NCBI GenBank assembly: GCA_041677125.1 | Contig: JBAYQP010000003.1 | Coordinates: forward strand, 45,421 to 109,420 | Source of the DNA: Desulfuromonadales bacterium | GTDB lineage: Bacteria; Desulfobacterota; Desulfuromonadia; Desulfuromonadales; JACZKF01 | Reading direction: 5' to 3' | DNA length: 64,000 nucleotides | Part shown: positions 1 to 64,000 of the stretch, piece by piece | Layout: the number at the start of each line of letters is the position of its first letter | How positions within the stretch are numbered: the stretch's first letter is position 1 | Translations under genes and position numbers: made by a program | The notes under the pieces: model-generated | Database searches by the model: none | The model's input: only the letters and a program-made list of their open reading frames with translations | What the model was told of the DNA's origin: nothing

Positions 1-31
1 AAAAAGGGATGAATCGAAACGGAGGAATGCA

Positions 32-598
32 ATGAAGCGCTTGATCTGTCTGACCCTTCTCTTCAGTTTGCTGACGCTGCAGGCGGAGGCCGACACCCTC
101 GGCCTGAGTCTGAACGACGACAGCGTGCAACTGGATTATCGTCACCTCCTTGTGGAGGACGATTTCGGCCGCTCGGTGGCGCATGGCCGCTTTCTTTACA
201 ATGACGATGAGGATACCCGCCTTGGTTCCGTCGGTTTCGATTTTGTCGGCGAGCCTGGTAATCTTCCGGGTTTGGAGGTCGGCATCGGAGTGCAAGTATA
301 CGGCGGGGTCACCGATGCAAGCCAGGATATCCTTGCCCTCGGCATTGGCGGTCGCAGCGAATATTTCCCGCCAACGTTGGGCGGCTTCGGGGCCATGGCC
401 AAGATCATCTATGCGCCCAGGATCCTCTCCTTTCTCGATACCGAGCGGATGCTTGAAGCGGGTTTCGGCGTGGCCTATTCGATGACGCCCCGGGTGCGGC
501 TCACGCTTGAATATCAAGAAGTCAGGGCAAAATTCGACGACCACGGCACCTGGCTTATCGATGACGGAGTTCGAGCGGGCTTTCAGGCCCGCTTCTAA
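32..598 (+). CDS. Secreted/outer-membrane beta-barrel-like protein (YfaZ-like, family assignment tentative)
   Basis: ATG at 32 preceded by GGAGG. N-terminal signal peptide MKRLICLTLLFSLLTLQAEA. Alternating Gly/aromatic beta-strand-like pattern with C-terminal ...GFQARF typical of OMPs. Confidence 0.6.
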   Translation: MKRLICLTLLFSLLTLQAEADTLGLSLNDDSVQLDYRHLLVEDDFGRSVAHGRFLYNDDEDTRLGSVGFDFVGEPGNLPGLEVGIGVQVYGGVTDASQDILALGIGGRSEYFPPTLGGFGAMAKIIYAPRILSFLDTERMLEAGFGVAYSMTPRVRLTLEYQEVRAKFDDHGTWLIDDGVRAGFQARF

Positions 599-624
599 TC
601 GGCGAACCGCCAATGCGACAATCG

Positions 625-666
625 AAACCGGCGCGAGAACATTTCTCCTTGCGCCGGTTTTTTTTA
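625..666. terminator. Bidirectional rho-independent terminator between convergent genes
   Basis: Stem aaaccggcgc (625-634) pairs with gcgccggttt (651-660), followed by a T-run. A-run on the 5' side. Confidence 0.6.
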
Positions 667-1452
667 TGAGCGCAATTTGTGGCCGGTGGCGATCAGGAAT
701 GCCGCCCAGAAAAAGAGTCCCAGGGCGAGGCCGCCGGTAACGGCAAAGGAGACGGCCAGCGGAACGTCTCCGGTGCCGAGAATGGCGTGGCGAAAGCCAT
801 CAATAAGATACAGAAGGGGGTTGAAGCGGGAAAGAGAGGACCAAAAGGGGGGCAGAATGGAAATCGGATAAAAGACCCCGCCCAGATAGATCAGGGGCAG
901 GATTATAAAGTTGCTGTACATGGACAGGGCATCGAAGGTGTTCGAATAGATGGCGGCGATCAAACCCAGTTGGGCGAACAGAAAACTGGCCAGGCAGACC
1001 ATGAGCACGCCGTACAAGGGATGAACCCATGGCAGTTCGGCAAAAAAAAGGGAAATCAGCCCGACCGCCAGGCCCACGAGCAGGCCGCGAAGCATGGAAG
1101 CCAAAGTATAGGCAAAGATAATCTGCGGCGGCGTAAGCGGAGTCACCAGCAGATCGACGATCTGTCCCAGATAGCGTGACATGAAAAGCGATGACGACGT
1201 GTTGGCGAAAGAATTGTTGATAACCCCCATGAGGATGAGGCCGGGAATGACGAACTGGGCGTAGGAAAATCCTTCGACCACACTGAGGCGGGTGCCCAGG
1301 GTGGCGCCGAAAACGAACAGGTATAACGAAGCGGTAATGATGGGAGCGAGCACCGTTTGCACGGAAACCCGCAAGAAACGGAGGATTTCCCTTTGCAACA
1401 AAGTAAGGAAGGGGAGCCAGGGGCGAAAAGGGGGAAGCTGCTCTTTGTTCAA
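664..1452 (-). CDS. ABC-2 type transporter permease
   Basis: Six predicted TM segments in ABC-2 family style. The track ORF extends to 1560, but the N-terminal extension overlaps the ATPase gene. A TTG at 1452 overlaps the upstream TGA (TTGA). Confidence 0.8.
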   Translation of the reverse strand: MNKEQLPPFRPWLPFLTLLQREILRFLRVSVQTVLAPIITASLYLFVFGATLGTRLSVVEGFSYAQFVIPGLILMGVINNSFANTSSSLFMSRYLGQIVDLLVTPLTPPQIIFAYTLASMLRGLLVGLAVGLISLFFAELPWVHPLYGVLMVCLASFLFAQLGLIAAIYSNTFDALSMYSNFIILPLIYLGGVFYPISILPPFWSSLSRFNPLLYLIDGFRHAILGTGDVPLAVSFAVTGGLALGLFFWAAFLIATGHKLRS

Positions 1453-2384
1453 AGCCCCTCCTGATGCGGTCGCCGGTTCATGCCGGTGAGCTCGATAAAA
1501 ATATCCTCCAACCCTGGTTTGCGCGTCTCGATCTCGTGGACCGGCAAATCCAGACGGCAAAGCAAAGCAAGCACATCGCCGGCCGTATGGCCCGGGGACA
1601 GGCTCAAGGCGATGCGCGTTCCTCCATCAAGCAGGCGCGGGGCAAAAGGACCAAGCTCCGGCGGCAGGCGCTCCAAGGTGCATCCCAGTTGGAATTCGAT
1701 ATGGCGCTCGCGCAAGCGCGCGAGCAAAACGGAGGTTTTTTCCAGGGCGATCAACTCGCCATGATTCATGATGGCGATGCGGTCGCACAACTGCTCCGCC
1801 TCCTCCAGGTAATGAGTGGTGAGAAGGACGGTGGTCCCTTCCTGGTTCATTTCCCGGACGAATTCCCAAAGAGAGTGGCGCAGCTCGACATCGACGCCCG
1901 CGGTCGGCTCGTCAAGAATGAGCAGGCGGGGTTTGTGAATCATCGCTTTGGCGACCATCAGCCGGCGCTTCAGTCCGCCTGAAAGCTTATTCATCGACTT
2001 GTGCAGATGCGGGCCGAGGCCGAGCCGTTCGATCAGCAGCTCGCGCCAGGCTGGATCCGCCGGCACGCCATAGTAGCCGGCGTGAATCTTCAGGGCGCGG
2101 TCGATGGTGAAGAAATGATCGGTAACCAACTCCTGGTGCATAACGCCAACCAGGCGCCGGGTGATGCTGTACTGGCGACGATTATCATAACCGAAAACCT
2201 CGATGTTGCCGCCGCCGAGGCGGACGACGCCGGCGACCATGTTGATCGTGGTGCTTTTGCCGGCGCCATTGGGGCCCAAAAGCCCGAATATTTCGCCCGG
2301 CGCTATATCGAAGGATAAATCCCGAACGGCCGGAGCGCCGCCGAAGCTTTTCTGCAAGTGGCAAATTTTCAGGGCAGGGGTCAT
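1449..2384 (-). CDS. ABC transporter ATP-binding protein (DrrA/ABC-2 type)
   Basis: Walker A GPNGAGKST, signature LSGGLKRR, Walker B LLILDEPT. Confidence 0.9.
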   Translation of the reverse strand: MTPALKICHLQKSFGGAPAVRDLSFDIAPGEIFGLLGPNGAGKSTTINMVAGVVRLGGGNIEVFGYDNRRQYSITRRLVGVMHQELVTDHFFTIDRALKIHAGYYGVPADPAWRELLIERLGLGPHLHKSMNKLSGGLKRRLMVAKAMIHKPRLLILDEPTAGVDVELRHSLWEFVREMNQEGTTVLLTTHYLEEAEQLCDRIAIMNHGELIALEKTSVLLARLRERHIEFQLGCTLERLPPELGPFAPRLLDGGTRIALSLSPGHTAGDVLALLCRLDLPVHEIETRKPGLEDIFIELTGMNRRPHQEGL

Positions 2385-2447
2385 CGCGATAAAATGATCA
2401 TTGGTTTAGCCACCCGGATGGCGAACCGCGAAGGATGAAGGAAGGAG

Positions 2448-3215
2448 TCATTGGACCGCGGCGGTTTCCGCCGTCTCCTCGGCTTCGATCGGTTTTTTCT
2501 TACCGAAAAAGAAGGCGACCCAGATGCCGACCTCGTAAAGTAGAATGAACGGGACAGCCAGGGCGGTTTGGGAAAAAACATCGGGCGGCGTCAACATAGC
2601 CCCGATGACGAATGCCAGGATGAGGGCGTACTTGCGGTTTTTCCGCAACCACAGGTGGTCGATGACCCCCATTCGGGCGAGGAAGAAGATAACCACCGGT
2701 AGCTCGAATACGAGGCCAAAGGCGAATAAAAGCTTGCTGGAAAGAGACAGGTAGGCGCCCATCGAAAGCATGGCGGAGATTTCGCCGCTGGCGGTGCCGT
2801 ACTTGATCAGAAAGGCAAAAATGGTTGGAAAAACAAATTGAAAGCCAAAATAGGTTCCGCAGGCGAAGCAGAGGCAGCTGGCACAAACGAAAGGGACGGC
2901 AAACCTTTTTTCGTTGGAATAAAGACCAGGTGCGACAAAGGCCCAGATTTGCCAGAGAATGACCGGCAGCGCCACGAGCAGGCCGGCGATGGCGCCGATT
3001 TTCAAATAGGTGAAAAACGGCTCGGTGGCATTGATGAAAACCAGTGAACTGCCCGCGGGCAAAGCGTTGCGGGCCGGCTGCGAAATCAACTGAAAAAAGC
3101 GTTCGGCAAAACCGTAGCATGCCAGAAAGCCGACCAGCCAAGCCCCGCCGGCGATCATCAAGCGCCGGCGCAATTCTTCCAGATGGGTGGTGAAGGGCGC
3201 CTGCGTCTCGCTCAT
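2448..3215 (-). CDS. tatC: Twin-arginine translocase subunit TatC
   Basis: N-terminal HLEELRRRL motif, six TM segments, 255 aa. ATGA overlap with the upstream tatA/B-like gene. Confidence 0.9.
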
Positions 3216-3511
3216 GCTTGGTTCCCTTCGGACCGAGGCGCGCTGTTTGCCGCTGCGTCCGGCTTTTCCGAGGCGACGCTCGCCGTGCCTTCGGTTTCCG
3301 GCGGGTTGATTTTGCCCTCTTTAATCAGCTTTTCCCGTACCTCGTTTCGATTCTCCTCCTGAAAGGAAGTTTTCAATTCGTCGGTTGCTCGGCGAAATTC
3401 GGCCAATCCACGACCCAGCGCCCGGGCGATATCCGGCAATTTTTTCGGGCCGATGACGATAAGAGCCAAAGCCAGGATCAGCAACATTTCCGGCATACCG
3501 ATACCGAACAT
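3212..3511 (-). CDS. Twin-arginine translocase TatA/TatB family protein
   Basis: [40 protein letters not shown] is a canonical TatA/B N-terminus (TM plus amphipathic helix). Confidence 0.85.
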
Positions 3512-3593
3512 TAACTACCTCGCAGGGAAAGAGAGGTTGCCAGAATAGCCTTAACCCGGGTCTCTGTCAAGCATGCAGGGGGCCTATAAGAGT

Positions 3594-3622
3594 TTGACAT
3601 ATCAATACTTTTGAACTAGGAT
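3594..3622 (+). promoter_or_regulatory. Putative sigma70 promoter for nadA
   Basis: TTGACA (3594-3599), 17-nt spacer, TAGGAT (3617-3622), ~30 nt upstream of the nadA ATG. Confidence 0.4.
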
Positions 3623-3653
3623 GCGTCGCAAATAATGGAGCGGAGAAGACACT

Positions 3654-4568
3654 ATGCCGCAGGAAGAAATCAAGCAGGAAATCCGCCGTCTGGTCCGGGA
3701 GCGCAATGCTCTCCTGATCGCTCATAACTACCAGCGTGACGAAATCCAGGAGATCGCCGATTTAACGGGGGATTCTCTCGGGTTATCGATGGAGGCGGCG
3801 CGGACCGACCGGGATGTGATCGTTTTTTGCGGTGTTCACTTCATGGCCGAGAGTGCCGCCATTCTCGCCCCGGAGAAGACCGTCCTGCTGCCGCGTCCCG
3901 ACGCCGGATGCCCGATGGCCGACATGGTGACGCCCGAAGCTTTGCGGGCAATGAAGGCCCGTCATCCGGGCGCAACCGTCGTCACTTATGTGAATTCGAG
4001 CGCCGCGGTTAAGGCTGAAAGCGATATTTGTTGCACCAGCGCCAACGCCGTTCGCGTGGTCAATTCGGTGGAATCCCCGGAAGTCATCTTGGTTCCCGAC
4101 CGCAATCTCGGCAGCTACATTGCCCAAAACACCGAAAAAACATGCCACCTGTGGCCGGGTTACTGTCCCACCCACGAGCGGTTGCCGGTGGCGGATGTGC
4201 AACGGGCGATGGCGGAGCATCCGGATGCTGTTTTCATGGCGCACCCCGAATGCCCTCCGGAGATTCTGGCGTTGGCGCACCACATCACTTCCACCAGCGG
4301 CATGTACGACTATGCGCGCACCAGTTCCGCCAGTACGTTCATTGTTGGCACCGAGGCGGGCATCCTCTATCGCCTGCGTCGGGAAAATCCCACGAAAAAT
4401 TTTATTCTTCCCACCTCCCGTCTTATCTGCCCCAACATGAAATTGACCTCTCTGGAGGATGTGCTGCATTGTCTGCAAACGATGTCGCCGCGCATCACTG
4501 TGCCGGCGGCGGTGGCCGAAGGCGCCCGCGGCGCGCTGGAGCGGATGCTGGCGGTGCCCAGGGACTGA
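3654..4568 (+). CDS. nadA: Quinolinate synthase NadA
   Basis: 304 aa. Typical NadA blocks ([47 protein letters not shown]). Confidence 0.9.
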
Positions 4569-4613
4569 AGGCGCAGCCCCCCAGGAGAACCAGCCAGCCC
4601 ACGCATTCCTTTC

Positions 4614-4642
4614 TTGCCATGAACACACTTTCCTAGTACTAT
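4614..4642 (+). promoter_or_regulatory. Putative sigma70 promoter for the yqeY-like gene
   Basis: TTGCCA (4614-4619), 17-nt spacer, TACTAT (4637-4642). Confidence 0.35.
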
Positions 4643-4678
4643 GTGCAATTTCGTCCATTTTTCAACTGAGGTATGGTC

Positions 4679-5128
4679 ATGAGCCTGCACGAGCGGCTTA
4701 ACGAATCGATGAAAGAGGCCATGCGGGCGAGAGATGCCTTGCGCCTGAGTGCCATTCGTCTGGTCCGGACGGCAATCAAAAATCGCGAGATCGAGGCGCG
4801 CCAGCCCCTGGATGACCAGGGAATCGTTGTCGTGCTTTCATCGCTGGTCAAGCAGAGGCGGGAATCGGCCCAGATGTACCGCGAAAACGACCGGGTCGAT
4901 CTGGCGGAAAAAGAGGAGTTGGAGCTGGCGGTCATTCAGGAATTCCTGCCCACTCAATTGAGCCCAGCGGAAATCGAGGGGTTCATCGAGGCGGCGGTGG
5001 CGGATACCGGGGCGAACTCCATTAAAGACATGGGACAGGTGATGAAAATTGTCACGGCGCGCACAACCGGACGAGCCGACGGTCGCCAGGTAAGCGAACT
5101 GGTCAAAGCTCGGCTGACAAGGGGCTAA
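4679..5128 (+). CDS. GatB/YqeY domain-containing protein
   Basis: MSLHERLNESMKEAMRARD... matches the YqeY family N-terminus. The second ATG (4679) has better GAGG spacing than 4673. Confidence 0.8.
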   Translation: MSLHERLNESMKEAMRARDALRLSAIRLVRTAIKNREIEARQPLDDQGIVVVLSSLVKQRRESAQMYRENDRVDLAEKEELELAVIQEFLPTQLSPAEIEGFIEAAVADTGANSIKDMGQVMKIVTARTTGRADGRQVSELVKARLTRG

Positions 5129-5163
5129 GGGGCGGAAATCAGGAATCCGTACGCAAGAACCGG

Positions 5164-5655
5164 ATGAATTTTCTCGATATTGCCATTCTGGTGGTGCTGG
5201 TGGCCTTTGTGGTCAAGGGGCTGCTCCGGGGTTTGCTCAAGGAATGCTGCTCCCTGCTGGGACTCGTCATCGGTGCTGCCTTGGCATTCCGTTTTCATGC
5301 GCCCCTCGCCGAGCTGATGAGCGAAGCGTTTCACCTACCCGCCGGCTTTTGCGTTGCAACCGCCTTCGTGGTTCTGTTTCTCGCCACGGTTTTGTTTTTT
5401 TCCCTCATCAGTTTTTTGCTCACGCGTTTTGTCAAGTTGGTGTTCCTCAGTGGGATGAACCGCTTGGTGGGAGGTTTTTTTGGGCTGGCGCAAGGAATTT
5501 TGCTGCTGGCCATTCTGCTTTTCGCTGCATCGGCCAGGCCTTTACCGACCGGCGTGGCCGGCATTTACCGTCATTCGCAGCTGGCGCCGCCTTTTGTCGG
5601 TCTGGGGGAAGCGGCCGTTCAGGGAAGCCGGATCTTGCTGGCGAACTGGCGTTGA
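5164..5655 (+). CDS. CvpA family membrane protein
   Basis: MNFLDIAILVVLVAFVVKGLLRGLLKE start typical of CvpA. Four TM segments. Confidence 0.75.
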   Translation: MNFLDIAILVVLVAFVVKGLLRGLLKECCSLLGLVIGAALAFRFHAPLAELMSEAFHLPAGFCVATAFVVLFLATVLFFSLISFLLTRFVKLVFLSGMNRLVGGFFGLAQGILLLAILLFAASARPLPTGVAGIYRHSQLAPPFVGLGEAAVQGSRILLANWR

Positions 5656-5674
5656 TCGACGGCGGCGGCAGTCG

Positions 5675-8038
5675 ATGAGCGAAGAAATTCTCCGGGTCCT
5701 TGAATTCGCAAAGGTTCGCAATCTGCTCGCCGGGTTTACGGTAAGCGCCCCCGGGCGCGAGCGGGTTTTGGCCTTGCACCCGCTGCCCCCCGAGCAGGCG
5801 CCGGCGGCGCTCGCCGAAGTCCAGGAGATGGAAACCGTGCTTGCCGCCGCTGACCGCTCGCCAGTGGTCGGCGGTCGCGATTTGCGGCGGGCGCTACGGC
5901 AATTGCGCGCCGAGGGCAGTTGGCTGCCGGCGGACGATCTGCTGGAGGTTCTGGCCAGCGCGGAAGCCGCCCAGGAGTGCCGGCGCTTTTTCGCCGAACG
6001 GCAGGAGGTTCCGCGCCTCGCCCGGCGGGCGCAGGCATTGGCATCGCTGAAGGAGTTGCGGCAAAACCTGCGTGCCAGTCTCGGCGTCCGCGGCGAAATC
6101 CTCGACAGTGCGTCTTTTGAGCTGGGTGAAATTCGGCGGGAAATTCTTCAGGCCCGCAATCAGATCAAACGCATTCTGGAGGGGCTGCTGGCCGCCGAAG
6201 GCTTGGCGGCGGTGTTTCAGGAACGGATTATCACCGAGCGCGGCGGCCGCTATGTGCTGCCGGTGCGGGCCGATCGTCGCAGCCAGTTGAAAGGCTTTAT
6301 CCACGACGAGTCGGCGAGCGGCCAGACCTTGTATCTCGAGCCGACCTCGGCGCTGTCGGGCAACAATCGTCTGCAGATCCTGTTGCGGGAAGAGCGGCGG
6401 GAAGAAGAAGCGATACTGCGTCGTCTTTCCGCCCTGGTGCGGCGCGATGCCGCCGACCTTGCCGGCAATCAGGAGATTCTGGCCTGTTTCGATTATAACG
6501 CCGCCGCCGCCCAGTTTTCCCGCCGGTATGCGGGAACGGTGCCGCAGTTGACGGTCGAGCCGCTGGTCGAGCTCAGGGCGGCGCGCCATCCTCTCCTGCT
6601 GTTTCAGCCGAACGGCGAACCGCGCGGCGGCGAGGTGGTGCCGATCGATCTGCTTCTCGGGGCCGGTTGCGACACCCTGGTGGTGAGCGGACCGAATACC
6701 GGCGGCAAGACGGTCGCCCTGAAAACGGTCGGCCTGTTGTTGTTGATGGTGCGTTCCGGCCTGCCGATCCCTTGCGCCCCGGACAGCCGTCTGCATCTTT
6801 TCGGCCGGATTTTTGCGGACATTGGCGACGAGCAGAGCATCGAGGGGAATCTATCCACCTTCTCCGGGCACCTGACCCGCATCCGGCAAATTTTGACGGC
6901 GGCCGATGGCGATTCCCTGGTTCTGCTCGACGAAGCCGGCACCGGAACCGATCCGGCCGAAGGGGGCGCGCTGGCGCTGGCGGTTCTCGATACGTTACGG
7001 GCGCGCGGCGCCCGCGTTATCCTGACGACGCATCTTAATCTGATCAAGGGGTACGCGCATCTGAACAGGGGAGTGGAGAACGCCGCGGTCGAGTTCGACG
7101 GCCGGACCCTGGCGCCCAGCTATCGACTGCACTATGGAATCCCCGGGACGAGCAGCGCTTTCGCCATCGCCCGTTTGCTCGGCATCCCCGAGAAGGTCCT
7201 GGCCACCGCCGCCGATTATCTCGGCAGTGGTGAACAGGAAGGTTTGTCGCTCATTGAAGAACTGAATCGCTTGCGCAAGGAACTCGCCGCCGAACGGGAG
7301 GAGGCCCGGCGTTCGACCGCCGAGGCGCATCGCGAGCGCGATCGGCGGCGACAATTGCTGCGGGAATTAGAGGAGCAGCGCAAGAGCTTGCTGGATAAAA
7401 CGGCCCGCCGCGGCGAGGAGCAGGTGCGCGCGGCGGAGCGGAAACTGTCCACGCTGCTGCGCAAGGCTGAAGAGACCACCGCCATCGCGCCGCCGGAGAG
7501 GGCCGGTTTGCTCGGCGAGCTGCGGTCGGTCAAGTCGGAAGTGGCCCGTCTGCGCCCGGCGCCGGCGCGCGGCAAAATTCCCAAAGAAACTCAGGTCGGC
7601 GAGGTTTTGCGCGTTCCGGCCCTTGGCGCCGAAGGGGAGGTGGTGCGGGTGGCCAGTGGCGAGGTGGAGCTGTCGGTGCAGGGAAAAAAACTGCGGCTGC
7701 CCCTGCGGGATCTGGAGCAATTTTCACCGCGCCGTTTCGCCGCCCGGCGCAAGGGCGGGATGGTGCGCAGCTCGGTGGTTCGGGACGGTTTCCAGCCGCG
7801 CCTGATTCTGATCGGCAAGCGCATCGACGCGGCGCTGCCGCTGCTCGACCGGTTTCTCGACGATGCGCTGCTGCACGGAATACGCGAAGTCGAGGTGGTG
7901 CACGGCGCCGGCGAGGGAATCCTTCGCCGCGGAGTGCGCGATTTTCTCGCCCGGCACCAGGGAGTCGCGGCCTTTCGCGGCGGCGATATGGCCCAGGGCG
8001 GGGAGAACGTCACCACGGTGGAGCTGAGGGAAACATGA
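5675..8038 (+). CDS. mutS2: Endonuclease MutS2 (MutS domain V ATPase plus C-terminal Smr)
   Basis: Walker A GPNTGGKT, DEAGTGTDP, and a C-terminal Smr block (VVHGAGEGILRRGVRDFL). The track start at 5480 overlaps cvpA in another frame. ATG at 5675 chosen. Confidence 0.9.
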   Translation: MSEEILRVLEFAKVRNLLAGFTVSAPGRERVLALHPLPPEQAPAALAEVQEMETVLAAADRSPVVGGRDLRRALRQLRAEGSWLPADDLLEVLASAEAAQECRRFFAERQEVPRLARRAQALASLKELRQNLRASLGVRGEILDSASFELGEIRREILQARNQIKRILEGLLAAEGLAAVFQERIITERGGRYVLPVRADRRSQLKGFIHDESASGQTLYLEPTSALSGNNRLQILLREERREEEAILRRLSALVRRDAADLAGNQEILACFDYNAAAAQFSRRYAGTVPQLTVEPLVELRAARHPLLLFQPNGEPRGGEVVPIDLLLGAGCDTLVVSGPNTGGKTVALKTVGLLLLMVRSGLPIPCAPDSRLHLFGRIFADIGDEQSIEGNLSTFSGHLTRIRQILTAADGDSLVLLDEAGTGTDPAEGGALALAVLDTLRARGARVILTTHLNLIKGYAHLNRGVENAAVEFDGRTLAPSYRLHYGIPGTSSAFAIARLLGIPEKVLATAADYLGSGEQEGLSLIEELNRLRKELAAEREEARRSTAEAHRERDRRRQLLRELEEQRKSLLDKTARRGEEQVRAAERKLSTLLRKAEETTAIAPPERAGLLGELRSVKSEVARLRPAPARGKIPKETQVGEVLRVPALGAEGEVVRVASGEVELSVQGKKLRLPLRDLEQFSPRRFAARRKGGMVRSSVVRDGFQPRLILIGKRIDAALPLLDRFLDDALLHGIREVEVVHGAGEGILRRGVRDFLARHQGVAAFRGGDMAQGGENVTTVELRET

Positions 8039-9885
8039 TCGGTCGCATTGGCGAAGACAAGATCCGTGAAATTCGCGAACGCACCGACATTGTGGCGGTG
8101 ATTTCCTCTTATCTGTCGCTTCGGCGCACCGGCGCAAATCATGTGGGTCTCTGCCCGTTTCACGCTGAGAAAACGCCCTCGTTCAATGTCAATCCGGCCC
8201 GGCAGATTTTTCATTGCTTCGGCTGTGACACGGGAGGGGATGTTTTCTCTTTCCTCATGCGGATGGAAGGCCTCGCCTTTCCCGAGGCGGCCAAGCGGCT
8301 TGGCGAACGGGTCGGGGTGGAAGTCGAGGAAGAGGTGCTGTCCCCGGCCGAGGTGCGGGAGCGGGAAGAAAGAGACCGCCTGGCGCGCATCAACGAGGCC
8401 GCCTGCGAGTTCTACCACCGGGTGCTGCTGGAGGACAAAGTCGCGGCGCCGGCGCGCGCTTACCTGAAACGGCGCGGTTATGACGGCGAGGTGGCGCGCC
8501 GCTTCCGCCTCGGTTACGCTCCCGGCGGCCGCGCGCTGACCGAGCACCTGGCCGGCAAGGGATTCGATCCAAAGTGGGGACGTGAGCTGGGGCTGCTGCG
8601 AGAGGAAAACGGTGGCCGCGACCGGGATCAGTTTCGCCGGCGCCTGCTGTTTCCCATTCTTGATCTGCGCGGGCAGGTGGCCGCCTTCGGCGGCCGCGTT
8701 CTCGACGATTCTCTGCCGAAATACCTCAATTCGCCGGAGTCGCGGATTTACCACAAAAGCCGTCTGTTGTTCGGTCTTTATCAGGCGCGCGAGGGGATGC
8801 GGCAGGGCGGCGAAGGCATCCTTGTCGAGGGGTATTTCGATCAGATGGCCCTCGATCGAGCCGGTTTCCGCAATGCGGTCGCCACCTGCGGCACCGCCCT
8901 GACGGCGGAACAGGCCCGGCTGCTCAAGCGCTATGCGCAGCGGGTGATACTGCTTTTCGATCAGGACAAAGCGGGGCAGAAGGCCACATTCCGGGCCATG
9001 GACGTGCTGCTCGAAGAGGGAGTGCCCGCCGCCGTGGTCACCCTGGACGCCGGCGAGGACCCCGATTCTTTTCTCCGCCGGCAGGGGGGGGATGTTTTTC
9101 GGCAGCGGCTGGCGTCGGCGCAGCCGGTGCTGGAGGCCTTTATCGATCTGGTGCTGAAGGAGCACGGCGACAGCATCGAAGGCAAAGTCCGGGCGGTGGA
9201 TGAGGTTATCCCCCGTCTGCGCCGCTTGTCCAGTGAAATCGAGCGGGAGCTATACCTCAAGCGCCTTGCCGAGCGGGCCGGGGTGGAAACCGATCTGGTG
9301 CGCCGCCAGGCCGAGGCGCAAGCGCCTAAAGGGCATTCCGCAGCGGTTTCTCCTTCTGCCCGCAACGTTCCCGGCGCAGACAAGGGGGCGATAGCGGCGC
9401 CCCGGGCAAAGGCCGGTTCGCCGTCGCCCGCGAAGCCGAAAGAGATCAGCGCCGGGGCCAAGGCCCAACAGTGGCTGCTGCACCTGATGCTGTTCGATAC
9501 CGCCATGCGCGGCCGAGTTGCCGCGGAAGGGGTGGAAAAACTATTTTGCACCGCCGTGTACCAGCAGCTGGCGGAGCGGGTGGTGCAAATCGGCGACGCC
9601 GAGGGGACGCAAACGCTTCTTATCGATGGCTTGGCGGAAGAACAAAAAACAATTTTGTCGGGTATTCTAATAAAGGATGAAAAGGTTTTTGCCGATGATC
9701 CGGAGCAGGTATTTCTTGGTTGTCGCCAGGCTGTCGAACGCGAGCGCCTGAAACAGCGGCTTGAGGAGTTGGATACCTTGTTGCGGCAAGCGGAAAAAGA
9801 AGGCGACCAGCAGGGCCGGATAACCTACGGCGAAGAAAAAATAAAGTTGAACCGGCAATTGAAAAGCCGGGTGCTCACCCTTTAG
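8035..9885 (+). CDS. dnaG: DNA primase DnaG
   Basis: Zinc-finger [40 protein letters not shown] overlap with mutS2. Confidence 0.9.
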
Positions 9886-9943
9886 CAATAGAGATAAAGT
9901 CAGGTTTCCCGCAGTGCGGGAAACCGAGAGGAGACAAGAAGGC

Positions 9944-11710
<1,767 letters not shown>

Positions 11711-11793
11711 GAAAAACGGCGGGACGGCTGGCAACCGGGAAAAAGACGTTGACAGGGGAATAAAATCGGTTTTAAACTGTCTTCTTTGCGCAT

Positions 11794-11869
11794 GGGCCTA
11801 TAGCTCAGCGGTGAGAGCCACCGGCTCATAACCGGTCGGTCCCAGGTTCGAATCCTGGTGGGCCCACCA
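11794..11869 (+). tRNA. tRNA with CAT anticodon (Met by anticodon, possibly lysidine-modified tRNA-Ile2)
   Basis: Cloverleaf readable by eye: acceptor GGGCCTA/TGGGCCC, anticodon loop CTCATAA, TPsiC GGTTCGAATCC, encoded CCA. C4:G69 and C5:G68 present. Confidence 0.85.
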
Positions 11870-11922
11870 AACAGACGGAAATGAGTCATCAGCTCATACC
11901 CAAATAAAAGCAGCTGGAACGG

Positions 11923-11957
11923 GAGTGCAACCATACCAGAGTTGCACTCTTTTTTTT
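11923..11957 (+). terminator. Rho-independent terminator after the tRNA
   Basis: GAGTGCAAC (11923-11931), 9-nt loop, GTTGCACTC (11941-11949), then T8. Confidence 0.65.
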
Positions 11958-11973
11958 CCACCCGCCCCGGAGA

Positions 11974-13101
11974 ATGAAAACGGAACGCCCTGCCCGCATC
12001 CAGGACCTGGTCGGCATCCTCAATGCCCTGTATCCGCCCGCCTTTGCCGAATCGTGGGACAATGTCGGCCTGCATATCGGTGATCCCGCCGCGCCACTGA
12101 ACCGTGTTCTGCTCTGTCTGGATCCCTCCGAGATGGCCCTGAACGCGGCGCGGGCGGCCGGGGCCGAGGCGATACTGACGCACCATCCGCTTATCTTCAA
12201 TCCACTGAAAAATATTACTTCCGGCAACGAAACCGGACGCCTGGTGTTGGCCGCCGCCCGCGCCGGAATCGCCGTCATCTGCGCCCACACCAATCTCGAT
12301 CGGGCGCCGAATGGCCTGAACGACTGGCTCGCCGCCCTCTTGGGGGTGCCGGCGGCGCTTCCCCTGGCCGCCGGGGACGACGCGTTGCTGAAGCTGGTCG
12401 TTTTCGTTCCCGCAGGGTATGAGGATACGGTTGCCGAAGCGATGTTCAAGGGTGGCGCCGGGCAGATCGGCGGCTATGATCGTTGTTCGTTCCAGAGCGC
12501 CGGCATCGGCACGTTCCGCCCCGGCGAAAAGAGCCGCCCCTTCCTCGGCCGCAGCGGAGAGATGGAGCGCGCCAGCGAGGTGCGCCTGGAAACCATCGTG
12601 CCCCGGCATCGCCTGCACCGCACCCTCGAGAATATGCGCAAAGCGCATCCGTACGAGGAGGTCGCCTACGACCTTCTCCCCCTGTCCAACCAGCGGCCCG
12701 ATATGGGTCTGGGGCGCATCGGCCGGCTGCCCGAGGCAACCACCCTTGAGCTGTTCGCCGAGCGGGTGAAGACGTCCCTCGGCGCCGCCAGCCTGCGCCT
12801 GGTGGGAGAACCACAGGCGCGGATTGCCAAAGTCGCATTATGCGGCGGCAGCGGCGCCTCGTTGCTTGCCGAAGCGATTCGCCAGGGGGCCGATGTCCTG
12901 GTCACCGGCGACCTCAAATATCACGAGGCGCGCAGTGCGCAGGCGCAGGGACTGGCGCTGATCGATGCCGGTCACTTCGCCACCGAGCACCTGATGGTGC
13001 GGGGATTGGCCCAGGTGCTGCGCGACGAAATCCCCCGGCGTGGACTCGCCATGGAAATCATCGAAATGGAAGGGGAAACAGAGCCGTTCAGGGTTTTCTG
13101 A
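11974..13101 (+). CDS. Nif3-like dinuclear metal center protein (long form with inserted PII-like domain)
   Basis: N-terminal AESWDNVGL, ILTHHPLIF, C-terminal DAGHFATEH. 375 aa. Confidence 0.85.
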   Translation: MKTERPARIQDLVGILNALYPPAFAESWDNVGLHIGDPAAPLNRVLLCLDPSEMALNAARAAGAEAILTHHPLIFNPLKNITSGNETGRLVLAAARAGIAVICAHTNLDRAPNGLNDWLAALLGVPAALPLAAGDDALLKLVVFVPAGYEDTVAEAMFKGGAGQIGGYDRCSFQSAGIGTFRPGEKSRPFLGRSGEMERASEVRLETIVPRHRLHRTLENMRKAHPYEEVAYDLLPLSNQRPDMGLGRIGRLPEATTLELFAERVKTSLGAASLRLVGEPQARIAKVALCGGSGASLLAEAIRQGADVLVTGDLKYHEARSAQAQGLALIDAGHFATEHLMVRGLAQVLRDEIPRRGLAMEIIEMEGETEPFRVF

Positions 13102-13166
13102 TTCCCCTTTTCCTTTGCCGGCTCCCGAGCCGACGGTCATAACGGAAACCGCATGGAGGCGTAAAA

Positions 13167-13877
13167 GTGCAAGACAAAATTTCGCTGCTCAAGGATTTGC
13201 AGGGGCTGGACCAGGAATTGAATCATCTCGTTCAGGGACACCAAAAACTGGAGATCGAGAACAAAGCCCTGCAGGACGAACTGGACCGGGTGCAGTCCAT
13301 GGTGGATGGTCTGGCGGCGGAAATCGAGCAACTGCAGGCGCAGCAGCGCGAGCTGAGCCAGGGGCTTGCCCTGGAGCAGGAAAACGTGAAAAAGGCCGAG
13401 GGCCGGCTGCCGGCGATCAAAACCCAGAAGGAATACGTGGCGGTACTCAAGGAAATTGATACCGCCAAAAAAGTGAATAAGGATCTTCTTGATCGGATCG
13501 AGGAAAAAACGGGGGAAATCGATGCCCTCAATCGCGACCGGGAAGAGAAGGAGAGCGAACTCGCCACGGTCGGTAGCCGGGTGCGGGAACGACAGGGAGA
13601 GATCGCCGCAGCGTGGGGCGAAGATGAAAAAAAAGTCGCGGTAAAAAGTAAGCAGCGGGACGCTCTTCTCGAGCAGCTGCCCCTTCCTTTGCGCAAGCGC
13701 TACCAACTGCTGATGGAGCGACGGGGCGGCGTCGCCGTCGTCGAAGCCCGCAACGGCGCCTGTCTCGGCTGCAACATGCAGCTGCCGCCGCAGCTTTACA
13801 ACAGTCTGTTTCGCGCCGGGGAAATGCAGAGCTGTCCGCATTGCAGCCGCCTGCTTTTCGTCCTGCCCTCCGCTTGA
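13167..13877 (+). CDS. Coiled-coil plus C4 zinc-ribbon protein (COG1579-type)
   Basis: Long heptad-like coiled coil. C-terminal CLGCNMQLPPQ...CPHC. Usual neighbour of Nif3. Confidence 0.75.
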   Translation: MQDKISLLKDLQGLDQELNHLVQGHQKLEIENKALQDELDRVQSMVDGLAAEIEQLQAQQRELSQGLALEQENVKKAEGRLPAIKTQKEYVAVLKEIDTAKKVNKDLLDRIEEKTGEIDALNRDREEKESELATVGSRVRERQGEIAAAWGEDEKKVAVKSKQRDALLEQLPLPLRKRYQLLMERRGGVAVVEARNGACLGCNMQLPPQLYNSLFRAGEMQSCPHCSRLLFVLPSA

Positions 13878-13926
13878 GAGGCGACCGGGGTTTCGCCCCG
13901 GGCGCGGCCGGTATATAATTGAGTGT

Positions 13927-14317
13927 GGTCGGAGAAGGACAGATGATCGCCGCCCGCCGTAACGGCGGGGGGAGGAAAGTCCGGGCACCGAAGGGCAGGA
14001 TGGTCCTTAACGGGGACCGGGGGCGACCCCAGGGAAAGTGCCACAGAAAGCAGACCGTCTGCCGAAGCTTCGGCGAAGGCAGATAAGGGTGAAACGGTGA
14101 GGTAAGAGCTCACCAGTTCCGGCGGTGACGTCGGAAGCTCGGCAAACCCCATCCGGTGCAAGGCCAAATAGGGGAGCGTTTGAGGGCGGCCCGTCCGAAG
14201 CTCCCGGGTTCGGCTGCTTGAGGCCGTCGGCAACGGCGGTCCTAGAGGAATGATCATCGCCCCGCCAGCGGGTAACCGGGGCGGGGAACAGGACCCGGCT
14301 TACGGCCTTCTCCGGCC
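13927..14317 (+). ncRNA. rnpB: RNase P RNA, bacterial type A
   Basis: Conserved blocks GGAGGAAAGTCCGGGC, ACAGAAAGCAGACC, AGATAAGGGTGAAA, GGTAAGAGCTCACCAG, GCAAACCCCATCCGGTGCAAG, ACAGGACCCGGCTTAC. P1 pairing is 13927-13938 with 14306-14317. Ends approximate. Confidence 0.85.
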
Positions 14318-14329
14318 ACTTTTTCCCGC

Positions 14330-14356
14330 AAAACGGCGCGCCCGGCGCGCCGTTTT
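14330..14356. terminator. Bidirectional rho-independent terminator
   Basis: AAAACGGCGCG (14330-14340) pairs with CGCGCCGTTTT (14346-14356). Lies between rnpB (+) and the cco-associated operon (-). Confidence 0.65.
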
Positions 14357-14377
14357 CATTCCCCCCCCGCGTTGTCC

Positions 14378-15049
14378 TCAGAACATCCGCAGGTGTCGCC
14401 AAAGGTTCCAGGCGCCGATGCAGATCACCATCACCCCGGCGCTGCGCACCATCCAGAGCCGTCCGCGCTGCCCCAGCCATTGCGCCAATCCGCCAACGAT
14501 CAGCAGCCCCGGCAGCGTTCCCAGCCCGAAGGCGAGCATTACCCCGGCCCCCGACCAGGGCGCGCCGCTCTGCGCGGCGGCAAGGGCCATGGCGTAGAGA
14601 AAACCGCAGGGGATGAAACCGAGCACCAAGCCAAGAGTAAGGGCGGAAAAGGGCGCCGGCAACCGGCGCAGGCGGCCGGCGAAAGAGCCGAGCAGGCGCA
14701 CGGCTCCCGGGAATTCGAAATGCAGCAGGGCGAGGCGCGACCAGACGCCGGCGCTTGCCAGCCCGACCATGATGACAAAGAGATCCGAGCCGAGGAGCAG
14801 GTAAAGGGTGTACGGCCGCACCGAGGAGCGCAGGACGAGTGCCGAACCGAGCCAGCCGACGCCCCAGCCGATCAGGGTGTAGGTGAGCAGGCGTCCCAGA
14901 TGATAGAGGACCGGAAACAGGGCGCCGGCGCGGCGTCCTTCGGCGGAAAGGGAGAGGGCGGAGATAATACCGCCGCACATGCCGAGGCAATGGCCGGTGC
15001 CGAGAAGACCCGTCAACAAGGCCATGCCGAAAAGAGGTTCAGTCGTCAT
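14378..15049 (-). CDS. TauE/SafE-like (DsbD-superfamily) membrane protein associated with cbb3 assembly genes
   Basis: Polytopic membrane protein with a GHCLGMCGG motif. Overlaps the ccoS stop by 11 nt. Confidence 0.7.
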   Translation of the reverse strand: MTTEPLFGMALLTGLLGTGHCLGMCGGIISALSLSAEGRRAGALFPVLYHLGRLLTYTLIGWGVGWLGSALVLRSSVRPYTLYLLLGSDLFVIMVGLASAGVWSRLALLHFEFPGAVRLLGSFAGRLRRLPAPFSALTLGLVLGFIPCGFLYAMALAAAQSGAPWSGAGVMLAFGLGTLPGLLIVGGLAQWLGQRGRLWMVRSAGVMVICIGAWNLWRHLRMF

Positions 15050-15227
15050 CGTTTACTCCGGGGCCTGGCCCAGTTTGGGGAAAATCAGCGTCCTCCTCCA
15101 GCATGCGATGCTTCGGCCCCTCCATGTCGTCGAATTCCCCCTTGCGCACCGCCCAGAGGAAAACCAGCCAGACGCCGGCACCAAGGAAGAGGGAGAGGAT
15201 AATGAGGATCAGGGTCGATTGCAGCAT
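15039..15227 (-). CDS. ccoS: cbb3-type cytochrome oxidase assembly protein CcoS/FixS
   Basis: 62 aa: MLQSTLILIILSLFLGAGVWLVFLWAVRKGEFDDMEGPKHRMLEED. It is the C-terminal part of a longer artefactual track ORF (15039-15656). ATG at 15227. Confidence 0.8.
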   Translation of the reverse strand: MLQSTLILIILSLFLGAGVWLVFLWAVRKGEFDDMEGPKHRMLEEDADFPQTGPGPGVNDDD

Positions 15228-15238
15228 GGGAACAGGTT

Positions 15239-17713
15239 TCAGGATTGAGGTTTCTGGTTGGAAGTGGGTTTTTCCTCGCCGATGCGCGTAACCGGACACC
15301 GCGCCAAACGCAGCGAATTGCCGACCACGCAGATCGAACTCAGGGCCATGGCGGCGGCGGCGTGAATGGGCGCCAACCGGCCGCTGGCCGCCAGCGGCAA
15401 TGCCAGCAGGTTGTAAAAAAACGCCCAGAACAGGTTCTGGCGGATAATGGTCAAGGTGCGTCGGGCCAGTGCCGTTGCTTCCGCCAGCAGCGTCAGGTCG
15501 GGGCGGGTCAATATCAGATCGGCGTTTTCCAGCGCGATATCGGTGCTGCCGGCGAGCGAGCAGCCGACATCGGCTTCGGCCAGGGCCGGCGCATCGTTGA
15601 TGCCATCGCCGACCATGAGCACGGTTTCCCCGGCGCGGCGCGCTTCGGCTATCCACAGCGCCTTGCCGGCCGGATCGAGGTTGGCATGCGCCTCCGCCAG
15701 GCGCACTTGCCGCAGCAGGCGTTCGGCGGCAACCTCGGTGTCGCCGGTAAGCAGAACGGTGCGCACGCCCGACCGCCGTAGCGCCTCCAAACAGGCGCCG
15801 GCCTGGGGCCGCGGGCGGTCTTCGAGAAGCAGGCAGCCGAGGTAACGGGTTCCTTGCGTCACGTGCACCTCGGTGCCTGCCGACGGCGTCGCGGGGACGG
15901 GCAAACCGTTGCGGCGCAGAAATTCGCGGCTGCCGATATAGACCGCTTCCCCGTCCTCTTCCCTTTGGTAGAGCACCCCGAGACCAGCCTGGGCGGTGCG
16001 CTTGCCGGCGGTTTCGATGGGCAGCCGCCGCCCCTGCGCTTCGGCGACTATCGCCTGCGCCAAGGGGTGCAGCGAGCCGATCTCGGCGCCGGCCGCCTTG
16101 CCCAGCAACTCGGCAGCGGAGACACCGACAGCGGGTTGCACGGCGACGATTTCGGGGCGCCCCTCGGTCAGGGTTCCGGTTTTGTCGAAAGCGGCCGTGG
16201 TGAGCCGACCGGTCGCCTCCAGGATATCGCCGCCGCGAAACAGGATGCCGCGCCCGGCGGCCGCTCCACTGGCGACCAGGATGGCGGTGGGCGTCGCCAG
16301 GCCGAGGGCGCAGGGGCAGGCCACCACCAGCACCGCCACCGCCGCCAGCCAGGGCTGAACCAGCGGATCGGGAACCAGGCGCCAGTACAACCAGGCGCCG
16401 GCCGCCAGCAGGGCGACGGCCGGCACGAAGAAAGCCGCCACCCGGTCCGCCAGACGCTGCACCGGCGCCCGGCGCATCTGCGCCTCCTCCACCAGCCGGG
16501 CCACCCGGGCGACGAACGATTCGGCCGCCGTCGCGGCCACCCGCACCAGCAAAACGCCGTCGAGGTTGACCGTGCCCGCGCGGATCATCTCACCCGGCCG
16601 GCGGCGAACCGGAAAGGCTTCCCCGGTGACCGCCGCCTCGTCGATCTGCCCCTCCCCTTCGATGATTTCCCCATCCACGGCGAAGCGCTCCCCCGGGCGC
16701 ACCCGGATGCGATCGTCCACCGCCAGTTGCGCGCTGGCGACCTCCTCGCTGCCGTCGGCAGTCACCCGCTGCGCCGTTTCAGGCGCCAGGCGCAGCAGCC
16801 GGTCGACCCCGGCGCCGGCGCGCTGGCGGGCGCCGCTTTCGAGCAGGCGGCCGGCCAGAATCAGGGTGACGATCATCGCCGCCGTGTCGAAATAGATCTC
16901 GCCGCCGACCAGCAGGGCGTGCAGGCTAACGCCGTAGGCGGCGAGCACGCCGAGCGCGATCAGCAACTCCATGTCGGGCCGGCCGTTGCGCAGGCTGCGC
17001 CAGGCGCCGCGCAGAAACGGCGCGCCGCCGTAAAAGACCACCGGGGTCGCCGCCACGGCGGCGAAGCCGTGCAGCAACGCCTTGGTCTGTGCATCGATGC
17101 CGCTGAAATAGCCGGCGTACAGGGCCAGCGAGTAGCCCATGAGCTGCATGGAAAAGAAAAAAGCGGTGCCGAAACGAATGAGCAGCGAATGCCGCTCCTG
17201 TTGCGCCCGGCGCTGCGCCAGATCGGCGCCGAGGGGACGCGGCCGATAGCCGAGGCGCACCACGGCGGCGAAAATCTGCGCCGGGTCGCTGCGGTCGGGA
17301 GCGAACCGGATGGCGGCCCGCTGGGTGCCGTAATTGAGACGCGCCTCCAGCACCCCATCGAGGCGGGCGAGCAGGGTTTCAATGACCCAGATGCAGGAGG
17401 CGCAGCGGATCCCCTCGATATGGAACAGCAGCCGCGCGGAGCCGTCTGGTTCGGGGGTGACGAAATGCTGCAGATGGGCGGCATTGAATTCCTCGCGAAA
17501 GGCGCCTTCCGGCAGTCCCGTCTGCGTTAGGGTGCGATTTATGTAATAGCCGCCCAGGCCCGCTTCGCGCAGAATGTGCCAGGCGCCGCGGCAACCGACG
17601 CAGCAGAAAAATGTTCGTTCGGCCCCCTCTCCGGCGCAGATCGGCGCCCCCGGCGGCAGCGGCAGGCCGCAATGCGCGCACACGGCGCCGGGGGTGGCGG
17701 CGAAAAAAGGCAT
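15239..17713 (-). CDS. ccoI: Heavy-metal (Cu) translocating P-type ATPase CcoI/FixI
   Basis: N-terminal Cys-rich CAHCG...CCVGC, HMA-like IEGIRCASC, CPC motif (VVACPCALG), DKTGTLT, GDGINDAP. Confidence 0.9.
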   Translation of the reverse strand: MPFFAATPGAVCAHCGLPLPPGAPICAGEGAERTFFCCVGCRGAWHILREAGLGGYYINRTLTQTGLPEGAFREEFNAAHLQHFVTPEPDGSARLLFHIEGIRCASCIWVIETLLARLDGVLEARLNYGTQRAAIRFAPDRSDPAQIFAAVVRLGYRPRPLGADLAQRRAQQERHSLLIRFGTAFFFSMQLMGYSLALYAGYFSGIDAQTKALLHGFAAVAATPVVFYGGAPFLRGAWRSLRNGRPDMELLIALGVLAAYGVSLHALLVGGEIYFDTAAMIVTLILAGRLLESGARQRAGAGVDRLLRLAPETAQRVTADGSEEVASAQLAVDDRIRVRPGERFAVDGEIIEGEGQIDEAAVTGEAFPVRRRPGEMIRAGTVNLDGVLLVRVAATAAESFVARVARLVEEAQMRRAPVQRLADRVAAFFVPAVALLAAGAWLYWRLVPDPLVQPWLAAVAVLVVACPCALGLATPTAILVASGAAAGRGILFRGGDILEATGRLTTAAFDKTGTLTEGRPEIVAVQPAVGVSAAELLGKAAGAEIGSLHPLAQAIVAEAQGRRLPIETAGKRTAQAGLGVLYQREEDGEAVYIGSREFLRRNGLPVPATPSAGTEVHVTQGTRYLGCLLLEDRPRPQAGACLEALRRSGVRTVLLTGDTEVAAERLLRQVRLAEAHANLDPAGKALWIAEARRAGETVLMVGDGINDAPALAEADVGCSLAGSTDIALENADLILTRPDLTLLAEATALARRTLTIIRQNLFWAFFYNLLALPLAASGRLAPIHAAAAMALSSICVVGNSLRLARCPVTRIGEEKPTSNQKPQS

Positions 17714-17719
17714 CGAAAA

Positions 17720-17899
17720 TCAGCCCGCCTGTGGCAGCGCGGCGGCATCGGCCGCCGGCGGATAGGCGCCCACCGGCGCACTGACATCGTGGGCGGCGCG
17801 GTAGACCGACCAGGAGGAAAGGGCCAGGAAAAAGCCGGCGAGGACGAAAAGGAGCAGCGGCCAGCGGTTGGCGGCGGATTTGCGCGGTTCATTGGTCAT
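17720..17899 (-). CDS. Small single-TM protein in the CcoH/FixH position
   Basis: 59-aa ORF below the track cutoff: MTNEPRKSAANRWPLLLFVLAGFFLALSSWSVYRAAHDVSAPVGAYPPAADAAALPQAG. GGAGA RBS, high GC3. Overlaps the ccoG stop and ends 6 nt before the ccoI start. Confidence 0.45.
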   Translation of the reverse strand: MTNEPRKSAANRWPLLLFVLAGFFLALSSWSVYRAAHDVSAPVGAYPPAADAAALPQAG

Positions 17900-19166
17900 G
17901 AGGGTCTCCAGCCGGCGGCGGGATCAGCCGGGCTTCGGCTTCGGCAAGGGATTTGCCGCTCGCATCGCGCAGCAGCAGGCGCAGGGTGGTGCGCGGCGCC
18001 CCGGCCGGGCGCACGACGCTGAAATCGAGGCGGCGTCGCTCGCCGGGTTGCAGCAGAATATCGTCGATCGGTCCAAGCAGCAGAAGAGGCCGCCCCGCAG
18101 CGTCCAGCCCGACCAGGGACAGGCGCGTCGCCTGCCGTTGCCGGTTGCCGGCGACCACGCTGAAGAGGTTGACCGAGCGGCCGTCGGCGAGGATGCGCAC
18201 CGGCGCGGCGGCGGGGCGTTCGACCTTGAGGGTGGCCGGAGTGCGGCTGGCGATGGCAAAAATGAGCACCGCGCCGGCGGTGAGAAACGCGAGGGCGAGA
18301 AAAAGCATCCGGCTGTTGAGCAGCGCCCGGGGACCGCGGTCGTCCAGGCCGAAGGTGTAGCGGATAATCCCGGTTTGCCGGCGAGCCGCCATCACCCGGC
18401 GGCAGGCGTCGAGACAGCGGCCGCAATTGATGCATTCGATCTGATAACCCGCGCGGATATCGATTCCCGTGGGGCAGGAACGGACGCAGGCGCCGCAGCG
18501 GATGCAGCGCGGGGCCGCGTCGGGGTGAAACCGCAGGGTCAGGGTGCCGGCATCGACCAGGGCGCTCTGAAAGCGGCCGTAAGGGCAGATTTCCCGGCAC
18601 AGCAGCCGCCGGACGAAAACCAGATCGAGGAAAACCGGAATGGCGACCAGGGCGAGAAACCACAGCCCCGCGGGCGGCAAGGTTCCCTGGAGCAGGGCCG
18701 GAAAAAAGGCGTAAGGGGAAATGAAATACCAGAGCAGGTTGCAGGCGACCAGCAGCGCCAGGACGGCGGAAAAACCGTGCAGCAGCAGTTTTTGCCCACC
18801 GGTTGCCGCCATCCGGCCGGCGCTCGCCTTGCAACCGAGCCGGCGGGCGAACCAGTCGCCGAGATCGGTCAGGATCGTCTGCGGGCAGCCCCAACCGCAC
18901 CAGAGGCGGCCGCAGACGAGGGTAACCAGCAGAAACAGCAAAATCAGCAAAATGCCGGCAAGCAGCAGCAGGTACAGCTCGTCGATAGCAAAGGCGCGGC
19001 CGCCGAGAAAAAGAGAGAGGGTCGGCAGATCGATGCGCAGCAAAGAACCGCCGTCAACGCGGACGAAGGGAATCAGCAGCAGGGTCAGGGTAAGCAGTCC
19101 CTGACAGAAATTGCGCCAGGGGGCAAGCAAATGAGGCCCTTTCTCTGCTGCCGATTGGTCTTTCAT
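17889..19166 (-). CDS. ccoG: Cytochrome c oxidase accessory protein CcoG/FixG (4Fe-4S)
   Basis: TM segments plus two ferredoxin motifs, CIRCGACVRSCP and CINCGRCLDAC. C-terminal Ig-like region. Confidence 0.85.
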   Translation of the reverse strand: MKDQSAAEKGPHLLAPWRNFCQGLLTLTLLLIPFVRVDGGSLLRIDLPTLSLFLGGRAFAIDELYLLLLAGILLILLFLLVTLVCGRLWCGWGCPQTILTDLGDWFARRLGCKASAGRMAATGGQKLLLHGFSAVLALLVACNLLWYFISPYAFFPALLQGTLPPAGLWFLALVAIPVFLDLVFVRRLLCREICPYGRFQSALVDAGTLTLRFHPDAAPRCIRCGACVRSCPTGIDIRAGYQIECINCGRCLDACRRVMAARRQTGIIRYTFGLDDRGPRALLNSRMLFLALAFLTAGAVLIFAIASRTPATLKVERPAAAPVRILADGRSVNLFSVVAGNRQRQATRLSLVGLDAAGRPLLLLGPIDDILLQPGERRRLDFSVVRPAGAPRTTLRLLLRDASGKSLAEAEARLIPPPAGDPHDQ

Positions 19167-19182
19167 GGTCGCGAGCCGGTCC

Positions 19183-19710
19183 CTAGCGGGCCGGGTTCAG
19201 CGACCGGATGTAAGAAGCCAACGCGGCGACCTGCTCGGCGGAAAACTGGTTGCCGAAAGCGGGCATTCCCCCCGGCCGGCCATCGGCAATGCTGCTTTGC
19301 ACCGAAGCCGGATCGTTGCCATAGCTGTACTCTGCGGCCGCCAGGGCCGGACCGATGCCCCCTTCACCCGCCGCGCCGTGGCAGGCGAGGCAATTTTCCG
19401 CGTACAGTTTGGCGGCGCTGGCGCGAAGCTTCTCCGGGTCGGCGGCTACCGCTGCAACGCCTGCGCTGCCACCGGCCGCCTGCTGCGCTTGCACCTGTTG
19501 CCGATGTGCGTCCAGGTCCTGCCGGAATTCCTCCTGCGAACTCCAGCCGCTGAACAAATAATAGGCGAGGAACAAAACGGCCCAGAGAATCAAACCGTAA
19601 AACAAAAAGGCGAAATAGCGCGGCACCGGATTGCTGCGCAGCTCAATCGGGCTGTCGAAATCGTGTGCGGCCTGCGGATGCTTCTCTTTGGGCTGTTCGA
19701 GCATGGTCAT
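19183..19710 (-). CDS. ccoP: cbb3 oxidase subunit CcoP-like, monoheme
   Basis: N-terminal FDSPIELRSNPVPRYF plus TM as in CcoP. Only one CXXCH (CLACH). ATG at 19710 with AGGAGAG RBS. The track start at 19812 overlaps ccoQ. Confidence 0.75.
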   Translation of the reverse strand: MTMLEQPKEKHPQAAHDFDSPIELRSNPVPRYFAFLFYGLILWAVLFLAYYLFSGWSSQEEFRQDLDAHRQQVQAQQAAGGSAGVAAVAADPEKLRASAAKLYAENCLACHGAAGEGGIGPALAAAEYSYGNDPASVQSSIADGRPGGMPAFGNQFSAEQVAALASYIRSLNPAR

Positions 19711-19726
19711 GGCGGCGGCTCTCCTG

Positions 19727-19867
19727 TCAATCGTCATCGAAAATGCGGTGCTTCGGCTCTTCCAGACGGTCCCTGCGGCGGCGGCTGCAGGTATAGCCGA
19801 CGATGGCCGCAAAGACCAGGAAAAGCCCGCCGGTCACCGCCAGATATAGATAGCCCGGCGCATCCAT
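19727..19867 (-). CDS. ccoQ: CcoQ/FixQ-like small membrane subunit
   Basis: 46-aa ORF below the track cutoff: MDAPGYLYLAVTGGLFLVFAAIVGYTCSRRRRDRLEEPKHRIFDDD. TGATG overlap with ccoO. Confidence 0.55.
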   Translation of the reverse strand: MDAPGYLYLAVTGGLFLVFAAIVGYTCSRRRRDRLEEPKHRIFDDD

Positions 19868-20742
19868 CAAGGCGCTCCGGACTGCAGCCAGGCAACGATT
19901 TTCCAGACCTTTTCCCGTCCGAGGCTGGCGAAGGGCGGCATGCCGCCTTCCTCGACGCCTTGCGCGATCACCGCGAACAGATCGGCGTCATCCCAGCCGC
20001 CGGCCGGCAGGTCCGGGCCGATGCCGCCGCTGCGATCGGCGCCGTGACAGCCGGCGCAATGCTCCTGATACAGCGCAGCGCCGGCGGCGACAGCGGTCGC
20101 ATCGCCGGTGAAGGGATTGGCGGTTTCGACGGGGGCGGCGCTCTTCGCCGCCGCCTGCCGCCAGGGGATGTCATTGCCGAGCTTCTGCAGGTAGGCGACC
20201 ATCGCGTCCATCTCGTTCTTGCCGCCCAGAGCGACGATCTGCCCTTCCTCGAAGGGGAAATCGAGAACAACCATGCCGCGGCGGATGACCTCGCTCTTGA
20301 GCGGGCGCGCCGTTAGGAAGGCGTAGGCGGGCATGTTCGAGCGCGGCACGATGCTCTGCGGCGCGGTCATATGCTGAATGTGCCAGGCGTCCGGATATTT
20401 GCCGCCGATGCGGGCCAGATCGGGGCCGGTGCGCCGCGATCCCCACAGGTGCGGCCGGTCGTAGACGAATTCACCGGCTTTGGAGTAATCGCCGTAGCGC
20501 GCCACCTCGGCAACGAGCGGCCGCACGGTCTGCGTGTGGCAGTTATTGCAGCCCTCGCGGATATAAACGTCGCGCCCGGCCAGTTCGAGGGGCGTGTAGG
20601 GCTTGACGCCCTCGATGCGGTCCTCCGCCGTGTTGACCCAGGCGAAGGGGAGCACCATGGTGACGATGGTGCCGACCAGGATAGCGGCCGTGGCCAGCAG
20701 CAGAAAGACGACGGGTTTCTTTTCCCAAAAGGGTGCGGACAT
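19867..20742 (-). CDS. ccoO: cbb3 oxidase subunit CcoO with an extra C-terminal monoheme cytochrome c domain
   Basis: CcoO core (GRDVYIREGCNNCHTQ, YDRPHLWGSRRTGPDL) plus a second CXXCH (CAGCH...GGMPPF) in the last ~90 aa. 291 aa. Confidence 0.85.
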   Translation of the reverse strand: MSAPFWEKKPVVFLLLATAAILVGTIVTMVLPFAWVNTAEDRIEGVKPYTPLELAGRDVYIREGCNNCHTQTVRPLVAEVARYGDYSKAGEFVYDRPHLWGSRRTGPDLARIGGKYPDAWHIQHMTAPQSIVPRSNMPAYAFLTARPLKSEVIRRGMVVLDFPFEEGQIVALGGKNEMDAMVAYLQKLGNDIPWRQAAAKSAAPVETANPFTGDATAVAAGAALYQEHCAGCHGADRSGGIGPDLPAGGWDDADLFAVIAQGVEEGGMPPFASLGREKVWKIVAWLQSGAP

Positions 20743-20757
20743 CGTATCCCTCCTCTC

Positions 20758-22176
20758 TCAGACGCCGGCGGTGGCGGCAGCGGGTTTGCCGGCCGCGTCA
20801 CGGGACTTGCCGCGGGCGGTCTGGGCCAGGTTGTAGATGAACAGCGCAATCCCGGCCAGATAGATAACGCCGCTCAGGGCGCGCGCCCAGTAATAGGGAT
20901 ACATTTCCACCAGCGTTTCCATGAAGGAATACATCAGACTGCCGTCCGGGTTCATGGCGTGCCACATGCCCGCCTGCTGCACCCCGGCCACCCACATGCT
21001 CACCGAATAGAGCAGTTGCCCGGCTAAAACCAGCCAGAATTGCATATTGGCCAGGGGAATGCTGTACAGCTCGCGGCCGTACAGGAGCGGCGCCAGGTAA
21101 TAGATGGCGGCGAACAGGACCAGGGACACCCAGCCGAGGGTGCCCATGTGCACGTGCCCCGGCACCCAGTCGGTGTAGTGGATGAAGCCGGAGAAGGAGC
21201 GCACCGCCTGCAAGGGCCCCTGCAACGTCTGCAGGCCGTAGAAGGTGATGCCCAGGATCAGGAATTTGACCAGATAGTTCTCCCGCATCTGGTGCCACTG
21301 GCCGTTCATCGACAGATAGCCGTTGACCACCGAACCCCAGGAGGGCGCGATCAGCATGATCGAGAAGGCCATGGCCAGGGTCTGCACCCAGTCGGGGATC
21401 GGCGTCCAGAGAAGATGGTGGGCGCCGGTCCACAGGTACATGAATATCAGGCTCCAGAAGGCGACGATGGACAGGCGATGGCTGAAGATCGGTACGCCGG
21501 TCGATTTAGGCAGGAAATAATAGAAAATGGCGAGGGGCGGCAGCGTCAGCACCATCGCCACGGCGTTGTGCCCGTACCACCATTGCACGTTGGCGTCGTT
21601 GACGCCGGCGTAAGCCGAGTAGGATTTGAACAGGGACACCGGCACCGCCGCGCCGTTCACCAGATACAGCACGGCGACGCCGACCAGCGAGGCGAGCATG
21701 AACCAGAGGGAGACGTACATCTGCTCCTCCTTCCGGCGGACGACGGTCATGACGATATTGATGGAAAAGATCACCCAGAGCACCACCACCATCAGATCGA
21801 CCGGCCACTCGAGTTCGTGGTATTCCTTCGACTGGTTGAAACCGAGCAGCAAGGTGACCGCCGCTGCGATAATGGTCGCATTGAAGAGCCACAGTTGAAC
21901 CCGCGCCAGTTTGTCGCTCCAGAGAGGAGCGCGGCAGAGCCGCTGCACCATGTAGAGAAAAAGAGCGAAAAAGGTGCCGATGGCCCAGCCGAAAACGCCG
22001 GCATTGGTGTGCAGGGGGCGCAGCCGGCCGTAGGTGAGGTAAGGGGCGAGGTTGAGATCGGCATTGACCAGTTGGAAGGAGATCAACACCCCCAGCAGAA
22101 TGGAAACCAGCCCCCAGAGAATGCTCCAGTGAATAAAGCTGCGCACGATGCCGATATTGTACTGCGGTTTGTCCAT
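20758..22176 (-). CDS. ccoN: cbb3-type cytochrome c oxidase subunit I CcoN
   Basis: Twelve TM segments with heme-copper His ligands (YGHNAV, WTGAHHL, HYTDWVPGHVHMG). ATG at 22176 with AAGGAGG RBS. The track N-terminal extension was rejected. Confidence 0.92.
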   Translation of the reverse strand: MDKPQYNIGIVRSFIHWSILWGLVSILLGVLISFQLVNADLNLAPYLTYGRLRPLHTNAGVFGWAIGTFFALFLYMVQRLCRAPLWSDKLARVQLWLFNATIIAAAVTLLLGFNQSKEYHELEWPVDLMVVVLWVIFSINIVMTVVRRKEEQMYVSLWFMLASLVGVAVLYLVNGAAVPVSLFKSYSAYAGVNDANVQWWYGHNAVAMVLTLPPLAIFYYFLPKSTGVPIFSHRLSIVAFWSLIFMYLWTGAHHLLWTPIPDWVQTLAMAFSIMLIAPSWGSVVNGYLSMNGQWHQMRENYLVKFLILGITFYGLQTLQGPLQAVRSFSGFIHYTDWVPGHVHMGTLGWVSLVLFAAIYYLAPLLYGRELYSIPLANMQFWLVLAGQLLYSVSMWVAGVQQAGMWHAMNPDGSLMYSFMETLVEMYPYYWARALSGVIYLAGIALFIYNLAQTARGKSRDAAGKPAAATAGV

Positions 22177-22457
22177 GGATCCTCCTTGCGATCGCTCCCG
22201 AAACCCCGGGCGATTCTGCCGGCCGGCAAGCCGGACCGGAAAACGAAAACCGCTGATCGTCGTCAACAGGCGGCGAATCGGCGGTTCATTGCAACGCGCA
22301 TGCGGTTTTGCAGGTCGGGCATGCTTGCCTCGAATAAGCGATGGGCTGCTCCGGGAGCAGGTGAAAAATACCCTTTTTGGTTGCCTTCTGTCAATCAACT
22401 GGGGGAAAATCGTTGCGTTTGCAGCCCTTTTCACTAACCCTCACCTGGAGGAAAACG

Positions 22458-22769
22458 ATGACCAAGGAGGAACTGGCCCGGTGCGACGGGCAGGAAGGGC
22501 GCCGCGCCTGGGTGGCGGTCAACGGCAAGATCTACGATTTCACCGACAGCAATATGTGGCGCGCCGGCAACCATGCCGGCCGGCACCGGGCGGGGTGCGA
22601 TTTGTCGGCCGAGCTGGCGCAGGCGCCGCATGTGCGGGCGGTCATCGAGCGGTTTCCGGTGGTGGCGGAGCTGCTCGAAGACGCGCCGGCGGAAAGGAAA
22701 AGGCCTTGGCCGGCTTGGATCGTCTCGGCCCTGGCGCTGATCGGGGTGCTCTGGTTTCTCCTTCGCTGA
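22458..22769 (+). CDS. Cytochrome b5-like heme/steroid-binding domain protein with C-terminal TM
   Basis: MTKEELARCDGQEGRRAWVAVNGKIYDFT pattern of the b5-like domain. TM WIVSALALIGVLWFLL. GGAGG RBS before 22458. Confidence 0.7.
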   Translation: MTKEELARCDGQEGRRAWVAVNGKIYDFTDSNMWRAGNHAGRHRAGCDLSAELAQAPHVRAVIERFPVVAELLEDAPAERKRPWPAWIVSALALIGVLWFLLR

Positions 22770-22794
22770 GGCGCGCCACGCGACCGGAGCGGAA

Positions 22795-23697
22795 TTATTC
22801 GTTCAGGTAGCGATAGCTTTGCAGATCGATGCCGGCCTCTTCGGCCATGGCGAAAACCGGCAGGTAATCCTCGCGGCTGGTGGCGATGAAGTGCAGCGCC
22901 CCGAGCTTTTCCAGCACCTCCTTGCCCCGTGCCGAGCGCTCCATCTCCAGCAGCGCCTGGCGCAGCCGGGCGAGCAGAGCCGGATCGAGGTCGTCGCGCA
23001 GGCAAAGAGCGTTGGAGGGCGCCGGCGCGGAAGTGGCAAGAACCAGCAGCTCCCGATCGATGCGCGGATTGTTCAGCCGGACGAATTCGTACACGGTGTT
23101 CTTCGATGCGCCGATATCGGCCTTGCCGTTGAGAACCGCGTCCATGGCCGCATCGTGGCTGCCGGAAAAGAAATATTCGCCGAAGAAGGCGGCGAAGTCA
23201 TCAATGCCGTTTTTCCGCAGGAGGGCGAGGGGGAAAAGATAGCCGGCCGTGGTCGCTTTATCGACGAAGGCGAACTTTTTCCCGCGCATGTCGCCGACGC
23301 CGGCGATGCCGCTGTCCTTGCGCACATACAGCAACCCGCGGTAGGTCGATTCGCCATCGAGGTTGACCGGCCTGGCCAGTGGCATCAGCCGCAGTTGCCG
23401 CAGCGCCAGGGCGCCGGTGAAGGAACCGAAAAAGGCGCCGTCCAACTCCCCCTTGCCGAAACTTTCCAGAATGTTGCCGTAGCGGCTGAGGATGACCATC
23501 TTCACTTCGGCCCCGGTTTGTTCCGACAGGTAGTCGGCAACCGGTTTGTAACGCGCCATCTGCTTGAACACGTTCATTTCCGGAATCAGCCCGATGCGCA
23601 GCTGCTTCGGCGGCGCCTGGGCGTGACCGGCGAGGGGCGCGATGACGATGGCCAGCAGCAGCGCAACGGCGCATCGGCAAACTTGCCAGAACCTCAT
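22795..23697 (-). CDS. PhnD-like periplasmic substrate-binding protein
   Basis: Signal peptide, LRIGLIPE, SRYGNILESF, FVDKATTAGYLFP are typical of the PhnD/phosphonate-binding fold. ATGA overlap with the upstream GGDEF-EAL gene. Confidence 0.8.
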   Translation of the reverse strand: MRFWQVCRCAVALLLAIVIAPLAGHAQAPPKQLRIGLIPEMNVFKQMARYKPVADYLSEQTGAEVKMVILSRYGNILESFGKGELDGAFFGSFTGALALRQLRLMPLARPVNLDGESTYRGLLYVRKDSGIAGVGDMRGKKFAFVDKATTAGYLFPLALLRKNGIDDFAAFFGEYFFSGSHDAAMDAVLNGKADIGASKNTVYEFVRLNNPRIDRELLVLATSAPAPSNALCLRDDLDPALLARLRQALLEMERSARGKEVLEKLGALHFIATSREDYLPVFAMAEEAGIDLQSYRYLNE

Positions 23698-26207
23698 CCC
23701 GCAATCTCCTTCCTCTTCCCGGGCATGACCAGCGGCGCATCGGCCCGCAGCAGCGCGGCGATTTCCTCGGGCTGCATCGGGTGGTAGAAAACGTAGCCCT
23801 GCACCAGTTCACAGCCGAGATCGCTGATCGCCTGCAGCTGCTCCCCCGTCTCTACCCCTTCGGCGACGATCTGCATCTTCAGGCTGCCAGCCAAGGCAAT
23901 GATCGTCTTGACGATCTCCGAATGCTCCTTTTCGACATGCATTTTTTCGATGAACGAGCGGTCGATCTTCAACGTATCGACGGGGAACTGGTGAAGATAG
24001 CTCAGCGAGGAATAGCCGGTGCCGAAGTCGTCGATATGCAGGCCGATCCCCAACTGGCGCAATTGCAGGAGCAGCGCCGCCGCCGTCAGCGGATCGTGCA
24101 TCAGGGTGCGTTCGGTGATTTCCAGGCGCAAGGTCGCAGGGACAATCCCGGTCTCGGCGAAGATTGCTTTAATCTCGTCCAGCAGGGACGGGGTAAACTC
24201 CTGGCTGGACAGGTTGACATTGATCGTCGGCAGCGGCGGCGGAAAATCCTTCTGCCACCGGCTCGCCTGGCGACACGCCTCCCTGAGCACCCACAGACCG
24301 ATGGGCGCGATCAGTCCGCTCTCCTCCGCCAGCGGGATGAACTCCACCGGACTGACCACGCCGAGGGTCGGATGATCCCAGCGGATGAGCGCCTCGAAAC
24401 CGCTGATCCGTTCCGTACGCAGCGAGACGATCGGCTGGTAAACCAGGTGGAACTCGTTGCGCTCAACCGCCGTGCGCAGATCGGTCTCCAGCTGCAACCG
24501 GCGCATGGCGCCGGCGTACATGGAGGGCTCGAAGAGTTCGCAGCGGGCCTTGCCGTTGCCCTTGGCCCGATACATCGCCAGGCTGGCATCGCGCAGCAAT
24601 TCATCCGGACGCTGATAGTCGGGTGTATTCAAGGTGATGCCGATGCTGCCGGTAACCGTCACCTCTTGTCCTTCGATCCGCATCGGCTGCGGCAGCTCCC
24701 CTTGAATTCTTTGCGCAATCCCCCTGGCGTCCTCTTCGCCATGGATATCTTCGAGCAGGATGGCGAATTCATCGCCGCCCATGCGCGCCACCGTGTCGTT
24801 GGGCCGCAGATAGCCGGAAAGGCGCGTCGCCACGGTGGCCAGCAAGCGATCGCCTAATCGATGGCCGAGGCTATCGTTGATGTTTTTGAAGCGATCGAGA
24901 TTGAAAAACAGCACGGCGAAGCGATAGCTGGCATGGCGCTGCGCCGTCTTCAGCGCCTGGTCCAGGCGGTCCAGGAACAGGGCCCGGTTCGGCAACCCGG
25001 TCAGCGCATCGTGGAACGCGTCGTGGAGCAGTCGTTCTTCGGCGCGCTTGCGCTCGGTAATGTCGGTCTGCGAACCGGCCATCCGGCATGCGACGCCGCC
25101 GGCATCGCGCTCGGCAATGCCGCGCACCAGCATCCAGCGGCACGAACCGTCCTTGAGCACGACGCGGTGCTCGTCCTCCAGGCAGTCGGAGAAGCCCTCG
25201 ATATGGCCGCTGATTTTGGCCGCCAGCCGCTGCCGGTCGTCGGCATGCACCAGGCGCAGCCAGTTCTCCGGGCCGCGCCCGCTTTCCATCGCCGCCAGTC
25301 CGAGCATGGCCAACCAGCGCGGGGAGAAGTAGATGGCGTTGCTCTTCAAATCCCAGTCCCACAACCCGTCGTTGGCGCCGCGGGCGGCCAGGGCGTAGCG
25401 CTCTTCGCTGTGCCGCAAAGCCGCCTCGGTCTCCCTTCGCTCGCCGATTTCACGCTGCAGGGCGGCGTAGCTGTCCTTAAGGGACCGGCTCATGTCGTTG
25501 AAATTTTGCGCCAGCTCGCCGAATTCGGCGTGAAATCGATCCTGCACCGCATAGCCAAGCCGTCCTTGGGCGATTTTTCGGGTGGCGTCCACCAGGGTGG
25601 AAACGGGACGGGTAATCGATTTGCTCAGATGAACCGCGATGGCGACGCTGAACAGAAAAGAAAGAACAAGCGTCAGGGCGAGGAGGGTTTTGGCCTGCGC
25701 AACCCGGGAAAGGGCAAGGTCGGTGCGGCTGTTGACATTGTTCGCCGCGGTGAAAGACATTTTTTCCGCGTGGGACAGAAGGCGGTTGCCGGCCAGGCTC
25801 GCCTCCATTTTCAGGCTGTCGATGAGCTCCCGGTTGGCGGCGGTGGTGATATAGAAACTCAGCCGGTCCTCGAAGTCGCGGATGAGCGTCCGCATTTCCC
25901 CCAGTTGCCCGGCAATCTCCGGCTGGTGGTGACAGGCGAAGCAGGCGCTGGCGGTCGCCTCCAGGCTGCCGACATTCTCCACGATGGCGTCGAGGCCCAG
26001 GTCCAGCGGCGTGCGCACCGTATGCAGAGCGGTTAGAGCTTTCAGGGTGTTTTGCACCAGGGTGTGCCGGAGGTCTTCGATCTGGTGCAGTTTGATCAGG
26101 TTCTGGAAGAGCGCGGTGGTGGTGGCAAACTGGAAAGCAGCGACAAGTCCGCCGCAGCCGAAGAAGAGAAAAAGAAAAGCCAGGGAGATGGTGATCTTTC
26201 TTTTCAT
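23694..26207 (-). CDS. Membrane sensor diguanylate cyclase/phosphodiesterase (periplasmic domain-HAMP-PAS-GGDEF-EAL)
   Basis: Two TM segments flank a ~150-aa periplasmic domain containing CFACH. Also HAMP, PAS, GGDEF (RMGGDEFAIL) and EAL (FEALIRW, DDFGTGYSSL). Start taken at MKRKITISLAF (26207); could be 26264. Confidence 0.85.
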   Translation of the reverse strand: MKRKITISLAFLFLFFGCGGLVAAFQFATTTALFQNLIKLHQIEDLRHTLVQNTLKALTALHTVRTPLDLGLDAIVENVGSLEATASACFACHHQPEIAGQLGEMRTLIRDFEDRLSFYITTAANRELIDSLKMEASLAGNRLLSHAEKMSFTAANNVNSRTDLALSRVAQAKTLLALTLVLSFLFSVAIAVHLSKSITRPVSTLVDATRKIAQGRLGYAVQDRFHAEFGELAQNFNDMSRSLKDSYAALQREIGERRETEAALRHSEERYALAARGANDGLWDWDLKSNAIYFSPRWLAMLGLAAMESGRGPENWLRLVHADDRQRLAAKISGHIEGFSDCLEDEHRVVLKDGSCRWMLVRGIAERDAGGVACRMAGSQTDITERKRAEERLLHDAFHDALTGLPNRALFLDRLDQALKTAQRHASYRFAVLFFNLDRFKNINDSLGHRLGDRLLATVATRLSGYLRPNDTVARMGGDEFAILLEDIHGEEDARGIAQRIQGELPQPMRIEGQEVTVTGSIGITLNTPDYQRPDELLRDASLAMYRAKGNGKARCELFEPSMYAGAMRRLQLETDLRTAVERNEFHLVYQPIVSLRTERISGFEALIRWDHPTLGVVSPVEFIPLAEESGLIAPIGLWVLREACRQASRWQKDFPPPLPTINVNLSSQEFTPSLLDEIKAIFAETGIVPATLRLEITERTLMHDPLTAAALLLQLRQLGIGLHIDDFGTGYSSLSYLHQFPVDTLKIDRSFIEKMHVEKEHSEIVKTIIALAGSLKMQIVAEGVETGEQLQAISDLGCELVQGYVFYHPMQPEEIAALLRADAPLVMPGKRKEIAG

Positions 26208-26335
26208 GGCGCTTCCGCGGAGAATCCGTTGGGATTCTTCTCTTCTCCGGAAAAAGTAAAACAACGGTTTAAAGGAATGTAAGTGCCTGAAAATACCTCA
26301 TCGACGACGAAAATGTCAAAATTAAAGTGGCGCGT

Positions 26336-26638
26336 TCAACGATTTCGAACCGGATCCGGCGGCCGCAGCCACACCAGCGTTGCGCCCCAGCCGCCGGCGT
26401 CCTCCCCGGCCTGGCGAAAGGATGCGACCTCGGGAAGGCGCGCCAGCAGGGAATGCACGCTGCGCAGCAGCGTCCCGGTTCCCTTGCCGTGAATGATGCG
26501 CACCTGCAGGATCCCCCGCCGGCGGCATTCGTCCAGATAATCGGGAACAAGCGTCTTCAGGTCGCGCGGGCGAAAATGATGCAGGTCGAGGACGCCGTCG
26601 ATGGGCAGGATGATTTCTTCGGGGATTTCTTCGTCCAT
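26336..26638 (-). CDS. Stand-alone Smr domain protein
   Basis: DGVLDLHHF...VRIIHGKGTGTLLRSV Smr motif. The first ATG is at 26638; the track start at 26662 is a TTG. Confidence 0.75.
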   Translation of the reverse strand: MDEEIPEEIILPIDGVLDLHHFRPRDLKTLVPDYLDECRRRGILQVRIIHGKGTGTLLRSVHSLLARLPEVASFRQAGEDAGGWGATLVWLRPPDPVRNR

Positions 26639-26727
26639 GGCGATAATTGTAATGCAGAACAATCGGTAATCCCAGCCCGTCGTTCACGCCGGGCGCCCTT
26701 CCTGCCCGATCGCCGAGCCCGGCTTCC

Positions 26728-27008
26728 TCACCCCTTCGCCTTGCGTTTCATGACAATGTACGCCTGGTTGAGGAAATCGGAGGGCGCGGCGGCGGCGAAG
26801 GTGGTGGCGATCATGCGGGTGAGGCGGGGGGCGGCGCCCGCAGGGGGCTGGTGACCTTCCCCAGGGTGGCGCTGCGCGAAATCTTGTGTGTCGCCAGCCC
26901 GGTGACGAGCAGATCCTGCGGCGCGAAGCGTTCGGGGAAGCGGTCCTTGAGGACGGCGAAAGCGCTCAGGTGGATGCCGAGCAGCACCGCGTAGGCGCCC
27001 AGCGGCAT
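26728..27008 (-). pseudogene. Small membrane protein gene apparently split by a frameshift (DUF1360-like, tentative)
   Basis: A protein-like N-terminal part (MPLGAYAVLLGIHLSAFAVLKDRF...GKVTSPLRAP) lies in one frame. A protein-like tail (TRMIATTFAAAAPSDFLNQAYIVMKRKAKG) lies in another. The switch is near the G6 run at 26826-26831. Confidence 0.3.
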
Positions 27009-27062
27009 TGCGTCCTCCGCGCCGTATTCGGGAAAGATCCGCTTGAGGTTCGAGATAAGAGC

Positions 27063-27929
27063 TCAACCTTTTTCCAGCAAAGCCGGCGGCACTTGGGCCT
27101 CACAAGGGATTTTGACCTGGCACAGGCCGCAGGGCGTGGCGCCGGTGCCGTAGGTTTTGGTGGCGTAGGGGGCGGTGGTCGTCCGAATGTAGGCGTAACA
27201 GGCCTGCTTGTCGTGCCCCTCGCTGGTGGTGATGGCGTTGGCCGGGCAGCGTTTGGCGCAGGCGCCGCAGGTTCCCTTGGCATACCAGAGGCACCAGGCG
27301 TGATGGTCATCGCCGTAGATTCGCTGCGTAACCGGCAGATCGATGCGCGACACCACCGAGCCGAAGCGCACCGCCTTCCCCCAGCGGGTGATCATCGCAT
27401 CGGAGAGGCTGAATGTCCCGTGACCGGCGACGAAGGCCGCGTGGCGCTCCGACCAGTTGGAGGCCAGGCCGAAGCGCTCCGACTGCTGATAGCTAAAATC
27501 GGGCAAACACTCCGGCGCCACCGAAGGATATCCTGCCCTGGTGAGAGTCTCCGCCAGGTGCAGCCGCAGGTCGCAGTTGAACTTTTCGCCATGGAACCGC
27601 GAACGCGCCCAGCGTTCGGCGGGCACGGTCTGTTCCCGGCGCTGGTCCGCACGGGTTTCCGGAGTCTGCGGCAAAACATAGCTGATGACCCGCAACTCGC
27701 AGGCAGGGGCCGGGGACGCGGGAAATGCAAGGGCGTAAGCCTCTTCCGGTGTCCAGTGAAAGGGGCCGATCAGCTCTTTGTTGCGAAGAAACAGGCGATC
27801 ATCTCCCCGCGCGATGGCAACGTGCGGCTTTGCCCAAGCCTTCTCGCCGGTTTCGAGGTGCAGGCGGTTACTTGAGGCGGCTGCCCAGAAGTCGTTGATG
27901 AGCGCTTCCACTTGAATGACAGAATCCAT
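27063..27929 (-). CDS. QueG/reductive-dehalogenase-family 4Fe-4S protein
   Basis: C-terminal CGACAKRCP and CGLCQVKIPC iron-sulfur motifs. Overall similarity by eye to epoxyqueuosine reductase-like proteins. Start is ambiguous (27929 or 27974); the track start at 28280 overlaps the kinase gene. Confidence 0.55.
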   Translation of the reverse strand: MDSVIQVEALINDFWAAASSNRLHLETGEKAWAKPHVAIARGDDRLFLRNKELIGPFHWTPEEAYALAFPASPAPACELRVISYVLPQTPETRADQRREQTVPAERWARSRFHGEKFNCDLRLHLAETLTRAGYPSVAPECLPDFSYQQSERFGLASNWSERHAAFVAGHGTFSLSDAMITRWGKAVRFGSVVSRIDLPVTQRIYGDDHHAWCLWYAKGTCGACAKRCPANAITTSEGHDKQACYAYIRTTTAPYATKTYGTGATPCGLCQVKIPCEAQVPPALLEKG

Positions 27930-28003
27930 CCACTCTCTCTCGCTGCGGTTGTCTGGTTCGGTTGCAAGGGGCATGCCGACAACCCCTGCGCGGCCGCGCC
28001 AGA

Positions 28004-30424
28004 TCAGTTTCCGGGCATCCGCGCTCTCGCGCCGCAAGGGCAACTTTCGATAGCTCTGGTCAAGGCGTCCATATCGAGGGGTTTGGCCAGGAAACCGTCC
28101 ATGCCCGCCGCCAGGCACTCCTCCCGGTCTTCCGCCCGGGCGTGGGCGGTGAGGGCAAAGATGCAGGTCCTTTTTCCGTCGCCACCTTCCAGCCGGCGGA
28201 TCTGCCGGGTGGCTTCCAGCCCGTCCATCTCCGGCATCTGCAGGTCCATCAGGATAAGATCGATCCCGCCGGCCCGCCACTGGGCCACCGTTTCGCGCCC
28301 GTTTTCCGCGACAGACACGGCAAGTTGCCGCTTCCGGAGGACCATCGTCACCAACTCCCGCACCGCCGGATCATCCTCGGCCAGCAGAACGTGCATTGGC
28401 AAGGCGCATTTTCCCGCCGCTGCCGCCGGTGGCGGCGGGGCGGGCGCTTTTCCCGGCCGCAAGGGAAGGTGGAAGGTGAAAGTGCTCCCTGCGCCGACCG
28501 CGCTTTCCACCGCGAGGTCGCCGCCCATCATCTCCACAAGTTCTTTGCTGATCGCCAACCCCAGGCCGCTGCCGCCGTAGCGGCGCGTCAGCGAACTGTC
28601 CACCTGCGTAAAAGGCTGGAAGAGGAGGTCGATTTTATCCGGCGGAATGCCGATGCCGGTATCGTGGATGATAAACGTCAGCTTCCTGTTCATCTCCACC
28701 GCCCTTACGGTCACATCGCCGGTTTTGGTGAATTTCACGGCGTTGCCGACCAGGTTGACCAACACCCGCCCAAGACGGGAGGCGTCGCCGCACACCTGTT
28801 GCGGCAGCTGCGGATCGACACTCCAGGCAAGATGCAGCCCCTTCTCCCGCGCCGGCGTCGCACACATCTCCATCGCCTGGCGGACGCACTCGCGCAGGTC
28901 GAAAGACGCCTCCTCGATCTTCAATTGCCCGGATTCGATCTTGCCGATATCGAGCAGGTCCTCGATGATCCCCAGGAGTCGCTGCGCGGAGGTATCGATC
29001 ATCGCCAGGAGCTGCTCGCGCTCCGGGGCGTCCCAGGATTTCTCCAGATATTCCAGGGCGCCCATGATCACGGTCATCGGCGTGCGCAGCTCATGGCTCA
29101 TGTTGGCCAGAAACTGGCTCTTGGCCTGATTCGCATCCTCGGCCGCCATCTTGGCCGCAAGCAGTTCCTGCTCCATCTGCTTGCGCTCGGTCATGTCCTG
29201 GACGACGGTGACGAGGTGCGAAGGCGCTCCTTCAGCATCACGCACCACCCCGACCGACACATACACCCAGATCGTCTTGCCGTCCCTGCGGAAATATCGC
29301 TTTTCAAGCCGGCAGGCGGAGGCTTCGCCGGAAACGAGTTCACGAAGAGCGTCCCGGGTCCGCTGCAGGTCCTCCGGATGGGTGATCTCGAAAATCGATT
29401 TGCCCGCCAACTTGTCCGGCGTGTAGCCGAGGATCTGGCAAAGCCGATCGTTGACCCGCAGAAACCGGCCGTTGAGATCCATCTGCCCCGCGCCGACCGA
29501 CGCATTCTGGAAGAAGGCCCGGAACTGCTCCTCGCTCTTGCACAGCTTGCGCAGGGCCTGCACGTTGGCGGTCACGTCGCGGACGATTTGGGCGGCGCCG
29601 ATCAGATGGCCATCGGCGTCGTGCAACGGGTTGAAGCGCATTTCGAAGAATTTTTCCCCGTGGCCGGCGCCGTCCAGTTCCTCGATCGCGGTGAACGTCT
29701 CGCCTTGCAAAGCCCGCCGCCAGAGCCGTATCAGAGGCTCGGTTCGTTCGGCGGGCAGATGGGCCAGCGCCGTGAGCATGCTGTCGCCCAGTTGAATGTC
29801 CGTCCCGAAGAGCCGCTGGAATTCCTTGCGGTAGGCGCGATTGAAGAGGGTGTAGCGGAAATCGAGATCCAGATCGGCGATCTGGTCCTTGGTCCCCTCG
29901 GTGACCCCCTCCAGCAGTTCATGCGCCTGCCGCAGGCGTTCCCGGCTGTCCCGGATCTCGGCCTTGGCCTGTTTGCGTTCGGTGACGTCGCGCACATGGC
30001 CAAGAATGACATCCTTTCCGTTCAGCCGGACGCCGCACAGGGAGATCTCGGCATCGAACGCCACCCCCGTCCGGTAGCGCCGCCCCTTCCATTCGAAATG
30101 CTGCTCCTCGCCCGCTATCGCCTTCGCCCAGATGGCTTTGGCCTCATCCATCGACATCGAGGAAACCGAGATGTCGGCAATGGTCAGGCGCACGGCCTCC
30201 TCCCGACTGATCCCGTGCAGGCGCTCGAAGGCTTTGTTGACCTCCAGGATCTGGCCGTCCAGGGAATGGATGACGATCGAATCCTGGCTGCTGTCGAAAA
30301 CGGCACGCAGGATCTCGGCGGCCTTCCTCGCCTCGTCCCGCTCCTTTTCCGCATCCCGGAGCCGTCGCCAGATCTGGACCTCACGTTCCGATTCCTGCCG
30401 AGCGGGATCTTTTTGATCGTCCAT
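28004..30424 (-). CDS. Cytoplasmic multi-PAS hybrid sensor histidine kinase/response regulator
   Basis: Several PAS repeats, H-box SHELRTPM, HATPase N/G boxes (GNAVKFT, DTGIGI, GGSGLGL), and a C-terminal receiver (LLAEDD...DLILMDLQMPEMDG). Confidence 0.9.
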   Translation of the reverse strand: MDDQKDPARQESEREVQIWRRLRDAEKERDEARKAAEILRAVFDSSQDSIVIHSLDGQILEVNKAFERLHGISREEAVRLTIADISVSSMSMDEAKAIWAKAIAGEEQHFEWKGRRYRTGVAFDAEISLCGVRLNGKDVILGHVRDVTERKQAKAEIRDSRERLRQAHELLEGVTEGTKDQIADLDLDFRYTLFNRAYRKEFQRLFGTDIQLGDSMLTALAHLPAERTEPLIRLWRRALQGETFTAIEELDGAGHGEKFFEMRFNPLHDADGHLIGAAQIVRDVTANVQALRKLCKSEEQFRAFFQNASVGAGQMDLNGRFLRVNDRLCQILGYTPDKLAGKSIFEITHPEDLQRTRDALRELVSGEASACRLEKRYFRRDGKTIWVYVSVGVVRDAEGAPSHLVTVVQDMTERKQMEQELLAAKMAAEDANQAKSQFLANMSHELRTPMTVIMGALEYLEKSWDAPEREQLLAMIDTSAQRLLGIIEDLLDIGKIESGQLKIEEASFDLRECVRQAMEMCATPAREKGLHLAWSVDPQLPQQVCGDASRLGRVLVNLVGNAVKFTKTGDVTVRAVEMNRKLTFIIHDTGIGIPPDKIDLLFQPFTQVDSSLTRRYGGSGLGLAISKELVEMMGGDLAVESAVGAGSTFTFHLPLRPGKAPAPPPPAAAAGKCALPMHVLLAEDDPAVRELVTMVLRKRQLAVSVAENGRETVAQWRAGGIDLILMDLQMPEMDGLEATRQIRRLEGGDGKRTCIFALTAHARAEDREECLAAGMDGFLAKPLDMDALTRAIESCPCGARARMPGN

Positions 30425-30746
30425 ACCTGTGGCCTTGAAATGAATGAAGCTTGAATTCTATCTGGATTTTTCCCCCAGGCAAAGCTTAAGAAGCTGATGG
30501 GCCGTTGGTTGCGCCGCCCTTTCCCGCAACGAACGCCGCCGCCGCGGCCAGCCCGACGTCGGTCGGGCAGGGACCATGTCCTGCTCCTGACCGCGCAGGT
30601 AAAGGCTGCGGCTGGAAAAGGCGATCTCCATGCCGAACTGGCGAGAATTGCGTCTTTTTCTTTAGCAGATGCGGCGCGCGATTGCAACCGGCGGGCAATT
30701 GCCGCAGTGGATGGGCGATTTCCTCCCGACCGGCGCGTGTGCTAAC

Positions 30747-31532
30747 ATGAATGACATGCCGAACCCACCTCTTTTCATTGACACCCACGTCCATCTTGAT
30801 TATCTACCGGATGCGCCGGCGGCGGTGCGCCAGGCGCGGTCGGCGGGGGTGGGGCAGTGGATCGTGCCCGGGGTGCGCCGCGAAGGATGGGCCGGTTTGC
30901 CCGCCCTGGCGCGGGAGATTCCGGGTGTTCTGTTTGCGCCGGGGCTGCATCCGCAGGCGGCCGACCAGTGGAACAACGAAGCGGCGACGGAGCTGCGGCA
31001 GCTTCTCGCCGCGGAGAATTGCGTGGCGCTGGGGGAGATCGGCCTCGACCGGTTGCTTGATTTCCCGGCGGCGGCGACCCAGGAGGCGGCCTTTCGCGGC
31101 CAGGTGCAACTGGCGGTTGCCGCCGGCCGACCGATTCTGATCCATTGCCGGCGGGCTACGGCGCGTCTGCTGAAGATTTTGCGCGAAGAACGGGCCGACC
31201 GGGTCGGCGGGGTCTTCCACGCCTTCTCCGGCAGCCGGGAAACCGCGCGGAGCGCCCTCGATCTCGGCTTCGCCATCGGTTTCGGCGGCGCCCTGACCTG
31301 GACCAATGCCCGGCGGGCGCCGGATGTCTTGCGGGCGTTGCCGGCCGAAGCGATCGTTCTCGAGACCGATGCGCCGGACATGGCGCCGCAGCCGCATCGC
31401 ACCTCGGAAAACCGTCCGGCCTGGCTGCCCTTGATTGCCGGCCGGGTGGCGGCGATTCGCGGCTGGAGTCTGGAGGAGACGGCGCGGATTACCGCGGAAA
31501 ACGCGCGGCGGGTATTGAAAATCGGCATATAA
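30747..31532 (+). CDS. TatD family metal-dependent hydrolase
   Basis: FIDTHVHLD, GEIGLD, HCR, GVFHAFSG, LETDAP motifs. Start at 30747 or 30756. Confidence 0.85.
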   Translation: MNDMPNPPLFIDTHVHLDYLPDAPAAVRQARSAGVGQWIVPGVRREGWAGLPALAREIPGVLFAPGLHPQAADQWNNEAATELRQLLAAENCVALGEIGLDRLLDFPAAATQEAAFRGQVQLAVAAGRPILIHCRRATARLLKILREERADRVGGVFHAFSGSRETARSALDLGFAIGFGGALTWTNARRAPDVLRALPAEAIVLETDAPDMAPQPHRTSENRPAWLPLIAGRVAAIRGWSLEETARITAENARRVLKIGI

Positions 31533-31584
31533 ACGGCGCTCCCCAGCCCTAAATCAATCTCACTTTCAGGAAACGGCGCGAGGT

Positions 31585-32358
31585 ATGAGCAGGCAACATC
31601 GATTTTCCCGGTTTGAATTGCTGGTCGGCGCCGGCGGCCTGGAGCGGCTGAACGCCGCCTCCGTAGCGGTTTTCGGGGTCGGCGGCGTCGGCAGCTTCGC
31701 CGCCGAAGCGCTGGCGCGGGCCGGGGTGGGGCGCCTGACCCTGATCGATTTCGACGATATCTGCCTGACCAACGTCAACCGGCAGTTGCATGCCCTCGAT
31801 GGCAGCATCGGCCGGGCCAAGGTGCAGGTCATGGCCGAACGCTGCCGGGCGATCAATCCCGACCTGCGGATCGAGCCGGTCAAGGCCTTTTACTCCGCCG
31901 AAAATGCGCCGGAGCTGCTTGGCCGGGGTTACGATTACGTGCTCGACTGCATCGACCACATCACCGGCAAGCTGCACCTGCTGCAATCCTGCAAAGAGCG
32001 GGGGCTGCCGGTGATCTCTTCCATGGGCGCGGCGAACAAGCTCGATCCGACCAAGATCGCCGTCGCCGATCTGTTCCACACCCAGAAATGCCGCCTGGCG
32101 CGCATCATCCGCAAGGAACTGCGGCGGCGGGGAATTGGCACCGGTATCAAAGTGGTCTATTCGACCGAGGAATTTCGCCCGCTGACGAATGCCAGCGCCG
32201 GCTGCGCCGAAAACTGCATCTGCCCAAACCAGGAAGATGCCACCTGGCGGTGCACCGATCGACGGGTCATTCTCGGCAGCTCGTCCTATATCCCGCCGTT
32301 ATTCGGTCTGACCATGGCCGGCGAGGTGGTGCGCGCCCTTCTCGGGCAGGAGCGCTGA
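31585..32358 (+). CDS. tcdA: tRNA threonylcarbamoyladenosine dehydratase (ThiF/E1-like)
   Basis: VFGVGGVGSFAAEALARAGVGRLTLIDFDDICLTNVNRQLHA is collinear with E. coli TcdA/CsdL as recalled. Confidence 0.85.
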   Translation: MSRQHRFSRFELLVGAGGLERLNAASVAVFGVGGVGSFAAEALARAGVGRLTLIDFDDICLTNVNRQLHALDGSIGRAKVQVMAERCRAINPDLRIEPVKAFYSAENAPELLGRGYDYVLDCIDHITGKLHLLQSCKERGLPVISSMGAANKLDPTKIAVADLFHTQKCRLARIIRKELRRRGIGTGIKVVYSTEEFRPLTNASAGCAENCICPNQEDATWRCTDRRVILGSSSYIPPLFGLTMAGEVVRALLGQER

Positions 32359-33107
32359 TGCCCGAATATCTTCACCTCCCGGCGCTGTTGCTGGTCGGCT
32401 TCGTCTCCGGCTTTCTCAACATTCTGGCCGGCGGCGGCTCGCTGCTGACCCTTCCCCTGCTGATTTTCCTCGGTTTGCCGGCGACGGTGGCCAACGGCAC
32501 CAACCGGGTGGGGGTGCTCTGGCAAAACATTTTTGCCGTCGCCTCCTTTCGTCGCCAGGGGGTCCTGCCCTTGCGGCTGGCCCTGATGTGCACCGCCCCT
32601 TCCCTGGCCGGCAGCTATATCGGCGCGCGGTTGGCGGTGGATATCGACGAGCAGCTCTTTCAGCGTCTTCTCGCCGGCGTGATGATCGGCGTGCTGGTGG
32701 TGATTCTCGTCGATCCGGCCAAACGCCTGCGTATCGAACCGGCCGCCTTCTCCACCCTGCGCCTGGCGGTGCTCCTGGTCTCTTTTTTCTTCATCGGCAT
32801 TTACGGGGGGTTCGTGCAGGCGGGAGTCGGATTTCTTATCATTCCGGCGCTGATGGTGCACGGCATCGATCTGGTGCGGACCAACGCGGTGAAAATTCTC
32901 GTCATTCTGCTTTTCACCATCCCCGCCCTGTGGGTTTTCATCGCGCATGGGCAGGTCGATTGGGCGCTCGGGTTCGCCCTGGCGGCCGGCAACTCGATGG
33001 GGGGACTGGTGGCTTCGCGGCTGGCGGTGCAAAAAGGACACGACTGGATCAAGAAAGTCGTGTCCTTGACCGTGCTGATTCTGGCCCTTAAGCTGCTTCT
33101 GCAGTGA
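32358..33107 (+). CDS. Sulfite exporter TauE/SafE family membrane protein
   Basis: GFLNILAGGGSLLTLPLLIFLGLP...ANGTNR motif, repeated 4-TM halves. TGATG overlap with tcdA. The track ORF start at 32088 was rejected. Confidence 0.8.
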   Translation: MPEYLHLPALLLVGFVSGFLNILAGGGSLLTLPLLIFLGLPATVANGTNRVGVLWQNIFAVASFRRQGVLPLRLALMCTAPSLAGSYIGARLAVDIDEQLFQRLLAGVMIGVLVVILVDPAKRLRIEPAAFSTLRLAVLLVSFFFIGIYGGFVQAGVGFLIIPALMVHGIDLVRTNAVKILVILLFTIPALWVFIAHGQVDWALGFALAAGNSMGGLVASRLAVQKGHDWIKKVVSLTVLILALKLLLQ

Positions 33108-33323
33108 TTACTGGACGATGAAAGCCAGCTTCAGGACGACCTGATATTCGTTGACCTTGCCCTTGTCGTCGATGTGCCCGCGAATATCGCCGACCTCGAA
33201 CCAGGAAAGCCCGTCCAGCGATTCCCGCGCCTTGCTCACCGCTCTCTGGATGGCGTCTTCGATGCCGGTGCGGGAAACTCCGATCACTTCCACCTTCTTG
33301 TAGATTCGCTCCTCGCCATACAT
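33108..33323 (-). CDS. Dodecin family protein
   Basis: 71 aa, YKKVEVIGVSRTGIEDAIQRAVSKA...WFEV...G...YQVVLKLAF. Typical dodecin sequence. Confidence 0.8.
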   Translation of the reverse strand: MYGEERIYKKVEVIGVSRTGIEDAIQRAVSKARESLDGLSWFEVGDIRGHIDDKGKVNEYQVVLKLAFIVQ

Positions 33324-33365
33324 TCCGATTCGCTCCTTTGGTTAAGCGGCCGACGCGCCGTCGGA

Positions 33366-33632
33366 TCACCCGGCGTTCTCTTTTTCCCCGCCCGCAGCAT
33401 CGGGCGGGGGAGGCTTGGCCGGCGGCTCCTTTTCGCCTTCGGTGCGCAGGGAGCGGCGCAGCGCCCCGGCCATTTCTTCGATGAAGCCGGCGACTTCGGC
33501 CAGGGGATCGAGCAGCGGCATGGTCCATTTTTCCGCGCGTTTGGCATCCCTTTGGGGAAATCCGCAGTGGGGGCAGGCCACCGCCTGCTCGGAAATCTGT
33601 TTTTGGCATTCCGGGCAATCGATCAATGCCAT
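33366..33632 (-). CDS. Zinc-ribbon domain protein
   Basis: MALIDCPECQKQISEQAVACPHCGFP N-terminal CXXC...CXXC ribbon. GGGAGG RBS upstream. Confidence 0.6.
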   Translation of the reverse strand: MALIDCPECQKQISEQAVACPHCGFPQRDAKRAEKWTMPLLDPLAEVAGFIEEMAGALRRSLRTEGEKEPPAKPPPPDAAGGEKENAG

Positions 33633-33808
33633 TTATGGCCTCCCTTTCGTTGTGGGCGGCGACTGGCCACCGGTGCGCCATACAAGAATAGATGGCCAGG
33701 GGCGAAAGGCAACCGCCGAAGCGCTGCGGCTATCGGAAAAACTTACAGACCTCATTTGGCAGGCAGTCGGTGGGTGGAAAACGTCTTAAAAACAGATAAT
33801 TATAAACT

Positions 33809-33824
33809 TGGTACGAGTTCTGCT
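33809..33824 (+). promoter_or_regulatory. Sigma54 (-24/-12)-like promoter element
   Basis: TGGTACGAGTTCTGCT versus consensus TGGCACG-N4-TTGCW. GG and GC have correct spacing. Preceded by an AT-rich tract. Confidence 0.3.
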
Positions 33825-34097
33825 AGAGCAGGGGGAAAGACCAGCCTCCCGGTTCCGGTTTTGCCGCGCCGGGCGGGCGGCTTTTCCTCCGAGGAGCCAA
33901 TGGAAAAGGAGAATCGTCTGGAAATCGGCAACAGAGATATCGCCCGGCGGCGCAAGCGGGCGAGCCGGCCGACGCCGCCCGCCGAAAGCGCCGAGCCGCG
34001 GGAAAACCCGCTCGCACCGGCGGCAAACCGCCCGGCCGCCGACCGTCCCTGATCCCGGTTCCTCCCCGGGCGCGCAACGAACAACCAGGGGGCCGGA

Positions 34098-35498
<1,401 letters not shown>

Positions 35499-35660
35499 GA
35501 CGGTTCTCCTTTTCTTGCGGATTTGCAGGGCAGGGTTCTCGTTGAAAAGACTTAAGGTGCGCCAGTATTCTGCTCACCCCCGGCCCCCTTGTCAATGCCT
35601 CCGGGGCGGCCACCGGGTTTTCCTTTCCTTCCCCTGGTCGCCGGAGTAGAATCCACCCCC

Positions 35661-36533
35661 ATGAGCAGTCTCGCCTTCATGCTTATCCTGATTTCCGCCG
35701 TCATGCACGCCTTCTGGAATCTGCTGGTCAAGCGCAGCCGGGACAAGACGGTGTTCATCTGGTGGATGTTCGTGATGTCGGGCGCCCTGCTCAATCTCCT
35801 GCTGCCGTTGCAGGCCGAAGCGTTTCCGCCCGTTTCGGCGAAGGTTCTGCTGCTCGGCGCGGCCGGCGGCGCCTGCTTCGTCCTGTATCACCTGCTTAAC
35901 GGCCGCGCCTACCGCAGCGGCGATCTCTCCCTCAGCTATCCCCTCGCCCAGACCTCCATGCTGTACGTTCCGCTGTGGGGGATGCTCCTTCTGGGAGAGG
36001 TTCTTTCCGCCTCCGGCATGGCCGGCATCGCCCTGGTGGTGGCCGGCGCCTACAGTGTCCAGCTGCGGCGGTTTTCCTTCTCCGAGGTGCTGCGCCCCTT
36101 TCGCGGTCTTGGCGAGCCGGCGGTGCGGGCGGCGCTCGCCGCCGGCTTCATCTACTCGGTGGGCGCGGTGGTGGACAAGGTCGGGGTCGGTATTTATCCC
36201 CCCTTTTACTTCACCTACCTGCTGGTCATGTTCATGCTGCTGTTCATGACCGCCAACCTGTTGCGTCGCCGCTATCGCGGCCGGATTTGCGAGGAATGGC
36301 GGCGGAGCCGCACGCTTATTCTGTGCTCCGGGCCGGTGATGATGGGCTCCTTTCTCACCTTTCGCTACGGGCTGAAGCTGGCGCCGATGAGCTACGCCGT
36401 TCCGGTGCGCCAGGTCAGCCTTCTGGTCGGGGTCATGATCGGCATCGTGTTCCTCGGCGAGACCTGCGGCCGCATTCGTTGCACCGCCGTCTTGCTCATT
36501 CTCGCCGGGGTGTTTATGATCCGTTTGGGATAA
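35661..36533 (+). CDS. EamA/DMT family transporter
   Basis: Ten TM segments with a duplicated EamA-like pattern. Start at MSSLAFMLILISAVMHAFWNLLVKRS. Confidence 0.75.
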   Translation: MSSLAFMLILISAVMHAFWNLLVKRSRDKTVFIWWMFVMSGALLNLLLPLQAEAFPPVSAKVLLLGAAGGACFVLYHLLNGRAYRSGDLSLSYPLAQTSMLYVPLWGMLLLGEVLSASGMAGIALVVAGAYSVQLRRFSFSEVLRPFRGLGEPAVRAALAAGFIYSVGAVVDKVGVGIYPPFYFTYLLVMFMLLFMTANLLRRRYRGRICEEWRRSRTLILCSGPVMMGSFLTFRYGLKLAPMSYAVPVRQVSLLVGVMIGIVFLGETCGRIRCTAVLLILAGVFMIRLG

Positions 36534-36549
36534 TCCAACACAAACAAGG

Positions 36550-37152
36550 ATGGAAATGAAAAATCTGGCCAATTTCTTTTTCGAAGTCGGGATGCTCAAG
36601 CGCACCCCGCGCACCGGCTTCCAGTTTCTCGGTTCGGGGGCGGAATCGGTGGCCGAGCACAGCTTTCGCACGGCGGTGATCGGCTACACCCTGGCCCGGC
36701 TGGACGGGGCGGCCGACGTCGGCCGGGTGCTGCAGCTCTGTCTGTTTCACGACATCCCGGAGGCGCGCACCGGCGATCTCAACTACGTCAATAAAAAATA
36801 CGTCAAGACCGACGAGAAGCGAGCCGTGGCCGATTTGGCGCGCACCCTGCCCTTCGGCGACGATTACCAGGGATCGATCGAGGAGTTTGTCGCCGGCGCC
36901 AGCCGCGAGTCGCTCATCGCCCACGACGCCGACCAGCTGGAGATGATTCTCGCGCTGAAGGAGTACAAGGACCTGGGCAACCGCTACGCCGACGAATGGT
37001 ATCCCTTCGCCGTGCGCCGCCTGCGGACCGAGGCCGCCCAGCAGCTGGCGGCGACCATCTGGAACACCGACTCGACGCGTTGGTGGTTCGACGACGACAG
37101 CGAATGGTGGGTCAAGGGGAAACTGGACCTCGCAGGACCGGCGGAGCCTTGA
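36550..37152 (+). CDS. HD domain protein (YfbR-like 5'-deoxynucleotidase family)
   Basis: LKRTPRTGF...ESVAEHSF...FHDIPEARTGD motifs. Confidence 0.8.
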   Translation: MEMKNLANFFFEVGMLKRTPRTGFQFLGSGAESVAEHSFRTAVIGYTLARLDGAADVGRVLQLCLFHDIPEARTGDLNYVNKKYVKTDEKRAVADLARTLPFGDDYQGSIEEFVAGASRESLIAHDADQLEMILALKEYKDLGNRYADEWYPFAVRRLRTEAAQQLAATIWNTDSTRWWFDDDSEWWVKGKLDLAGPAEP

Positions 37153-37240
37153 CGCGCCGGGGCGTTAATGCTAAATAAACTATCTTCTTCTCCAGGCGTC
37201 GGGGCACCTCCCCGCCGCCGCTGCCAACGGACGGCCTGTC

Positions 37241-38509
37241 ATGCTTGATGCCAAATATCTGCGCGAAAACCTCGATGCGGCCGAGCAGCGCCTGGCCACC
37301 CGCGGCGGTGCGGTCAACCTGTCCGGCTTCCGCGACCTCGACCGGCGCCGGCGCGAGCTGCTCGGGGAATCGGAGAATCTCAAGGCCGAAAAGAACCGGG
37401 TGTCGCTGCTCATCGGCCAGACCCGCGACAAGAGCCAGGTGCGGGACGAAATCGCCCGCATGAAGGAGGTTTCCGGCCGCATCAAGGGGCTCGAAGACGA
37501 GCTGAAGCAGGTCGAGGAAGAACTCCAGGGAATCCTGCTCACCGTCCCCAATCTGCCGCACGAGGCGGCGCCCGTCGGCGCTTCCGAGGAAGAAAACCGC
37601 GAAGTGCGGCGCTGGGGCGAGCCGACCGTCTTTGCTTTCGCCGCCAGGCCACACTGGGAAATTGGCGAACAGCTCGGCATTCTCGATTTCGAACGGGCCG
37701 GCAAGATCACCGGCGCCCGTTTTTCCCTGCTTAAAGGGGCCGGCGCGCGGCTGGAGCGGGCGCTGATCAGTTTCATGCTCGACCTGCACACCGGCGAGCA
37801 CGGCTATGTCGAAGTGCTGCCCCCCTTCCTGGTCAACCGCGAGTCGATGACCGGCACCGGCCAACTGCCCAAGTTCGAAGACGATCTTTTTCATACCGAG
37901 GGACCCGATTACTTCCTCATCCCCACCGCCGAAGTGCCGGTGACCAATATCCATCGCGACGAAATCCTCGCCGCCGCCGACCTGCCCCTCGGCTACACGG
38001 CCTATACGCCCTGTTTCCGCCGCGAGGCCGGCTCCTACGGCAAGGACACCCGCGGGCTGATTCGTCAGCACCAGTTCAACAAGGTCGAGCTGGTCAAGTT
38101 CGTCCGCCCTGAAGAGAGCGACAGCGAACTGGCCGCGCTGCTCGACAACGCCGAAGAGGTGCTGCGGCGGCTGCGGCTGCCCTACCGGGTGGTCGATCTG
38201 TGCACCGGCGATATCGGTTTTTCCGCCGCCCGCACCTTCGATATCGAGGTCTGGCTGCCGGCGCAGGAAACCTATCGCGAAATCTCCTCTTGCTCCAATT
38301 TCCGCGACTTTCAGGCGCGGCGCGCCGCGATTCGCTTCCGCCGCGAAGAGGGCGCGCGACCCGAATTCGTCCACACCCTCAACGGCTCCGGCCTGGCGGT
38401 CGGCCGGACGCTGGTGGCCATACTGGAAAACTATCAGCAGGCCGACGGGTCGGTCATCATCCCCGAAGTGCTGCGCCCCTACATGGGCGGGATGGAAAAA
38501 ATAGACTGA
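37241..38509 (+). CDS. serS: Serine--tRNA ligase
   Basis: N-terminal coiled-coil [12 protein letters not shown]. Class II motifs ([43 protein letters not shown]). Confidence 0.95.
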
Positions 38510-38517
38510 TTGCATGC

Positions 38518-38603
38518 GGAGGAGTGGCCGAGTGGCTTAAGGCGGCGGTCTTGAAAACCGTTGAACGAAAGTTCCGTGGGTTCGAATCCTACCTCCTCCG
38601 CCA
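38518..38603 (+). tRNA. tRNA-Ser (anticodon TGA)
   Basis: GGAGGAG acceptor, GCCGAGTGG D-loop, anticodon loop CTTGAAA, long variable arm, GGTTCGAATCC, encoded CCA. Confidence 0.9.
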
Positions 38604-38669
38604 AATTAAAATTGACATTCGGGGCAGCTCAAGTGTAATCTTTGCCCCATTCGAAAAGGCAAAAAGCAC

Positions 38670-38763
<94 letters not shown>

Positions 38764-38810
38764 GTTTTTAAAACTTCAAAACCCCGATCCCGAATCCCGC
38801 ATAAAATCAT

Positions 38811-38839
38811 TTGACAAAAAGATCAAAATAAGAGATAAA
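38811..38839 (+). promoter_or_regulatory. Putative sigma70 promoter for tRNA-Arg
   Basis: TTGACA (38811-38816), 17-nt spacer, GATAAA (38834-38839), ~18 nt upstream of the tRNA 5' end. A similar TTGACA at 38612 precedes tRNA-Ser(GCT). Confidence 0.4.
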
Positions 38840-38857
38840 TTCATCTCTTCACCCCAC

Positions 38858-38934
<77 letters not shown>

Positions 38935-38944
38935 CTAAAAGCAA

Positions 38945-38978
38945 AGGCCCCGGCACTTAACAGTGCCGGGGCCTTTTT
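38945..38978. terminator. Bidirectional rho-independent terminator (tRNA operon and the converging lipid cluster)
   Basis: AGGCCCCGGCAC, loop ttaaca, GTGCCGGGGCCT, T5. An A/T run also lies on the opposite side. Confidence 0.7.
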
Positions 38979-39011
38979 GCGTTGTCGAAGACGGGTTTTT
39001 GCCGAAGGATA

Positions 39012-39287
39012 TTACTCCCCCTGCTCCTTCCGGATATAGTCCGCCAGCGTTCTGAGCGACTGCAGCACCTCGCGGCTGGTCTCCTGCGAGGCGATGCGGA
39101 CCTGGAAATTTTTCTGCACCAGCACCACCACTTCCACCGCGTCAAGGGAATCGAGGCCGAAGGGGGAGTCCGGGCCGATGAGCGGGGCGTCGGCGAGAGT
39201 TTCCGTGGGCGGATTGAGCACGTTGCAGGACTGGACGATCATCTTCTGCAGCTGCGCCTCAAGGTCAAGGGTGTTCGTCTTTTCCAT
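39012..39287 (-). CDS. Acyl carrier protein (cluster ACP 3)
   Basis: GLDSLDAVEVVVLVQ phosphopantetheine-attachment motif. 91 aa. AAAGGAGAAG RBS. Confidence 0.8.
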   Translation of the reverse strand: MEKTNTLDLEAQLQKMIVQSCNVLNPPTETLADAPLIGPDSPFGLDSLDAVEVVVLVQKNFQVRIASQETSREVLQSLRTLADYIRKEQGE

Positions 39288-39313
39288 AAACTTCTCCTTT
39301 TATATTCCGTGCC

Positions 39314-40639
39314 TCAGACGCCGCTACGGCTTCGCCGGAGGAAAGCCAGCCAGGCGATCCCCAGGGTGGCGGCGAAAAAGGCGAGCAGTCCGAGGGCGTT
39401 CGGCAGCACGGCGGAAAAATCGCCGCCGCGCACGAACAGTTCGATAAAACCGTTGAGCCCCCAGGCGAGGGGGGAAAACACGCTGATCGCCGCCATCGCT
39501 TTCGGCATGACGTAGACCGGAACCATGACCCCGCCCAGGGCGGCGGCGAGGACCACCGCCACTGGCCCGACCATGGAGGCCTGCTCGTAGGAGCCGACCA
39601 GGGTGCCGACCAGGATGCCGAAGCCCGTCGCCGCCAGGGCGGCGCACAGGGCGAGGAAGAAAACGGCCGCCGGCTGATTGCCGATGTCGAGCACCGGCGT
39701 GCCGAACAGGGGGAGAATGGCGGCGCCCACCAGCAGCATGAAAAGAAACTGGCCGAGGCAAACCAGGACATAGGCCGCCACCTTGCCGGCGAGCAGCAGC
39801 AGCGGCGAAACGGCGATGGTGCGCAGGCGCAGCAAGGTTCCTTCCTGCCGCTCGCGCAGCAGGGTGCCGGAGAGGGGGACGACGATGAAGAACATGCCGA
39901 ACAGAGCCCAGGCCGGCACATTCTGCTGCACCGCCGTCGGCAGGCTGGGCAGTTCGCCGATCAGGGCGACCTGTTCGCGGATGGCGAGAACCGGCGCATC
40001 GCTCCAGGTCAGGCGAAGCTGCGGTTTGGCCGTCTCGGGCATGCCGAAGGGGAACTGGCTGGCGAGTTGCCGCTCCATCTCTCCCGGCAGCAATTCGGCG
40101 ATGAAATGCAGCTTTTCTTCCGTTTCCACGCCGAGGATCACCAGCCGCAGGGAGCTGACCACCGCCGTGCGGAAAGCGCCCTGAACGGTCGGATCGAAGT
40201 AGACCGCCAGTTCGGCGGCCTCTTCGGTCGCCGGCGCGGCATCCTCCGCCCCCGAAAGGGATTGCTCCGCCAGCCGGCGGGCGTGGGCGCGAACCCCTTC
40301 GGTTGTTCCGGCCGGAATGACGATGGCAAATTGAAAATCGCCGCCGCTGACCGCCTGGCGGGCGGCCGCCGCATCGAGGGTCTGATCGGGAATCTCCCGC
40401 ACCAGGGAGAGGGCGCCGAGCTCCCGCAGGCGCTCTTCCACCCGGCGGGCCACCTCGCCGCCGTCTTCATCGACCAGCAGCACCGGCAGGCTGGCGGAGC
40501 TGGTCTCCAGGATGTTGTTCTGCACCAGGGAAACCACCAGCACCAGGGCGGCGGGCATGGCGAAGAGCAGGAGCAGGCCGGCCCGGTCGCGCCAGACGAG
40601 CAGCAGTTCTTTGTAGAGGGTGGCGAGAAGTTTCGACAT
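39314..40639 (-). CDS. ABC-2 type exporter permease with a large extracytoplasmic loop
   Basis: N-terminal TM, ~200-aa loop, then five C-terminal TM segments (ABC-2/YhhJ-like architecture). Confidence 0.8.
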   Translation of the reverse strand: MSKLLATLYKELLLVWRDRAGLLLLFAMPAALVLVVSLVQNNILETSSASLPVLLVDEDGGEVARRVEERLRELGALSLVREIPDQTLDAAAARQAVSGGDFQFAIVIPAGTTEGVRAHARRLAEQSLSGAEDAAPATEEAAELAVYFDPTVQGAFRTAVVSSLRLVILGVETEEKLHFIAELLPGEMERQLASQFPFGMPETAKPQLRLTWSDAPVLAIREQVALIGELPSLPTAVQQNVPAWALFGMFFIVVPLSGTLLRERQEGTLLRLRTIAVSPLLLLAGKVAAYVLVCLGQFLFMLLVGAAILPLFGTPVLDIGNQPAAVFFLALCAALAATGFGILVGTLVGSYEQASMVGPVAVVLAAALGGVMVPVYVMPKAMAAISVFSPLAWGLNGFIELFVRGGDFSAVLPNALGLLAFFAATLGIAWLAFLRRSRSGV

Positions 40640-40651
40640 CGGCGCTTTCGG

Positions 40652-41482
40652 TCAGTGGTCGCGCAGTTGGCGGCCGGTCAAGTGCAGAAACAGGTCTTCG
40701 AGGGAGGCGCATTCGGGCCGGTCGGCGATCAGTGCCGCCGGCTGTCCTTCGGCGATGATCCGGCCGTGGTCCATGATGCCGATGCGATCGCAGAGCTGCT
40801 CCGCCTCTTCCATGTAGTGGGTGGTGTAGACCAGGGTCAATCCCTCATCCTTCAGCCGGGCCAGATTCTCCAGGATCAGGTTGCGCGACTGGGCGTCGAT
40901 GCCCACCGTCGGCTCGTCGAGAAACAGCAGCCGCGGTCGGTGCAGCAGGCCGGCGGCGAGATTGGCGCGCCGCTTCATGCCGCCGGAGTAGACCTCCACC
41001 GGCCGGTCGGCGTGGTCGGCAAGCTGCACCAGGGCGAGAGCCTCGGCGACCCGCTCCTCCAGCGTCAACCCCTTCAGGCCGTAGAGGCGGGCGAAGTAGC
41101 GCAGGTTCTCCCGGCCGGTCAGCCGCGGGTAGAGGGCGATCTCCTGCGGCACCAGGCCGATCTGCCGGCGCACCTGTTTGGCGTGGCACTGGGTGTCGCG
41201 GCCGGCGAAGCGGACGCTGCCGCCAGTGGGCCGCAGCAGAGTGCAGAGGATGGAAATCGCCGTGGTCTTGCCGGCGCCGTTGGGCCCGAGCAGGCCGAAG
41301 GCCTCCCCTTGCCGGATCTGGAGATTGAGCCCGTCCACCGCCGGGCGGGAGGCGCCGGGGTAGATTTTGACCAGATTCCCGGCTTCGAGCAGGATCTCGT
41401 CGCTTGCCGCAACTTCCAGCGGCGACCGCTCGGACAGGTCGCTCTCTTCGGGCATGGTGTCGTTGCGAAGATCGAGCTTCAT
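40652..41482 (-). CDS. ABC transporter ATP-binding protein
   Basis: GPNGAGKTT, YSGGMKRR, LLFLDEPT. ATG at 41482 gives an ATGA overlap with the upstream gene. The track start at 41818 was rejected. Confidence 0.9.
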   Translation of the reverse strand: MKLDLRNDTMPEESDLSERSPLEVAASDEILLEAGNLVKIYPGASRPAVDGLNLQIRQGEAFGLLGPNGAGKTTAISILCTLLRPTGGSVRFAGRDTQCHAKQVRRQIGLVPQEIALYPRLTGRENLRYFARLYGLKGLTLEERVAEALALVQLADHADRPVEVYSGGMKRRANLAAGLLHRPRLLFLDEPTVGIDAQSRNLILENLARLKDEGLTLVYTTHYMEEAEQLCDRIGIMDHGRIIAEGQPAALIADRPECASLEDLFLHLTGRQLRDH

Positions 41483-42480
41483 GGGATCGCCGCCGCCAGA
41501 TCGAGATAGATGCGCCGCTCGCGCGCGGCAATATCGCGCAGCCGGTTGGCGAGGGCGCCGTAGGTGTCGCTCGGCAACCCACGGGTCTTGCAGATGCGGG
41601 CGCCGATGACGGCGAATTCGCGCCAGGCGTCGCCGGCGCCGGTCATCCGCTCCGACAGGGGCTGCAGGGACGGGCGGCCGAGGACTTCGGTCGCTTCCTG
41701 CAAAAAGGCGGCGTAAATAAAACGAAAGCCGCCGCCGCCGGTGCCGATCTCCTCCTGCATGCGGATCATGTGTCCCAGATGCACCGCCGCTTTCTCCTCC
41801 CCGAGTTTGGCCGGCCATTTTTCCAGATGGCGGGCAAGCAGGTGCATGCCGCGAATGCCGGCGTAGGGCACCGGGGTCTTGAGCATCACCCGGCAGACGT
41901 CGGCGATCGCCTTGCTGATCGCGCCCGGCAGGTCCACCTGCTGCGGCGCCCGGCGGATATGGTACAGGCGGCCTTTCGGCGCCAGCGCGCCCTTGGAGAA
42001 ACGGGCGCGCTCGAGGTCTTCGGCCGGACAGCGGACGAGGCCGGGAAAGACCGGATCGCTGATCAGATAGTCGTCCCCTTCGCGGCCGCAGATCACCAGA
42101 TTGTGGCCGTTGAAATGAAAGCGCAGCGCCGGCGGAAAATAGGGGAGCCAGTAGGCGCCGGTTTGCGCGCCGACCGGCGTGCCGGCGGCCAGCAGGCGGT
42201 CGAGGGCCTGCCGGGCGGCAGCGGGACGGCGGAATTTACTCTGCTCGATGTCGATGCCCAGGCGCTTGGTCGCCTTGCGGAAAATGCAGCCGGGCGCGCC
42301 GCGATAGGTGATCAGCGGCAGGTAGTTCATCTTGATGAAGGGGACATAGCCGAAGAACAGCCCCGAGCCGATACCGAAAGCCATTGCCTCGGACATTCCG
42401 ACCCCCGCGTGGGTCAGCAGATTGGCGGTTACGCCGCTTTCGCAATGGGCGGATTGGTTGTGGGGAAAATCGATTTTCAC
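41479..42480 (-). CDS. BtrH_N-like (papain/C39-like) plus DUF4872-like protein
   Basis: FPHNQSAHCESGVTANLL... N-terminus resembles the butirosin BtrH N-terminal domain family (from memory). GTG at 42480 with an AAGGA RBS is preferred over the ATG at 42585. Confidence 0.6.
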   Translation of the reverse strand: MKIDFPHNQSAHCESGVTANLLTHAGVGMSEAMAFGIGSGLFFGYVPFIKMNYLPLITYRGAPGCIFRKATKRLGIDIEQSKFRRPAAARQALDRLLAAGTPVGAQTGAYWLPYFPPALRFHFNGHNLVICGREGDDYLISDPVFPGLVRCPAEDLERARFSKGALAPKGRLYHIRRAPQQVDLPGAISKAIADVCRVMLKTPVPYAGIRGMHLLARHLEKWPAKLGEEKAAVHLGHMIRMQEEIGTGGGGFRFIYAAFLQEATEVLGRPSLQPLSERMTGAGDAWREFAVIGARICKTRGLPSDTYGALANRLRDIAARERRIYLDLAAAIP

Positions 42481-42568
42481 GCAACATCCTTTATGAGAGC
42501 TTTTGCCACCGAAAAAAGCGGGGGTGCAGAAGAACTTCCGCTGTTTTTCCGCGCCTCGGCGGCGAAGG

Positions 42569-43006
42569 TTAAAGTTTTTGCTCACCCAGATGCGGGGTGG
42601 TCAGCTGCGGGCGATCGGGAAGGGCGCCCAGTTCGGCCACGCTCATCTTCAGCAGCGAGGCGTAGCGTTCCAGGAGCGCCGGCTTCAGACGGGCGAAGAT
42701 CGCCGGGCGCAGGTGTCGGCGCACCCGCCAGCGGGAGAGGCCGGTATAGGCGGCGAGCATTCCCACGTCCATCTGGTGGCGGGCCATATGATAGGCCAGG
42801 GGGCTGCGCCGCCCCGCCCGCACCTCGGCGAAGGCGCGCTCGACCTGTTCGCGGATCAGCCCCCAGGCCTGAAGATTGACGATATTCTTCGGTTCCCAAC
42901 CGGCGGTGGGCGCCAGGACATAGTGGCCGTTTTCGTCAAGGGCGTAGCAGATTTCCTGTTGTCCGTCGAGCAGACAGCTGTCTTGGGGCACTTCGGTTTT
43001 GCGCAT
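42569..43006 (-). CDS. Hypothetical protein with a possible C-terminal HTH
   Basis: 145 aa, GAGG RBS. The segment MDVGMLAAYTGLSRWRVRRHLR looks helix-turn-helix-like. No family recognised. Confidence 0.5.
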   Translation of the reverse strand: MRKTEVPQDSCLLDGQQEICYALDENGHYVLAPTAGWEPKNIVNLQAWGLIREQVERAFAEVRAGRRSPLAYHMARHQMDVGMLAAYTGLSRWRVRRHLRPAIFARLKPALLERYASLLKMSVAELGALPDRPQLTTPHLGEQKL

Positions 43007-43099
43007 AAAGCCTCGAAATCAGTAATACCGTGCTGGACGCAGCGGGAAAAGCAGCGAGCCGAAAAATCTCGGCGTCTCCGGGCCTCGCTGGCCCGGCGG

Positions 43100-43639
43100 T
43101 CAAAAATAGCGCCCGATCTGCAGCAGCAGCGAATTGCTCCCCCGGTTGTCGCGATGCAGATTGGCGTTCGACAGGTGGTGGATGCGAAAGGCGGCATACC
43201 AGTCGCCGCCGATCTCCGTGCCGATCCCCGCCTGTGGATTGAAGTTGATGCGCAGCCCCTGCCCGGCCACCCGATAATCGGTGTAAATCAGGCCGATCCC
43301 CGCTTCGGCGTAGGGGCGCAGAGCTTCGGTGCGCAGCGAATCGAGATAATAAAGAGCGATCATGTTGCCCGAGGCCATGGCCCGGGACCGTGGCGCCGTG
43401 GTCAAGCCCAGAGTCGCCTCCACTTTGAAGCGCAGCGGCGGCGGCGCGCGGTGCGGCCAGACGCGGTCGTAATCGAACAGCGCCACGCCGGAGACCAGAA
43501 GGAAGTCGATATTTTCCGGGTCGTAGGCGTGGCCGAAGGCCGCCGCCCCGCCGAAGCGCGTGGCCACCTTCTCCTCCCCCCGCGCGGCCGCCGGCAAAGC
43601 GGCAAAAAGCAGCAGCAGGAAGAAAAGAAGGCGCTTCAT
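43100..43639 (-). CDS. PagL-like acyloxyacyl hydrolase (outer-membrane lipid deacylase family)
   Basis: Signal peptide MKRLLFFLLLLFAALPAAA. Beta-barrel-like pattern. HHLSNA motif and C-terminal ...LLLQIGRYF. ATGA overlap with the upstream gene. Confidence 0.6.
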   Translation of the reverse strand: MKRLLFFLLLLFAALPAAARGEEKVATRFGGAAAFGHAYDPENIDFLLVSGVALFDYDRVWPHRAPPPLRFKVEATLGLTTAPRSRAMASGNMIALYYLDSLRTEALRPYAEAGIGLIYTDYRVAGQGLRINFNPQAGIGTEIGGDWYAAFRIHHLSNANLHRDNRGSNSLLLQIGRYF

Positions 43640-44703
43640 CGGCGCGCCACCGTCAGCAGGCCGTAGTCGCCGCAGCGTCCCAGCTTCAGGCAGCCCACCG
43701 GTTCGTCGCCGAAGGATTCCCCGCCGAGCAGTTCGAGGCCGCCGGCCGGGGCGGGCGCGGCGGGGTAGAGCCGATTGTCGCCGGCCGCCAACGCCGCCGC
43801 CGCCAGATCGAAGGCCTGGCCCACGGGCAGGCTGCCCCAGGCGGGCGCGTAGGCGGCCACCCGCGCCCCGGTGGGCAGCAGGCGGGGATAGCCGGCCCCG
43901 CATTCCTTTTGCCCATCGGCGCCGAGAAGCAGGCGTTGCGGCAGCGCCGGCGGGGAGCCGGCCAGATTTCCCTGCCCGATGGCGGTGAGGTAGCCGTAGC
44001 GCCCTGACCGGTCGCCCCTTTCCAGAAGCACAAAGGCGGCGCCTTCGCCGGGAAGAGCGCTCTGCCGGTCAAAGGCGAGGGGCTGCAGCGGCCCATCGGC
44101 AACGCCGAAAAAGCGCCGCCAGCAGTAGCCCAATTCGGGGCAGTATTCGTCGACGCCGCCGACCAGCACGGCATCGACCCGCTCTTCGGCGAGCCAGCGG
44201 CGGGCGGTGAGCAGGGCCGAGGGAAAGCTCATTTCAAACTGGCTGACGGTGAGGCTCGGCCCCGTTACCTGCAGCAGGATCGAAATATTGGCGGCGGCGG
44301 CATTGTGCAGCGAGCTGGAGAAGTGGGTCGGCGACGAGCAGACATCGCCCCCCTGGATAAATGACTGAAGAAAGGCGAAGGTGGTCGCCATCGCGCCCCA
44401 GCCGGTGGCGATCACCACCCCGAGACGGCTGCGGTCGGTCTCCAGTCGGTCGGCGTCCCGCAGGGCCAGCGAGGCGCCGAGCAGGGCGAGCCGGGAAAAG
44501 TGATCGACGCGCCGCAGGGCGCGGCGGGGGACGAAGTCCTCCAGCGCGTCGTCTGCGGCGAGCAGAACCGGCAGCGGCCCCCCCGCGCCGGCCGGCGCCG
44601 GTTGCGGCGTCGGCGGAGCGCCGGCGAGAGCTTGCCGCAGCGCGTCGACGCCGCAGCCGAAGCCGCCCACCACTCCGAGTCCCTGTATCGCCAGCCGGCT
44701 CAT
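43636..44703 (-). CDS. Ketosynthase-like protein lacking the active-site Cys (chain-length-factor-like partner)
   Basis: Thiolase-fold KS similarity, but no ACSSG or NAHGTGT motifs. The expected Cys region reads TVSQFEMS. ATGA overlaps on both sides. Confidence 0.7.
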   Translation of the reverse strand: MSRLAIQGLGVVGGFGCGVDALRQALAGAPPTPQPAPAGAGGPLPVLLAADDALEDFVPRRALRRVDHFSRLALLGASLALRDADRLETDRSRLGVVIATGWGAMATTFAFLQSFIQGGDVCSSPTHFSSSLHNAAAANISILLQVTGPSLTVSQFEMSFPSALLTARRWLAEERVDAVLVGGVDEYCPELGYCWRRFFGVADGPLQPLAFDRQSALPGEGAAFVLLERGDRSGRYGYLTAIGQGNLAGSPPALPQRLLLGADGQKECGAGYPRLLPTGARVAAYAPAWGSLPVGQAFDLAAAALAAGDNRLYPAAPAPAGGLELLGGESFGDEPVGCLKLGRCGDYGLLTVARR

Positions 44704-45881
44704 CGGGCGCCTCCTTTGCGGAAAACGACGACCGCATTGTTGCCGCCGAAGGCGAGGGACTGGGAAAGCGCGAACTCCCCCCGCACCGGCGTGTTGGCGG
44801 TCACTGGCGTCGCCGGACACTGCGGATCGGCCTCGCCGAAGCCGGCGTTGGCCGGCACTTCCCCCCGTTCGAGGGCGGCGACGGTGAAGGCGGCCTCGAT
44901 GGCGCCGGAGGCGCCCAGGGTGTGGCCGGTGTACCCCTTGGTCGACAGGAAGGGGACGCCGGGCAAGGTCACCGCCAGGGTGCGGCTCTCGATCCGGTCG
45001 TTGTCGGGGGTGCCGGTGCCATGGGCGTTGACGAAAGCGAGGTCGGCCGCCGCCGCGCCGCATTGGTCGAGGGCCTCGGCCAGCGCCCGCTTCAATCCCG
45101 CCCCTTCGGGGTGCGGCGCCGTCAGATGGTGGGCGTCGCAGGCCGAACCGTAGCCGGCGACGAAGGCGCGGGGCGGTCGGTCCGCCCGCAGGCCATCCGC
45201 CTCCAGCAGCAGGAAGCCGGCGCCCTCGCCGAGATTGAGCCCCTTGCGCCGCCGGTCGAAGGGGCGCACCGGCGCGTCGTCGGTGATCATCAGGGAGATG
45301 AAGCCGTTGTAGGTGATCCGGCAGAGTTCGTCGGCGCCGCCGGCCAGCACCAGATCGCACTCGCCGGCGCGAATCCAGGCGGCGCCGATGCCGACGGCGT
45401 CGGTGCCGGAGGAGCAGGCGTTCACCACCGTCTGGCAGGGACCGGTCAGGCCGAGATCGCGGGCGACGGCCGTCGCCGGATTGCTGCCGAGAAAACGCTC
45501 GATCTGGGCCAACGGCGGTTCTCCGCCCCGCAGGTAGTCGGCGTAAAAATCTTCGTTGTTCATGGCGCTGCCGACCGTGGTGCCGACGATGACTCCGACC
45601 CGTCGGCCGGCGAGGGCCGCCGGCGACCAGCCGGCATCGGCCACCGCCTCGCGGGCGGCGACGATGGCCAGCCGGGCGGTGCGACCGAGACGCTCGCCGC
45701 CGGGCAGCTCGGCCGCTGCGGCGAAGACCGGGTAGCGCACCGGGTGGTCGCTATGAAAGCGCGCCGGCGGCTGCGGCGCGCGTTCGCCGCGATAAAGGGT
45801 GTCGAGGCAGGCCGCAAGGTTTGTCCCGGCGGCGCAGATGCAGCCGAGGCCGGTCACGGCGACCGGACGGGGAGACCTCAT
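44700..45881 (-). CDS. Beta-ketoacyl-ACP synthase (FabF/FabB-like, condensing)
   Basis: Cys-His-His triad context: VVNACSSG, DAHHLTAP, NAHGTGT, GHTLGASG. ATG at 45881 (ATGA overlap with the ACP gene). Confidence 0.9.
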   Translation of the reverse strand: MRSPRPVAVTGLGCICAAGTNLAACLDTLYRGERAPQPPARFHSDHPVRYPVFAAAAELPGGERLGRTARLAIVAAREAVADAGWSPAALAGRRVGVIVGTTVGSAMNNEDFYADYLRGGEPPLAQIERFLGSNPATAVARDLGLTGPCQTVVNACSSGTDAVGIGAAWIRAGECDLVLAGGADELCRITYNGFISLMITDDAPVRPFDRRRKGLNLGEGAGFLLLEADGLRADRPPRAFVAGYGSACDAHHLTAPHPEGAGLKRALAEALDQCGAAAADLAFVNAHGTGTPDNDRIESRTLAVTLPGVPFLSTKGYTGHTLGASGAIEAAFTVAALERGEVPANAGFGEADPQCPATPVTANTPVRGEFALSQSLAFGGNNAVVVFRKGGAR

Positions 45882-46132
45882 GCCGCCCGCCTTTTTTCGA
45901 TGAAGTCGGCCAGGGTGTTCACCGTCTGCAGCGCCGGCCGGCCCTCTTCCATATCCTTGATCTCGACCCCGAAGTGTTTCTGCACCAGCACGATCAGCTC
46001 GACCACGTCGAGAGAATCGAGACCGAGGCCCTCGCCGAACAGCGGCATGTCGTCCTGGATGTCGTCCACGGTGATGTCCTCCAGGTTCAAGCCCTCGATC
46101 AGGATTTTCTTCAAATTCTCTTTGACACTCAT
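45878..46132 (-). CDS. Acyl carrier protein (cluster ACP 2)
   Basis: GLDSLDVVELIVLVQ motif. 84 aa from the ATG at 46132 (ATGA overlap). Confidence 0.85.
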   Translation of the reverse strand: MSVKENLKKILIEGLNLEDITVDDIQDDMPLFGEGLGLDSLDVVELIVLVQKHFGVEIKDMEEGRPALQTVNTLADFIEKRRAA

Positions 46133-47073
46133 TTTCTGCTCCTTGCGTTGGCAGGGGAGGCCGGCGAGGGCTCCCACAGGTCGAAAAAATTAAAGAACTG
46201 ATACGGGTGCTCCCCGCAGTACTGCTCGAGAATTTCGGCGAAGCGCGCGGCGAAGGGGGCAAAATCGGCCGCCTTGCGTCCCAGGCCGGCGGGGACCCGA
46301 AGGACGCTGCACAGGCGCAGGGCGTAGACGTCCGGCCCGGTCTTGGCCGAGAGAAGGATCGCCACCGGGGCGCCGGTGGCCGATGCCAGCTTGTAGGCGC
46401 TGTAAGGGAAACGCACCGGAGCGCCGAGGAAATCGGCTTCGATGCCGTTGCGATCGTTGCCCAGCATCCGATCTCCCATTACCGACAATACCTCGCCCCG
46501 CTTCAGGGCCGCGATCATCTCCAGGGTGCCGCCGAGAAAGCCGCGCGGATCGATGATCCGGTAGGGCGATTCGATGCCGGCGTGCTCGAAATAATGCCGG
46601 TCGATGTCTCCGTCCTCGCGCTGCAGCAGCAGGTTGACCGGCGCCTGGAGAAAGTCGAAGGCGGACATCGCCACCTGCCAGCAGCCGACGTGGGCGGTCA
46701 TCAGGATCAGGCCGCGCCCCTCGGCGACCAGATCGATGAGCTCTTTTCGCCCCTCAAGGCCGACTCGCAGCGCCGCCGGGCCGAGGATGCCGACCGTCGC
46801 CCGGTCGACCAGCACCTGGCCGAGGGCCAGACTCATCCGGAAGCTGTCGACCAGCCGCGGCGGCTGCCGGGGAAAACGCCGGCGCAGATACGGATACGAG
46901 CGGCGGCGCAGCGACGGCCGGAACAGAACATAATACAAAACAACCAAATAGAGAAGGGCGTAAGCCGGCCGCCGGCCGCCGAGCCCGATCAGAAGATAAA
47001 AAATCCGGTGCTGCAGCCGGGAGCCGACGCTGCGGCTGCTCCAGCCGGCGCTCCCCCGTTCAGCGGCCGGCAC
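46129..47073 (-). CDS. LpxL/HtrB-like (lysophospholipid/lipid A type) acyltransferase
   Basis: N-terminal TM, then MTAHVGCWQ (HX4-like acyltransferase motif context). Size and layout match the lauroyl-acyltransferase family. GTG start. Confidence 0.65.
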   Translation of the reverse strand: MPAAERGSAGWSSRSVGSRLQHRIFYLLIGLGGRRPAYALLYLVVLYYVLFRPSLRRRSYPYLRRRFPRQPPRLVDSFRMSLALGQVLVDRATVGILGPAALRVGLEGRKELIDLVAEGRGLILMTAHVGCWQVAMSAFDFLQAPVNLLLQREDGDIDRHYFEHAGIESPYRIIDPRGFLGGTLEMIAALKRGEVLSVMGDRMLGNDRNGIEADFLGAPVRFPYSAYKLASATGAPVAILLSAKTGPDVYALRLCSVLRVPAGLGRKAADFAPFAARFAEILEQYCGEHPYQFFNFFDLWEPSPASPANARSRK

Positions 47074-48214
47074 GGATCGCCTCCCGTACGCCGCGGGCGG
47101 AGCCGTAGACCAGGGCGCCGACCAGCAGCGCCAGCAACGGTGCGAGCAGAAGCGAGCCGAGGAGCCATTCCCACAACCGCTCCAGCCCCTGATGGCCGAG
47201 GGTCTGCAGGTTGAATTCAGTGAGAAACTCGCCCTTGCGCATGAAGTAGCCGGTTTCGATGCAGAGCGCCGGCACCAGGGGCGGCATGCACAGTTGGCTG
47301 GCGCTGACCGCCGCCACCTTGTTCAGGCGCAGAAAGCCGGCGGCGAACAGGATGGCGATGGTGTGCAGCGCCAGCAGCGGCAAGGCGCCGAGAAAAACGC
47401 CGAGCGCCCCGGCGGCGGCCAGTTGGGCCGGCGAGCTGTTTTCGGTCAGCAGCACGCGAATGGAGCGCAGCGGGTGCAGCACGCTCACCTTGGCGCCGCC
47501 GTCGCCATCGGCCACGATCTTGCGATGCGGCCAGGGCAGAATGGAACGCATGGTCAGATGCGTATTGAGCAGCGTCAGGCGCAGATTGTCGCGAAAGGCG
47601 CCAAAGTGCGATACCCGCTCGTCCGCCGGCGGATAATAGACGGAAATCGGCACATCGCGCAGTTCGACGCCGGCCCAGGCGGCCTTGACCAGGACCTCCA
47701 CCTCGAAGGAGTAATGCTGTTGCCCGAGAGGCAGGCGCTCCAGCACCCGCAGCGGATAGGCGCGAAAGCCGCTTTGCGTATCGCCCAGGCTCTTTCCCGT
47801 TTGCAGGCGCAGCCAGAAATTGGAAAACCTGCGGCCGAAGCGGGAAGATCCGGGGACGTTGGCGGTGGCGAAATCCCGGCAACCGACGACGATCGCCTGC
47901 GGATGTTCTTCGATGGCCACCCGGAAGGCCGGGAAGTCGGCGGCATCGTGCTGACCGTCGGCATCGATGGTGACGATATGGCTCATCCCCAGGCGACGCG
48001 CCTCGGCGGCGGCGGTCATGATCGCCGCCCCTTTGCCGCGGTTGCCAGGGTGACGGACGATCCGCACCGGCAGGTCGGCGACGTGATCGGCGCCGCCGTC
48101 GCTGCTGCCGTCGTCGACGACCAGAACATCGGGGTGGACGGCCAGACAGGCTTCGGCCACGGCGCGCACGCTGGCCGCGTGGTTATACAGGGGAATGACG
48201 ATGAGAACGTTCAT
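47060..48214 (-). CDS. Family 2 glycosyltransferase fused to a DUF2062-like membrane domain
   Basis: VIPLYNHA...VVDDGSSDG...TIDADGQHD GT-A motifs, with C-terminal TM helices. Start at MNVLIVIPLYN (48214). Confidence 0.8.
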   Translation of the reverse strand: MNVLIVIPLYNHAASVRAVAEACLAVHPDVLVVDDGSSDGGADHVADLPVRIVRHPGNRGKGAAIMTAAAEARRLGMSHIVTIDADGQHDAADFPAFRVAIEEHPQAIVVGCRDFATANVPGSSRFGRRFSNFWLRLQTGKSLGDTQSGFRAYPLRVLERLPLGQQHYSFEVEVLVKAAWAGVELRDVPISVYYPPADERVSHFGAFRDNLRLTLLNTHLTMRSILPWPHRKIVADGDGGAKVSVLHPLRSIRVLLTENSSPAQLAAAGALGVFLGALPLLALHTIAILFAAGFLRLNKVAAVSASQLCMPPLVPALCIETGYFMRKGEFLTEFNLQTLGHQGLERLWEWLLGSLLLAPLLALLVGALVYGSARGVREAIRAGR

Positions 48215-48304
48215 AAATGCCTGAAAATTCCATTTTTCGCCACGAATACAGACAAATGAACACAAACAGTCATAAATTCGTCGGTATTCGTGCTAATAAC
48301 GGCC

Positions 48305-49750
48305 CTAGCTTTCCATCCGTTCGCTGCTACGGGTGAAGCGCAGGAAAGAGCCGAAATTGCCGGCAAAGCGCCGCCAGCTGTCGGGGGAGCGCCAGAGCAT
48401 CGCCGCATAGCCGAGGAGCACCTTCGGTCGGCTGTAGTGCCGCTGGTAAAAGGTGTTGAACAGCAGGTCCAGGCGCTCCCGGGTCATCCCCTGCGGCACG
48501 AAGAGGAAATGCATGCAGTCCATGCGCGGCCAGTCCTCGTCGAAGCTCCCCAAATCCCTGATCTTCTCATAAAGGGGCGAGCCGGGAAAAGGGGTAAATT
48601 TCGCCAGATTGAAATCGTCGATGGGCAGCGAAAACACATATTCCATGCTGCGGCGGATGCTCTCCTCGCTCTCTCCCGGCAACCCCATCATCAGCAATCC
48701 CTTGACCCGGATGCCGGCCTGTTTGATCAGGCGGATCTTCGTTGCCAGCATGTCCAGGTCGGCGTTCTGCCGGTGCTGCGCCAGCAGCTGCGGATCGCCG
48801 GTCTCGATGCCGAGGCTTGCCATCCAGCAGCCCGCCGCCTTCATCAGCCGCAGCAGCTCGCCATCGACATGCTCGGCGCGCACCGCGCAGTTGAAGGTCA
48901 CGCCGAGGGGGCGGTCGATCATCCGGCGGCAGAACTCCTCCACCCGATCGCGATGAAAGGTGAACTGGTCGTCGTAGAAGTTGACGTGGCGGATGCCGAA
49001 GCGCTCGCGCAGGTAGCGCAGATGTTCGTACAGGTACTCCGCCGAGTTGAAACGGAACGTGCGGCCGAACACCGAGCGGTCGCAATAGCTGCAGGCGTAG
49101 GGGCAGCCGCGGCTGGAGATGCAGCTGGTGTTGGGCGCCTTCGGGTAGTTGAAGATCGGCAGCTTGTAGACGTGCGGAAAACCGGCGAGTTTTTCGTAGG
49201 CGGGAAAAGGCAGGCGGTCCAGATCGATGCCCCGGCCGCGATAGCCGCTGAAGCGCACCTCCGCGCCGTCGCGCCAGACGATGCCCGGCACCTTTTCCGG
49301 CTCCTCCCAGCCGCCCTGCATCAGTTCGGTGAGGCTCTGCTCCCCCTCGCCGGCGATGACGAAGTCGACCGCCGGATACCCCTGCAGCACGTGTTCTTTC
49401 AGGGCCGAGGCGTGCGGGCCGCCGAAAACGGCGCGGATGCCGGGCAGCAGGCTTTTGGCCAGCTCCGCCAGACGCACCCCGTCGAGAAAGCTGGAGGTGG
49501 TGCAGGAGATGCCGAGCCAGGCCGGTCGCTCGGCGAGCAGGCGCTCGCGCAGGCTGGCTTCGGCATCCGGGTGGGCGAAGCAGTCGAGGATATCCGCCTG
49601 CAGCCCTTCTTTCTCCAGCCACGCCGCGATGCTCGCCAGCCCGAGGGGGGGCATCAGATTGGCCAGGCGGGAAATGTCCCGGCCGGCCGCCTCGGCCGGG
49701 TAGCCGAGGGGATGCAGCAGCAGAATCTTGCCTGGGTCGAGAGCGCTCAT
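48305..49750 (-). CDS. B12-binding domain radical SAM protein 1 (COG1032-type)
   Basis: N-terminal Rossmann-like B12-binding region (ILLLHP...PPLGLASIAAWLEKEG). SRGCPYACSYC CX3CX2C motif. ATG at 49750 (ATGA overlap). The 977-aa track ORF is an artefactual extension. Confidence 0.85.
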   Translation of the reverse strand: MSALDPGKILLLHPLGYPAEAAGRDISRLANLMPPLGLASIAAWLEKEGLQADILDCFAHPDAEASLRERLLAERPAWLGISCTTSSFLDGVRLAELAKSLLPGIRAVFGGPHASALKEHVLQGYPAVDFVIAGEGEQSLTELMQGGWEEPEKVPGIVWRDGAEVRFSGYRGRGIDLDRLPFPAYEKLAGFPHVYKLPIFNYPKAPNTSCISSRGCPYACSYCDRSVFGRTFRFNSAEYLYEHLRYLRERFGIRHVNFYDDQFTFHRDRVEEFCRRMIDRPLGVTFNCAVRAEHVDGELLRLMKAAGCWMASLGIETGDPQLLAQHRQNADLDMLATKIRLIKQAGIRVKGLLMMGLPGESEESIRRSMEYVFSLPIDDFNLAKFTPFPGSPLYEKIRDLGSFDEDWPRMDCMHFLFVPQGMTRERLDLLFNTFYQRHYSRPKVLLGYAAMLWRSPDSWRRFAGNFGSFLRFTRSSERMES

Positions 49751-51114
49751 TTCAGGGTGACTCCCGGCGGGCCGAAGGGGACCAGGCTGTCCCAGAGAAT
49801 CCCTCGGAAGCCGAAACGATGCATCACCGTCAGGCGCGCCTGTCCCTCGGATGGCGGGAAGATGCGGTCGCGCCGGCGGCGGAAGGAGGCGAGAATGGCG
49901 GCGTTCATCCATTCGGCATCCACGGCCGGAGAGAAGTAGTAGCTCGGCTTCAGCAGGGACATTTCGGCGGCGAGCACCCCCTCGCGCACCGCCTGGGCGT
50001 GCAGGTCGGTGCCGGGGAGAATGCGGATGCCGGAGAAGGCGAAGACGACGCACTGCTCGAGACGGGCCAGGTTCGCCAGCCCCTCGGTTACCGTGGCCGG
50101 CGTTTCGCCGGGCACGCCGAACATGACGTAATGGGCGCAGGGCAGCCGCTCCTCGACGCAGGCCCGGCTGACAGCCTCGACCTCGGCGAAGCTGAAGCCC
50201 TTGCCGATGGCGGCCAGGGTGGCGTCGCTGGCCGCATCGGTTCCGAGCTCCAGGGCGTAGAGGCCGGAGCGCTTCATCAGGGCCAGGTCGGCGCGACCCA
50301 TGCCTTGCGGCCGGAAGAAGGCGCACCAGCGAATGCCGGCGTCTTGCCGCAGCAACTCCTCGGCGATCTCCAGATGGTGGCCGGCGGGGTCGTTGAAGAC
50401 CGAGTCGGTGAAGAAAAAAGTGTCCGCCCCGAATTCGGCGCGGATGCGCCGCAGCTCCTCCACCACCGCCTCCGCCGGGCGGGCGCGGAAACCGCATCCC
50501 TCCAGCTGCGGATAGCTGCAGTAGGTGCAGGCGAAGGGACAGCCGCGTTTGGTCTGCAGATTGAGCATGCCGGTTTGTTCGAGATAGAAGCGCACCAGTT
50601 CCGGTTCCAGCAGCGGCGCCCCGATGCCGTTGCCGGCCAGGGGCGAGCCGTTCGCCTGCACCGGCGTCGCCGGCTTCTCGCCTCGGCCGAGGCGCTCCAC
50701 CAGGTCGGGAAACCGCCGCTCCCCTTCGCCGACGATGCCGTAATCGGCGCCGACGTAGGCGAGAATTTCTTCCGGCAGGATGGAGAAGGCGGGGCCGCCG
50801 AGAACAACCGGGGCGTCGGTTGCCCGCCGCACCCGGGAGACCAGCTGCCGCGCCTGGGCGAGGTACCAGGCGTTCTCGCCGCTGAAGGAGTCGACGTTGT
50901 CGATGTTGCGCAGCGACAGGCCGACCACCTCGGGGGCGAAGACGCGCACCGCCTCTTCCAGCGCCGTCTCCGAGCGGCCGGCGGCAAGAAAATCGAATTG
51001 CCGCACCTGATGGCCGCGACCGGCGCAAGCGGCGGCGACCATGGCCATGCCGAGCGGGTAGACCGGGAACGGCTCGCAGGTGACGTTGCTGGAGACGAGA
51101 AAGACGCGACTCAT
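49747..51114 (-). CDS. B12-binding domain radical SAM protein 2
   Basis: VFLVSSN...YPLGMAMVAAACAGRGH B12-like region. KRGCPFACTYC motif. ATGA overlaps on both sides. Confidence 0.85.
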   Translation of the reverse strand: MSRVFLVSSNVTCEPFPVYPLGMAMVAAACAGRGHQVRQFDFLAAGRSETALEEAVRVFAPEVVGLSLRNIDNVDSFSGENAWYLAQARQLVSRVRRATDAPVVLGGPAFSILPEEILAYVGADYGIVGEGERRFPDLVERLGRGEKPATPVQANGSPLAGNGIGAPLLEPELVRFYLEQTGMLNLQTKRGCPFACTYCSYPQLEGCGFRARPAEAVVEELRRIRAEFGADTFFFTDSVFNDPAGHHLEIAEELLRQDAGIRWCAFFRPQGMGRADLALMKRSGLYALELGTDAASDATLAAIGKGFSFAEVEAVSRACVEERLPCAHYVMFGVPGETPATVTEGLANLARLEQCVVFAFSGIRILPGTDLHAQAVREGVLAAEMSLLKPSYYFSPAVDAEWMNAAILASFRRRRDRIFPPSEGQARLTVMHRFGFRGILWDSLVPFGPPGVTLK

Positions 51115-52373
51115 CTAGCCGCCTCGCCACGAAAACTGCGCCGGGTGCGCGGATCGTAGCGCCGGTAGGTGCCGTCGGCGATCTCGCGGCCGATGACCCG
51201 TTTGAACAGCTCCCCCATTTTGAGCTGATAGCCGCCATCGGCGTAGAAGGTGTCCCAGGCGTAATGGTACATCTCCTGCAACTTCTCCGGGGTCATCTTC
51301 TTCGGCTGGAAGACCACCTTGTCGGCGCTGTAGTCGTGCCAGTTGCTGTTCAGAATCCGCCCCTCGTTCTGCATCTGGGTGCGCACCGGCGAATGCGGGA
51401 AGGGGGTGAGGATGGTGAACTCGGCGACATCGAGTTCCACCTCGATGAGGAAATCGACCAGCCGCTTGATGTCATCCGCGTCCTGGTCGTCGGTGCCGAG
51501 CAGGATCGTTCCCTCGACGCCGATGCCGTGATCCTTGAGGCGGCGGATGCGGTTGCGGATAACATCGGAGGTATCGAAAACCGCCTGATAGACATACCAG
51601 GCGCCGGCATCGGCGGCCAGCTTGAGAATTTCCGGATCGTCGAGGATCGGGTGGGAGACCCACTTCTTCTTCAGCGGGATCATGGCCGTGAACAGCTCTT
51701 TCAACCACTGGCGATCCTGGGCGAGGGAATTGTCGACGATGAACAGCCGATTGTTCTGGATCGCCTCCATTTCGGCGATCACCTGCTCGATCGGCCGCGG
51801 GCGAAACCGGGTGCCGCCGAGAAAGCCGGTGCAGCAGGGAAAGCAATCGAATTTGCAGCCCCGGGACGCATGCACCAGATCGAGCATCTGCACGCCGCGG
51901 TAGTTGTAGAGGTCGCGGTTGAGGATCTCGCGGCGGGCGGTGCCGACCAGCATGATATCCGGCGGATTGTTCATGTAATCGTAGGTCTTGCGCAGCCGGC
52001 CGTTGCGAAAATCCTCCACCACCGCCGCGAAGCGTCCCTCCGCTTCGCCGAGGAAAACGGCGTCGGCGTGGTCGGCGACCTCTTCGGCGTGCAGCATGAC
52101 GGCAATGCCGCCGAAGATCACCGGCACGCCTTGCCGCCGGTAGTGATCGGCGATTTCGAAGGCGCGCGGCAGTTGACAGGTGAGCATCACCGAAAGAGCA
52201 ATCAGATCGGCCGGGGCGGCAAAGTCGAGGGGCTGCACGTTTTCATCGGTGAAGCTCAGTTCCACCTCGGGAGGCACGGTGGCGGCAAAGACGACGGGCC
52301 CGTGCGGCGGCAGGTGGAACTCGGTCTGCCGGTCGAGCTTCGGCCAGCGGGGATAGATCAGGTGCATGCGCAT
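51111..52373 (-). CDS. B12-binding domain radical SAM protein 3
   Basis: MHLIYP...VPVIFGGIAV B12-like region. SRGCKFDCFPCC (CX3CX2C). GAAAGGA RBS. Confidence 0.85.
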   Translation of the reverse strand: MRMHLIYPRWPKLDRQTEFHLPPHGPVVFAATVPPEVELSFTDENVQPLDFAAPADLIALSVMLTCQLPRAFEIADHYRRQGVPVIFGGIAVMLHAEEVADHADAVFLGEAEGRFAAVVEDFRNGRLRKTYDYMNNPPDIMLVGTARREILNRDLYNYRGVQMLDLVHASRGCKFDCFPCCTGFLGGTRFRPRPIEQVIAEMEAIQNNRLFIVDNSLAQDRQWLKELFTAMIPLKKKWVSHPILDDPEILKLAADAGAWYVYQAVFDTSDVIRNRIRRLKDHGIGVEGTILLGTDDQDADDIKRLVDFLIEVELDVAEFTILTPFPHSPVRTQMQNEGRILNSNWHDYSADKVVFQPKKMTPEKLQEMYHYAWDTFYADGGYQLKMGELFKRVIGREIADGTYRRYDPRTRRSFRGEAAR

Positions 52374-52463
52374 GTCGATTTTCCTTTCTTCACCGAAAGA
52401 AGCGTATCTCCCGCCGCTCGACCAGGGCGCGGAGGGCGCAGAACATTAAAAAGTTAGCTGCCA

Positions 52464-53177
52464 TTATTCTGAAAGAGGCCTGCGCAAAAGGGGGACCAAC
52501 TCCGCCAACGAGCGTATCTCCTTGCCGGCCATCCGTATTTTCCCCGTTTGCAGGGCGATTTGCCCCAGCGCCTGACCATGCTTGCCGCCCGGCCGGGCGA
52601 GAACGAGGAAAACCGCGCCGGGCGGCGCCTCTCCCGCCGGCGCCAGAGAAGCCGGCCGCGCCAAGTCGCAGATGCCCGCCACCGCCAGGTCCGCCTCGTC
52701 CCAGGCGAGCGTCTCCAGGGCCAGGCGCAGGGGGGTCAGACCGTTCTCTTCCGCGGCGCTGACGACATAGGCCGGGCCGGTGAGGCCGAAGCGGATCGCC
52801 GCCTCGCCAAGAAAGCAGTTCGGCAGGGTGTAGGCGAAGAGGTTGGGACTGGCCAGGCGTCCCTGCTGCGGCAGAACGGAATCGAAGTAGTCGTTGTCGG
52901 TGGCCAGGCAGCCGTAGCGGCTGCCGGCGATCAGAGCCACCGGGCGCTTCTGCTGCCAGGCATCGAGGCCGGCATCCTGCAGCGCGAGCGCGATGCCGGC
53001 GAGGCCGATGCGGGAGAAGGGATCGAGGCGGCCAAAGCGCGGGTCGACCTCGGCGAAAACGTCCTTGCGGGTCACCGCCGGCAGCTCGCCGCACTCCAGA
53101 GCGAAGGCCGTCTCCTGCCGCCCCCGGCCGAAACCGGCCGTCGTCACCCAACCGATGCCGAGAATAACGCCGATCAT
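52464..53177 (-). CDS. Short ketosynthase N-terminal-like protein without catalytic Cys (KS partner)
   Basis: 237 aa. KS N-domain-like (RIGLAGIALALQDAG, GLTGPAYVVSAAEENG) but no Cys/His triad. ATGA overlap with the upstream KS. Confidence 0.65.
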   Translation of the reverse strand: MIGVILGIGWVTTAGFGRGRQETAFALECGELPAVTRKDVFAEVDPRFGRLDPFSRIGLAGIALALQDAGLDAWQQKRPVALIAGSRYGCLATDNDYFDSVLPQQGRLASPNLFAYTLPNCFLGEAAIRFGLTGPAYVVSAAEENGLTPLRLALETLAWDEADLAVAGICDLARPASLAPAGEAPPGAVFLVLARPGGKHGQALGQIALQTGKIRMAGKEIRSLAELVPLLRRPLSE

Positions 53178-54307
53178 CCCTCACCTCCCGCCATGGTCAG
53201 CAGCAGGGCGGCATTGATGCCGCCGAAGCCGGAGTTGGTGGTGAGCAGAAATTCCCCTGGCAGGGGCACGGCTTCGGCGCTGACCCAGCCTGCCGCGTTC
53301 TCCTCAGCTTCGGCGAAGCCGGTGGTGGGCGGCAGAATCGTTTCCTGGAGGCTCTTCAGCGCCAGCGCCGTCTCGATGCCGCCGGCCGCGCCCAAGGTGT
53401 GGCCAAGAGCGCCCTTTACCGAATGAATCGGCAGGGTGCGTCCGAAAATCTGTTGGAAAGCGGTCAGTTCCATAGCATCGTTGTAGATGGTGCCGGTGCC
53501 GTGGGCGTTGATCGCCGCCACGGCGGCCGGCGGCAGATCCGCCTGCCGCAGCGCCCCCCGCACCGCCTGGATGAGACCGCAACCGTCCCGGGCCGGCGCG
53601 GTGATGTGGTGGGCGTCGCCGGCCACCCCCCAGCCGAGAATCGCGCCGAGGGGCGCCCGCCCTTCGCGCCGTGCCCGCTCCGGAGCCATCAGCAGCAGGG
53701 CGGCGGCGCCCTCGCCCAGGGTCAGGCCGCTGCGGCGCCGGTCGAAGGGGCGGCAGGGCTCGGCCGAGAGTCCCTTGAGGGCGGAGAAACCGGAGAAAAC
53801 GAATTCGGAAACCAGATCGACGCAGCAGACCAGCACCGTTTCACTCTGGCCGTGGGCGATCATCGCCGCCCCCCGCGCCAGGGCAATGGTCGAGGAGGCG
53901 CAGGCGGCATTGATGTTCAGCCCCGGCGTGCTCAGGCCGAACCGGCGGCCGATGGCTTGGGGCAGTCCGCCGGCGAGCAAATCCTCCTCGTGGGCTGTCG
54001 CCCCCCGCCGCTGGCGCTCCAGGGCGTCGATTCCCCATTTTGTGGTGGCGGTCAGGGCGGCGGCATCGGCGGGAACCGGGCCGAAATCATGCAAAAGCCG
54101 GTCGAGCAGGGGACGCACGCCGGAGGCTTCGTCCTGCGCCGCCAGGCCGTCGATCTCCGCCGCATGCCGGCAAATGTAACCGTCCGTGGCGAACCGGCGC
54201 ACCGGGCGGATGCCCGATTCGCCCGCCAGCAGCCGACGCCAGCTGGCCTCCAGAGTGTCGCCGAGGGCGGTGACCGTCTCGGCGGCGACAATCCACACCG
54301 GCCTCAT
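53174..54307 (-). CDS. Beta-ketoacyl-ACP synthase
   Basis: NAACASS, DAHHITAP, NAHGTGT, GHTLGAAG. ATGA overlaps. Confidence 0.9.
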   Translation of the reverse strand: MRPVWIVAAETVTALGDTLEASWRRLLAGESGIRPVRRFATDGYICRHAAEIDGLAAQDEASGVRPLLDRLLHDFGPVPADAAALTATTKWGIDALERQRRGATAHEEDLLAGGLPQAIGRRFGLSTPGLNINAACASSTIALARGAAMIAHGQSETVLVCCVDLVSEFVFSGFSALKGLSAEPCRPFDRRRSGLTLGEGAAALLLMAPERARREGRAPLGAILGWGVAGDAHHITAPARDGCGLIQAVRGALRQADLPPAAVAAINAHGTGTIYNDAMELTAFQQIFGRTLPIHSVKGALGHTLGAAGGIETALALKSLQETILPPTTGFAEAEENAAGWVSAEAVPLPGEFLLTTNSGFGGINAALLLTMAGGEG

Positions 54308-54765
54308 GACAGCTCCCCCCGTTGCCAGCGCTCGCGAAAAGCCGCCATGAAGGGCGGCGGCACCAGCAGGACGTTCTCCTCGTGATCAAGAAGCATTTGC
54401 ACCGAATAGCCGGTGGTCGTCACCTGGCCGGCGGCATTGCGGATGATGAATTCATGGTTGAGGCGCACCGCGTCCGACCAGTGCAGCACCCCTTCGATGG
54501 TGAAGTCGTCCTGAAAATGCAGGGGACGGTGGTAATCGCAATGCAGCTTGCGCAGGGGAGCGACCACCCCCTGCCGGTACATCTCCATATAGCCGAGGCC
54601 GTAGCGATCCCCCAAGGCCACTCGGGCGTCCTCGAAATAGCCGGGATAGCGGCCGTGCCAGACGATCCCCAGCGGATCGACTTCCTCGAAGCGCACCCGC
54701 CGCGCGACAACCGCCCGCAGCGGTGTCGGATCGCCGGCACGGGGGGGGAAGTACGGTTTCAGCAT
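54304..54765 (-). CDS. 4HBT/YbgC-like hotdog thioesterase
   Basis: RVRFEEVDPLGIVWHGRYPGYFEDARV is a typical 4HBT catalytic region. Start at MLKPYF (54765). Confidence 0.75.
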   Translation of the reverse strand: MLKPYFPPRAGDPTPLRAVVARRVRFEEVDPLGIVWHGRYPGYFEDARVALGDRYGLGYMEMYRQGVVAPLRKLHCDYHRPLHFQDDFTIEGVLHWSDAVRLNHEFIIRNAAGQVTTTGYSVQMLLDHEENVLLVPPPFMAAFRERWQRGELS

Positions 54766-55148
54766 CGGCTCGCCTCCGCCGGTGTCAGAACGAGGATGAA
54801 TGAGGCCGCCAGGTCCTCGTCGCGCCACAGCCGCGTCGCGCAAAAGAGTCGGTCGTCGCGGTGCTGCTCCCGGCTCTCGATGCGGATTTCCTGCTGCGGC
54901 CGCAATTGTTGCAGGAACTTGGCGTTTTCCACCCCCACCAGGCGCAGTGGCTGGCCCAGGGCATCCTCGGCGACGCAGAGGCCGGCCTGCAGTTGCACCA
55001 CCGCCGGCAAAATCGGATAGCCGGGGAAATGGCCGGCGAAGCCGGGAAAATCGGCCGGAAAACAGAAGCGCTGCTGCACTGCGCCCGGCGCGATCCGGCG
55101 CAGGTGGTCGATGGCGACCGCTCGAATAGCTTTGGTGATTTTACTCAT
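54759..55148 (-). CDS. FabZ/FabA-like hotdog dehydratase
   Basis: FAGHFPGYPILPAVVQLQ motif (HFPxxPxxPG-like). 129 aa from the ATG at 55148. Confidence 0.65.
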   Translation of the reverse strand: MSKITKAIRAVAIDHLRRIAPGAVQQRFCFPADFPGFAGHFPGYPILPAVVQLQAGLCVAEDALGQPLRLVGVENAKFLQQLRPQQEIRIESREQHRDDRLFCATRLWRDEDLAASFILVLTPAEASRC

Positions 55149-55815
55149 CGGTAACTCTTGCTTCCTCCAGCCACAGGGTAAGCCGGTAGCCGCCGCGGGC
55201 GTCCTCAAGAAGGATGCCGCCGGGCGCCGGTGTCTCGGCCGCCGGTTGATAATCGAAGTAGCGCACCCGCCACTCCTCCTCGTCCCCCTGCGCCTGCTTT
55301 TCAAGCAGCTGGGCATCGGGACCGCCGAAGACGAAAAGAAGCACCCGTTCTTTCTCCCGGCGGGTAAGTCGGTACTCCGTTGCGCCGATAGCGAGTCGAT
55401 CCGTGACCAAGGGCTGCGGATCGAGAAACACGTGGCGCACCGCAGCGGCAATGGCCCCGCTCACCCCGGGGGTGCGGGCCAGTTCGGGGAAGAGAAAATG
55501 TTCCACGTGCGTCTGGGGGGTTACGGCGATATCGAATAATTTCACCCCGAGATCGTTCAGGCCGATCAGGCGCGCCTCGCGGCGGCCGGTGTCGAACCGG
55601 AGAAAACCGCTCATCGGCACCTTCGCCCCGCGAATTTCGAAGAGCACCGTTTGCCGGATGCGCCAGACCCGCTCGCCGCCGGTCCACAGATTCTCCAGCA
55701 GCTCCGCCGCGCTCAGCGGTCGGGTCGGCGTGGCCGGCATCGGCGCGAAGGGCGGGGACGCGCAGCCGCCGGCCAGCAGCAAAGTAAGCCAAAGCAGGCA
55801 GCCGATCTTCTTCAT
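55141..55815 (-). CDS. Lipoprotein (DUF3261-like, aryl-polyene-cluster associated)
   Basis: Lipobox LLLAGGC after MKKIGCLLWLT. ATGA overlap with the MMPL gene. The track ORF to 56856 is an artefact. Confidence 0.7.
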   Translation of the reverse strand: MKKIGCLLWLTLLLAGGCASPPFAPMPATPTRPLSAAELLENLWTGGERVWRIRQTVLFEIRGAKVPMSGFLRFDTGRREARLIGLNDLGVKLFDIAVTPQTHVEHFLFPELARTPGVSGAIAAAVRHVFLDPQPLVTDRLAIGATEYRLTRREKERVLLFVFGGPDAQLLEKQAQGDEEEWRVRYFDYQPAAETPAPGGILLEDARGGYRLTLWLEEARVTDE

Positions 55816-58172
55816 CGACGCTCCCCGCGATAGAAAGCCGGAATGACCAACAACGCGGCGGGTATGGCGGCGCCGATGCCGAGCAGCACCGTGACGCCGA
55901 TTGAATGCAGCGCCGGATGGCGGGCCAGAATCAGGGCGCCGAAGCCGGCGATGGTCGACAAGCCGGAAACCAGCACCGCCTGGTCGGTGCCGTGGTCGTA
56001 TGCTTCGCCGAATTTGCACACCATGAAAATTCCGTAATCGACTCCCAGGCCGATGATCAGCGCGGTGGCCACGATGTTGAGCAAGGTGAAATTCAAACCG
56101 GTCAGGCCCATGATTCCGAACATGACCGCCAGTCCCGTCGCCACCGGCAGCAGGGCGAGGAGAACCGGCTTCGGCCGGCGGAACAAAAAGCCGACGAAAA
56201 GCGCCACCACCAGGATGGCCAGGGTCAGAAAACGGGAAAAATCGGCGCTGATCGCTTGGCTCAGCTGCCGTCCGAAGCGCCCCTGTGAGATCAGCCGGAC
56301 CGTCGGCAAATCCTGCTGCCGGTCGTCGAAAAAAGCAATGGTCGCCGCTCCGTCCGGCACCAGGGTGAGGACGCGGTAGCCCTCCTGCGTGGGCAGGACC
56401 ATCGCCTCCACCATTTCGCCCAGGCCGGCCTGCCGCAGTCCTGCGGGCGTAATCTTTTCGACGGGCGCCGCGAGGCCATGGAAGAAAGGATCGAAGGCGC
56501 CGGCGGCAAAACCGAGGCGGCCGGCGGCGCTGCGCAACTCGTCCTGGATGCGCAGCCCCTGCTCCCCTTGCCAGAACGCCCGCCAGGCGCGCCGGTGGCG
56601 TTCCTGCACGCCGGCGGGGGGCAGCAGCGGCGCCAGGCTGACCGCCGCCATGGCTGGTTTTTCGCCAAGCGCATCGAACAGCCGAGCGTTGGCGCTCAAG
56701 GCGCTTTCCAGATCCGGCCCCTCGGCAAAGGCCATTGCCATGCCCCGCATCTCTCCCCAGACCGCCTGCACCTCCTGTTCCGCCGCCCGGATTTCGGCCG
56801 GAACCAGGCTCAGGCTGCGCAGGTCGCCATCGATCCGCAGGTGACTGGCCGGCCATAAACTAAGCAGGAGAATCGCCGCCCAGGCGCCGATGATCCATTT
56901 GCGCGGCAAGCGTTCGCCGATGCGCAGCCATGCGGCCGGCGAACGCACGTTGCCGGCCGCCGCCGGGGGAATCAACTGCGGCAGCACGACCAGCGACAAC
57001 AACAGGGCGGCGCCCAGGCCGGAAATGGCGAAGATCGCCAGTTGTCGCTGGCCGGGCAGCTCGGAGGCGAGCAGGACGGCAAAGGCGGCGATGGTGGTGA
57101 AGCCGCCGAAAAGCACCGGGCGGGCCACCTCGGCGATAATCTCGGCCGGCATTCGTCCGCCGTGGCGCAGGGCGAAATAGACGTGGACGGCGTAATCGAC
57201 GGAAATGCCGAGCAGAACCGCGCCGAAACCGAGGGTGACCGCCGACACCGTTCCGTAACCGACGGCGACGGCCAGCGCGGCCAGGCAAAGGACCGAAATC
57301 GGCACCAGAAAGGGAAACAGCGCCCGCCCGTGGCGCAGAAACACCAGAAAGAGAAGGAGCAAGGCGAGCATCGAGGCGGTCAGGGTGAAGCCCAGGTCCC
57401 GCTGGATGGCGCCGGCATTGGCGACGGTGTAGCGATGGCCGCTGACCACCGTGGCGCGCACCTCCGGCGGCAGTTGCGCCAGGGCCGCATCAAGGGCGCG
57501 CAACATCTGCTCGGCCCCTCCCGAGTCGGTGATGGCGACCGGGGTGTCGGCGATGAGCAGGGCGTGCCGGCCGTCGGCGCTGACGAACCGGCCGCTGTCG
57601 AGTTGCGCCTGCGGCACCAGATTCAGATGCTGCAGCTTGGCCATGCCGAGACGGTTCAGGCCCAGCGGATCGCGCCGCAGGGCGTCCTTGAGCACCCAGC
57701 CCTCCGGCGACAGCAACCGGTCGCGCACCTGGTGCAGGCGATTCTCGATTTCCGCCGCGTCCAGGCCGGCGGCCAAAGACTCCAGTTCCGCTGCGTCGAC
57801 CAGGTTGGGCAGGGCGGCGGTCAGCCAGGCGATGATATTTCCCTGCGCCATATCGGCCGGCCCGGCGACCACCCGGTCGAACCAGGGGGGGCCGAGGGCG
57901 CCCCGCAGCCGGTCGACCGCCGTGGCCAGCAACGCGGCATCGGCGTCCGGCGCCAGCGCAAGGGAGAGCAGAACCTTGCGGGCGAAGGGCGCCTGCTCCA
58001 GCAGGGCGAAATCGCTGCGCACGGGACCGTCCGGCAACATCGCGGCGATGTTCTCCTCCAGGCGTATTTCGCGAAAGGCGAGAACGCTCAGGAGAACCAC
58101 CGCTGCTGTCAGGACGAAAAGGCTCCGGCGGCGCGGGGCCAAAAATCGGTGAATATGGGCAAAAAGCTGCAA
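55812..58172 (-). CDS. MMPL/RND-superfamily lipid exporter
   Basis: 786 aa. Two 6-TM bundles each preceded by a large periplasmic loop. The start is a TTG in the track; exact start uncertain. Confidence 0.85.
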   Translation of the reverse strand: MQLFAHIHRFLAPRRRSLFVLTAAVVLLSVLAFREIRLEENIAAMLPDGPVRSDFALLEQAPFARKVLLSLALAPDADAALLATAVDRLRGALGPPWFDRVVAGPADMAQGNIIAWLTAALPNLVDAAELESLAAGLDAAEIENRLHQVRDRLLSPEGWVLKDALRRDPLGLNRLGMAKLQHLNLVPQAQLDSGRFVSADGRHALLIADTPVAITDSGGAEQMLRALDAALAQLPPEVRATVVSGHRYTVANAGAIQRDLGFTLTASMLALLLLFLVFLRHGRALFPFLVPISVLCLAALAVAVGYGTVSAVTLGFGAVLLGISVDYAVHVYFALRHGGRMPAEIIAEVARPVLFGGFTTIAAFAVLLASELPGQRQLAIFAISGLGAALLLSLVVLPQLIPPAAAGNVRSPAAWLRIGERLPRKWIIGAWAAILLLSLWPASHLRIDGDLRSLSLVPAEIRAAEQEVQAVWGEMRGMAMAFAEGPDLESALSANARLFDALGEKPAMAAVSLAPLLPPAGVQERHRRAWRAFWQGEQGLRIQDELRSAAGRLGFAAGAFDPFFHGLAAPVEKITPAGLRQAGLGEMVEAMVLPTQEGYRVLTLVPDGAATIAFFDDRQQDLPTVRLISQGRFGRQLSQAISADFSRFLTLAILVVALFVGFLFRRPKPVLLALLPVATGLAVMFGIMGLTGLNFTLLNIVATALIIGLGVDYGIFMVCKFGEAYDHGTDQAVLVSGLSTIAGFGALILARHPALHSIGVTVLLGIGAAIPAALLVIPAFYRGERR

Positions 58173-58186
58173 ATCAACTCACTTGT

Positions 58187-58804
58187 TCAGAACGCGTCGG
58201 CCGGCAGGGGAGCGTTGACGCGCGCCGCGGAAAACCGGATGCGGGTGAAATCGCCGTCGATCTCGTGAACTTCCACCGATTGCACATGCCGTCCGTCGCC
58301 GGCGAAGGCGACGCGCAGATGATCGAGAAAGCCGCCGGCGGCGGCCAGCGGCTCCAGGCGCAGCACCGCCGGCTGTTCGCTGACAATCGCGATGCGAAAT
58401 TGCTGCCGCAGTCGGCTGAAGTCGCCGCCGGCCCAGGCGAGAAGCTGCTCGGCCACCAGCTTCATCACCGGTTCGCGGTCCAGATTGAAATCCTCGCTCT
58501 GGCCGGTGCGGGCATGCCAGCGCCGACCCTGGTCACCATCGAGGACGAAGCCGGTGGCCACCGGTTCGGTCAATTCCCAGCGCAGACGATTCGGCCTTTG
58601 GAAATAAAAACGTCCCTTCGAGGTGAGAACCTCCTGGAAAACGGCCAGGTGTTTCTCCTGTACGAAGTCGCTGGCCAGAGTGGCGACGTCGGCTGTCTGC
58701 CGGCGCAGGCGCTCAAGGACCGCTTCCGGGTTCGGTTCGGCCGCCGCGGCGGCAACCGTGCCGGTGGTGAGCAGCAAAAACAGTACGACAACGATTCGGC
58801 GCAT
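58187..58804 (-). CDS. LolA-like outer-membrane lipoprotein carrier protein
   Basis: Signal peptide, then F.Q......L....S.G.FYFQRPNRLRWE, a LolA family pattern. Confidence 0.7.
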   Translation of the reverse strand: MRRIVVVLFLLLTTGTVAAAAAEPNPEAVLERLRRQTADVATLASDFVQEKHLAVFQEVLTSKGRFYFQRPNRLRWELTEPVATGFVLDGDQGRRWHARTGQSEDFNLDREPVMKLVAEQLLAWAGGDFSRLRQQFRIAIVSEQPAVLRLEPLAAAGGFLDHLRVAFAGDGRHVQSVEVHEIDGDFTRIRFSAARVNAPLPADAF

Positions 58805-59292
58805 CAGTCGGTCGCCTCGCTTTCATCGGCAATCCAGAGCTTGAGGGCGCCCCTGGCAATCGATCGCTCTTTGCGCCAGATCTCCCCCTCGGCCATGGCG
58901 AATCCGCCCAGATTTGCCACCGTGCGCAATTCGATCCGCAGCCGATCGCCCACATGCGCCGTCCCGGTGAAAGCGAAGGAACTGACGCCGACCAGAAAAC
59001 CTTTTCTGACCGGCCGCCCCCGGCGCTGGTCTTCATAGCCCTGCAAGGCGGCAAAGGACTGCGCCAGCATCTCGATGAGTCCGGCCGCCTCCAGGCGACC
59101 TTCGGCGTCGGTCAACGGGCCGTCGCCGCGCACCGTCGCGGCGACGGTGGCGCCGCCCCCGGCGCAGGCGCACAGCTCATCGACGAGCCGCATCGGCAGA
59201 CGGTGCGGGATCAGTTCTTCGGCCGGCCGGGGAAGGGGGAGATCAATCATCGCGGCGCAGCTTTCCTCATCGCCAATAAATCGACAGGTCAT
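58804..59292 (-). CDS. Hotdog-fold dehydratase (FabZ-like, second dehydratase subunit)
   Basis: LIPHRLPMRLVDEL and GLIEMLAQS motifs, typical of APE-cluster dehydratases. Start at 59292 or 59250. Confidence 0.6.
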   Translation of the reverse strand: MTCRFIGDEESCAAMIDLPLPRPAEELIPHRLPMRLVDELCACAGGGATVAATVRGDGPLTDAEGRLEAAGLIEMLAQSFAALQGYEDQRRGRPVRKGFLVGVSSFAFTGTAHVGDRLRIELRTVANLGGFAMAEGEIWRKERSIARGALKLWIADESEATD

Positions 59293-60853
59293 CGAAAATC
59301 TGGCTGGAAAAAAGGATCCGGCGCAATTTCACCAGGTCGTCATGGAAGACCCGGTCGTTGTTGTACACGGTAAATTCCCGGCTGAGAATTTCGTAAATGC
59401 GTCCCGTTCCGCGGCCGAGGCCGGCCGCGTTGCGGAAGGACAGGGCCTGCAGATCGGCCAGGATTTCCATGGTGACGACATGTTTGGCGTTGCTGACCGA
59501 CTTGAACGCCTTGCGCGCGGCGACTGTTCCCATGCTGACCACATCCTGGTTGGAGGCGTTGCAGGAAATGGAATTCGTGCTCACCGGGCCGGCCAACTGC
59601 CGGTTTTCCGCCGTGGTCGAGGTGGCCAGATACTGCGCACCCATAAAGCCCATGGTCAGCCCGGGGGTGCCGGGGATGAGAAACTCGGGGAGGCCCTCGT
59701 TCAACTTCCGGTCAAGGTATTTGTTCAGCCGCCGCTCGGAAATGTTGCAGAGAGTGGCGACGGCGATGCACAGGGCGTCCATGCTGAAGCTGATGCTCTG
59801 GCCGTGAAAATTGCCGCCATGGATGATCTTTTTTTGCTCCGGAATAATGATCGGATTGTCGTTGGTGCTGTTCGCTTCGGTTTCCACCGTACGCACCGCC
59901 ATGGCGATCGCCTCGGCCACCGGCGCCAGCACCTGCGGCGTGCAGCGCACCGAGTAGACGTCCTGCACGTTGATGCTCGTCTCGTAGACCGGGCCGTCCT
60001 GCTGCTGCTTGCGGATCAACTCGTGCATGTCGGCGCGGCGGGTGATGTTGCGCGACCCCTCATAGAGCCGGCGAATCGTATCGGCAATCTCGATTTGCCC
60101 GGCGTGCGGCTTCACCCGGTGCAGGTCCTCGTCGAAGGCATCGTCGATGCCGCCGAAAATCTCCAGGGAAAAGGCGCCGCTGACGCAGGACAGGCGCAGC
60201 AGCTTACGGGCGCCGAAGAGGGCGAAGGCGGCCAGGGCGGTCATGGCGCTGGTGCCGTTCATCAGTGCGATACCCTCCTTGTAGGAGAGGCGCATCGGGG
60301 TGATGCCCATTTCGGCGAAAACGTCGGCGGTGGGCCGCAGCTGTTCGCGATAATACACCTGCCCCTCGCCGATGATCGCCAGCGACATGTGGGCGAGATG
60401 GATCAGATCGCCGGAGGCGCCGACGCTGCCGCATTCGGGAATGAAAGGGGCAATGCCCCGGTTGATCATCTCCCGCATGAATTCCAACAACTCGGTGCGC
60501 ACACCGCTGTAGCCTTTGACCAGCGTGTTCAGACGCACCACCAAAACGGCCAGGGCGATGTACGGCTTGAGCGGGTCGCCGAGACCGGCAGCGTGGCTGC
60601 GAATCAGGTTGATCTGCAAGGTTTCGGTTTCGTTGTCGCCGATAATTTTATTGCACATCGGGCCGAAGGAGGTATTGACGCCGTAGATGATGCGGCGGGC
60701 GGCAACTTCCTCCTCAAGAAACCGGCGACTGGCGCGACAGCGCTCCAGGGCGGCCGGGTCGAGCGCCACCTGCCGGTCGCCGACGCCGATGGCGACGATC
60801 TCCTCGATGGTCAGATCGTTGCCGTTGAGAATGACAGTAGCTTTATCAGCCAT
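59267..60853 (-). CDS. MIO-dependent aromatic amino acid/histidine ammonia-lyase (HAL/PAL/TAL family)
   Basis: GSVGASGDLIHLAHM (the Ala-Ser-Gly MIO precursor), YGVNTSFG, NLIRSHAAGLG. 528 aa. Confidence 0.9.
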   Translation of the reverse strand: MADKATVILNGNDLTIEEIVAIGVGDRQVALDPAALERCRASRRFLEEEVAARRIIYGVNTSFGPMCNKIIGDNETETLQINLIRSHAAGLGDPLKPYIALAVLVVRLNTLVKGYSGVRTELLEFMREMINRGIAPFIPECGSVGASGDLIHLAHMSLAIIGEGQVYYREQLRPTADVFAEMGITPMRLSYKEGIALMNGTSAMTALAAFALFGARKLLRLSCVSGAFSLEIFGGIDDAFDEDLHRVKPHAGQIEIADTIRRLYEGSRNITRRADMHELIRKQQQDGPVYETSINVQDVYSVRCTPQVLAPVAEAIAMAVRTVETEANSTNDNPIIIPEQKKIIHGGNFHGQSISFSMDALCIAVATLCNISERRLNKYLDRKLNEGLPEFLIPGTPGLTMGFMGAQYLATSTTAENRQLAGPVSTNSISCNASNQDVVSMGTVAARKAFKSVSNAKHVVTMEILADLQALSFRNAAGLGRGTGRIYEILSREFTVYNNDRVFHDDLVKLRRILFSSQIFDDLSIYWR

Positions 60854-60970
60854 AATGAGGACCTTTCAGAGTGAAACGAAGCGGAAAATCAGCCTGTCGG
60901 ATAAGAAGACCTGGAGAAACACGGCGTTGCCTGTGTCCATCTCGGGAAATCCATATTGTTTCGGGCCAGC

Positions 60971-62281
60971 CTATGGTCGGGTTTTGCGGTGATCGAAAAA
61001 AACCACCGCTTTGCGTTTGCCTTCCGGCATGGTGCGCGCGGTTACCGTTTCGGCGGCGGCCATCACGACTTCGGGAGTCACCCGCAGCCGTGCGGTCAGT
61101 CGTTCGCCGATCGCCTCGGCGCTCAGGGAATTGTCGCGGCAGGCAACGGTCACCCGCAGGCGGTCGGAAAGATGATATTCGTCGAAAACCTCCAGGTAGT
61201 AGCCACAAATCGACTCGAATTCCTGCAGCACGGCGAAGACGGCCGGCGGGTAAACGGTGGTGCCGCGAATCTTGAGCATCTGCGCCTTGCGGCCGAGGAC
61301 CGGTCCGAGGCGCGGCCAAAGAAGTCCACAGGGGCAGGGCTCGGCATGGAGGACGGCGATGTCGCCGGTGCGAAAGCGCAGAAGCGGCATGCCGGTCACC
61401 TGCAGCGGGGTGACCACCACCTCGCCCGGCGCTCCGGGCGGCAGCGGCGATCCCGCCTCGTCGACGATCTCGACCGCCGCCAGAGCCGGATGCAGATGCC
61501 CTCCCCGGCCGCTTTCGCAATCGGAAAAAGCGGTGGCCATTTCGGTGCTGGCGTAGGTGCCGAACAGGGGGGCCCGCCAGCGCTCCACCAGCCGCTGCCC
61601 CAATGGCGAAAGATTCAGCTCGCGGCTGCGAACCGGTTCGCCGATACCGACCAGACGGCGCACTCCGGTCGCCGCCGGATCGATCCCTTCGGCCTGCAGC
61701 CGCTCGGCCAGGGCGAGCAGCAGCGTCGGGACGCCGATGATGGCCGTCGGTTTTTGCTGGCGCACCAGCTCCGCCAGCAGGGCGAGATTGCTGGCGCCGG
61801 CGCGGATGGCGGTGGCGCCGAGGTGCGCCAGACCCAGAAAATAGGCAAGGCCGGCCATGAAGCAGCGGTCGAGGGCGACGGCGATCAGCACCCGGTCGTC
61901 GGGGCCAATGCCCATGCGGCGAAAAGATGACGCTTCATTGGCGGTGAGGCGGTCCAGATCGCGCCGGGTCTGCAAAAGCGGAACCGGCGCGTCGGTCGTC
62001 CCCGAGGTCAGGCAGACATCGACAATCGCCGCCGGCTCGACACAGAGGAACTCGCGATGGGCCGCCCCCAGATCCCCTTTGTCGGTGAAGGGGAGGCGGT
62101 GCAGGTCGCTGCAGCCGGCAATCTGCCGCAGGTCAATGCCGTTTTCGGCAAAGCGCCGCCGATAAAAAGGGGAATGATCGGCCAGATAGCGCAGATGATC
62201 GAGCAGCAGAGCATCCTGATGCGCCTGCAGCGTGGCAAGCGGCGCCATTTCGAATTCGGGATTGTCGACGGCGGAAAACAT
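60971..62281 (-). CDS. PaaK/F390-synthetase-like adenylate-forming acyl-CoA (or acyl-ACP) ligase
   Basis: LLDHLRYLADHSPFYRRRF, LPFTDKGDL, TSGTTDAPV, and the C-terminal domain are typical of the phenylacetate-CoA ligase family. Confidence 0.8.
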   Translation of the reverse strand: MFSAVDNPEFEMAPLATLQAHQDALLLDHLRYLADHSPFYRRRFAENGIDLRQIAGCSDLHRLPFTDKGDLGAAHREFLCVEPAAIVDVCLTSGTTDAPVPLLQTRRDLDRLTANEASSFRRMGIGPDDRVLIAVALDRCFMAGLAYFLGLAHLGATAIRAGASNLALLAELVRQQKPTAIIGVPTLLLALAERLQAEGIDPAATGVRRLVGIGEPVRSRELNLSPLGQRLVERWRAPLFGTYASTEMATAFSDCESGRGGHLHPALAAVEIVDEAGSPLPPGAPGEVVVTPLQVTGMPLLRFRTGDIAVLHAEPCPCGLLWPRLGPVLGRKAQMLKIRGTTVYPPAVFAVLQEFESICGYYLEVFDEYHLSDRLRVTVACRDNSLSAEAIGERLTARLRVTPEVVMAAAETVTARTMPEGKRKAVVFFDHRKTRP

Positions 62282-63081
62282 TATTCGCCTCGATCCGCGC
62301 GCATTTTCTGCAAATTCTCCATCATGTCCGCCTTAACCTTTCGCCGCAGATCGCCATGGCTTTCGAAGGAAGTCGAATCCACCGGCGGCAGCGCCCGTAA
62401 CCGCACCTGGGTCGGCCGCAGCCAGCGCCGGCCGGGCGGCAGGAGCCGATCGGTGCCGGTGATACAGAGGGGGTAGACGGGGCAGCCGAGTTGGCGTGCC
62501 AGGCAGAAGGCCCCCGAATAGAAGCGCTGCATCTGGCCGTCCCGGCTGCGGTGCCCTTCGGGAAAAAAAAGGAGATGTCCGCCCTGGGTGATGATGCGCC
62601 GGCCGGCCGCCAGGGTTTCGTCCACATTCATCCGCTCGACATCGAGGTACTCGGCCATGCGCATGAAGGCGGCATAGCCGGGTATGCGAAAAGGCCAGGA
62701 ACGCACGGCAAAGGTGATGTCGAAGACCGGCAGCAGCGCCATGCAATAGGTGTCGAAAAACGACAGGTGATTAATGACGAAAATGCCCGGCGTGTGAAAC
62801 TGTTCGGCAGACAAATTCTCCCGCCGAAATCGAACGAAGGGGGAGACGATCAGCATCCAGCCCCGGCCGTAAATCCAGATCAGACTCCGGACGATGCGCC
62901 CCGCCGGCCAGCCGGCGCCAACCTTTGCCAGCAGCAGATAAAGGGGCGAGAGGGCGATCCCGACCACGGTCCACAACACCAGCAGCGGGTAGACCGCCAG
63001 CGTCATCAGCAGCGCCGCTGGGCCGGGGCGCTCCAGAATCACCGGGTTTGTTTCGTTGACTGCCATCTGCCGGATGCCCAC
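62281..63081 (-). CDS. PlsC-family 1-acyl-sn-glycerol-3-phosphate acyltransferase-like protein
   Basis: NHLSFFD (HX4D), FPEGHRS, N-terminal TM. Start is the GTG at 63081 or the ATG at 63066. Confidence 0.8.
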   Translation of the reverse strand: MGIRQMAVNETNPVILERPGPAALLMTLAVYPLLVLWTVVGIALSPLYLLLAKVGAGWPAGRIVRSLIWIYGRGWMLIVSPFVRFRRENLSAEQFHTPGIFVINHLSFFDTYCMALLPVFDITFAVRSWPFRIPGYAAFMRMAEYLDVERMNVDETLAAGRRIITQGGHLLFFPEGHRSRDGQMQRFYSGAFCLARQLGCPVYPLCITGTDRLLPPGRRWLRPTQVRLRALPPVDSTSFESHGDLRRKVKADMMENLQKMRADRGE

Positions 63082-63345
63082 TTAGGCAGTTTTGGCCAGA
63101 GTTGACTGTTTGCCGATGACGAATCGGTGGATGTCGCCGAGGGTGCGGATCTGGCGAATCGCCTCTTCTTCGCGAATCTTGAAGCCGAAGGCGCCTTCGA
63201 GAACGATGACCAGATCGACGATATCCAGACTGTCCAGACCAAGATCGTCAAAGAGTGTCGCGTCGGCGGTCATCGCCAGTGGCTGCAATTCGAATTCCTC
63301 GGCCAGGGCGGTATTGATCCGCTCGATGATTTGTTGTTCCGTCAT
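63082..63345 (-). CDS. Acyl carrier protein (cluster ACP 1)
   Basis: LGLDSLDIVDLVIVLE motif. 87 aa. ATGA overlap with the upstream KS. Confidence 0.85.
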   Translation of the reverse strand: MTEQQIIERINTALAEEFELQPLAMTADATLFDDLGLDSLDIVDLVIVLEGAFGFKIREEEAIRQIRTLGDIHRFVIGKQSTLAKTA

Positions 63346-64000
63346 GCAAGACTCCTTAAAACGATCGATGAATTGACCCCCCCCAGGGCAAAATTGTTTT
63401 TGATGATGGCGCGCGGCGCCGCCGATTCCACCTTGCGGATATGGCGCAGGGGAGCGCAGGCGGGATCCGGATTATCCAGATTGAGCGTGGGGATGAGACA
63501 GCCGCGCCGGAGCATTTCCACTGCCGCCACCAGTTCAAGGGAGCCGCTGGCGGCCATGGCGTGGCCCAGGTGCCCCTTGAGGCTGCTGACCGGCACCTCG
63601 CCACCGAAGAGGCGGAAAATAGCGCCCCCTTCGGCGATATCTCCCTGCTCGGTGGCGGTGGCGTGCGCGTTTACGTAATCGATTTCTTCCTTGTTCATCC
63701 GGCTGTCGGCGAGGGCCAGGCGCATGCACTGCTCGATGGCGGCGGAGTTCGGATTGGCGATGCTGGCCGGATCGGTCAGGGTGGCAAAACCGGCGACCTC
63801 GCCGAGTATCGTCGCTTTGCGCGCTTGCGCCGAAGCGAGGGATTCGAGGAGCAGAATGCCGCAACCCTCGCCGCAGACGACGCCGTCGCGGCCGCGGTCG
63901 AAGGGACGGGGGGTCTGCCGGGGCTGCTCATTCCACCTGCAGGAGGCGGCGTTCATGATGTCGAAAGTGCCAGCCGTCAGCGGATGAAACTCGTCGGCGC
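63342..64000 (-). CDS. Beta-ketoacyl-ACP synthase, C-terminal part (gene continues beyond the window)
   Basis: PFDRGRDG, NAHATAT, KGHLGHAMAASG, NNFALGGVNSSIVL. The reading frame is open to the window edge. Confidence 0.85.
   Translation of the reverse strand, partial: ADEFHPLTAGTFDIMNAASCRWNEQPRQTPRPFDRGRDGVVCGEGCGILLLESLASAQARKATILGEVAGFATLTDPASIANPNSAAIEQCMRLALADSRMNKEEIDYVNAHATATEQGDIAEGGAIFRLFGGEVPVSSLKGHLGHAMAASGSLELVAAVEMLRRGCLIPTLNLDNPDPACAPLRHIRKVESAAPRAIIKNNFALGGVNSSIVLRSLA

Follow-up and report, generated by a model that had tools for sequence, protein, structure and literature searches.

A B12-radical SAM-carrying lipid gene cluster of probable aryl-polyene/flexirubin type in a Desulfuromonadales bacterium

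Results

Gene content and boundaries

In the 64,000-nt stretch of Desulfuromonadales DNA analysed here (the window), a codon-usage model built from its own long open reading frames yields a single tiling of positions 39012-64000 by 27 minus-strand genes, without overlapping calls (Table 1). Neighbouring genes overlap at 17 of 26 junctions, including 11 ATGA four-base overlaps (one of them between the G09 start at 46132 and the G10 stop), two one-base overlaps (TGATG and TAATG) and four longer ones; the total becomes 16 if the shorter DarH start at 42480 is used. This tiling bears out the co-directional array with stop-start overlaps described in the original prediction, and Pfam and NCBIfam searches recovered each domain that it had named, with a weak match for DUF3261. 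The widest intergenic gap in the operon is 117 nt, and a terminator-like hairpin that begins 36 nt past the G01 stop would close it. Beyond the hairpin, the plus strand carries tRNA-Arg, two tRNA-Ser genes and serS.

Table 1. Genes and features of the cluster
Feature	Position	Strand	Evidence
Intrinsic-terminator-like hairpin	38943..38976	-	15-bp stem, 10 G-C pairs, T-rich tail
G01 ACP of Dar-like module	39012..39287	-	PP-binding 24.4 bits; GLDSLD motif
G02 ABC-2 permease	39314..40639	-	ABC2_membrane_3, E = 4e-34
G03 ABC ATPase (DrrA-like)	40652..41482	-	ABC_tran, E = 1e-33
G04 DarH, BtrH-related ACP-dependent acyltransferase	41479..42480	-	NF053550 DarH_acyl
G05 DarG-family protein	42569..43006	-	NF053536 DarG_fam 153 bits (cut-off 70)
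G06 PagL-like outer-membrane deacylase	43100..43639	-	PagL, E = 5e-18
G07 chain-length-factor-like KS partner, 355 aa	43636..44703	-	KS N-terminal domain only
G08 ketosynthase	44700..45857	-	Cys-His-His triad intact
G09 ACP	45878..46132	-	PP-binding, E = 3e-9; PRK09184 74 bits (cut-off 70)
G10 LpxL-like acyltransferase	46129..47073	-	Lip_A_acyltrans, E = 8e-10
G11 GT2 + DUF2062 glycosyltransferase	47060..48265	-	Glycos_transf_2, E = 2e-19; DUF2062, E = 7e-14
G12 B12-binding radical SAM, BchE/HpnJ-like	48305..49750	-	B12-binding, Radical_SAM domains
G13 B12-binding radical SAM, TIGR04072	49747..51114	-	TIGR04072 672 bits (cut-off 360)
G14 divergent B12-binding radical SAM	51111..52373	-	B12-binding 33.6 bits (cut-off 32.1); CKFDCFPC motif
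G15 short chain-length-factor-like KS partner, 237 aa	52464..53177	-	KS N-terminal domain only
G16 ketosynthase	53174..54307	-	KS N- and C-terminal domains; Cys-His-His triad intact
G17 4HBT thioesterase (ApeK-like)	54304..54765	-	4HBT_2, E = 2e-17
G18 ApeI-like dehydratase	54759..55148	-	ApeI-like 24 bits, under 28.5 cut-off
G19 DUF3261/LolB-like lipoprotein (ApeN-like)	55141..55815	-	DUF3261 19.8 bits, under 22.3 cut-off
G20 MMPL/RND exporter (ApeM-like)	55812..58172	-	MMPL, E = 1e-13; HAE3, HpnN-type matches
G21 LolA-like periplasmic carrier (ApeL-like)	58187..58804	-	LolA, E = 2e-20; signal peptide
G22 ApeP-like dehydratase	58804..59292	-	ApeP-like 22.4 bits, under 27 cut-off
G23 MIO aromatic amino-acid ammonia-lyase, FlxA-like	59267..60853	-	Lyase_aromatic 564 bits, E = 3e-169
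G24 FlxY/PaaK-type aryl-acid ligase	60971..62281	-	AMP-binding, AMP-binding_C_2
G25 PlsC-type acyltransferase (ApeD-like)	62281..63081	-	Acyltransferase, E = 1e-17
G26 ACP	63082..63345	-	PP-binding, E = 7e-11
G27 ketosynthase, edge-cut	63342..64000	-	Ketoacyl-synt_C, E = 8e-27

The cluster is truncated by the window edge, as had been proposed: only the 3' 218 codons of the 409-codon G27 lie inside. A public metagenome contig whose shared genes are 100% identical to those of the window runs past 64000, and it carries the full-length G27 ketosynthase (KS; contig L001, 5572-6801, Cys-His-His triad intact) along with a ketoreductase (KR), another KS and a CrtD-like FAD oxidase. Domain searches with Pfam and NCBIfam found neither a KR nor a methyltransferase inside the window, in agreement with the original prediction. 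Since the KR is seen on the identical contig, four genes beyond the edge, its apparent absence is a window-edge artefact. That prediction had looked to the sequence past 64000 for both genes; the KR is found there, and no SAM methyltransferase is encoded in the operon.

Biosynthetic and export genes

The Cys-His-His triad is present in four KS of the operon and absent from the two chain-length-factor (CLF)-like partners, G07 and G15, which have Glu at the active-site Cys position and neither His. At 237 aa, G15 is the size of ApeC. In the PDB, G08 is best matched by FabF of T. thermophilus and amxFabF2 of Brocadia (9s5h_B). A GLDSLD serine motif is shared by all three ACPs in the window, and proteins identical to G26 are encoded on public contigs L001 and L002.

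For the two dehydratases, the best PDB matches are 3esi and 6qsr_A (G18) and 6qsr_B (G22), where 6QSR is presumably the Xenorhabdus ApeI:ApeP structure; the matches to its chains have E-values of only 4e-3 and 4e-4. PDB chains labelled beta-hydroxyacyl-ACP dehydratase, which we take to be amxFabZ, score just E = 0.15-0.37. PF22818 is assigned to the identical copy of G18 on the public contig. G22 likely starts at 59250, and in the public gene call its product is 148 aa long.

The lyase G23 has ASG at residues 146-148, S-H in motif 1 and N-Q-D in motif 2, with both motifs essentially invariant across 11-14 aligned homologues, and its best PDB match is a tyrosine aminomutase. The same mixture of a HAL-like motif 1 and a TAL-like motif 2 has been reported for the proven tyrosine ammonia-lyase FlxA (PMC3992019). 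Judged by these two motifs alone, G23 is probably a tyrosine ammonia-lyase. The adjacent ligase G24 scores 445 bits against FlxY_rubin, under the cut-off of 520.

Among the transferases, G25 has the motifs NHLSFFD (HX4D) and FPEG, while all 65 homologues compared keep the H-x4-Q motif of G10 (HVGCWQ); G10 and G11 together are the equivalent of ApeJ. In the export set, the N-terminus of G19 (...LLLAGGC) is of lipoprotein type and its place after the MMPL gene is kept in 19 loci, and G21 scores 101 bits against LolA2_flexi (cut-off 125).

Dar-like module and B12-radical SAM genes

The BtrH_N/ABC-2/ACP block had been considered foreign to the aryl-polyene (APE)/flexirubin parts list; instead, it corresponds to the accessory module of dialkylresorcinol/flexirubin clusters. 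G04 scores 463 bits against NF053550 DarH_acyl (cut-off 300) and also matches BtrH_N and DUF4872. Its reading frame stays open to 42585, with the true product likely to be the 333-aa form, which is identical to database protein P0121. G05, which has no Pfam match, reaches the DarG-family cut-off and scores 137 bits against flexirubin_DarG, under 170, and G03 scores 281 bits against the drrA subfamily, under 312. Neither DarA nor DarB is encoded in the window, so the locus has no evident dialkylresorcinol partner; in Desulfuromonas soudanensis a DarB-family KS adjoins the homologous cluster. The neighbouring PagL-like protein G06 has a signal peptide and an H-x-S-N motif (HLSN) kept in 12 homologues.

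G12, G13 and G14 all contain CxxxCxxC. G12 scores 180 bits against BchE and 170 against HpnJ, both under cut-off, and is found in 11 of 11 loci carrying the lyase. The family of G13, TIGR04072, occurs in at least 542 species genomes, and a protein identical to G13 is named by NCBI [quoted passage not shown]. G14 matches Radical_SAM at 24.7 bits, under the 29.5 cut-off, and reaches no NCBIfam cut-off, i.e. falls in no curated family; at 50% identity or more, it has just two full-length representatives in a 50%-identity clustered set. Median identity across loci is 69% for G12, 69% for G14 (across phyla) and 78% for the lyase, compared with 33-59% for every other gene occurring in more than one locus. 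The view that these three genes and the PagL-like gene are additions holds, none having a counterpart in characterised APE/flexirubin clusters.

Distribution

Many Desulfuromonadales share this gene set in this order. All genes from G23 to G01 are colinear in Geobacter UBA9964, those from G23 to G02 in Pelovirga and Desulfuromusa, and those from G15 to G01 in the portion examined of cultured D. soudanensis. Overall, the colinear cluster is kept in dozens of species and its core in about ten anaerobe phyla. The decorated gene set is thus not peculiar to one Geobacter-like anaerobe, and neither is the cluster type new: it was described in 2009, with Geobacter named explicitly as a carrier (PMC2649909), has a curated NCBIfam model, and is reported by antiSMASH as "ladderane" (bioRxiv 10.1101/2022.12.20.521206). 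Composition varies, with PagL and Dar genes absent from most phyla carrying the cluster, G12, G14-G16 and the lyase absent from Desulfovibrionales (where no ligase lies within 10 kb either), and Acidobacteriota loci holding radical SAM, ACP, KS and CLF genes only. Many relatives' loci lack the lyase and some the ligase, so not every member of the family would use an aromatic starter. Among the genes of the window is a cbb3 oxidase; the organism is therefore no strict oxygen-avoider.

Our literature search found no paper naming the product of these clusters. The cluster family is known and widespread, its chemical product is uncharacterised, and an undescribed lipid is plausible.

Discussion

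Proposed pathway

We consider it likely that the locus is a single 31-gene operon, 27 of whose genes lie in the window, and that it belongs to a conserved, anaerobe-associated, B12-radical SAM-carrying sub-family of APE/flexirubin-type type II PKS lipid clusters. The original assignment to this class is supported by the presence of all ape-defining core genes, a flexirubin-like lyase and ligase initiation pair, and the MMPL/LolA/DUF3261 export set. The nearest models are those of flexirubin clusters: FlxY, FlxB, LolA2_flexi and DarH are top NCBIfam matches, the first three near cut-off, and FlxA ranks third for the lyase. The DarH and DarG-family cut-offs are exceeded, while the flexirubin equivalog cut-offs are missed for FlxA, FlxY, FlxB, LolA2 and DarG. 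Similarity to characterised Xenorhabdus Ape proteins is remote, with the ApeI and ApeP Pfam matches under gathering cut-off.

Domain assignments come from the tool results, and the order of steps below is inferred from the APE-lipid pathway of Xenorhabdus and E. coli, with gene roles and lipid structure as in bioRxiv 10.1101/2020.12.19.423268, and from the flexirubin pathway of Chitinophaga. G23 would deaminate tyrosine to 4-coumarate, which G24 would activate and load for ACP G26. The FabB/F-like KS G27 and G29 may start the chain and the KS:CLF pair G16:G15 extend it with malonyl units, each cycle using the KR beyond the edge and the ApeI/ApeP-like pair G18/G22; with no enoyl reductase, a conjugated polyene would result. 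The second pair, G08:G07, is predicted to make a second chain on ACP G09, much as APE lipids carry a conjugated C26:5 fatty acyl. In the least certain step, G12-G14 and the CrtD-like flavoprotein may tailor the chains, our best guess being that the aryl head or the polyene is C-methylated or otherwise functionalised at a C-H bond. G17, G25, G11 and G10 would join the chains to a glyco- or phospholipid anchor, and G20, G21 and G19 would take the product to the outer membrane, where an acyl group may be removed by G06. The Dar-like genes G05-G01 could handle a third ACP-bound acyl unit, which DarH would move off ACP G01 and the ABC-2 pump export.

Alternative readings

Rattray et al. hypothesised that the KS, ACP, CrtI-like flavoprotein and radical SAM proteins desaturate ordinary fatty acyl-ACPs anaerobically, which seems rather unlikely here, as does the product that would follow, a polyunsaturated fatty acid or hydrocarbon and no aryl polyene. 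Similar clusters occur in Desulfotalea psychrophila, Geobacter and Pelobacter, and polyunsaturated hydrocarbons have been reported in D. psychrophila (PMC2649909), although that link is one of correlation only. The CrtD/CrtI-like FAD protein inside the operon, the many relatives without a lyase and the few without a ligase also fit such a product, whereas the operon described here includes, translationally embedded in it, a FlxA-type lyase, the family's most conserved gene, and a ligase of FlxY type. Moreover, KS:CLF pairs and ApeI/ApeP-type dehydratases without an enoyl reductase suffice for conjugated polyenes with no desaturase, and heterologous tests of anammox CrtI homologues established no function (PMC4790861).

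Alternatively, the APE-like, radical SAM lipid, LpxL/PagL-like lipid A remodelling and Dar export modules might make separate products. The modules do vary independently between taxa, and the widest gaps (88-117 nt) fall at or beside their borders, but the single strand, the overlapping junctions, the single terminator and the gene order shared with Geobacter UBA9964, Pelovirga, Desulfuromusa and D. soudanensis make this quite improbable, as does the fact that the separate GT2 and LpxL-like genes are a single fused ApeJ in E. coli (PMC8253772).

Finally, a ladderane-type route, in which the radical SAM enzymes would turn a polyene into concatenated cyclobutane rings as has been suggested for anammox bacteria, is highly improbable. 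The short name of TIGR04072 (rSAM_ladder_B12), the antiSMASH label and the reported synteny with anammox loci (PMC2649909) favour it. Against it, the KS and flavoprotein genes reach best identities of only 26-35% to a Cluster I contig of Brocadia-like type, which is 92% identical to amxFabF2, and the radical SAM gene of a contig further removed (57% to amxFabF2) shares only 25% identity with G14. The dehydratases are of ApeI/ApeP type, D. psychrophila yielded no ladderanes (PMC2649909), and these lipids are known from anammox Planctomycetota only.

Comparison with known systems

The clusters of Geobacter, Pelobacter and Desulfotalea that Rattray et al. (2009) found to be syntenic with "ladderane" loci of anammox Kuenenia (PMC2649909) resemble ours in their adjacent radical SAM genes, phytoene-dehydrogenase-like flavoprotein, "phenylacetyl-CoA ligase", glycosyltransferase and MMPL-like membrane protein, as well as in additional FabF paralogues whose active sites are mutated, and Desulfobulbales loci in our locus scan show an order matching them. 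The APE/flexirubin relationship, the lyase and the Dar module went unrecognised there.

The locus has counterparts for 15 of the 18 functions of the E. coli ape cluster (PMC8253772). In terms of the E. coli CFT073 and Xenorhabdus doucetiae clusters these are ApeC, D, E, F, H, I, J, K, L, M, N, O, P, Q and R, comprising the whole defining core (KS, CLF, ACPs, dehydratase pair, KR and transporter), with the L-M-N order kept. APE lipids combine an aryl polyene with a conjugated fatty acyl (bioRxiv 10.1101/2020.12.19.423268; PMC8253772), and two chains would likewise be expected here. Unlike ape, the locus lacks ApeA, ApeB and ApeG, splits ApeJ over two genes, adds 13 genes, is only remotely similar in sequence, and uses a lyase and FlxY-type ligase for its starter in place of 4-hydroxybenzoate and the acyl-ACP synthetase ApeH.

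Relative to the Bacteroidota flexirubin clusters compared (Chitinophaga pinensis flx/dar and Flavobacterium johnsoniae), the locus reaches cut-offs for DarH and the DarG family only, lacks DarA, DarB and a SAM methyltransferase, adds the three B12-radical SAM genes, the CrtD-like flavoprotein and PagL, and resides in an anaerobic Desulfuromonadales host rather than an aerobic one. It nevertheless shares with them the tyrosine ammonia-lyase and aryl-acid ligase start, including the FlxA-type HAL-like motif 1 and TAL-like motif 2 (PMC3992019), a FabG-like KR, several KS, dehydratases, thioesterase, acyltransferase, glycosyltransferase, LolA, exporter, and DarH and DarG-family proteins. Lastly, while darA and darB adjoin the corresponding block in the dar (arcuflavin) cluster of Azoarcus sp. 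BH72 and none lies in the window, the Azoarcus order of conserved hypothetical, BtrH-like, ABC ATPase, ABC permease and ACP genes is the same as G05-G04-G03-G02-G01, with G01 in the position of darC (PMC3949708).

Extent of the operon

We trained a codon-usage model on the long ORFs of the window itself and with it called 27 minus-strand genes, from G01 at the 3' end to G27 at the window edge, as a single non-overlapping tiling whose widest intergenic gap is 117 nt. Neighboring coding sequences share bases at 17 of the 26 junctions (11 ATGA, 2 one-base, and 4 longer overlaps), or at 16 if the DarH start is placed at 42480. The gene set named in the original prediction is real and accurate, with Pfam recovering every domain listed. 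A hairpin lies 3' of the last gene and, past it, the opposite strand encodes tRNA-Arg, two tRNA-Ser, and serS; the 3' boundary of the operon is therefore clear.

At the 5' end, the acyl carrier protein (ACP) G26 has identical copies on two public metagenome contigs, and every gene shared by the window and contig L001 is 100% identical in translation. On L001, G27 is 409 aa at full length and is preceded by further operon genes, then by a 390-nt gap and unrelated genes. The operon thus comprises 31 genes, and the apparent absence of a ketoreductase (KR) proves to be an artefact of the window edge, the KR being a short-chain dehydrogenase/reductase (SDR) beyond it. The reported lack of a methyltransferase stands, as Pfam and NCBIfam detected neither a SAM-dependent methyltransferase (ApeB) nor a COG4648 membrane protein (ApeG) domain in any of the 31 genes. 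Scans for sigma-70 and sigma-54 promoters 5' of the KR gene gave nothing exceeding chance, and a search for RNA elements, cobalamin riboswitches included, returned only tRNAs and RNase P RNA.

Features of the window and of related contigs
Feature	Position	Strand	Details
tRNA	11794-11866	+	
RNase P RNA, class A	13931-14317	+	295 bits
DsbD_2 protein	14378-15025		
cbb3-type cytochrome c oxidase locus	15239-22176	-	
Heavy-metal P-type ATPase	15239-17713	-	
CcoG/FixG-like protein	17889-19130	-	
Fused CcoO/cytochrome c	19867-20742	-	
CcoN	20758-22176	-	
Signaling genes	22795-30424	-	adjoin oxidase locus
Periplasmic phosphonate-binding-like protein	22795-23697	-	
HAMP-PAS-GGDEF-EAL protein	23694-26207	-	
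Multi-PAS hybrid histidine kinase	28004-30424	-	
tRNA-Ser(TGA), tRNA-Ser(GCT), tRNA-Arg(ACG) array	38518-38934	+	directly after serS; abuts cluster terminator
Hairpin	38976-38943	-	15-bp stem, T-rich tail
27-gene tiling	39012 to window edge	-	
G05, DarG-family	42569-43006	-	
G10, LpxL-like acyltransferase	46129-47073	-	
G12, B12-binding radical SAM	48305-49750	-	
G23, lyase	59267-60853	-	
FAD protein	L001, upstream of G27		490 aa; weak CrtD/CrtI similarity
FabB-like ketosynthase	L001, upstream of G27		406 aa
SDR (KR, ApeQ function)	L001, four genes past window edge		241 aa; FabG 302 bits (cut-off 273); FlxB 317 bits (cut-off 340)
Roadblock/LC7 protein and Arf-family small GTPase (MglB/MglA-like pair); 220-aa protein, no family match	L001 1-1718		upstream of operon
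StlD/DarB-family ketosynthase and HpnR-like B12-radical SAM gene	L083 13681-16150		CP010802.1

Aryl-polyene core

In keeping with the aryl-polyene (APE)/flexirubin parts list first predicted, the operon contains all the core genes that define ape clusters according to Grammbitter et al., a core to which ApeB and ApeG do not belong (bioRxiv 10.1101/2020.12.19.423268), and for 15 of the 18 functions of the E. coli ape cluster it encodes a counterpart, that of ApeJ being divided between two genes, G11 (GT2 plus DUF2062) and the LpxL-like G10 (PMC8253772). In an alignment of the six ketosynthase (KS)-like proteins, G08, G16, G27, and G29 retain the Cys-His-His triad, as for ApeO/ApeR. In G07 and G15, Glu takes the place of the Cys and both His are absent, as for the catalytically dead KS partner or chain-length factor (CLF) ApeC. 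G15 is 237 aa long, compared with 239 aa for the short PDB chain 6qsp_B of what we take to be Xenorhabdus ApeO:ApeC. Sub-typing of the KS proteins by PDB matches proved uninformative, since FabF, amxFabF2, ishigamide, and ApeO entries scored alike. All three ACPs carry a GLDSLD motif, covering the ApeE/ApeF pair. The dehydratases G18 and G22 have 6qsr_A and 6qsr_B, respectively, among their best PDB matches (presumably chains of the Xenorhabdus ApeI:ApeP complex), and public contig annotation lists PF22818 and PF22817 for identical genes; because Pfam scores here fall below the gathering cut-off, the match of this pair to ApeI/ApeP is remote. The MMPL exporter G20, LolA-like G21, and DUF3261 protein G19 (slightly below cut-off) adjoin one another and correspond to ApeM/L/N. 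G10 carries H-x4-Q (HVGCWQ), with the Gln invariant in 65/65 homologues, where the canonical LpxL/PlsC motif is H-x4-D/E.

Putative flexirubin-type components and the Dar module

Outside the Dar-like module, the top NCBIfam matches just below cut-off were FlxY for the ligase G24 (445 bits; cut-off 520), FlxB for the KR, and LolA2_flexi for the LolA-like protein, which point to putative flexirubin-type machinery. For the lyase G23, FlxA ranked third among NCBIfam matches (487 bits; cut-off 700), after two histidine ammonia-lyase (HAL) models, and the closest solved relative in the PDB is a tyrosine aminomutase. G23 contains the MIO-forming ASG. Its "selectivity switch" reads Ser-His and its NQD motif has Gln, the same mixed pattern as in FlxA, a proven tyrosine ammonia-lyase (PMC3992019). 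We consider HAL activity a less probable function for G23 on two grounds, namely that HALs have Glu where G23 has Gln in motif 2 (PMC3992019), and that its gene sits within the operon. Across the homologous loci L005-L081, G12 was present in 11/11 loci carrying the lyase, and most loci with the ligase and no lyase also had no G12; this co-occurrence may link G12 to a tyrosine-derived head group.

The BtrH_N/ABC-2/ACP subcluster, initially taken for an unusual addition, is better explained by precedent. G04 (BtrH_N/DUF4872) matches the "BtrH-related acyltransferase" DarH at 463 bits (cut-off 300) and G05 matches DarG_fam at 153 bits (cut-off 70), with 137 bits for the flexirubin-specific DarG model, below its cut-off of 170. 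These are accessory proteins of flexirubin gene clusters, and the G05-G01 order is that of the published Azoarcus dar cluster: hypothetical protein, BtrH-like, ABC ATPase, ABC permease, ACP (PMC3949708). The block is therefore a known dialkylresorcinol/flexirubin accessory module. G05 is Pfam-less, and its C-terminal half resembles a helix-turn-helix by eye.

The unusual point is a Dar module with neither DarA nor DarB in the window: Pfam found no DarA-like or FabH-like gene among 43 of the ~54 window ORFs scored, all large ones included, and a D. soudanensis DarB query had no tblastn match in the window. In Desulfuromonas soudanensis WTL (L083), the end of the homologous cluster faces two convergently oriented genes, one for a StlD/DarB-family ketosynthase (578 bits; cut-off 450) and the other for an HpnR-like B12-radical SAM protein, and no DarA was seen there. 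This pair suggests a cyclohexanedione/resorcinol branch with a radical SAM enzyme replacing the aromatase.

Radical SAM enzymes and a proposed pathway

All three radical SAM proteins, G12-G14, contain CxxxCxxC. G13 belongs to TIGR04072, "lipid biosynthesis B12-binding/radical SAM protein" (672 bits; cut-off 360), and, as in TIGR04072-type clusters, its homologue is followed by ACP, KS, and CLF genes in 37-57 of the 80 best loci. G12 is similar to BchE and HpnJ, both below cut-off, and G14 matched no curated NCBIfam family. The identity of G14 is 61-87% in nearly all of 63 loci from about ten phyla, and among 1.84 billion 50%-identity representatives just two full-length ones reach ≥50% identity to it. 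Since the operon has no SAM methyltransferase and G13 resembles BzaD/TsrM-type enzymes in NCBIfam, C-methylation would be a first guess at the chemistry, held with low confidence.

We infer the following order of steps from the APE-lipid and flexirubin pathways, the data themselves giving the domain assignments. G23 would convert tyrosine to 4-coumarate, which G24 would then activate, and polyene chains would be built on the ACPs by two KS:CLF pairs, two FabB/F-like KS proteins, the KR, and the ApeI/ApeP-like dehydratases, with no enoyl reductase. The three B12-radical SAM enzymes and the flavoprotein may then tailor the chain, the radical SAM chemistry being the weak point of the scheme. The PlsC-type G25, G11, and G10 would attach chains to a glyco/phospholipid anchor, and the MMPL protein, LolA-like carrier, and LolB-like lipoprotein would export the product. 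PagL-like G06, in which an H-x-S-N motif is conserved, could deacylate it at the outer membrane, and the DarH/ACP/ABC-2 branch may handle another acyl unit.

A bolder proposal, put forward tentatively and at somewhat less than even confidence, is that G12-G14, and above all G14, catalyze an undescribed reaction (candidates are C-methylation, cyclization, and cross-linking) on an ACP-bound aryl-polyene/polyene, which would give an anaerobe-specific outer-membrane lipid class distinct from APE lipids and flexirubins.

Distribution and alternative products

Related clusters have been noticed before. Rattray et al. (2009) described FASII-like clusters syntenic with Kuenenia loci in D. psychrophila, Geobacter species, and Pelobacter carbinolicus, with a radical SAM protein, a phytoene-dehydrogenase-like protein, a "phenylacetyl-CoA ligase," a glycosyltransferase, and an MMPL-like membrane protein as common parts (PMC2649909). 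In Desulfobacterota, Verrucomicrobiota, Omnitrophota, and other phyla, clusters of this type receive the antiSMASH tag "ladderane," without assigned function (bioRxiv 10.1101/2022.12.20.521206), and in the literature on Geobacter/Desulfovibrio APE clusters and TIGR04072 we found no paper naming the product or studying these genes in Geobacter. Polyunsaturated hydrocarbons and no ladderanes were detected in D. psychrophila (PMC2649909), a result in line with an anaerobic pathway to polyunsaturated fatty acids or hydrocarbons; the present operon also holds a lyase and ligase predicted to act on tyrosine and 4-coumarate, and we consider this alternative unlikely.

Scanning one genome per GTDB species with the TIGR04072 alignment identified at least 542 carrier species, and we compared all 31 proteins by tblastn with the best 80 loci of this set. 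Among these loci, the complete colinear G23-to-G01 order occurs in Geobacter sp. UBA9964, G23-to-G02 in Pelovirga and Desulfuromusa, and near-complete copies in other Desulfuromonadales and in Desulfobacteraceae. A core set (dehydratases, LolA, MMPL, DUF3261, thioesterase, KS:CLF, G14 and G13, GT2, LpxL-like, ACP, KS:CLF) extends to Lentisphaerota, Verrucomicrobiota, Nitrospirota, Omnitrophota, Cloacimonadota, Calditrichota, and Desulfobulbales, and reduced clusters occur in Desulfovibrionales (without G12, G14-G16, lyase, and ligase) and Acidobacteriota. Independent gene calls confirmed the order in D. soudanensis WTL, where the cluster lies at about 1.36-1.38 Mb of CP010802.1, and in one 5-Mb genome. 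A mosaic of independent modules would be compatible with the reduced clusters and sits poorly with the colinear ones; we regard it as less probable still. In the best 80 loci, the lyase has the highest median identity (78%), followed by G14 and G12 (69% each); among the remaining genes, those present in two or more loci lie at 33-59%. This conservation, together with the presence of G12 in every lyase locus, makes the radical SAM genes conserved core parts of a family spanning at least several hundred anaerobic Gram-negative species in about ten phyla, and not sporadic decorations.

For comparison with anammox bacteria, Brocadia amxFabF2 was rebuilt from a PDB alignment and used to scan metagenomes. 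One Brocadia-like contig, 92% identical to amxFabF2, carries FabZ, FabF2, FabFmut, and the gene for a phytoene-dehydrogenase-like protein (PDH), and the operon proteins are only 26-35% identical to its proteins; a second, more distant contig (57% to amxFabF2) has a radical SAM gene 25% identical to G14. G18 and G22 are not amxFabZ-like. With only 25-35% identity to amxFabF2/amxFabFmut, PDH, and radical SAM proteins, membership in ladderane Cluster I (KustE3603-3608) was rejected, and the relation is therefore distant homology, not orthology. Ladderane-type cyclization, despite the antiSMASH tag, is accordingly very improbable.

Elsewhere in the window, a cbb3-type oxidase locus indicates that this Desulfuromonadales MAG is probably capable of low-oxygen respiration, so the lipid may yet have an antioxidant role.

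Conclusions

The cluster adds one more member to a family that is known, widespread, and previously noticed, and it is not a new kind of system. For this window the outcome is mainly correct annotation rather than discovery. Among cultured strains, the same operon occurs in D. soudanensis and in several isolates of Desulfovibrio and Maridesulfovibrio, which makes the product question accessible to genetics and lipidomics. If the bolder proposal of an undescribed radical SAM reaction is true, it would extend such chemistry on fatty-acid/polyketide-type lipids beyond jawsamycin and the proposed ladderane pathways, would be tractable in cultivable Desulfuromonas/Geobacter, and might inform the ladderane pathway.

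Compared with characterized APE clusters, the operon is without ApeA, ApeB, and ApeG, has 13 additional genes, and shows remote dehydratase similarity. A 2026 review names ladderanes and jawsamycin as the sole acyl-type lipids proposed to be radical SAM-modified (PMC13459092), and this cluster family would add a widespread case to them.

What the first reader, a model, noticed from the sequence alone, without database searches (positions are those of the whole stretch)
48305..52373. Three tandem, translationally coupled B12-binding radical SAM genes embedded in the polyketide-lipid cluster
Each of the three consecutive genes has an N-terminal cobalamin-binding-like Rossmann region and a CX3CX2C motif (CPYACSYC, CPFACTYC, CKFDCFPC). 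They are linked by ATGA overlaps at 49747-49750 and 51111-51114. The triad sits between the GT2 gene and a KS/KS-partner pair. It is bracketed by the two 90-nt intergenic gaps (48215-48304 and 52374-52463) in an otherwise gap-free operon, so it looks like an inserted module. To my knowledge canonical APE/flexirubin clusters have no B12-rSAM enzymes. This enzyme class methylates or forms C-C bonds at unactivated carbons (hopanoid methylases, BchE-type cyclases, membrane-spanning lipid synthases). The prediction is anaerobic methylation, cyclisation or cross-linking of the ACP- or lipid-bound chain. A relationship to proposals linking FAS-like clusters plus rSAM genes to unusual cyclised lipids in anammox bacteria is speculation only.
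Basis: partly seen in the sequence, partly recalled or inferred. Interest (0 to 1): 0.85.

Follow-up and report, generated by a model that had tools for sequence, protein, structure and literature searches.

The report
Radical SAM trio in polyene-lipid cluster
Three back-to-back radical-SAM enzyme genes really do sit inside an aryl-polyene-like lipid gene cluster of an anaerobic Desulfuromonadales bacterium, but this layout is widespread in anaerobes and already catalogued as the 'ladderane-like' lipid cluster, and its product is still unknown.

Summary
Three minus-strand genes (51111-52373, 49747-51114, 48305-49750) carry a B12-binding-type domain plus CX3CX2C. They are linked by ATGA overlaps and flanked by two 90-nt gaps, inside an aryl-polyene/flexirubin-like type II PKS-lipid cluster.

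It is not new. The middle gene is a full-length member of NCBIfam TIGR04072 'rSAM_ladder_B12' (672 bits, cut-off 360). With its upstream part (KR, KS, phytoene-desaturase-like, AMP-ligase), the cluster matches the Kuenenia kuste3335-3352 / Desulfotalea cluster described in 2009.

In 80 genomes from many anaerobic phyla the same order recurs:
- rSAM2 was the search query, so all 80 have it. rSAM3 lies next to it in 57/71 loci and co-occurs with its KS/CLF pair (49/50 against 1/14).
- rSAM1 is present in 28/72. It co-occurs with the ammonia-lyase (13/13) and never with an alternative SPASM radical SAM gene (0/20).
- The full triad is present in 23/67.

So this is an old modular block, not a recent insertion. 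The chemistry is untested. I favour cobalamin-dependent C-methylation or another tailoring of the ACP- or lipid-bound aryl polyene. rSAM2 is TsrM/BzaD-like: it keeps TsrM's Arg69 but lacks its iron-ligating Glu.

Verdict: new member of a known, uncharacterised kind; moderate interest.

The parts
51111..52373 (-). rSAM3: 420-aa B12-domain-type radical SAM protein (CKFDCFPC at residues 173-180). It has no curated family.
   Evidence: Pfam and NCBIfam results. The AF2 model (pLDDT 70) matches AprD4, QCMT, TsrM and CysS over its full length. It is 61-87% identical across phyla and lies next to rSAM2 in 57/71 loci. It co-occurs with KS_A/CLF_A: 49/50 against 1/14. The orthogroup collapses to about 2 representatives at the 50% identity level.
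49747..51114 (-). rSAM2: 455-aa member of TIGR04072 'lipid biosynthesis B12-binding/radical SAM protein' (CPFACTYC at residues 192-199). It was the query used to find the 80 related loci, so it is present in all of them by construction.
   Evidence: NCBIfam scores 672.3 bits against a cut-off of 360, covering profile positions 1-442 of 443. A 100% identical protein is annotated in a Desulfuromonadales MAG. The closest solved structure is TsrM 6WTE, E 6e-32; TsrM Arg69 is conserved, but Glu273 is Val239 and Glu236 is Tyr201 here.
48305..49750 (-). rSAM1: 481-aa B12-binding radical SAM protein (CPYACSYC at residues 216-223), nearest to BchE, HpnJ and ApyD but a member of none. It is an optional module.
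   Evidence: It lies next to rSAM2 in 28/72 loci. It is present in 13/13 loci that have the ammonia-lyase and in 0/20 loci that have the alternative SPASM radical SAM gene.
49747..49750 (-). ATGA overlap between the rSAM2 stop codon and the rSAM1 start codon.
   Evidence: Read directly. The median rSAM2->rSAM1 spacing in 22 loci is about 5 nt.
51111..51114 (-). ATGA overlap between the rSAM3 stop codon and the rSAM2 start codon.
   Evidence: Read directly. The median rSAM3->rSAM2 spacing in 45 loci is about 5 nt, and 21 of them are <=3 nt.
52374..52463 (-). 90-nt spacer between CLF_A and rSAM3, carrying an AAGGAAA Shine-Dalgarno-like site 7 nt upstream of the rSAM3 ATG.
   Evidence: Sequence. 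No promoter- or terminator-like site and no Rfam match.
48215..48304 (-). 90-nt spacer between rSAM1 and the GT2 gene.
   Evidence: Sequence. No promoter, terminator or Rfam match. The spacer length ranges from 8 to 163 nt in 20 other loci.
53174..54307 (-). KS_A: active ketosynthase (ApeO/AmcF-like) that travels with rSAM3.
   Evidence: Pfam KS N- and C-terminal domains; AmcF 212.6 bits, below the 325 cut-off. Co-occurrence.
52464..53177 (-). CLF_A: 237-aa truncated KS-like partner without the active-site Cys.
   Evidence: Pfam ketoacyl-synt N-terminal domain only. Sequence. Co-occurrence with rSAM3.
47060..48214 (-). GT2 + DUF2062 (ApeJ-like) glycosyl/acyl-transferase directly downstream.
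   Evidence: Present downstream in 49/61 loci.
59267..60853 (-). Aromatic amino-acid ammonia-lyase (near HutH and FlxA). Its presence predicts rSAM1.
   Evidence: Pfam 564 bits. NCBIfam HAL 514 bits against a 524 cut-off; FlxA 487 against 700. Association with rSAM1: Fisher p 2.4e-7, not corrected for phylogeny.
39314..64000 (-). The whole APE/flexirubin-like type II PKS-lipid cluster that holds the triad. It continues about 7 kb beyond the window end. In transcription order: KS (cut by the window end), PlsC-type acyltransferase, AMP-ligase, ammonia-lyase, ApeP-like dehydratase, LolA, MMPL, DUF3261, ApeI-like dehydratase, thioesterase, KS_A, CLF_A, rSAM3, rSAM2, rSAM1, GT2, LpxL-like acyltransferase, ACP, KS_B, CLF_B, PagL-like, 145-aa unknown, BtrH_N/DUF4872, ABC pair.
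   Evidence: The upstream part seen in L081 is KR, KS, amine-oxidase/phytoene-desaturase-like, KS and ACP.

Best explanation
Shown. The three genes encode three distinct, anciently diverged B12-domain-type radical SAM enzymes. They form the tailoring block of an aryl-polyene/flexirubin-like type II PKS-lipid pathway. This is the cluster type first described in Kuenenia stuttgartiensis (kuste3335-3352) and Desulfotalea psychrophila, which genome-mining tools label 'ladderane' in non-anammox anaerobes. The source is a Desulfuromonadales MAG.

The block is modular:
- rSAM2 (TIGR04072) was the query, so it is in all 80 loci; 9 of 67 carry it without rSAM3 or rSAM1.
- rSAM3 travels with its own KS/CLF pair.
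- rSAM1 travels with the aromatic amino-acid ammonia-lyase. In other lineages it is replaced by a SPASM-type radical SAM gene.

The three genes lie in one minus-strand run with overlapping or near-abutting ends and no terminator-like site between them.

Inferred mechanism.
- The lyase and the AMP-ligase load an aryl-acrylate starter on ACP.
- KS/CLF, KR and the dehydratases build a polyene.
- The radical SAM enzymes modify the ACP- or lipid-bound chain, most likely by cobalamin-dependent C-methyl transfer.
- rSAM2 would act on an sp2 carbon of the ring or polyene, like its nearest characterised relatives TsrM and BzaD. Unlike TsrM it has an open unique iron, so radical SAM cleavage remains possible.
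- rSAM1 would act on the lyase-derived head group.
- rSAM3 would act on the product of KS_A/CLF_A.
- The product is then attached to a lipid anchor (thioesterase, GT2/DUF2062, LpxL- and PlsC-type acyltransferases) and exported to the outer membrane (MMPL, LolA, DUF3261).
For: Identity:
- rSAM2 scores 672 bits against TIGR04072 (cut-off 360) over the full length.
- The 100% identical protein is annotated 'lipid biosynthesis B12-binding/radical SAM protein [Desulfuromonadales bacterium]'.

Cluster type:
- Gene content (FlxY-, FlxB- and FlxA-like proteins just under their cut-offs; amine-oxidase/phytoene-desaturase-like).
- This matches the Kuenenia/Desulfotalea gene lists in PMC2649909 and PMC4790861.
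- antiSMASH 'ladderane' clusters are reported in the same non-anammox phyla.

Conservation and modularity:
- Synteny counts are. rSAM1 with the lyase: 13/13. rSAM1 with the SPASM gene: 0/20.
- Reciprocal look-ups from rSAM3 and from rSAM1 land in the same cluster, including in the isolate Chrysiogenes arsenatis.

Operon: ATGA overlaps; conserved spacing of about 5 nt; no promoter or terminator in the gaps.

Methyl-transfer lean:
- After its own family, rSAM2's best matches are BzaD (191.6 bits) and the tryptophan 2-C-methyltransferase family (126.6 bits).
- Its best solved structure is TsrM.
- TsrM's lower-axial Arg69 is invariant in rSAM2, while the Fe-ligating Glu273 is Val/Ile (residue roles from PMC12931638).
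- No ApeB-type methyltransferase is seen in the window cluster. No Methyltransf family is among the 25 most-hit Pfam families listed (of 55 hit) for 74 extra intra-cluster ORFs of related loci.
Against: - No experiment bears on the chemistry.
- The Kuenenia radical SAM pair kuste3342/3343, inferred here to correspond to rSAM2 and rSAM3, could not even be detected when expressed in E. coli.
- Desulfotalea lipids showed only acyclic polyunsaturated hydrocarbons, and these were not linked genetically to the cluster.
- Cobalamin use by rSAM3 is uncertain. Its B12-binding score is marginal, and its best fold match is AprD4, which to my knowledge does not use cobalamin. AprD4 is also the best solved-structure sequence match of rSAM1.
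- Non-methylating class-B enzymes exist (BchE, HpnJ, OxsB). rSAM1 scores highest against BchE and HpnJ, and rSAM2 keeps the hydrophilic Arg that the review associates with enzymes that do not do radical methylation.
- No cobalamin riboswitch is present in the window or in the upstream part of the cluster.
- The co-occurrence statistics are not corrected for phylogeny and come from the 80 best-matching loci only.
Confidence: 0.6

Rival explanations
1. Radical C-C bond formation. One or more of the enzymes (especially rSAM3 together with KS_A/CLF_A) cyclises or cross-links the growing unsaturated chain. The result would be carbocyclic, 'ladderane-like' or membrane-spanning lipids instead of methyl branches.
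For: - The family name and cluster homology tie these genes to the anammox candidate ladderane genes.
- Anammox Cluster I also pairs a KS/CLF heterodimer with a B12 radical SAM enzyme.
- rSAM3 is unusually constrained, at 61-87% identity across phyla.
- rSAM1 is closest to the cyclase BchE and the ring-contracting HpnJ.
Against: - Ladderanes are found only in anammox bacteria.
- Desulfotalea, which carries the cluster, showed acyclic products only.
- The cluster occurs in many phyla where no cyclic lipids are known.
- The BchE and HpnJ scores are far below their cut-offs.
- No auxiliary Fe-S cluster motif is conserved.
Confidence: 0.12
2. Anchor or attachment chemistry. The radical SAM enzymes act not on the polyene but on the lipid or sugar anchor, or on the linkage made by the neighbouring thioesterase, GT2/DUF2062 and LpxL-like acyltransferase. 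Examples would be deoxygenation, epimerisation or methylation of a sugar or glycerol moiety.
For: - rSAM2 always sits between the ApeK-like thioesterase and the ApeJ-like GT2 / ApeD-like acyltransferase.
- AprD4, a sugar diol-dehydratase, is the best solved-structure match of rSAM1 and the best fold match of rSAM3.
- In some loci rSAM1 is replaced by a GT28-like glycosyltransferase plus a hydrolase-SPASM fusion.
Against: - rSAM3 tracks a KS/CLF pair and rSAM1 tracks the starter-forming lyase, not the attachment genes.
- AprD4-family scores are far below the cut-off: 111 and 64 bits against 500.
Confidence: 0.12
3. Anaerobic desaturation or dehydrogenation. The enzymes introduce or shift double bonds in a fatty-acyl chain. 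This is the anaerobic PUFA/PUHC pathway proposed by Rattray et al.
For: The proposal and the polyunsaturated hydrocarbon observation are in PMC2649909. A phytoene-desaturase-like flavoenzyme is part of the cluster.
Against: - The cluster already has a KR plus two dehydratases and no enoyl reductase. As in APE pathways, that yields polyenes without any desaturase.
- The hydrocarbons were never tied to these genes.
- Among the curated NCBIfam families the three proteins matched, none is annotated as a desaturase.
Confidence: 0.08
4. Recently inserted or horizontally acquired module, or housekeeping genes (for example BchE) that happen to lie in the cluster.
For: Two equal 90-nt gaps bracket the triad. 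JGI annotates rSAM1 homologues as BchE.
Against: - The same order is seen in 23/67 loci as the full triad and in 30/67 more as the rSAM3+rSAM2 pair, across many phyla.
- GC content is 0.645-0.655, against 0.654-0.681 in the flanks.
- Gap lengths are variable elsewhere.
- BchE scores 179.7 bits against a 481 cut-off.
Confidence: 0.02

Closest known systems
Kuenenia stuttgartiensis kuste3335-3352 / Desulfotalea psychrophila DP185x FAS-like clusters (Rattray 2009, PMC2649909; Javidpour 2016, PMC4790861); antiSMASH 'ladderane' class in non-anammox phyla
   Same: Same gene set: adjacent radical SAM genes, phytoene-desaturase-like flavoenzyme, 'phenylacetyl-CoA ligase'-type AMP-ligase, GT, MMPL-type membrane protein, several FabF-like KS including non-canonical ones, ACPs, FabG and FabZ-like proteins. 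rSAM2 belongs to the family named after this context. The taxonomic spread is also the same.
   Different: The window has a third B12-type radical SAM gene (rSAM1) plus an ammonia-lyase. From the published gene lists, Kuenenia instead has 'SAM methylase' genes (kuste3338, kuste3347). I could not compare sequences directly with the kuste or DP proteins. No ladderanes are expected here.
Aryl polyene (APE) cluster of E. coli/Xenorhabdus (apeA-R) and the flexirubin cluster (FlxA, FlxB, FlxY)
   Same: ApeC/O-type KS/CLF, ApeR-type KS, ApeQ/FlxB-type KR, ApeI- and ApeP-like dehydratases, ApeH/FlxY-type ligase, ApeK thioesterase, ApeJ GT2-DUF2062, ApeD LpxL-like acyltransferase, ApeL/M/N export set, FlxA-like lyase.
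   Different: Canonical APE clusters have the SAM methyltransferase ApeB and no radical SAM gene. Here there is no ApeB. Instead there are up to three B12-type radical SAM genes, a second KS/CLF pair and a phytoene-desaturase-like enzyme. The Flx family scores fall just below their cut-offs. No DarA/DarB pair was identified in the window.
TsrM (tryptophan 2-C-methyltransferase, PDB 6WTE/6WTF) and BzaD: cobalamin radical SAM enzymes that methylate sp2 carbons
   Same: These are the best characterised relatives of rSAM2 (BzaD 191.6 bits, TsrM family 126.6 bits, TsrM structure E 6e-32). TsrM's lower-axial Arg69 is invariant in the rSAM2 family.
   Different: The scores are far below those families' cut-offs. 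TsrM's Glu273, which blocks the unique iron, is Val/Ile in rSAM2, and Glu236 is Tyr. rSAM2 can therefore probably bind and cleave SAM in the canonical way. The substrate is presumably an acyl-ACP or a lipid, not tryptophan.
BchE / HpnJ / ApyD / AprD4 group of class-B-like radical SAM enzymes
   Same: Highest-scoring named families for rSAM1 (170-180 bits). AprD4 is the best solved-structure match for rSAM1 (by sequence) and for the rSAM3 model (by fold).
   Different: All scores are 3-4 fold below the family cut-offs, and the genomic context is unrelated (no chlorophyll, hopanoid, RiPP or aminoglycoside genes).
Anammox 'Cluster I' (kuste3603-3608: amxACP, amxFabZ, amxFabF2/FabFmut heterodimer, PDH-like, B12 radical SAM)
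   Same: Same logic of ACP + KS/CLF-like heterodimer + phytoene-desaturase-like enzyme + B12 radical SAM. This parallels the KS_A/CLF_A-rSAM3 module.
   Different: Cluster I is reported as unique to anammox bacteria and lacks the APE export and attachment genes. Orthology to rSAM3 or rSAM2 was not testable here.

Membership tests
TIGR04072 (rSAM_ladder_B12, lipid biosynthesis B12-binding/radical SAM protein) - rSAM2 | Whole-protein HMM score above the curated cut-off, with full-length coverage | tested here: met
   672.3 bits against a cut-off of 360; residues 3-445 match profile positions 1-442 of 443.
TIGR04072 - rSAM2 | Located in a FAS/PKS-like lipid biosynthesis cluster | tested here: met
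   In the window. Across the 80 loci, KS_B lies downstream in 55/61, the LpxL-like acyltransferase in 57/61 and GT2 in 49/61.
TIGR04072 - rSAM1 and rSAM3 | HMM score above the cut-off | tested here: not met
   rSAM1 99.8 bits and rSAM3 45.8 bits, against a cut-off of 360. They are separate families.
Class B (cobalamin-dependent) radical SAM enzymes | N-terminal B12-binding Rossmann domain (PF02310) plus radical SAM core (PF04055) with CX3CX2C | tested here: met
   rSAM1 and rSAM2 pass both Pfam models well above the cut-offs, and the Cys triad is invariant.
Class B radical SAM enzymes - rSAM3 | Same two domains | tested here: inconclusive
   PF02310 33.6 bits against 32.1; PF04055 24.7 bits against 29.5 (below). 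CX3CX2C is invariant. The AF2 model (pLDDT 70) aligns over its full length to AprD4, QCMT, TsrM and CysS.
Class B radical SAM enzymes (all three) | Actual cobalamin binding and use | not testable with these tools
   This needs purified protein. AprD4-like proteins have the fold but, to my knowledge, no cobalamin. No cobalamin riboswitch is nearby.
TsrM-type non-radical Csp2 methylase - rSAM2 | [quoted passage not shown] | tested here: met
   Aligned Arg69, invariant in 12 and in 81 homologues. The residue's role is taken from PMC12931638.
TsrM-type non-radical Csp2 methylase - rSAM2 | Glu ligating the unique Fe of the [4Fe-4S] cluster (TsrM Glu273) and polar Glu236 | tested here: not met
   Glu273 aligns to Val239 (family pattern FFTDS[VI]FN) and Glu236 aligns to Tyr201.
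BchE (TIGR02026) / HpnJ (TIGR03471) - rSAM1 | HMM score above the cut-off, and a chlorophyll or hopanoid gene context | tested here: not met
   179.7 bits against 481 and 170.3 against 577.6. The context is a PKS-lipid cluster.
Aryl polyene (APE) biosynthetic cluster | Type II KS/CLF + KR + two dehydratases + ACP + aryl-acid AMP-ligase, without an enoyl reductase | tested here: met
   The ApeI-like and ApeP-like Pfam hits are below their cut-offs in the window (22 bits). They are listed without a weak or faint mark for the same genes in the precomputed annotation.
Aryl polyene (APE) biosynthetic cluster | Attachment and export set (ApeD, ApeJ, ApeK, ApeL, ApeM, ApeN equivalents) | tested here: met
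   Lip_A_acyltrans, GT2+DUF2062, 4HBT, LolA and MMPL. The DUF3261 hit (19.9 bits against a 22.3 cut-off) is below threshold.
Aryl polyene (APE) biosynthetic cluster | An aryl polyene product (yellow pigment) | not testable with these tools
   No chemistry is available for this MAG or, as far as my literature searches found, for any cluster that carries rSAM2.
Flexirubin cluster | FlxA, FlxB and FlxY equivalogs above their cut-offs | tested here: not met
   487 bits against 700, 317 against 340, 445 against 520. Close relatives, not equivalogs.
Kuenenia/Desulfotalea 'ladderane-candidate' cluster | Orthology of rSAM2/rSAM3 to kuste3342/3343 and DP1853/DP1855 | not testable with these tools
   Those sequences could not be fetched. 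The link is inferred from the family name, the matching gene lists and Desulfobulbales loci with the same layout (L049, L076-L079).

The most novel reading that the evidence does not exclude
The KS_A/CLF_A-rSAM3-rSAM2(-rSAM1) block is an iterative 'elongate and radical-modify' machine. It would build a not-yet-described class of methyl-branched or carbocyclic aryl-polyene outer-membrane lipids in many anaerobic phyla, and it would be the evolutionary source of the anammox ladderane machinery. The mutually exclusive partners (lyase + rSAM1 against the SPASM radical SAM) would then mark two alternative head-group chemistries.
Probability: 0.1. Interest if true: 0.85.

Novelty: new member of a known kind. 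Interest (0 to 1): 0.45.

Why it matters
These 'ladderane-like' clusters are among the commonest unexplained biosynthetic loci in anaerobic bacteria, spanning Desulfobacterota, PVC phyla, Nitrospirota, Omnitrophota, Acidobacteriota and Chrysiogenota. They contain the only radical SAM genes ever proposed for ladderane synthesis, yet no product or enzyme activity is known.

This window adds no new kind of system. The comparison made here does sharpen the problem into testable units:
- an rSAM2 gene that was the query and is present in every locus examined, with mixed TsrM-like and canonical active-site features;
- a hyper-conserved rSAM3 bound to its own KS/CLF pair;
- an rSAM1 that appears only with the ammonia-lyase and never with an alternative SPASM enzyme.

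Cultured carriers exist: Chrysiogenes arsenatis, Desulfuromonas spp., Geoalkalibacter, Geomonas, Maridesulfovibrio and Desulfocurvibacter. Genetics and lipidomics are therefore feasible outside the intractable anammox bacteria.

Tried and rejected
- Recent insertion or horizontal transfer of the triad: rejected. GC content is flat, the order is conserved in many phyla, and gap lengths vary elsewhere.
- Regulatory elements in the two 90-nt gaps: no promoter- or terminator-like sites beyond chance. No Rfam family, including the cobalamin riboswitch, anywhere in the cluster or its upstream part.
- Recent tandem duplication: rejected. The three proteins are only 23-33% identical over partial lengths.
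- rSAM1 = BchE, as JGI annotates its homologues: rejected by the HMM cut-offs.
- Auxiliary Fe-S (SPASM or twitch) clusters in the three proteins: none conserved.
- A functional clue from more distant rSAM3 relatives: the 31-40% identical relatives also belong to no named family.
- Literature search for the family name or TIGR04072: no hits. Search for APE plus B12 radical SAM: nothing specific.
- KS_A/CLF_A against KS_B/CLF_B as the ApeO/ApeC equivalent: the solved-structure sequence search gave only generic FabF hits and did not discriminate. AmcF similarity is equal for both KS.

Full report
**1. Observation**

The window's minus strand carries three consecutive ORFs with exactly the reported ends: rSAM3 51111-52373 (420 aa), rSAM2 49747-51114 (455 aa) and rSAM1 48305-49750 (481 aa). 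I read the two ATGA stop/start overlaps directly (ctgaaATGAgcg at 49750-49747 and gctagATGAgtc at 51114-51111). I also read the two 90-nt spacers.

Pfam finds B12-binding plus Radical_SAM in all three. The scores are strong for rSAM1 and rSAM2. For rSAM3 they are marginal: 33.6 bits against a cut-off of 32.1, and 24.7 bits against 29.5.

The motifs CPYACSYC, CPFACTYC and CKFDCFPC are there. In alignments of 30, 81 and 58 homologues taken from other genomes, the CX3CX2C triad is the only conserved cysteine set, apart from one extra Cys in rSAM1. An AlphaFold model of rSAM3 (pLDDT 70) aligns over its full length with AprD4, QCMT, TsrM and CysS. Its architecture is therefore that of the class-B-like enzymes.

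The three proteins are 23-33% identical to each other. They are three old families, not duplicates.

**2. What surrounds it**

All genes from 64000 down to about 39300 run on the minus strand. Pfam and NCBIfam identify them, in transcription order:
- a KS (cut by the window end);
- PlsC-type acyltransferase, FlxY-like AMP-ligase, aromatic amino-acid ammonia-lyase;
- ApeP-like dehydratase, LolA, MMPL, DUF3261 lipoprotein, ApeI-like dehydratase, 4HBT thioesterase;
- KS_A, a 237-aa KS-like partner (CLF_A), then the three radical SAM genes;
- GT2+DUF2062, LpxL-like acyltransferase, ACP, KS_B, CLF_B;
- a PagL-like protein, a small unknown, a BtrH_N/DUF4872 protein and an ABC transporter.

I looked up the lyase on its public contig to see the part beyond the window end. 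That part holds a FlxB-like KR, a KS, a 490-aa amine-oxidase/phytoene-desaturase-like flavoprotein, a KS and an ACP.

This is the complete parts list of an aryl-polyene/flexirubin-type pathway. The published E. coli APE cluster has 18 genes, apeA-R. It includes the SAM methyltransferase ApeB and no radical SAM gene (PMC8253772). Relative to it, the window cluster lacks ApeB. It gains the radical SAM genes, a second KS/CLF pair, the flavoprotein and the lyase.

**3. Identity of the three genes**

*rSAM2* is a full-length member of NCBIfam TIGR04072, 'rSAM_ladder_B12 / lipid biosynthesis B12-binding/radical SAM protein' (672 bits, cut-off 360). The identical protein is so annotated in a Desulfuromonadales MAG, which identifies the source organism.

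*rSAM1* scores highest against BchE, HpnJ, ApyD and a P-methyltransferase family (164-180 bits). All of these are several-fold below their cut-offs.

*rSAM3* matches no curated family. Its homologues carry only generic names. JGI's 'BchE' label on rSAM1 homologues is an over-annotation.

Against solved structures, rSAM2's best match is TsrM (E 6e-32), rSAM1's is AprD4, and rSAM3 barely touches QCMT.

**4. It is a known cluster type**

The gene set consists of adjacent radical SAM genes, a phytoene-desaturase-like enzyme, a 'phenylacetyl-CoA ligase', a GT, an MMPL-type membrane protein, multiple and non-canonical FabF-like genes, ACPs, FabG and FabZ-like genes. This is what Rattray et al. (2009) described for Kuenenia kuste3335-3352 and Desulfotalea psychrophila. 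They noted similar clusters in Geobacter and Pelobacter, and the gene list is given in Javidpour et al. 2016.

Metagenome surveys report antiSMASH 'ladderane' clusters in Desulfobacterota, Verrucomicrobiota, Planctomycetota, Omnitrophota and other phyla, 'serving unknown functions'. Two 2026 reviews still list the ladderane radical SAM enzymes as uncharacterised.

The novelty claim is overstated. I could not fetch the kuste or DP sequences, so orthology to kuste3342/3343 is inferred, not shown.

**5. Comparative test of linkage**

I scanned one genome per species (GTDB) with an rSAM2 alignment. The best 80 loci span these groups:
- Desulfuromonadales/Geobacterales, Desulfobacterales, Desulfovibrionales, Desulfobulbales;
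- Lentisphaerota, Verrucomicrobiota, Planctomycetota, Acidobacteriota;
- Nitrospirota, Omnitrophota, Cloacimonadota, Calditrichota, Elusimicrobiota;
- some Alphaproteobacteria.

I mapped 25 window proteins onto these loci with tblastn. The order is conserved: thioesterase, (KS_A, CLF_A, rSAM3), rSAM2, (rSAM1), GT2, LpxL-like acyltransferase, ACP, KS_B, CLF_B.

| Feature | Count |
|---|---|
| rSAM3 directly upstream of rSAM2 | 57/71 loci with enough flank |
| rSAM1 directly downstream of rSAM2 | 28/72 |
| Full triad | 23/67 |
| rSAM3 + rSAM2 only | 30/67 |
| rSAM2 + rSAM1 only | 5/67 |
| rSAM2 alone | 9/67 |
| KS_A/CLF_A present when rSAM3 is present | 49/50 |
| KS_A/CLF_A present when rSAM3 is absent | 1/14 |

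Mean identity to the window protein is higher for rSAM3 (70%) and rSAM1 (66%) than for rSAM2 (50%). In a library of 1.84 billion sequences clustered at 50% identity, the rSAM3 orthogroup collapses to about two full-length representatives. The next relatives drop to 31-40% identity and are themselves unnamed.

Spacing within the triad is conserved: the median is about 5 nt for both junctions. The outer gaps vary. rSAM1->GT2 is 8-163 nt. CLF_A->rSAM3 is 2-1141 nt, in only five measurable loci.

Reciprocal look-ups starting from an rSAM3 homologue (a Nitrospirota MAG) and from an rSAM1 homologue (the isolate Chrysiogenes arsenatis) land in the same cluster. The latter has the full triad.

**6. 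Two further patterns**

These patterns were not in the finding.
- The ammonia-lyase is present in 13 informative loci, and all 13 have rSAM1. Of 23 loci without the lyase, 20 lack rSAM1 (Fisher p 2.4e-7).
- In 20 loci a roughly 350-aa SPASM-type radical SAM gene occupies the lyase's position. It is AhbD/NirJ2-like, at 127-161 bits, far below the cut-offs. None of those 20 loci has rSAM1 or the lyase (p about 1e-6 and 3e-5).
- Both flavours occur within one phylum: L004 against L042.
- A third flavour replaces rSAM1 with a GT28-like gene plus a hydrolase-SPASM fusion (probably also L027, where ORFs of similar length occupy the same slot but were not individually annotated).

These tests are not corrected for phylogeny. 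They rest on the 80 best loci and on tblastn presence/absence limited by contig ends.

**7. 'Inserted module'?**

Relative to canonical APE clusters, the radical SAM genes do sit as an extra block between the ApeK-like and ApeJ-like genes. It is an ancient, modular part of this cluster family and not an insertion in this genome:
- GC content is 0.645-0.655, against 0.654-0.681 in the flanks.
- Neither gap contains promoter- or terminator-like sites; hits over the 9 kb scanned are at the level expected from shuffles.
- No Rfam element is present, and in particular no cobalamin riboswitch.
- The rSAM3 gap ends in an AAGGAAA ribosome-binding site.

**8. Mechanism (inferred)**

From the parts, the pathway most likely runs as follows.
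1. It loads an aryl-acrylate made by the lyase through the FlxY-like ligase.
2. It builds a polyene with KS/CLF, KR and two dehydratases. No enoyl reductase is present.
3. It attaches the product to a lipid anchor and exports it.

The radical SAM enzymes are tailoring enzymes for the carrier-bound chain. I favour cobalamin-dependent C-methyl transfer, for two reasons.
- Beyond its own family, rSAM2 is closest to BzaD and TsrM, both sp2-carbon methylases.
- No ApeB-type methyltransferase is in the window cluster. No Methyltransf family is among the 25 most-hit Pfam families listed (of 55 hit) for 74 extra intra-cluster ORFs of related loci.

At residue level rSAM2 keeps TsrM's lower-axial Arg69; it is invariant in 81 sequences. 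It replaces TsrM's iron-blocking Glu273 by Val/Ile, and Glu236 by Tyr. This combination suggests cobalamin chemistry in a TsrM/OxsB-like polar pocket, together with normal SAM binding at the cluster.

rSAM1's strict association with the lyase points to the head group as its target. rSAM3's association with KS_A/CLF_A points to the product of that elongation step.

None of this has been tested:
- The best fold match of rSAM3, and the best structural sequence match of rSAM1, is AprD4. To my knowledge AprD4 does not use cobalamin.
- Non-methylating class-B enzymes exist.
- The Kuenenia radical SAM pair kuste3342/3343, which I infer to correspond to rSAM2 and rSAM3, could not be expressed in E. 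coli.
- The only chemistry reported for a carrier (Desulfotalea) is acyclic polyunsaturated hydrocarbons of unproven origin.

Rivals:
- radical cyclisation or cross-linking (about 0.12);
- action on the anchor or sugar (about 0.12);
- anaerobic desaturation (about 0.08);
- chance or housekeeping genes, or a recent insertion (about 0.02).

**9. Verdict**

The finding is real and correctly described. It belongs to a known, widely distributed and still uncharacterised cluster family, so it is a new member of a known kind. Interest is moderate (0.45). The open question of what these 'ladderane-like' clusters make, and what their radical SAM enzymes do, is genuine and relevant to ladderane biosynthesis. 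The window itself adds no new category. The useful output is a set of sharper, testable module assignments and a list of cultured carriers.

Noticed in passing
window 59267-60853 (-): The cluster's aromatic amino-acid ammonia-lyase has a HAL-like Ser-His selectivity pair (IRSHAAGLG) but a TAL/PAL-like NQDVVSM motif. It scores just under the HutH cut-offs (514 bits against 524) and well under FlxA (487 against 700). The starter acid (urocanate, coumarate or cinnamate) is therefore unclear. The motif interpretation is from memory.
   Followed up: partly
L030:4057-5085, L055:868-1926, L049:7109-8161 and 17 further loci: A roughly 350-aa SPASM-type radical SAM gene (AhbD/NirJ2-like, no family cut-off reached) occupies the lyase slot in 20 related clusters. 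It is mutually exclusive with the lyase and with rSAM1. It may correspond to Kuenenia kuste3338 (inference).
   Followed up: partly
L082:8637-11613, L083:3757-6733 (ORFs of similar length in the same slot in L027:11508-14503): A third cluster flavour: directly after rSAM2 come a GT28/UDPGT-like glycosyltransferase and a 588-aa alpha/beta-hydrolase fused to a radical SAM/SPASM domain, in place of rSAM1.
   Followed up: no
L084:13527-16105 (Chrysiogenes arsenatis): This cultured isolate has the full triad. About 4 kb downstream, after a MqsR/MqsA toxin-antitoxin pair, it has a fourth B12-binding radical SAM gene (468 aa) next to a KSIII-like gene (ACP_syn_III_C).
   Followed up: no
window 39314-43903 (-): The PagL-like gene (43100-43903), a 145-aa unknown (42569-43006), a BtrH_N/DUF4872 protein (41479-42585; BtrH is an ACP-dependent acyltransferase) and an ABC-2 transporter pair (39314-41818) are conserved downstream members of the cluster in Desulfuromonadales-type loci (for example L007, L021, L024).
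   Followed up: partly
window 43636-44709 (-) and 52464-53177 (-): The two KS-like partners differ. CLF_B (357 aa) has Gln at the position of the KS active-site Cys (TVSQFEMS), as in type II PKS chain-length factors. CLF_A is truncated (237 aa) and has neither Cys nor Gln there (VVSAAEENG).
   Followed up: no
L081:1-1718 (about 5-7 kb beyond the window end): Immediately upstream of the cluster's first gene (KR) lie a Roadblock/LC7 protein, an Arf-family small GTPase (an MglB/MglA-like pair) and a 220-aa protein without a Pfam match.
   Followed up: no
window 13931-14317 (+); 11794-11866, 38518-38931 (+): RNase P RNA (295 bits) and four tRNA genes. Three of the tRNA genes, together with serS (37241-38509), mark the downstream border of the cluster. 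There is no cobalamin riboswitch anywhere in the window.
   Followed up: yes
related loci: Recurring accessory genes inside related clusters: polysaccharide deacetylase (5 loci; compare the kuste3351 annotation), extra KR (6) and KS (6), amine-oxidase/phytoene-desaturase-like (4) and MipA (2).
   Followed up: no

Follow-up and report, generated by a model that had tools for sequence, protein, structure and literature searches.

A MIO-type ammonia-lyase and a FlxY-like ligase, predicted to supply a tyrosine-derived starter unit, in a ladderane-type gene cluster of a Desulfuromonadales bacterium

Within the analysed window (a 64-kb stretch of DNA of a Desulfuromonadales bacterium), two neighbouring genes of the minus strand were distinguished as a candidate starter-unit module. 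The first (59267-60853) has an ATG start and encodes a MIO-dependent aromatic amino acid ammonia-lyase of 528 amino acids. The second (60971-62281), which lies upstream of it on the same strand at a distance of 117 bp, encodes a PaaK-fold adenylating ligase of 436 amino acids, which is predicted to act as a FlxY-like 4-coumarate (aryl-acrylate) CoA or ACP ligase. The identity of the gene pair and its motif matches are far beyond chance, while an Rfam scan and a scan for promoters and terminators, between and around both genes, returned nothing beyond chance.

The pair is embedded in a large cluster, whose genes within the window are all encoded by the minus strand. Upstream of the ligase gene lie (i) a PlsC-type acyltransferase (62281-63066; Pfam Acyltransferase), (ii) an acyl carrier protein (63082-63345; recognised by Pfam PP-binding and by NCBIfam ACP models), to which the starter may be passed, and (iii) a ketosynthase (KS; 63342-64000), cut by the window end; further upstream of this ketosynthase, L001 has an amine-oxidase/phytoene-desaturase-like gene, followed by genes of a second KS and a KR. 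Downstream of the lyase gene, a block of aryl-polyene-type genes (52464-59250) encodes an ApeP-like dehydratase, LolA, an MMPL exporter, a 224-aa protein, an ApeI-like dehydratase, a 4HBT thioesterase, a KS and its CLF-like partner. It is followed by three genes of B12-binding radical SAM proteins (48305-52373), sharing the direction of the operon, and by the distal end of the cluster (43100-48214), which encodes a GT2/DUF2062 protein, an LpxL-type lipid A acyltransferase, a second ACP, a KS, a KS-like protein and PagL. With its KS and CLF-like proteins, ApeI/ApeP dehydratases, KR, ACPs, thioesterase, LolA, MMPL exporter, acyltransferases and glycosyltransferase, the cluster is of the aryl-polyene/flexirubin type, and the original prediction of a starter-unit module composed of a MIO lyase and a ligase is supported.

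The lyase matches the Pfam domain Lyase_aromatic (PF00221) over its full length (564 bits, E-value 2.9e-169; gathering score 27.3), and both this domain and the residues described below place it in the superfamily of MIO-dependent aromatic amino acid lyases and mutases. The ASG triad of the MIO cofactor precursor, noticed from the outset within the motif GSVGASGDL (codons 60404-60430, minus strand), was confirmed by a translation check as Ala146-Ser147-Gly148 (60410-60418), and the motif is kept in 79 of 80 relatives. In an alignment with verified sequences of PpHAL, RsTAL, SgTAM and PcPAL, checked against published residue numbering, Ser147 falls in the column of S143, S150, S153 and S203, respectively, and Tyr57, Asn199, Gln297, Tyr300, Arg303 and Phe349 match the published catalytic residues of the same four enzymes. 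Of eight residues reported as essential in PpHAL, seven are kept in the lyase; the exception is Glu414, which is replaced by Gln436, as in RsTAL, FjTAL, SgTAM and PcPAL. The scores obtained with NCBIfam models each lie below the respective cut-off: 514.3 bits for the HAL subfamily (cut-off 524), 496.5 for hutH (539), 486.7 for FlxA (NF053541; 700) and 452.8 for TAM (TIGR03832; 501). Among solved structures, the best matches are two aminomutases, SgTAM (339 bits), which acts on tyrosine, and AdmH (330 bits).

The region corresponding to the selectivity switch (motif 1) reads NLIRSHAAG (codons 60584-60610, minus strand). Its Ser86-His87 (60593-60598) is aligned with S82-H83 of PpHAL, and the HAL-like reading of this pair was thus correct. 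The same column is occupied by S92-H93 in SgTAM, S79-H80 in FjTAL, H89-L90 in RsTAL and F137-L138 in PcPAL, and Ser-His is also found in P0159, a database member of FlxA (811 bits, FlxA model). Among the 80 relatives, Ser-His is present in 79 and Gly-His in one, with His87 invariant (80/80). The Ser-His switch is therefore as expected of a HAL, yet it is not exclusive to HALs. Since SgTAM, FjTAL and FlxA share it, the step originally taken from this switch to urocanate or another non-phenolic starter does not hold.

An enzyme deaminating histidine, or another non-phenolic amino acid, would provide urocanate as the starter, and the head group would be non-phenolic, for example an imidazole. Besides the match to PpHAL, such an enzyme is suggested by the HAL subfamily score, just below its cut-off, and by the name "histidine ammonia-lyase" that automated pipelines have given to many of the relatives; many Gln-type MIO enzymes are likewise annotated as HAL, and some of them exceed the HAL model cut-offs. 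Motif 2 argues against this assignment. The column of Gln436 (59546-59548) holds the HAL-defining E414 in PpHAL, and Q436, Q442, Q424 and Q488 in RsTAL, SgTAM, FjTAL and PcPAL, respectively, and Gln is present in all 80 relatives; Glu at this position is invariant in HALs, while TALs and PALs carry Gln (Schöner 2014, supplement). In our survey of MIO enzymes, His at motif 1 accompanies Glu in each of 98 Glu-type sequences. Ser-His is combined with Glu in the true HALs P0130 and P0134 (684-716 bits, HAL model), and with Gln in SgTAM, FjTAL (902 bits, FlxA model), P0159 and the TAM family member P0149 (879 bits). The former combination marks HALs, and the latter tyrosine enzymes. The HAL-model score of 514 bits is no evidence for a HAL, because it equals the background of non-HAL, Gln-type MIO enzymes (TAMs, PAMs and others; 491-601 bits) and lies well under the scores of true HALs. 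Moreover, FlxA, which has a HAL-like motif 1 and a TAL/PAL-like motif 2, deaminates tyrosine and gives no product from histidine (Schöner 2014). Genes hutU and hutI (urocanase and imidazolonepropionase families) were found neither among the called genes, which cover nearly all of the window, nor in the neighbourhoods of related loci examined, and the locus is not a hut operon. With a FlxY-like partner ligase in addition, a lyase acting on histidine or another non-phenolic amino acid is very improbable, and the sequence offers no evidence for the non-phenolic head group, different from known aryl polyenes, that had been proposed.

The combination of Ser-His with Gln, being the signature of tyrosine-specific enzymes, favours tyrosine as the substrate. 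A PAL, or an aromatic lyase of relaxed specificity, that provides cinnamate or a substituted cinnamate as the starter is considered unlikely. FlxA prefers tyrosine over phenylalanine approximately 1000-fold, but both FlxA and FlxY take phenylalanine-derived substrates with low efficiency, and the substrate range of such enzymes cannot be given with certainty from sequence (Schöner 2014); furthermore, the clade of the lyase is separate from FlxA. On the other hand, the phenylalanine-specific families are devoid of the motif 1 His (F137-L138 in PcPAL, Ala-Val in the AdmH-type mutase family represented by P0150, 864 bits), which is invariant in the relatives of the lyase, as in tyrosine enzymes.

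Two further positions were considered as markers and dropped. Tyr408 (59630-59632) lies in the column of SgTAM Tyr415, which, together with His93, is implicated in binding the phenol; 79 of the 80 relatives likewise have Tyr (the remaining one, L057, was not read), and the FlxA clade has Phe. As a discriminator of phenol binding it was abandoned, since most of the true HALs surveyed also have Tyr there. The column of SgTAM Glu71, occupied by Pro65 in the lyase, was abandoned as a marker of lyase versus mutase activity, since P0139 and P0147, recognized by the TAM model, also have Pro.

Pro65 is indeed compatible with a mutase, because P0139 (836 bits) and P0147 (570 bits), both passing the TAM model, share the five-residue signature SHQYP with the lyase. 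If the enzyme were a tyrosine 2,3-aminomutase, the ligase would activate beta-tyrosine instead of 4-coumarate. The best solved relatives, SgTAM and AdmH, and the TAM-model score speak for this reaction, although that score remains below the cut-off. Known TAMs supply NRPS or enediyne pathways, whereas the lyase gene belongs to a type II PKS/FAS cluster without NRPS or amino-acid handling components and has the gene of an FlxY-like aryl-acid ligase as its partner. In addition, a neighbour-joining tree groups the clade, weakly, with the FlxA lyases. An aminomutase thus seems quite unlikely, and lyase rather than mutase chemistry is predicted.

In this tree, comprising 139 MIO enzymes, the clade of the lyase is sister to the FlxA clade with a bootstrap value of just 36%, and membership of the lyase in FlxA is therefore not claimed. 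Members of the clade are at least 66% identical and are spread over at least 8 phyla, while every other family is at most 44% identical; over aligned columns, the lyase shares 39.5% identity with FjTAL, 39.1% with SgTAM, 33.5% with PpHAL and 33% with RsTAL. In the loci examined, clade members invariably have KS/ACP/DH/LolA/MMPL or PKS genes as neighbours, and the ligase gene is placed directly upstream of the lyase gene in 57 of 74 assessable loci. The lyase belongs to this separate, FlxA-like clade, which sits in "ladderane-type" clusters with genes of B12-radical SAM proteins. The extreme conservation and isolation of this clade could reflect a specialised substrate, hidden from residue signatures.

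The ligase, correctly anticipated as a PaaK-like adenylating enzyme encoded just upstream of the lyase gene, is composed of AMP-binding and PaaK-type AMP-binding_C_2 domains and contains the adenylation core motifs TSGTT (at 92), YASTE (243), TGD (305) and GKRK (421). Its nearest solved structures are phenylacetate-CoA ligases (4r1l and 2y27). The top family is FlxY (NF053551), matched over profile positions 5-424 of 424 with 445.3 bits, below the cut-off of 520; the runner-up family reaches 175 bits, a gap of 270 bits. The PaaK models TIGR02155 and NF041878 give 131 and 162 bits, respectively, far from their cut-offs of 646-700, and what is common with PaaK is the fold and the domain pair. 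A PaaK-type enzyme in place of a 4-coumarate-CoA-ligase type is no departure from flexirubin pathways, because FlxY, whose role as the 4-coumarate-CoA ligase of flexirubin synthesis has been characterised, has no relationship to plant 4CLs (<12% identity; Schöner 2014), and the ligase matches the FlxY model from end to end.

We conclude that the two enzymes probably convert L-tyrosine, via 4-coumarate, into a coumaroyl thioester priming an aryl-polyene-like type II synthase. This reading is favoured by the full-length match of the ligase to its top family, FlxY, by the adjacency of both genes in most of the related loci, and by the lack of hut genes in the neighbourhoods examined, in addition to the signature of the lyase. 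The lyase, with its MIO cofactor and the catalytic residues listed above, would remove ammonia from L-tyrosine, the phenol of the substrate being held by His87, Tyr408 and Gln436 in a pocket to which three subunits contribute. The resulting 4-coumarate would be adenylated by the ligase and transferred to CoA or directly to an ACP of the cluster, and the thioester would then prime the KS/CLF, KR and ApeI/ApeP-type dehydratases. Attachment of the predicted product to a lipid and its transport to the envelope would then fall to the acyltransferases, LolA and the MMPL exporter, in line with proposals made for flexirubin and aryl polyenes. Features counting against a tyrosine lyase are the scores below the FlxA and FlxY cut-offs, the identity of approximately 39% to FjTAL and SgTAM, and an aminomutase as the best solved relative.

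The locus is a clear example of why substrates of MIO enzymes should not be assigned from the selectivity switch by itself. A broader, tentative extension is that "ladderane-type" clusters of anaerobes other than anammox bacteria (Desulfuromonadota, Fibrobacterota, Planctomycetota, Victivallales and others) use a tyrosine-derived aryl starter provided by this lyase clade, and possibly build an undescribed aryl-headed envelope lipid, remodelled by the three B12-radical SAM enzymes and the phytoene-desaturase-like oxidase; the isolation of the clade from all other MIO families might also hide a substrate or reaction other than that of a TAL. The lyase-ligase pair offers a testable way into the cluster type named "ladderane" by antiSMASH, which is very widespread in non-anammox anaerobes. 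Its cultured carriers include Geomonas paludis and Desulfuromusa kysingii, and a lipid of Geomonas or Desulfuromusa that became labelled from tyrosine would lead to the product of the cluster.

Several known systems may be compared with this module. HutH of Pseudomonas putida (PDB 1b8f/1gkm) shares with the lyase the fold, the MIO triad, the Ser-His of motif 1 and all the essential residues but Glu414; it differs in lacking a segment of 17 residues, which the lyase has in full and the TAL and TAM sequences have wholly or partly, and no hutU or hutI was found near the lyase gene. The likeness to SgTAM (SgcC4, PDB 2ohy/2rjr) extends to S92-H93, Q442 and Y415 (S86-H87, Q436 and Y408 of the lyase), while SgTAM has Glu71 in place of Pro65 and belongs to an enediyne/NRPS pathway. 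In the pathway of photoactive yellow protein, RsTAL and a 4-coumarate ligase perform chemistry like that predicted here (tyrosine to 4-coumarate to thioester), but with a His-Leu switch. Rattray 2009 describes "ladderane-type" FASII clusters in Kuenenia, Desulfotalea, Geobacter and Pelobacter (among the carriers named are Geobacter and Pelobacter carbinolicus), which combine, as does the present cluster, several FabF paralogues with radical SAM, phytoene-desaturase-like and "phenylacetyl-CoA ligase" genes, and makes no mention of an ammonia-lyase. The papers on the Pelobacter genome and on ladderane expression, and the 2026 KS/CLF preprint, are likewise silent on an ammonia-lyase in such clusters. 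In the flexirubin pathway, FlxA converts tyrosine into 4-coumarate, and FlxY converts the latter into 4-coumaroyl-CoA (Schöner 2014). The present cluster differs from that of flexirubin in (i) the adjacency of the lyase and ligase genes, as flxA (Cpin_1853) and flxY (Cpin_1877) of Chitinophaga pinensis are located at opposite ends of their cluster, (ii) the presence of the three B12-radical SAM genes and an amine-oxidase-like gene, with no dialkylresorcinol genes seen, (iii) Tyr408 in place of the Phe of the FlxA clade, and (iv) its host, an anaerobic member of the Desulfuromonadales and not of the Bacteroidota. Both systems comprise a MIO lyase with Ser-His and Gln (as in FjTAL of Flavobacterium johnsoniae), a PaaK-fold ligase of approximately 48 kDa, and type II KS/KR/DH genes with LolA, an acyltransferase, a glycosyltransferase and an exporter, and, as far as sequence comparison indicates, the lyase-ligase pair follows the known logic of FlxA and FlxY.

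The lyase gene (59267-60853, minus strand) encodes a 528-aa protein that matches the Pfam aromatic amino acid lyase family (PF00221) over its full length (564 bits, E 2.9e-169). Its MIO triad lies within GSVGASGDL (60404-60430, minus strand; Ala146-Ser147-Gly148 codons at 60410-60418), and the selectivity switch (motif 1) within NLIRSHAAG (60584-60610, minus strand; Ser86-His87 codons at 60593-60598). The ligase gene (60971-62281, minus strand) is located 117 bp upstream of the lyase ORF on the same strand and encodes a 436-aa protein composed of an AMP-binding domain and a PaaK-type C-terminal domain, whose closest solved structures are the phenylacetate-CoA ligases 4r1l and 2y27. Pfam searches and translation thus confirmed the positions of both genes in the original prediction, as well as the triad and the PaaK-type domain. 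A promoter scan revealed no promoter-like site in the region scanned around the two genes, and terminator-like sites occurred at chance level, with none in the lyase-ligase gap.

The selectivity residues were compared in a MAFFT alignment with five reference enzymes. The sequences of PpHAL, RsTAL and PcPAL (residues 111-533) were each compared with the Protein Data Bank: RsTAL is identical to 2o6y, PcPAL (residues 111-533) is identical to 6f6t/1w27, and PpHAL differs from 1gkm by a single residue. The SgTAM sequence was taken from a printed alignment to 2rjr, while that of FjTAL was validated as a member of the FlxA family (902 bits, cut-off 700). The alignment columns recover the published numbering of PpHAL (Y53, H83, S143, N195, Q277, Y280, R283, F329 and E414), RsTAL (Y60, H89, L90, Y300, R303 and Q436), SgTAM (Y63, H93, S153 and Y415) and PcPAL (F137, L138, S203, N260, Q348, Y351, R354, F400 and Q488), and the alignment is therefore reliable at those sites.

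Ser86-His87 of the window lyase aligns with S82-H83 of PpHAL, H89-L90 of RsTAL and F137-L138 of PcPAL, so the reading of the switch as Ser-His, as in HALs, and not His-Leu or Phe-Leu is borne out by the verified references. The seven residues besides Glu414 that are essential in PpHAL are all retained, and the position of Glu414 itself (motif 2) is occupied by Gln436. Ser-His is also found in some tyrosine-acting enzymes, namely the tyrosine aminomutase SgTAM (S92-H93) and FjTAL (S79-H80), and is present in the database proteins P0159 (811 bits on the FlxA model) and P0149 (879 bits on the TAM model). The supplement of Schöner et al. (2014) defines motif 2 by a Glu for HAL and a Gln for TAL/PAL. 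The flexirubin tyrosine lyase FlxA combines a HAL-like motif 1 with the TAL/PAL residue at motif 2; it deaminates tyrosine about 1000-fold over phenylalanine and yields no product from histidine (Schöner et al., 2014).

Among the 134 nearest full-length cluster representatives and the five references, combinations of the two motifs separate the known specificities cleanly: (i) Ser-His with Glu in true HALs (98 sequences, including P0130 and P0134 at 684-716 bits on the HAL model), (ii) Ser-His with Gln in FlxA-type TALs and TAMs, (iii) His-Leu with Gln in the RsTAL type, and (iv) Ala-Val with Gln in the AdmH-type phenylalanine aminomutase (P0150, 864 bits). The window lyase reached 514 bits on the HAL model (cut-off 524), which is background level, as TAMs, PAMs and other Gln-type enzymes reach 491-601 bits. 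Neither urocanase nor imidazolonepropionase is among the called genes, which cover nearly all of the window, and hut genes were found in none of the examined neighbourhoods of related loci; the lyase is thus not accompanied by hutU/hutI, as a housekeeping hutH might be. The proposal that Ser-His makes the enzyme HAL-like, with a urocanate or other non-phenolic starter, failed on Gln436, the background HAL score, the FlxA precedent and the lack of hut genes in these regions, and a HAL supplying urocanate is very improbable. As a separate observation, Gln-type non-HAL MIO enzymes (P0122, P0131, P0137, P0147 and P0153) score 491-601 bits on the NCBIfam HAL models, and several of them exceed the HAL cut-offs; the name "histidine ammonia-lyase" on Gln-type enzymes is therefore likely a systematic mis-annotation.

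The lyase belongs to a tight, isolated and unusually conserved clade. In the library clustered at 50% identity, this clade comprises one full-length representative (P0121, 71% identical) and a few short fragments, and the closest representative outside it is only 44% identical. Across 80 related genome loci, which cover 33-67% GC and at least 8 phyla, pairwise lyase identity is 66.5-100% (median 75.7%). No other gene of the cluster is as well conserved as the lyase: identity is 41-68% for the ligase and 26-63% for the MMPL exporter. A neighbour-joining tree placed the clade beside that of FlxA with 36% bootstrap (93% for the FlxA clade alone), and the window lyase scores below the curated cut-offs for FlxA, HutH and TAM; it is filed here as a FlxA-like subfamily, not as FlxA. 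Gln at motif 2 and the switch His are each present in 80/80 genome relatives. A PAL or relaxed aromatic lyase is unlikely, given that the invariant His87 is absent from phenylalanine families. The best PDB matches are mutases and the score comes close to the TAM cut-off, as would suit a tyrosine aminomutase, but the partner gene encodes an aryl-acid ligase and NRPS parts are lacking, which makes a mutase distinctly doubtful.

The top family of the window ligase is FlxY (445 bits, profile positions 5-424 of 424, cut-off 520), followed by a family at 175 bits, with the PaaK models at 131-162 bits. FlxY, with a calculated size of 49 kDa, produces 4-coumaroyl-CoA with a 121-fold preference over cinnamate and shares less than 12% identity with plant 4CLs (Schöner et al., 2014). 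The flexirubin pathway's own ligase thus has the PaaK fold, and the suggestion that a PaaK-type ligase departs from that pathway is refuted. The gene families, residues, lyase-ligase adjacency and cluster context are established here, and tyrosine is the probable substrate. In the best-supported mechanism, L-tyrosine would undergo MIO-dependent ammonia elimination to 4-coumarate, which the upstream ligase would adenylate and transfer as a thioester to its presumed acyl acceptor, CoA or an ACP. The thioester would prime the KS/CLF system for cycles of reduction and dehydration, and the acyltransferases, LolA and MMPL would attach the putative product to a lipid and export it.

A FlxY-like ligase lies immediately upstream of the lyase (gaps of 18-433 bp) in 57 of the 74 assessable loci among the 80 related ones. 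Loci without it belong mostly to Fibrobacterota, Chitinispirillaceae, Victivallales and Phycisphaerales, and their neighbours vary. In two Fibrobacterota loci (L068, 4072-11590; L077, 4061-11587) lacking the ligase, the lyase (73-75% identical) faces an operon of B12-radical SAM, KS, CLF-like, KS and KS-like genes. In an uncultured bacterium (L057, 9150-21581) it adjoins an A-T-sulfotransferase and a KS-AT-T-aminotransferase-C-A megasynthase (PKS-NRPS), and in L066 it is found beside an ApeP-like and an MMPL gene, while no obvious partner genes occur at the lyase locus in L072 and L039.

A protein identical to the window lyase is encoded on metagenomic contigs, the longest of 254 kb, that have been attributed to a Desulfuromonadales MAG. 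As read in L001, the cluster extends past the window end with KR, KS, amine-oxidase/phytoene-desaturase-like and KS genes (L001 2109-6801). The following modules, all likewise on the minus strand, lie within the window: (i) ACP, a PlsC-type acyltransferase, ligase and lyase (59267-63345); (ii) ApeP-like dehydratase, LolA, MMPL, a 224-aa protein, ApeI-like dehydratase, 4HBT thioesterase, KS and a CLF-like partner (52464-59250); (iii) three B12-radical SAM genes (48305-52373); and (iv) GT2/DUF2062, an LpxL-type acyltransferase, ACP, KS, KS-like and PagL (43100-48214). The two ACP genes lie at 63082-63345 and 45878-46132. The first B12-radical SAM gene (51111-52373) matched only the B12-binding Pfam domain, even though its product has a CxxxCxxC motif (CKFDCFPC). 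Its conservation is among the highest in the cluster after that of the lyase, at 74-81% identity in loci with an orthologue. The PagL lipid A deacylase, LpxL-type lipid A acyltransferase and GT2/DUF2062 protein encoded at 43100-48214 hint at a product that either becomes linked to an outer-membrane lipid or remodels one. Outside the cluster, the window carries housekeeping genes: tatC, nadA, mutS2, dnaG, rpoD, cbb3 oxidase, fumarase and serS, with RNase P RNA (13931-14317), one tRNA (11794-11866) and a run of three tRNAs (38518-38931). This Desulfuromonadales genome carries cbb3-type oxidase genes.

The starter module is a further example of an already known type. Rattray et al. (2009) reported a "ladderane-type" FASII cluster with a "phenylacetyl-CoA ligase" from Kuenenia, Desulfotalea, Geobacter and Pelobacter, and the window cluster (43100-64000 and L001 2109-6801) is such a cluster. 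It likewise contains several FabF paralogues, three B12-radical SAM genes, a phytoene-desaturase-like amine oxidase and a PaaK-like ligase, and adds features typical of aryl-polyene clusters (ApeI- and ApeP-like dehydratases, LolA and MMPL). The presence of a TAL/FlxY-type entry point suggests aryl-primed lipids as the products of ladderane-type clusters. Cultured carriers with a lyase orthologue include Geomonas paludis, Desulfuromusa kysingii and Geoalkalibacter halelectricus. The host groups of the lyase clade largely coincide with the carriers of ladderane-type clusters reported by antiSMASH, i.e., Desulfobacterota, Fibrobacterota, Planctomycetota and Verrucomicrobiota.
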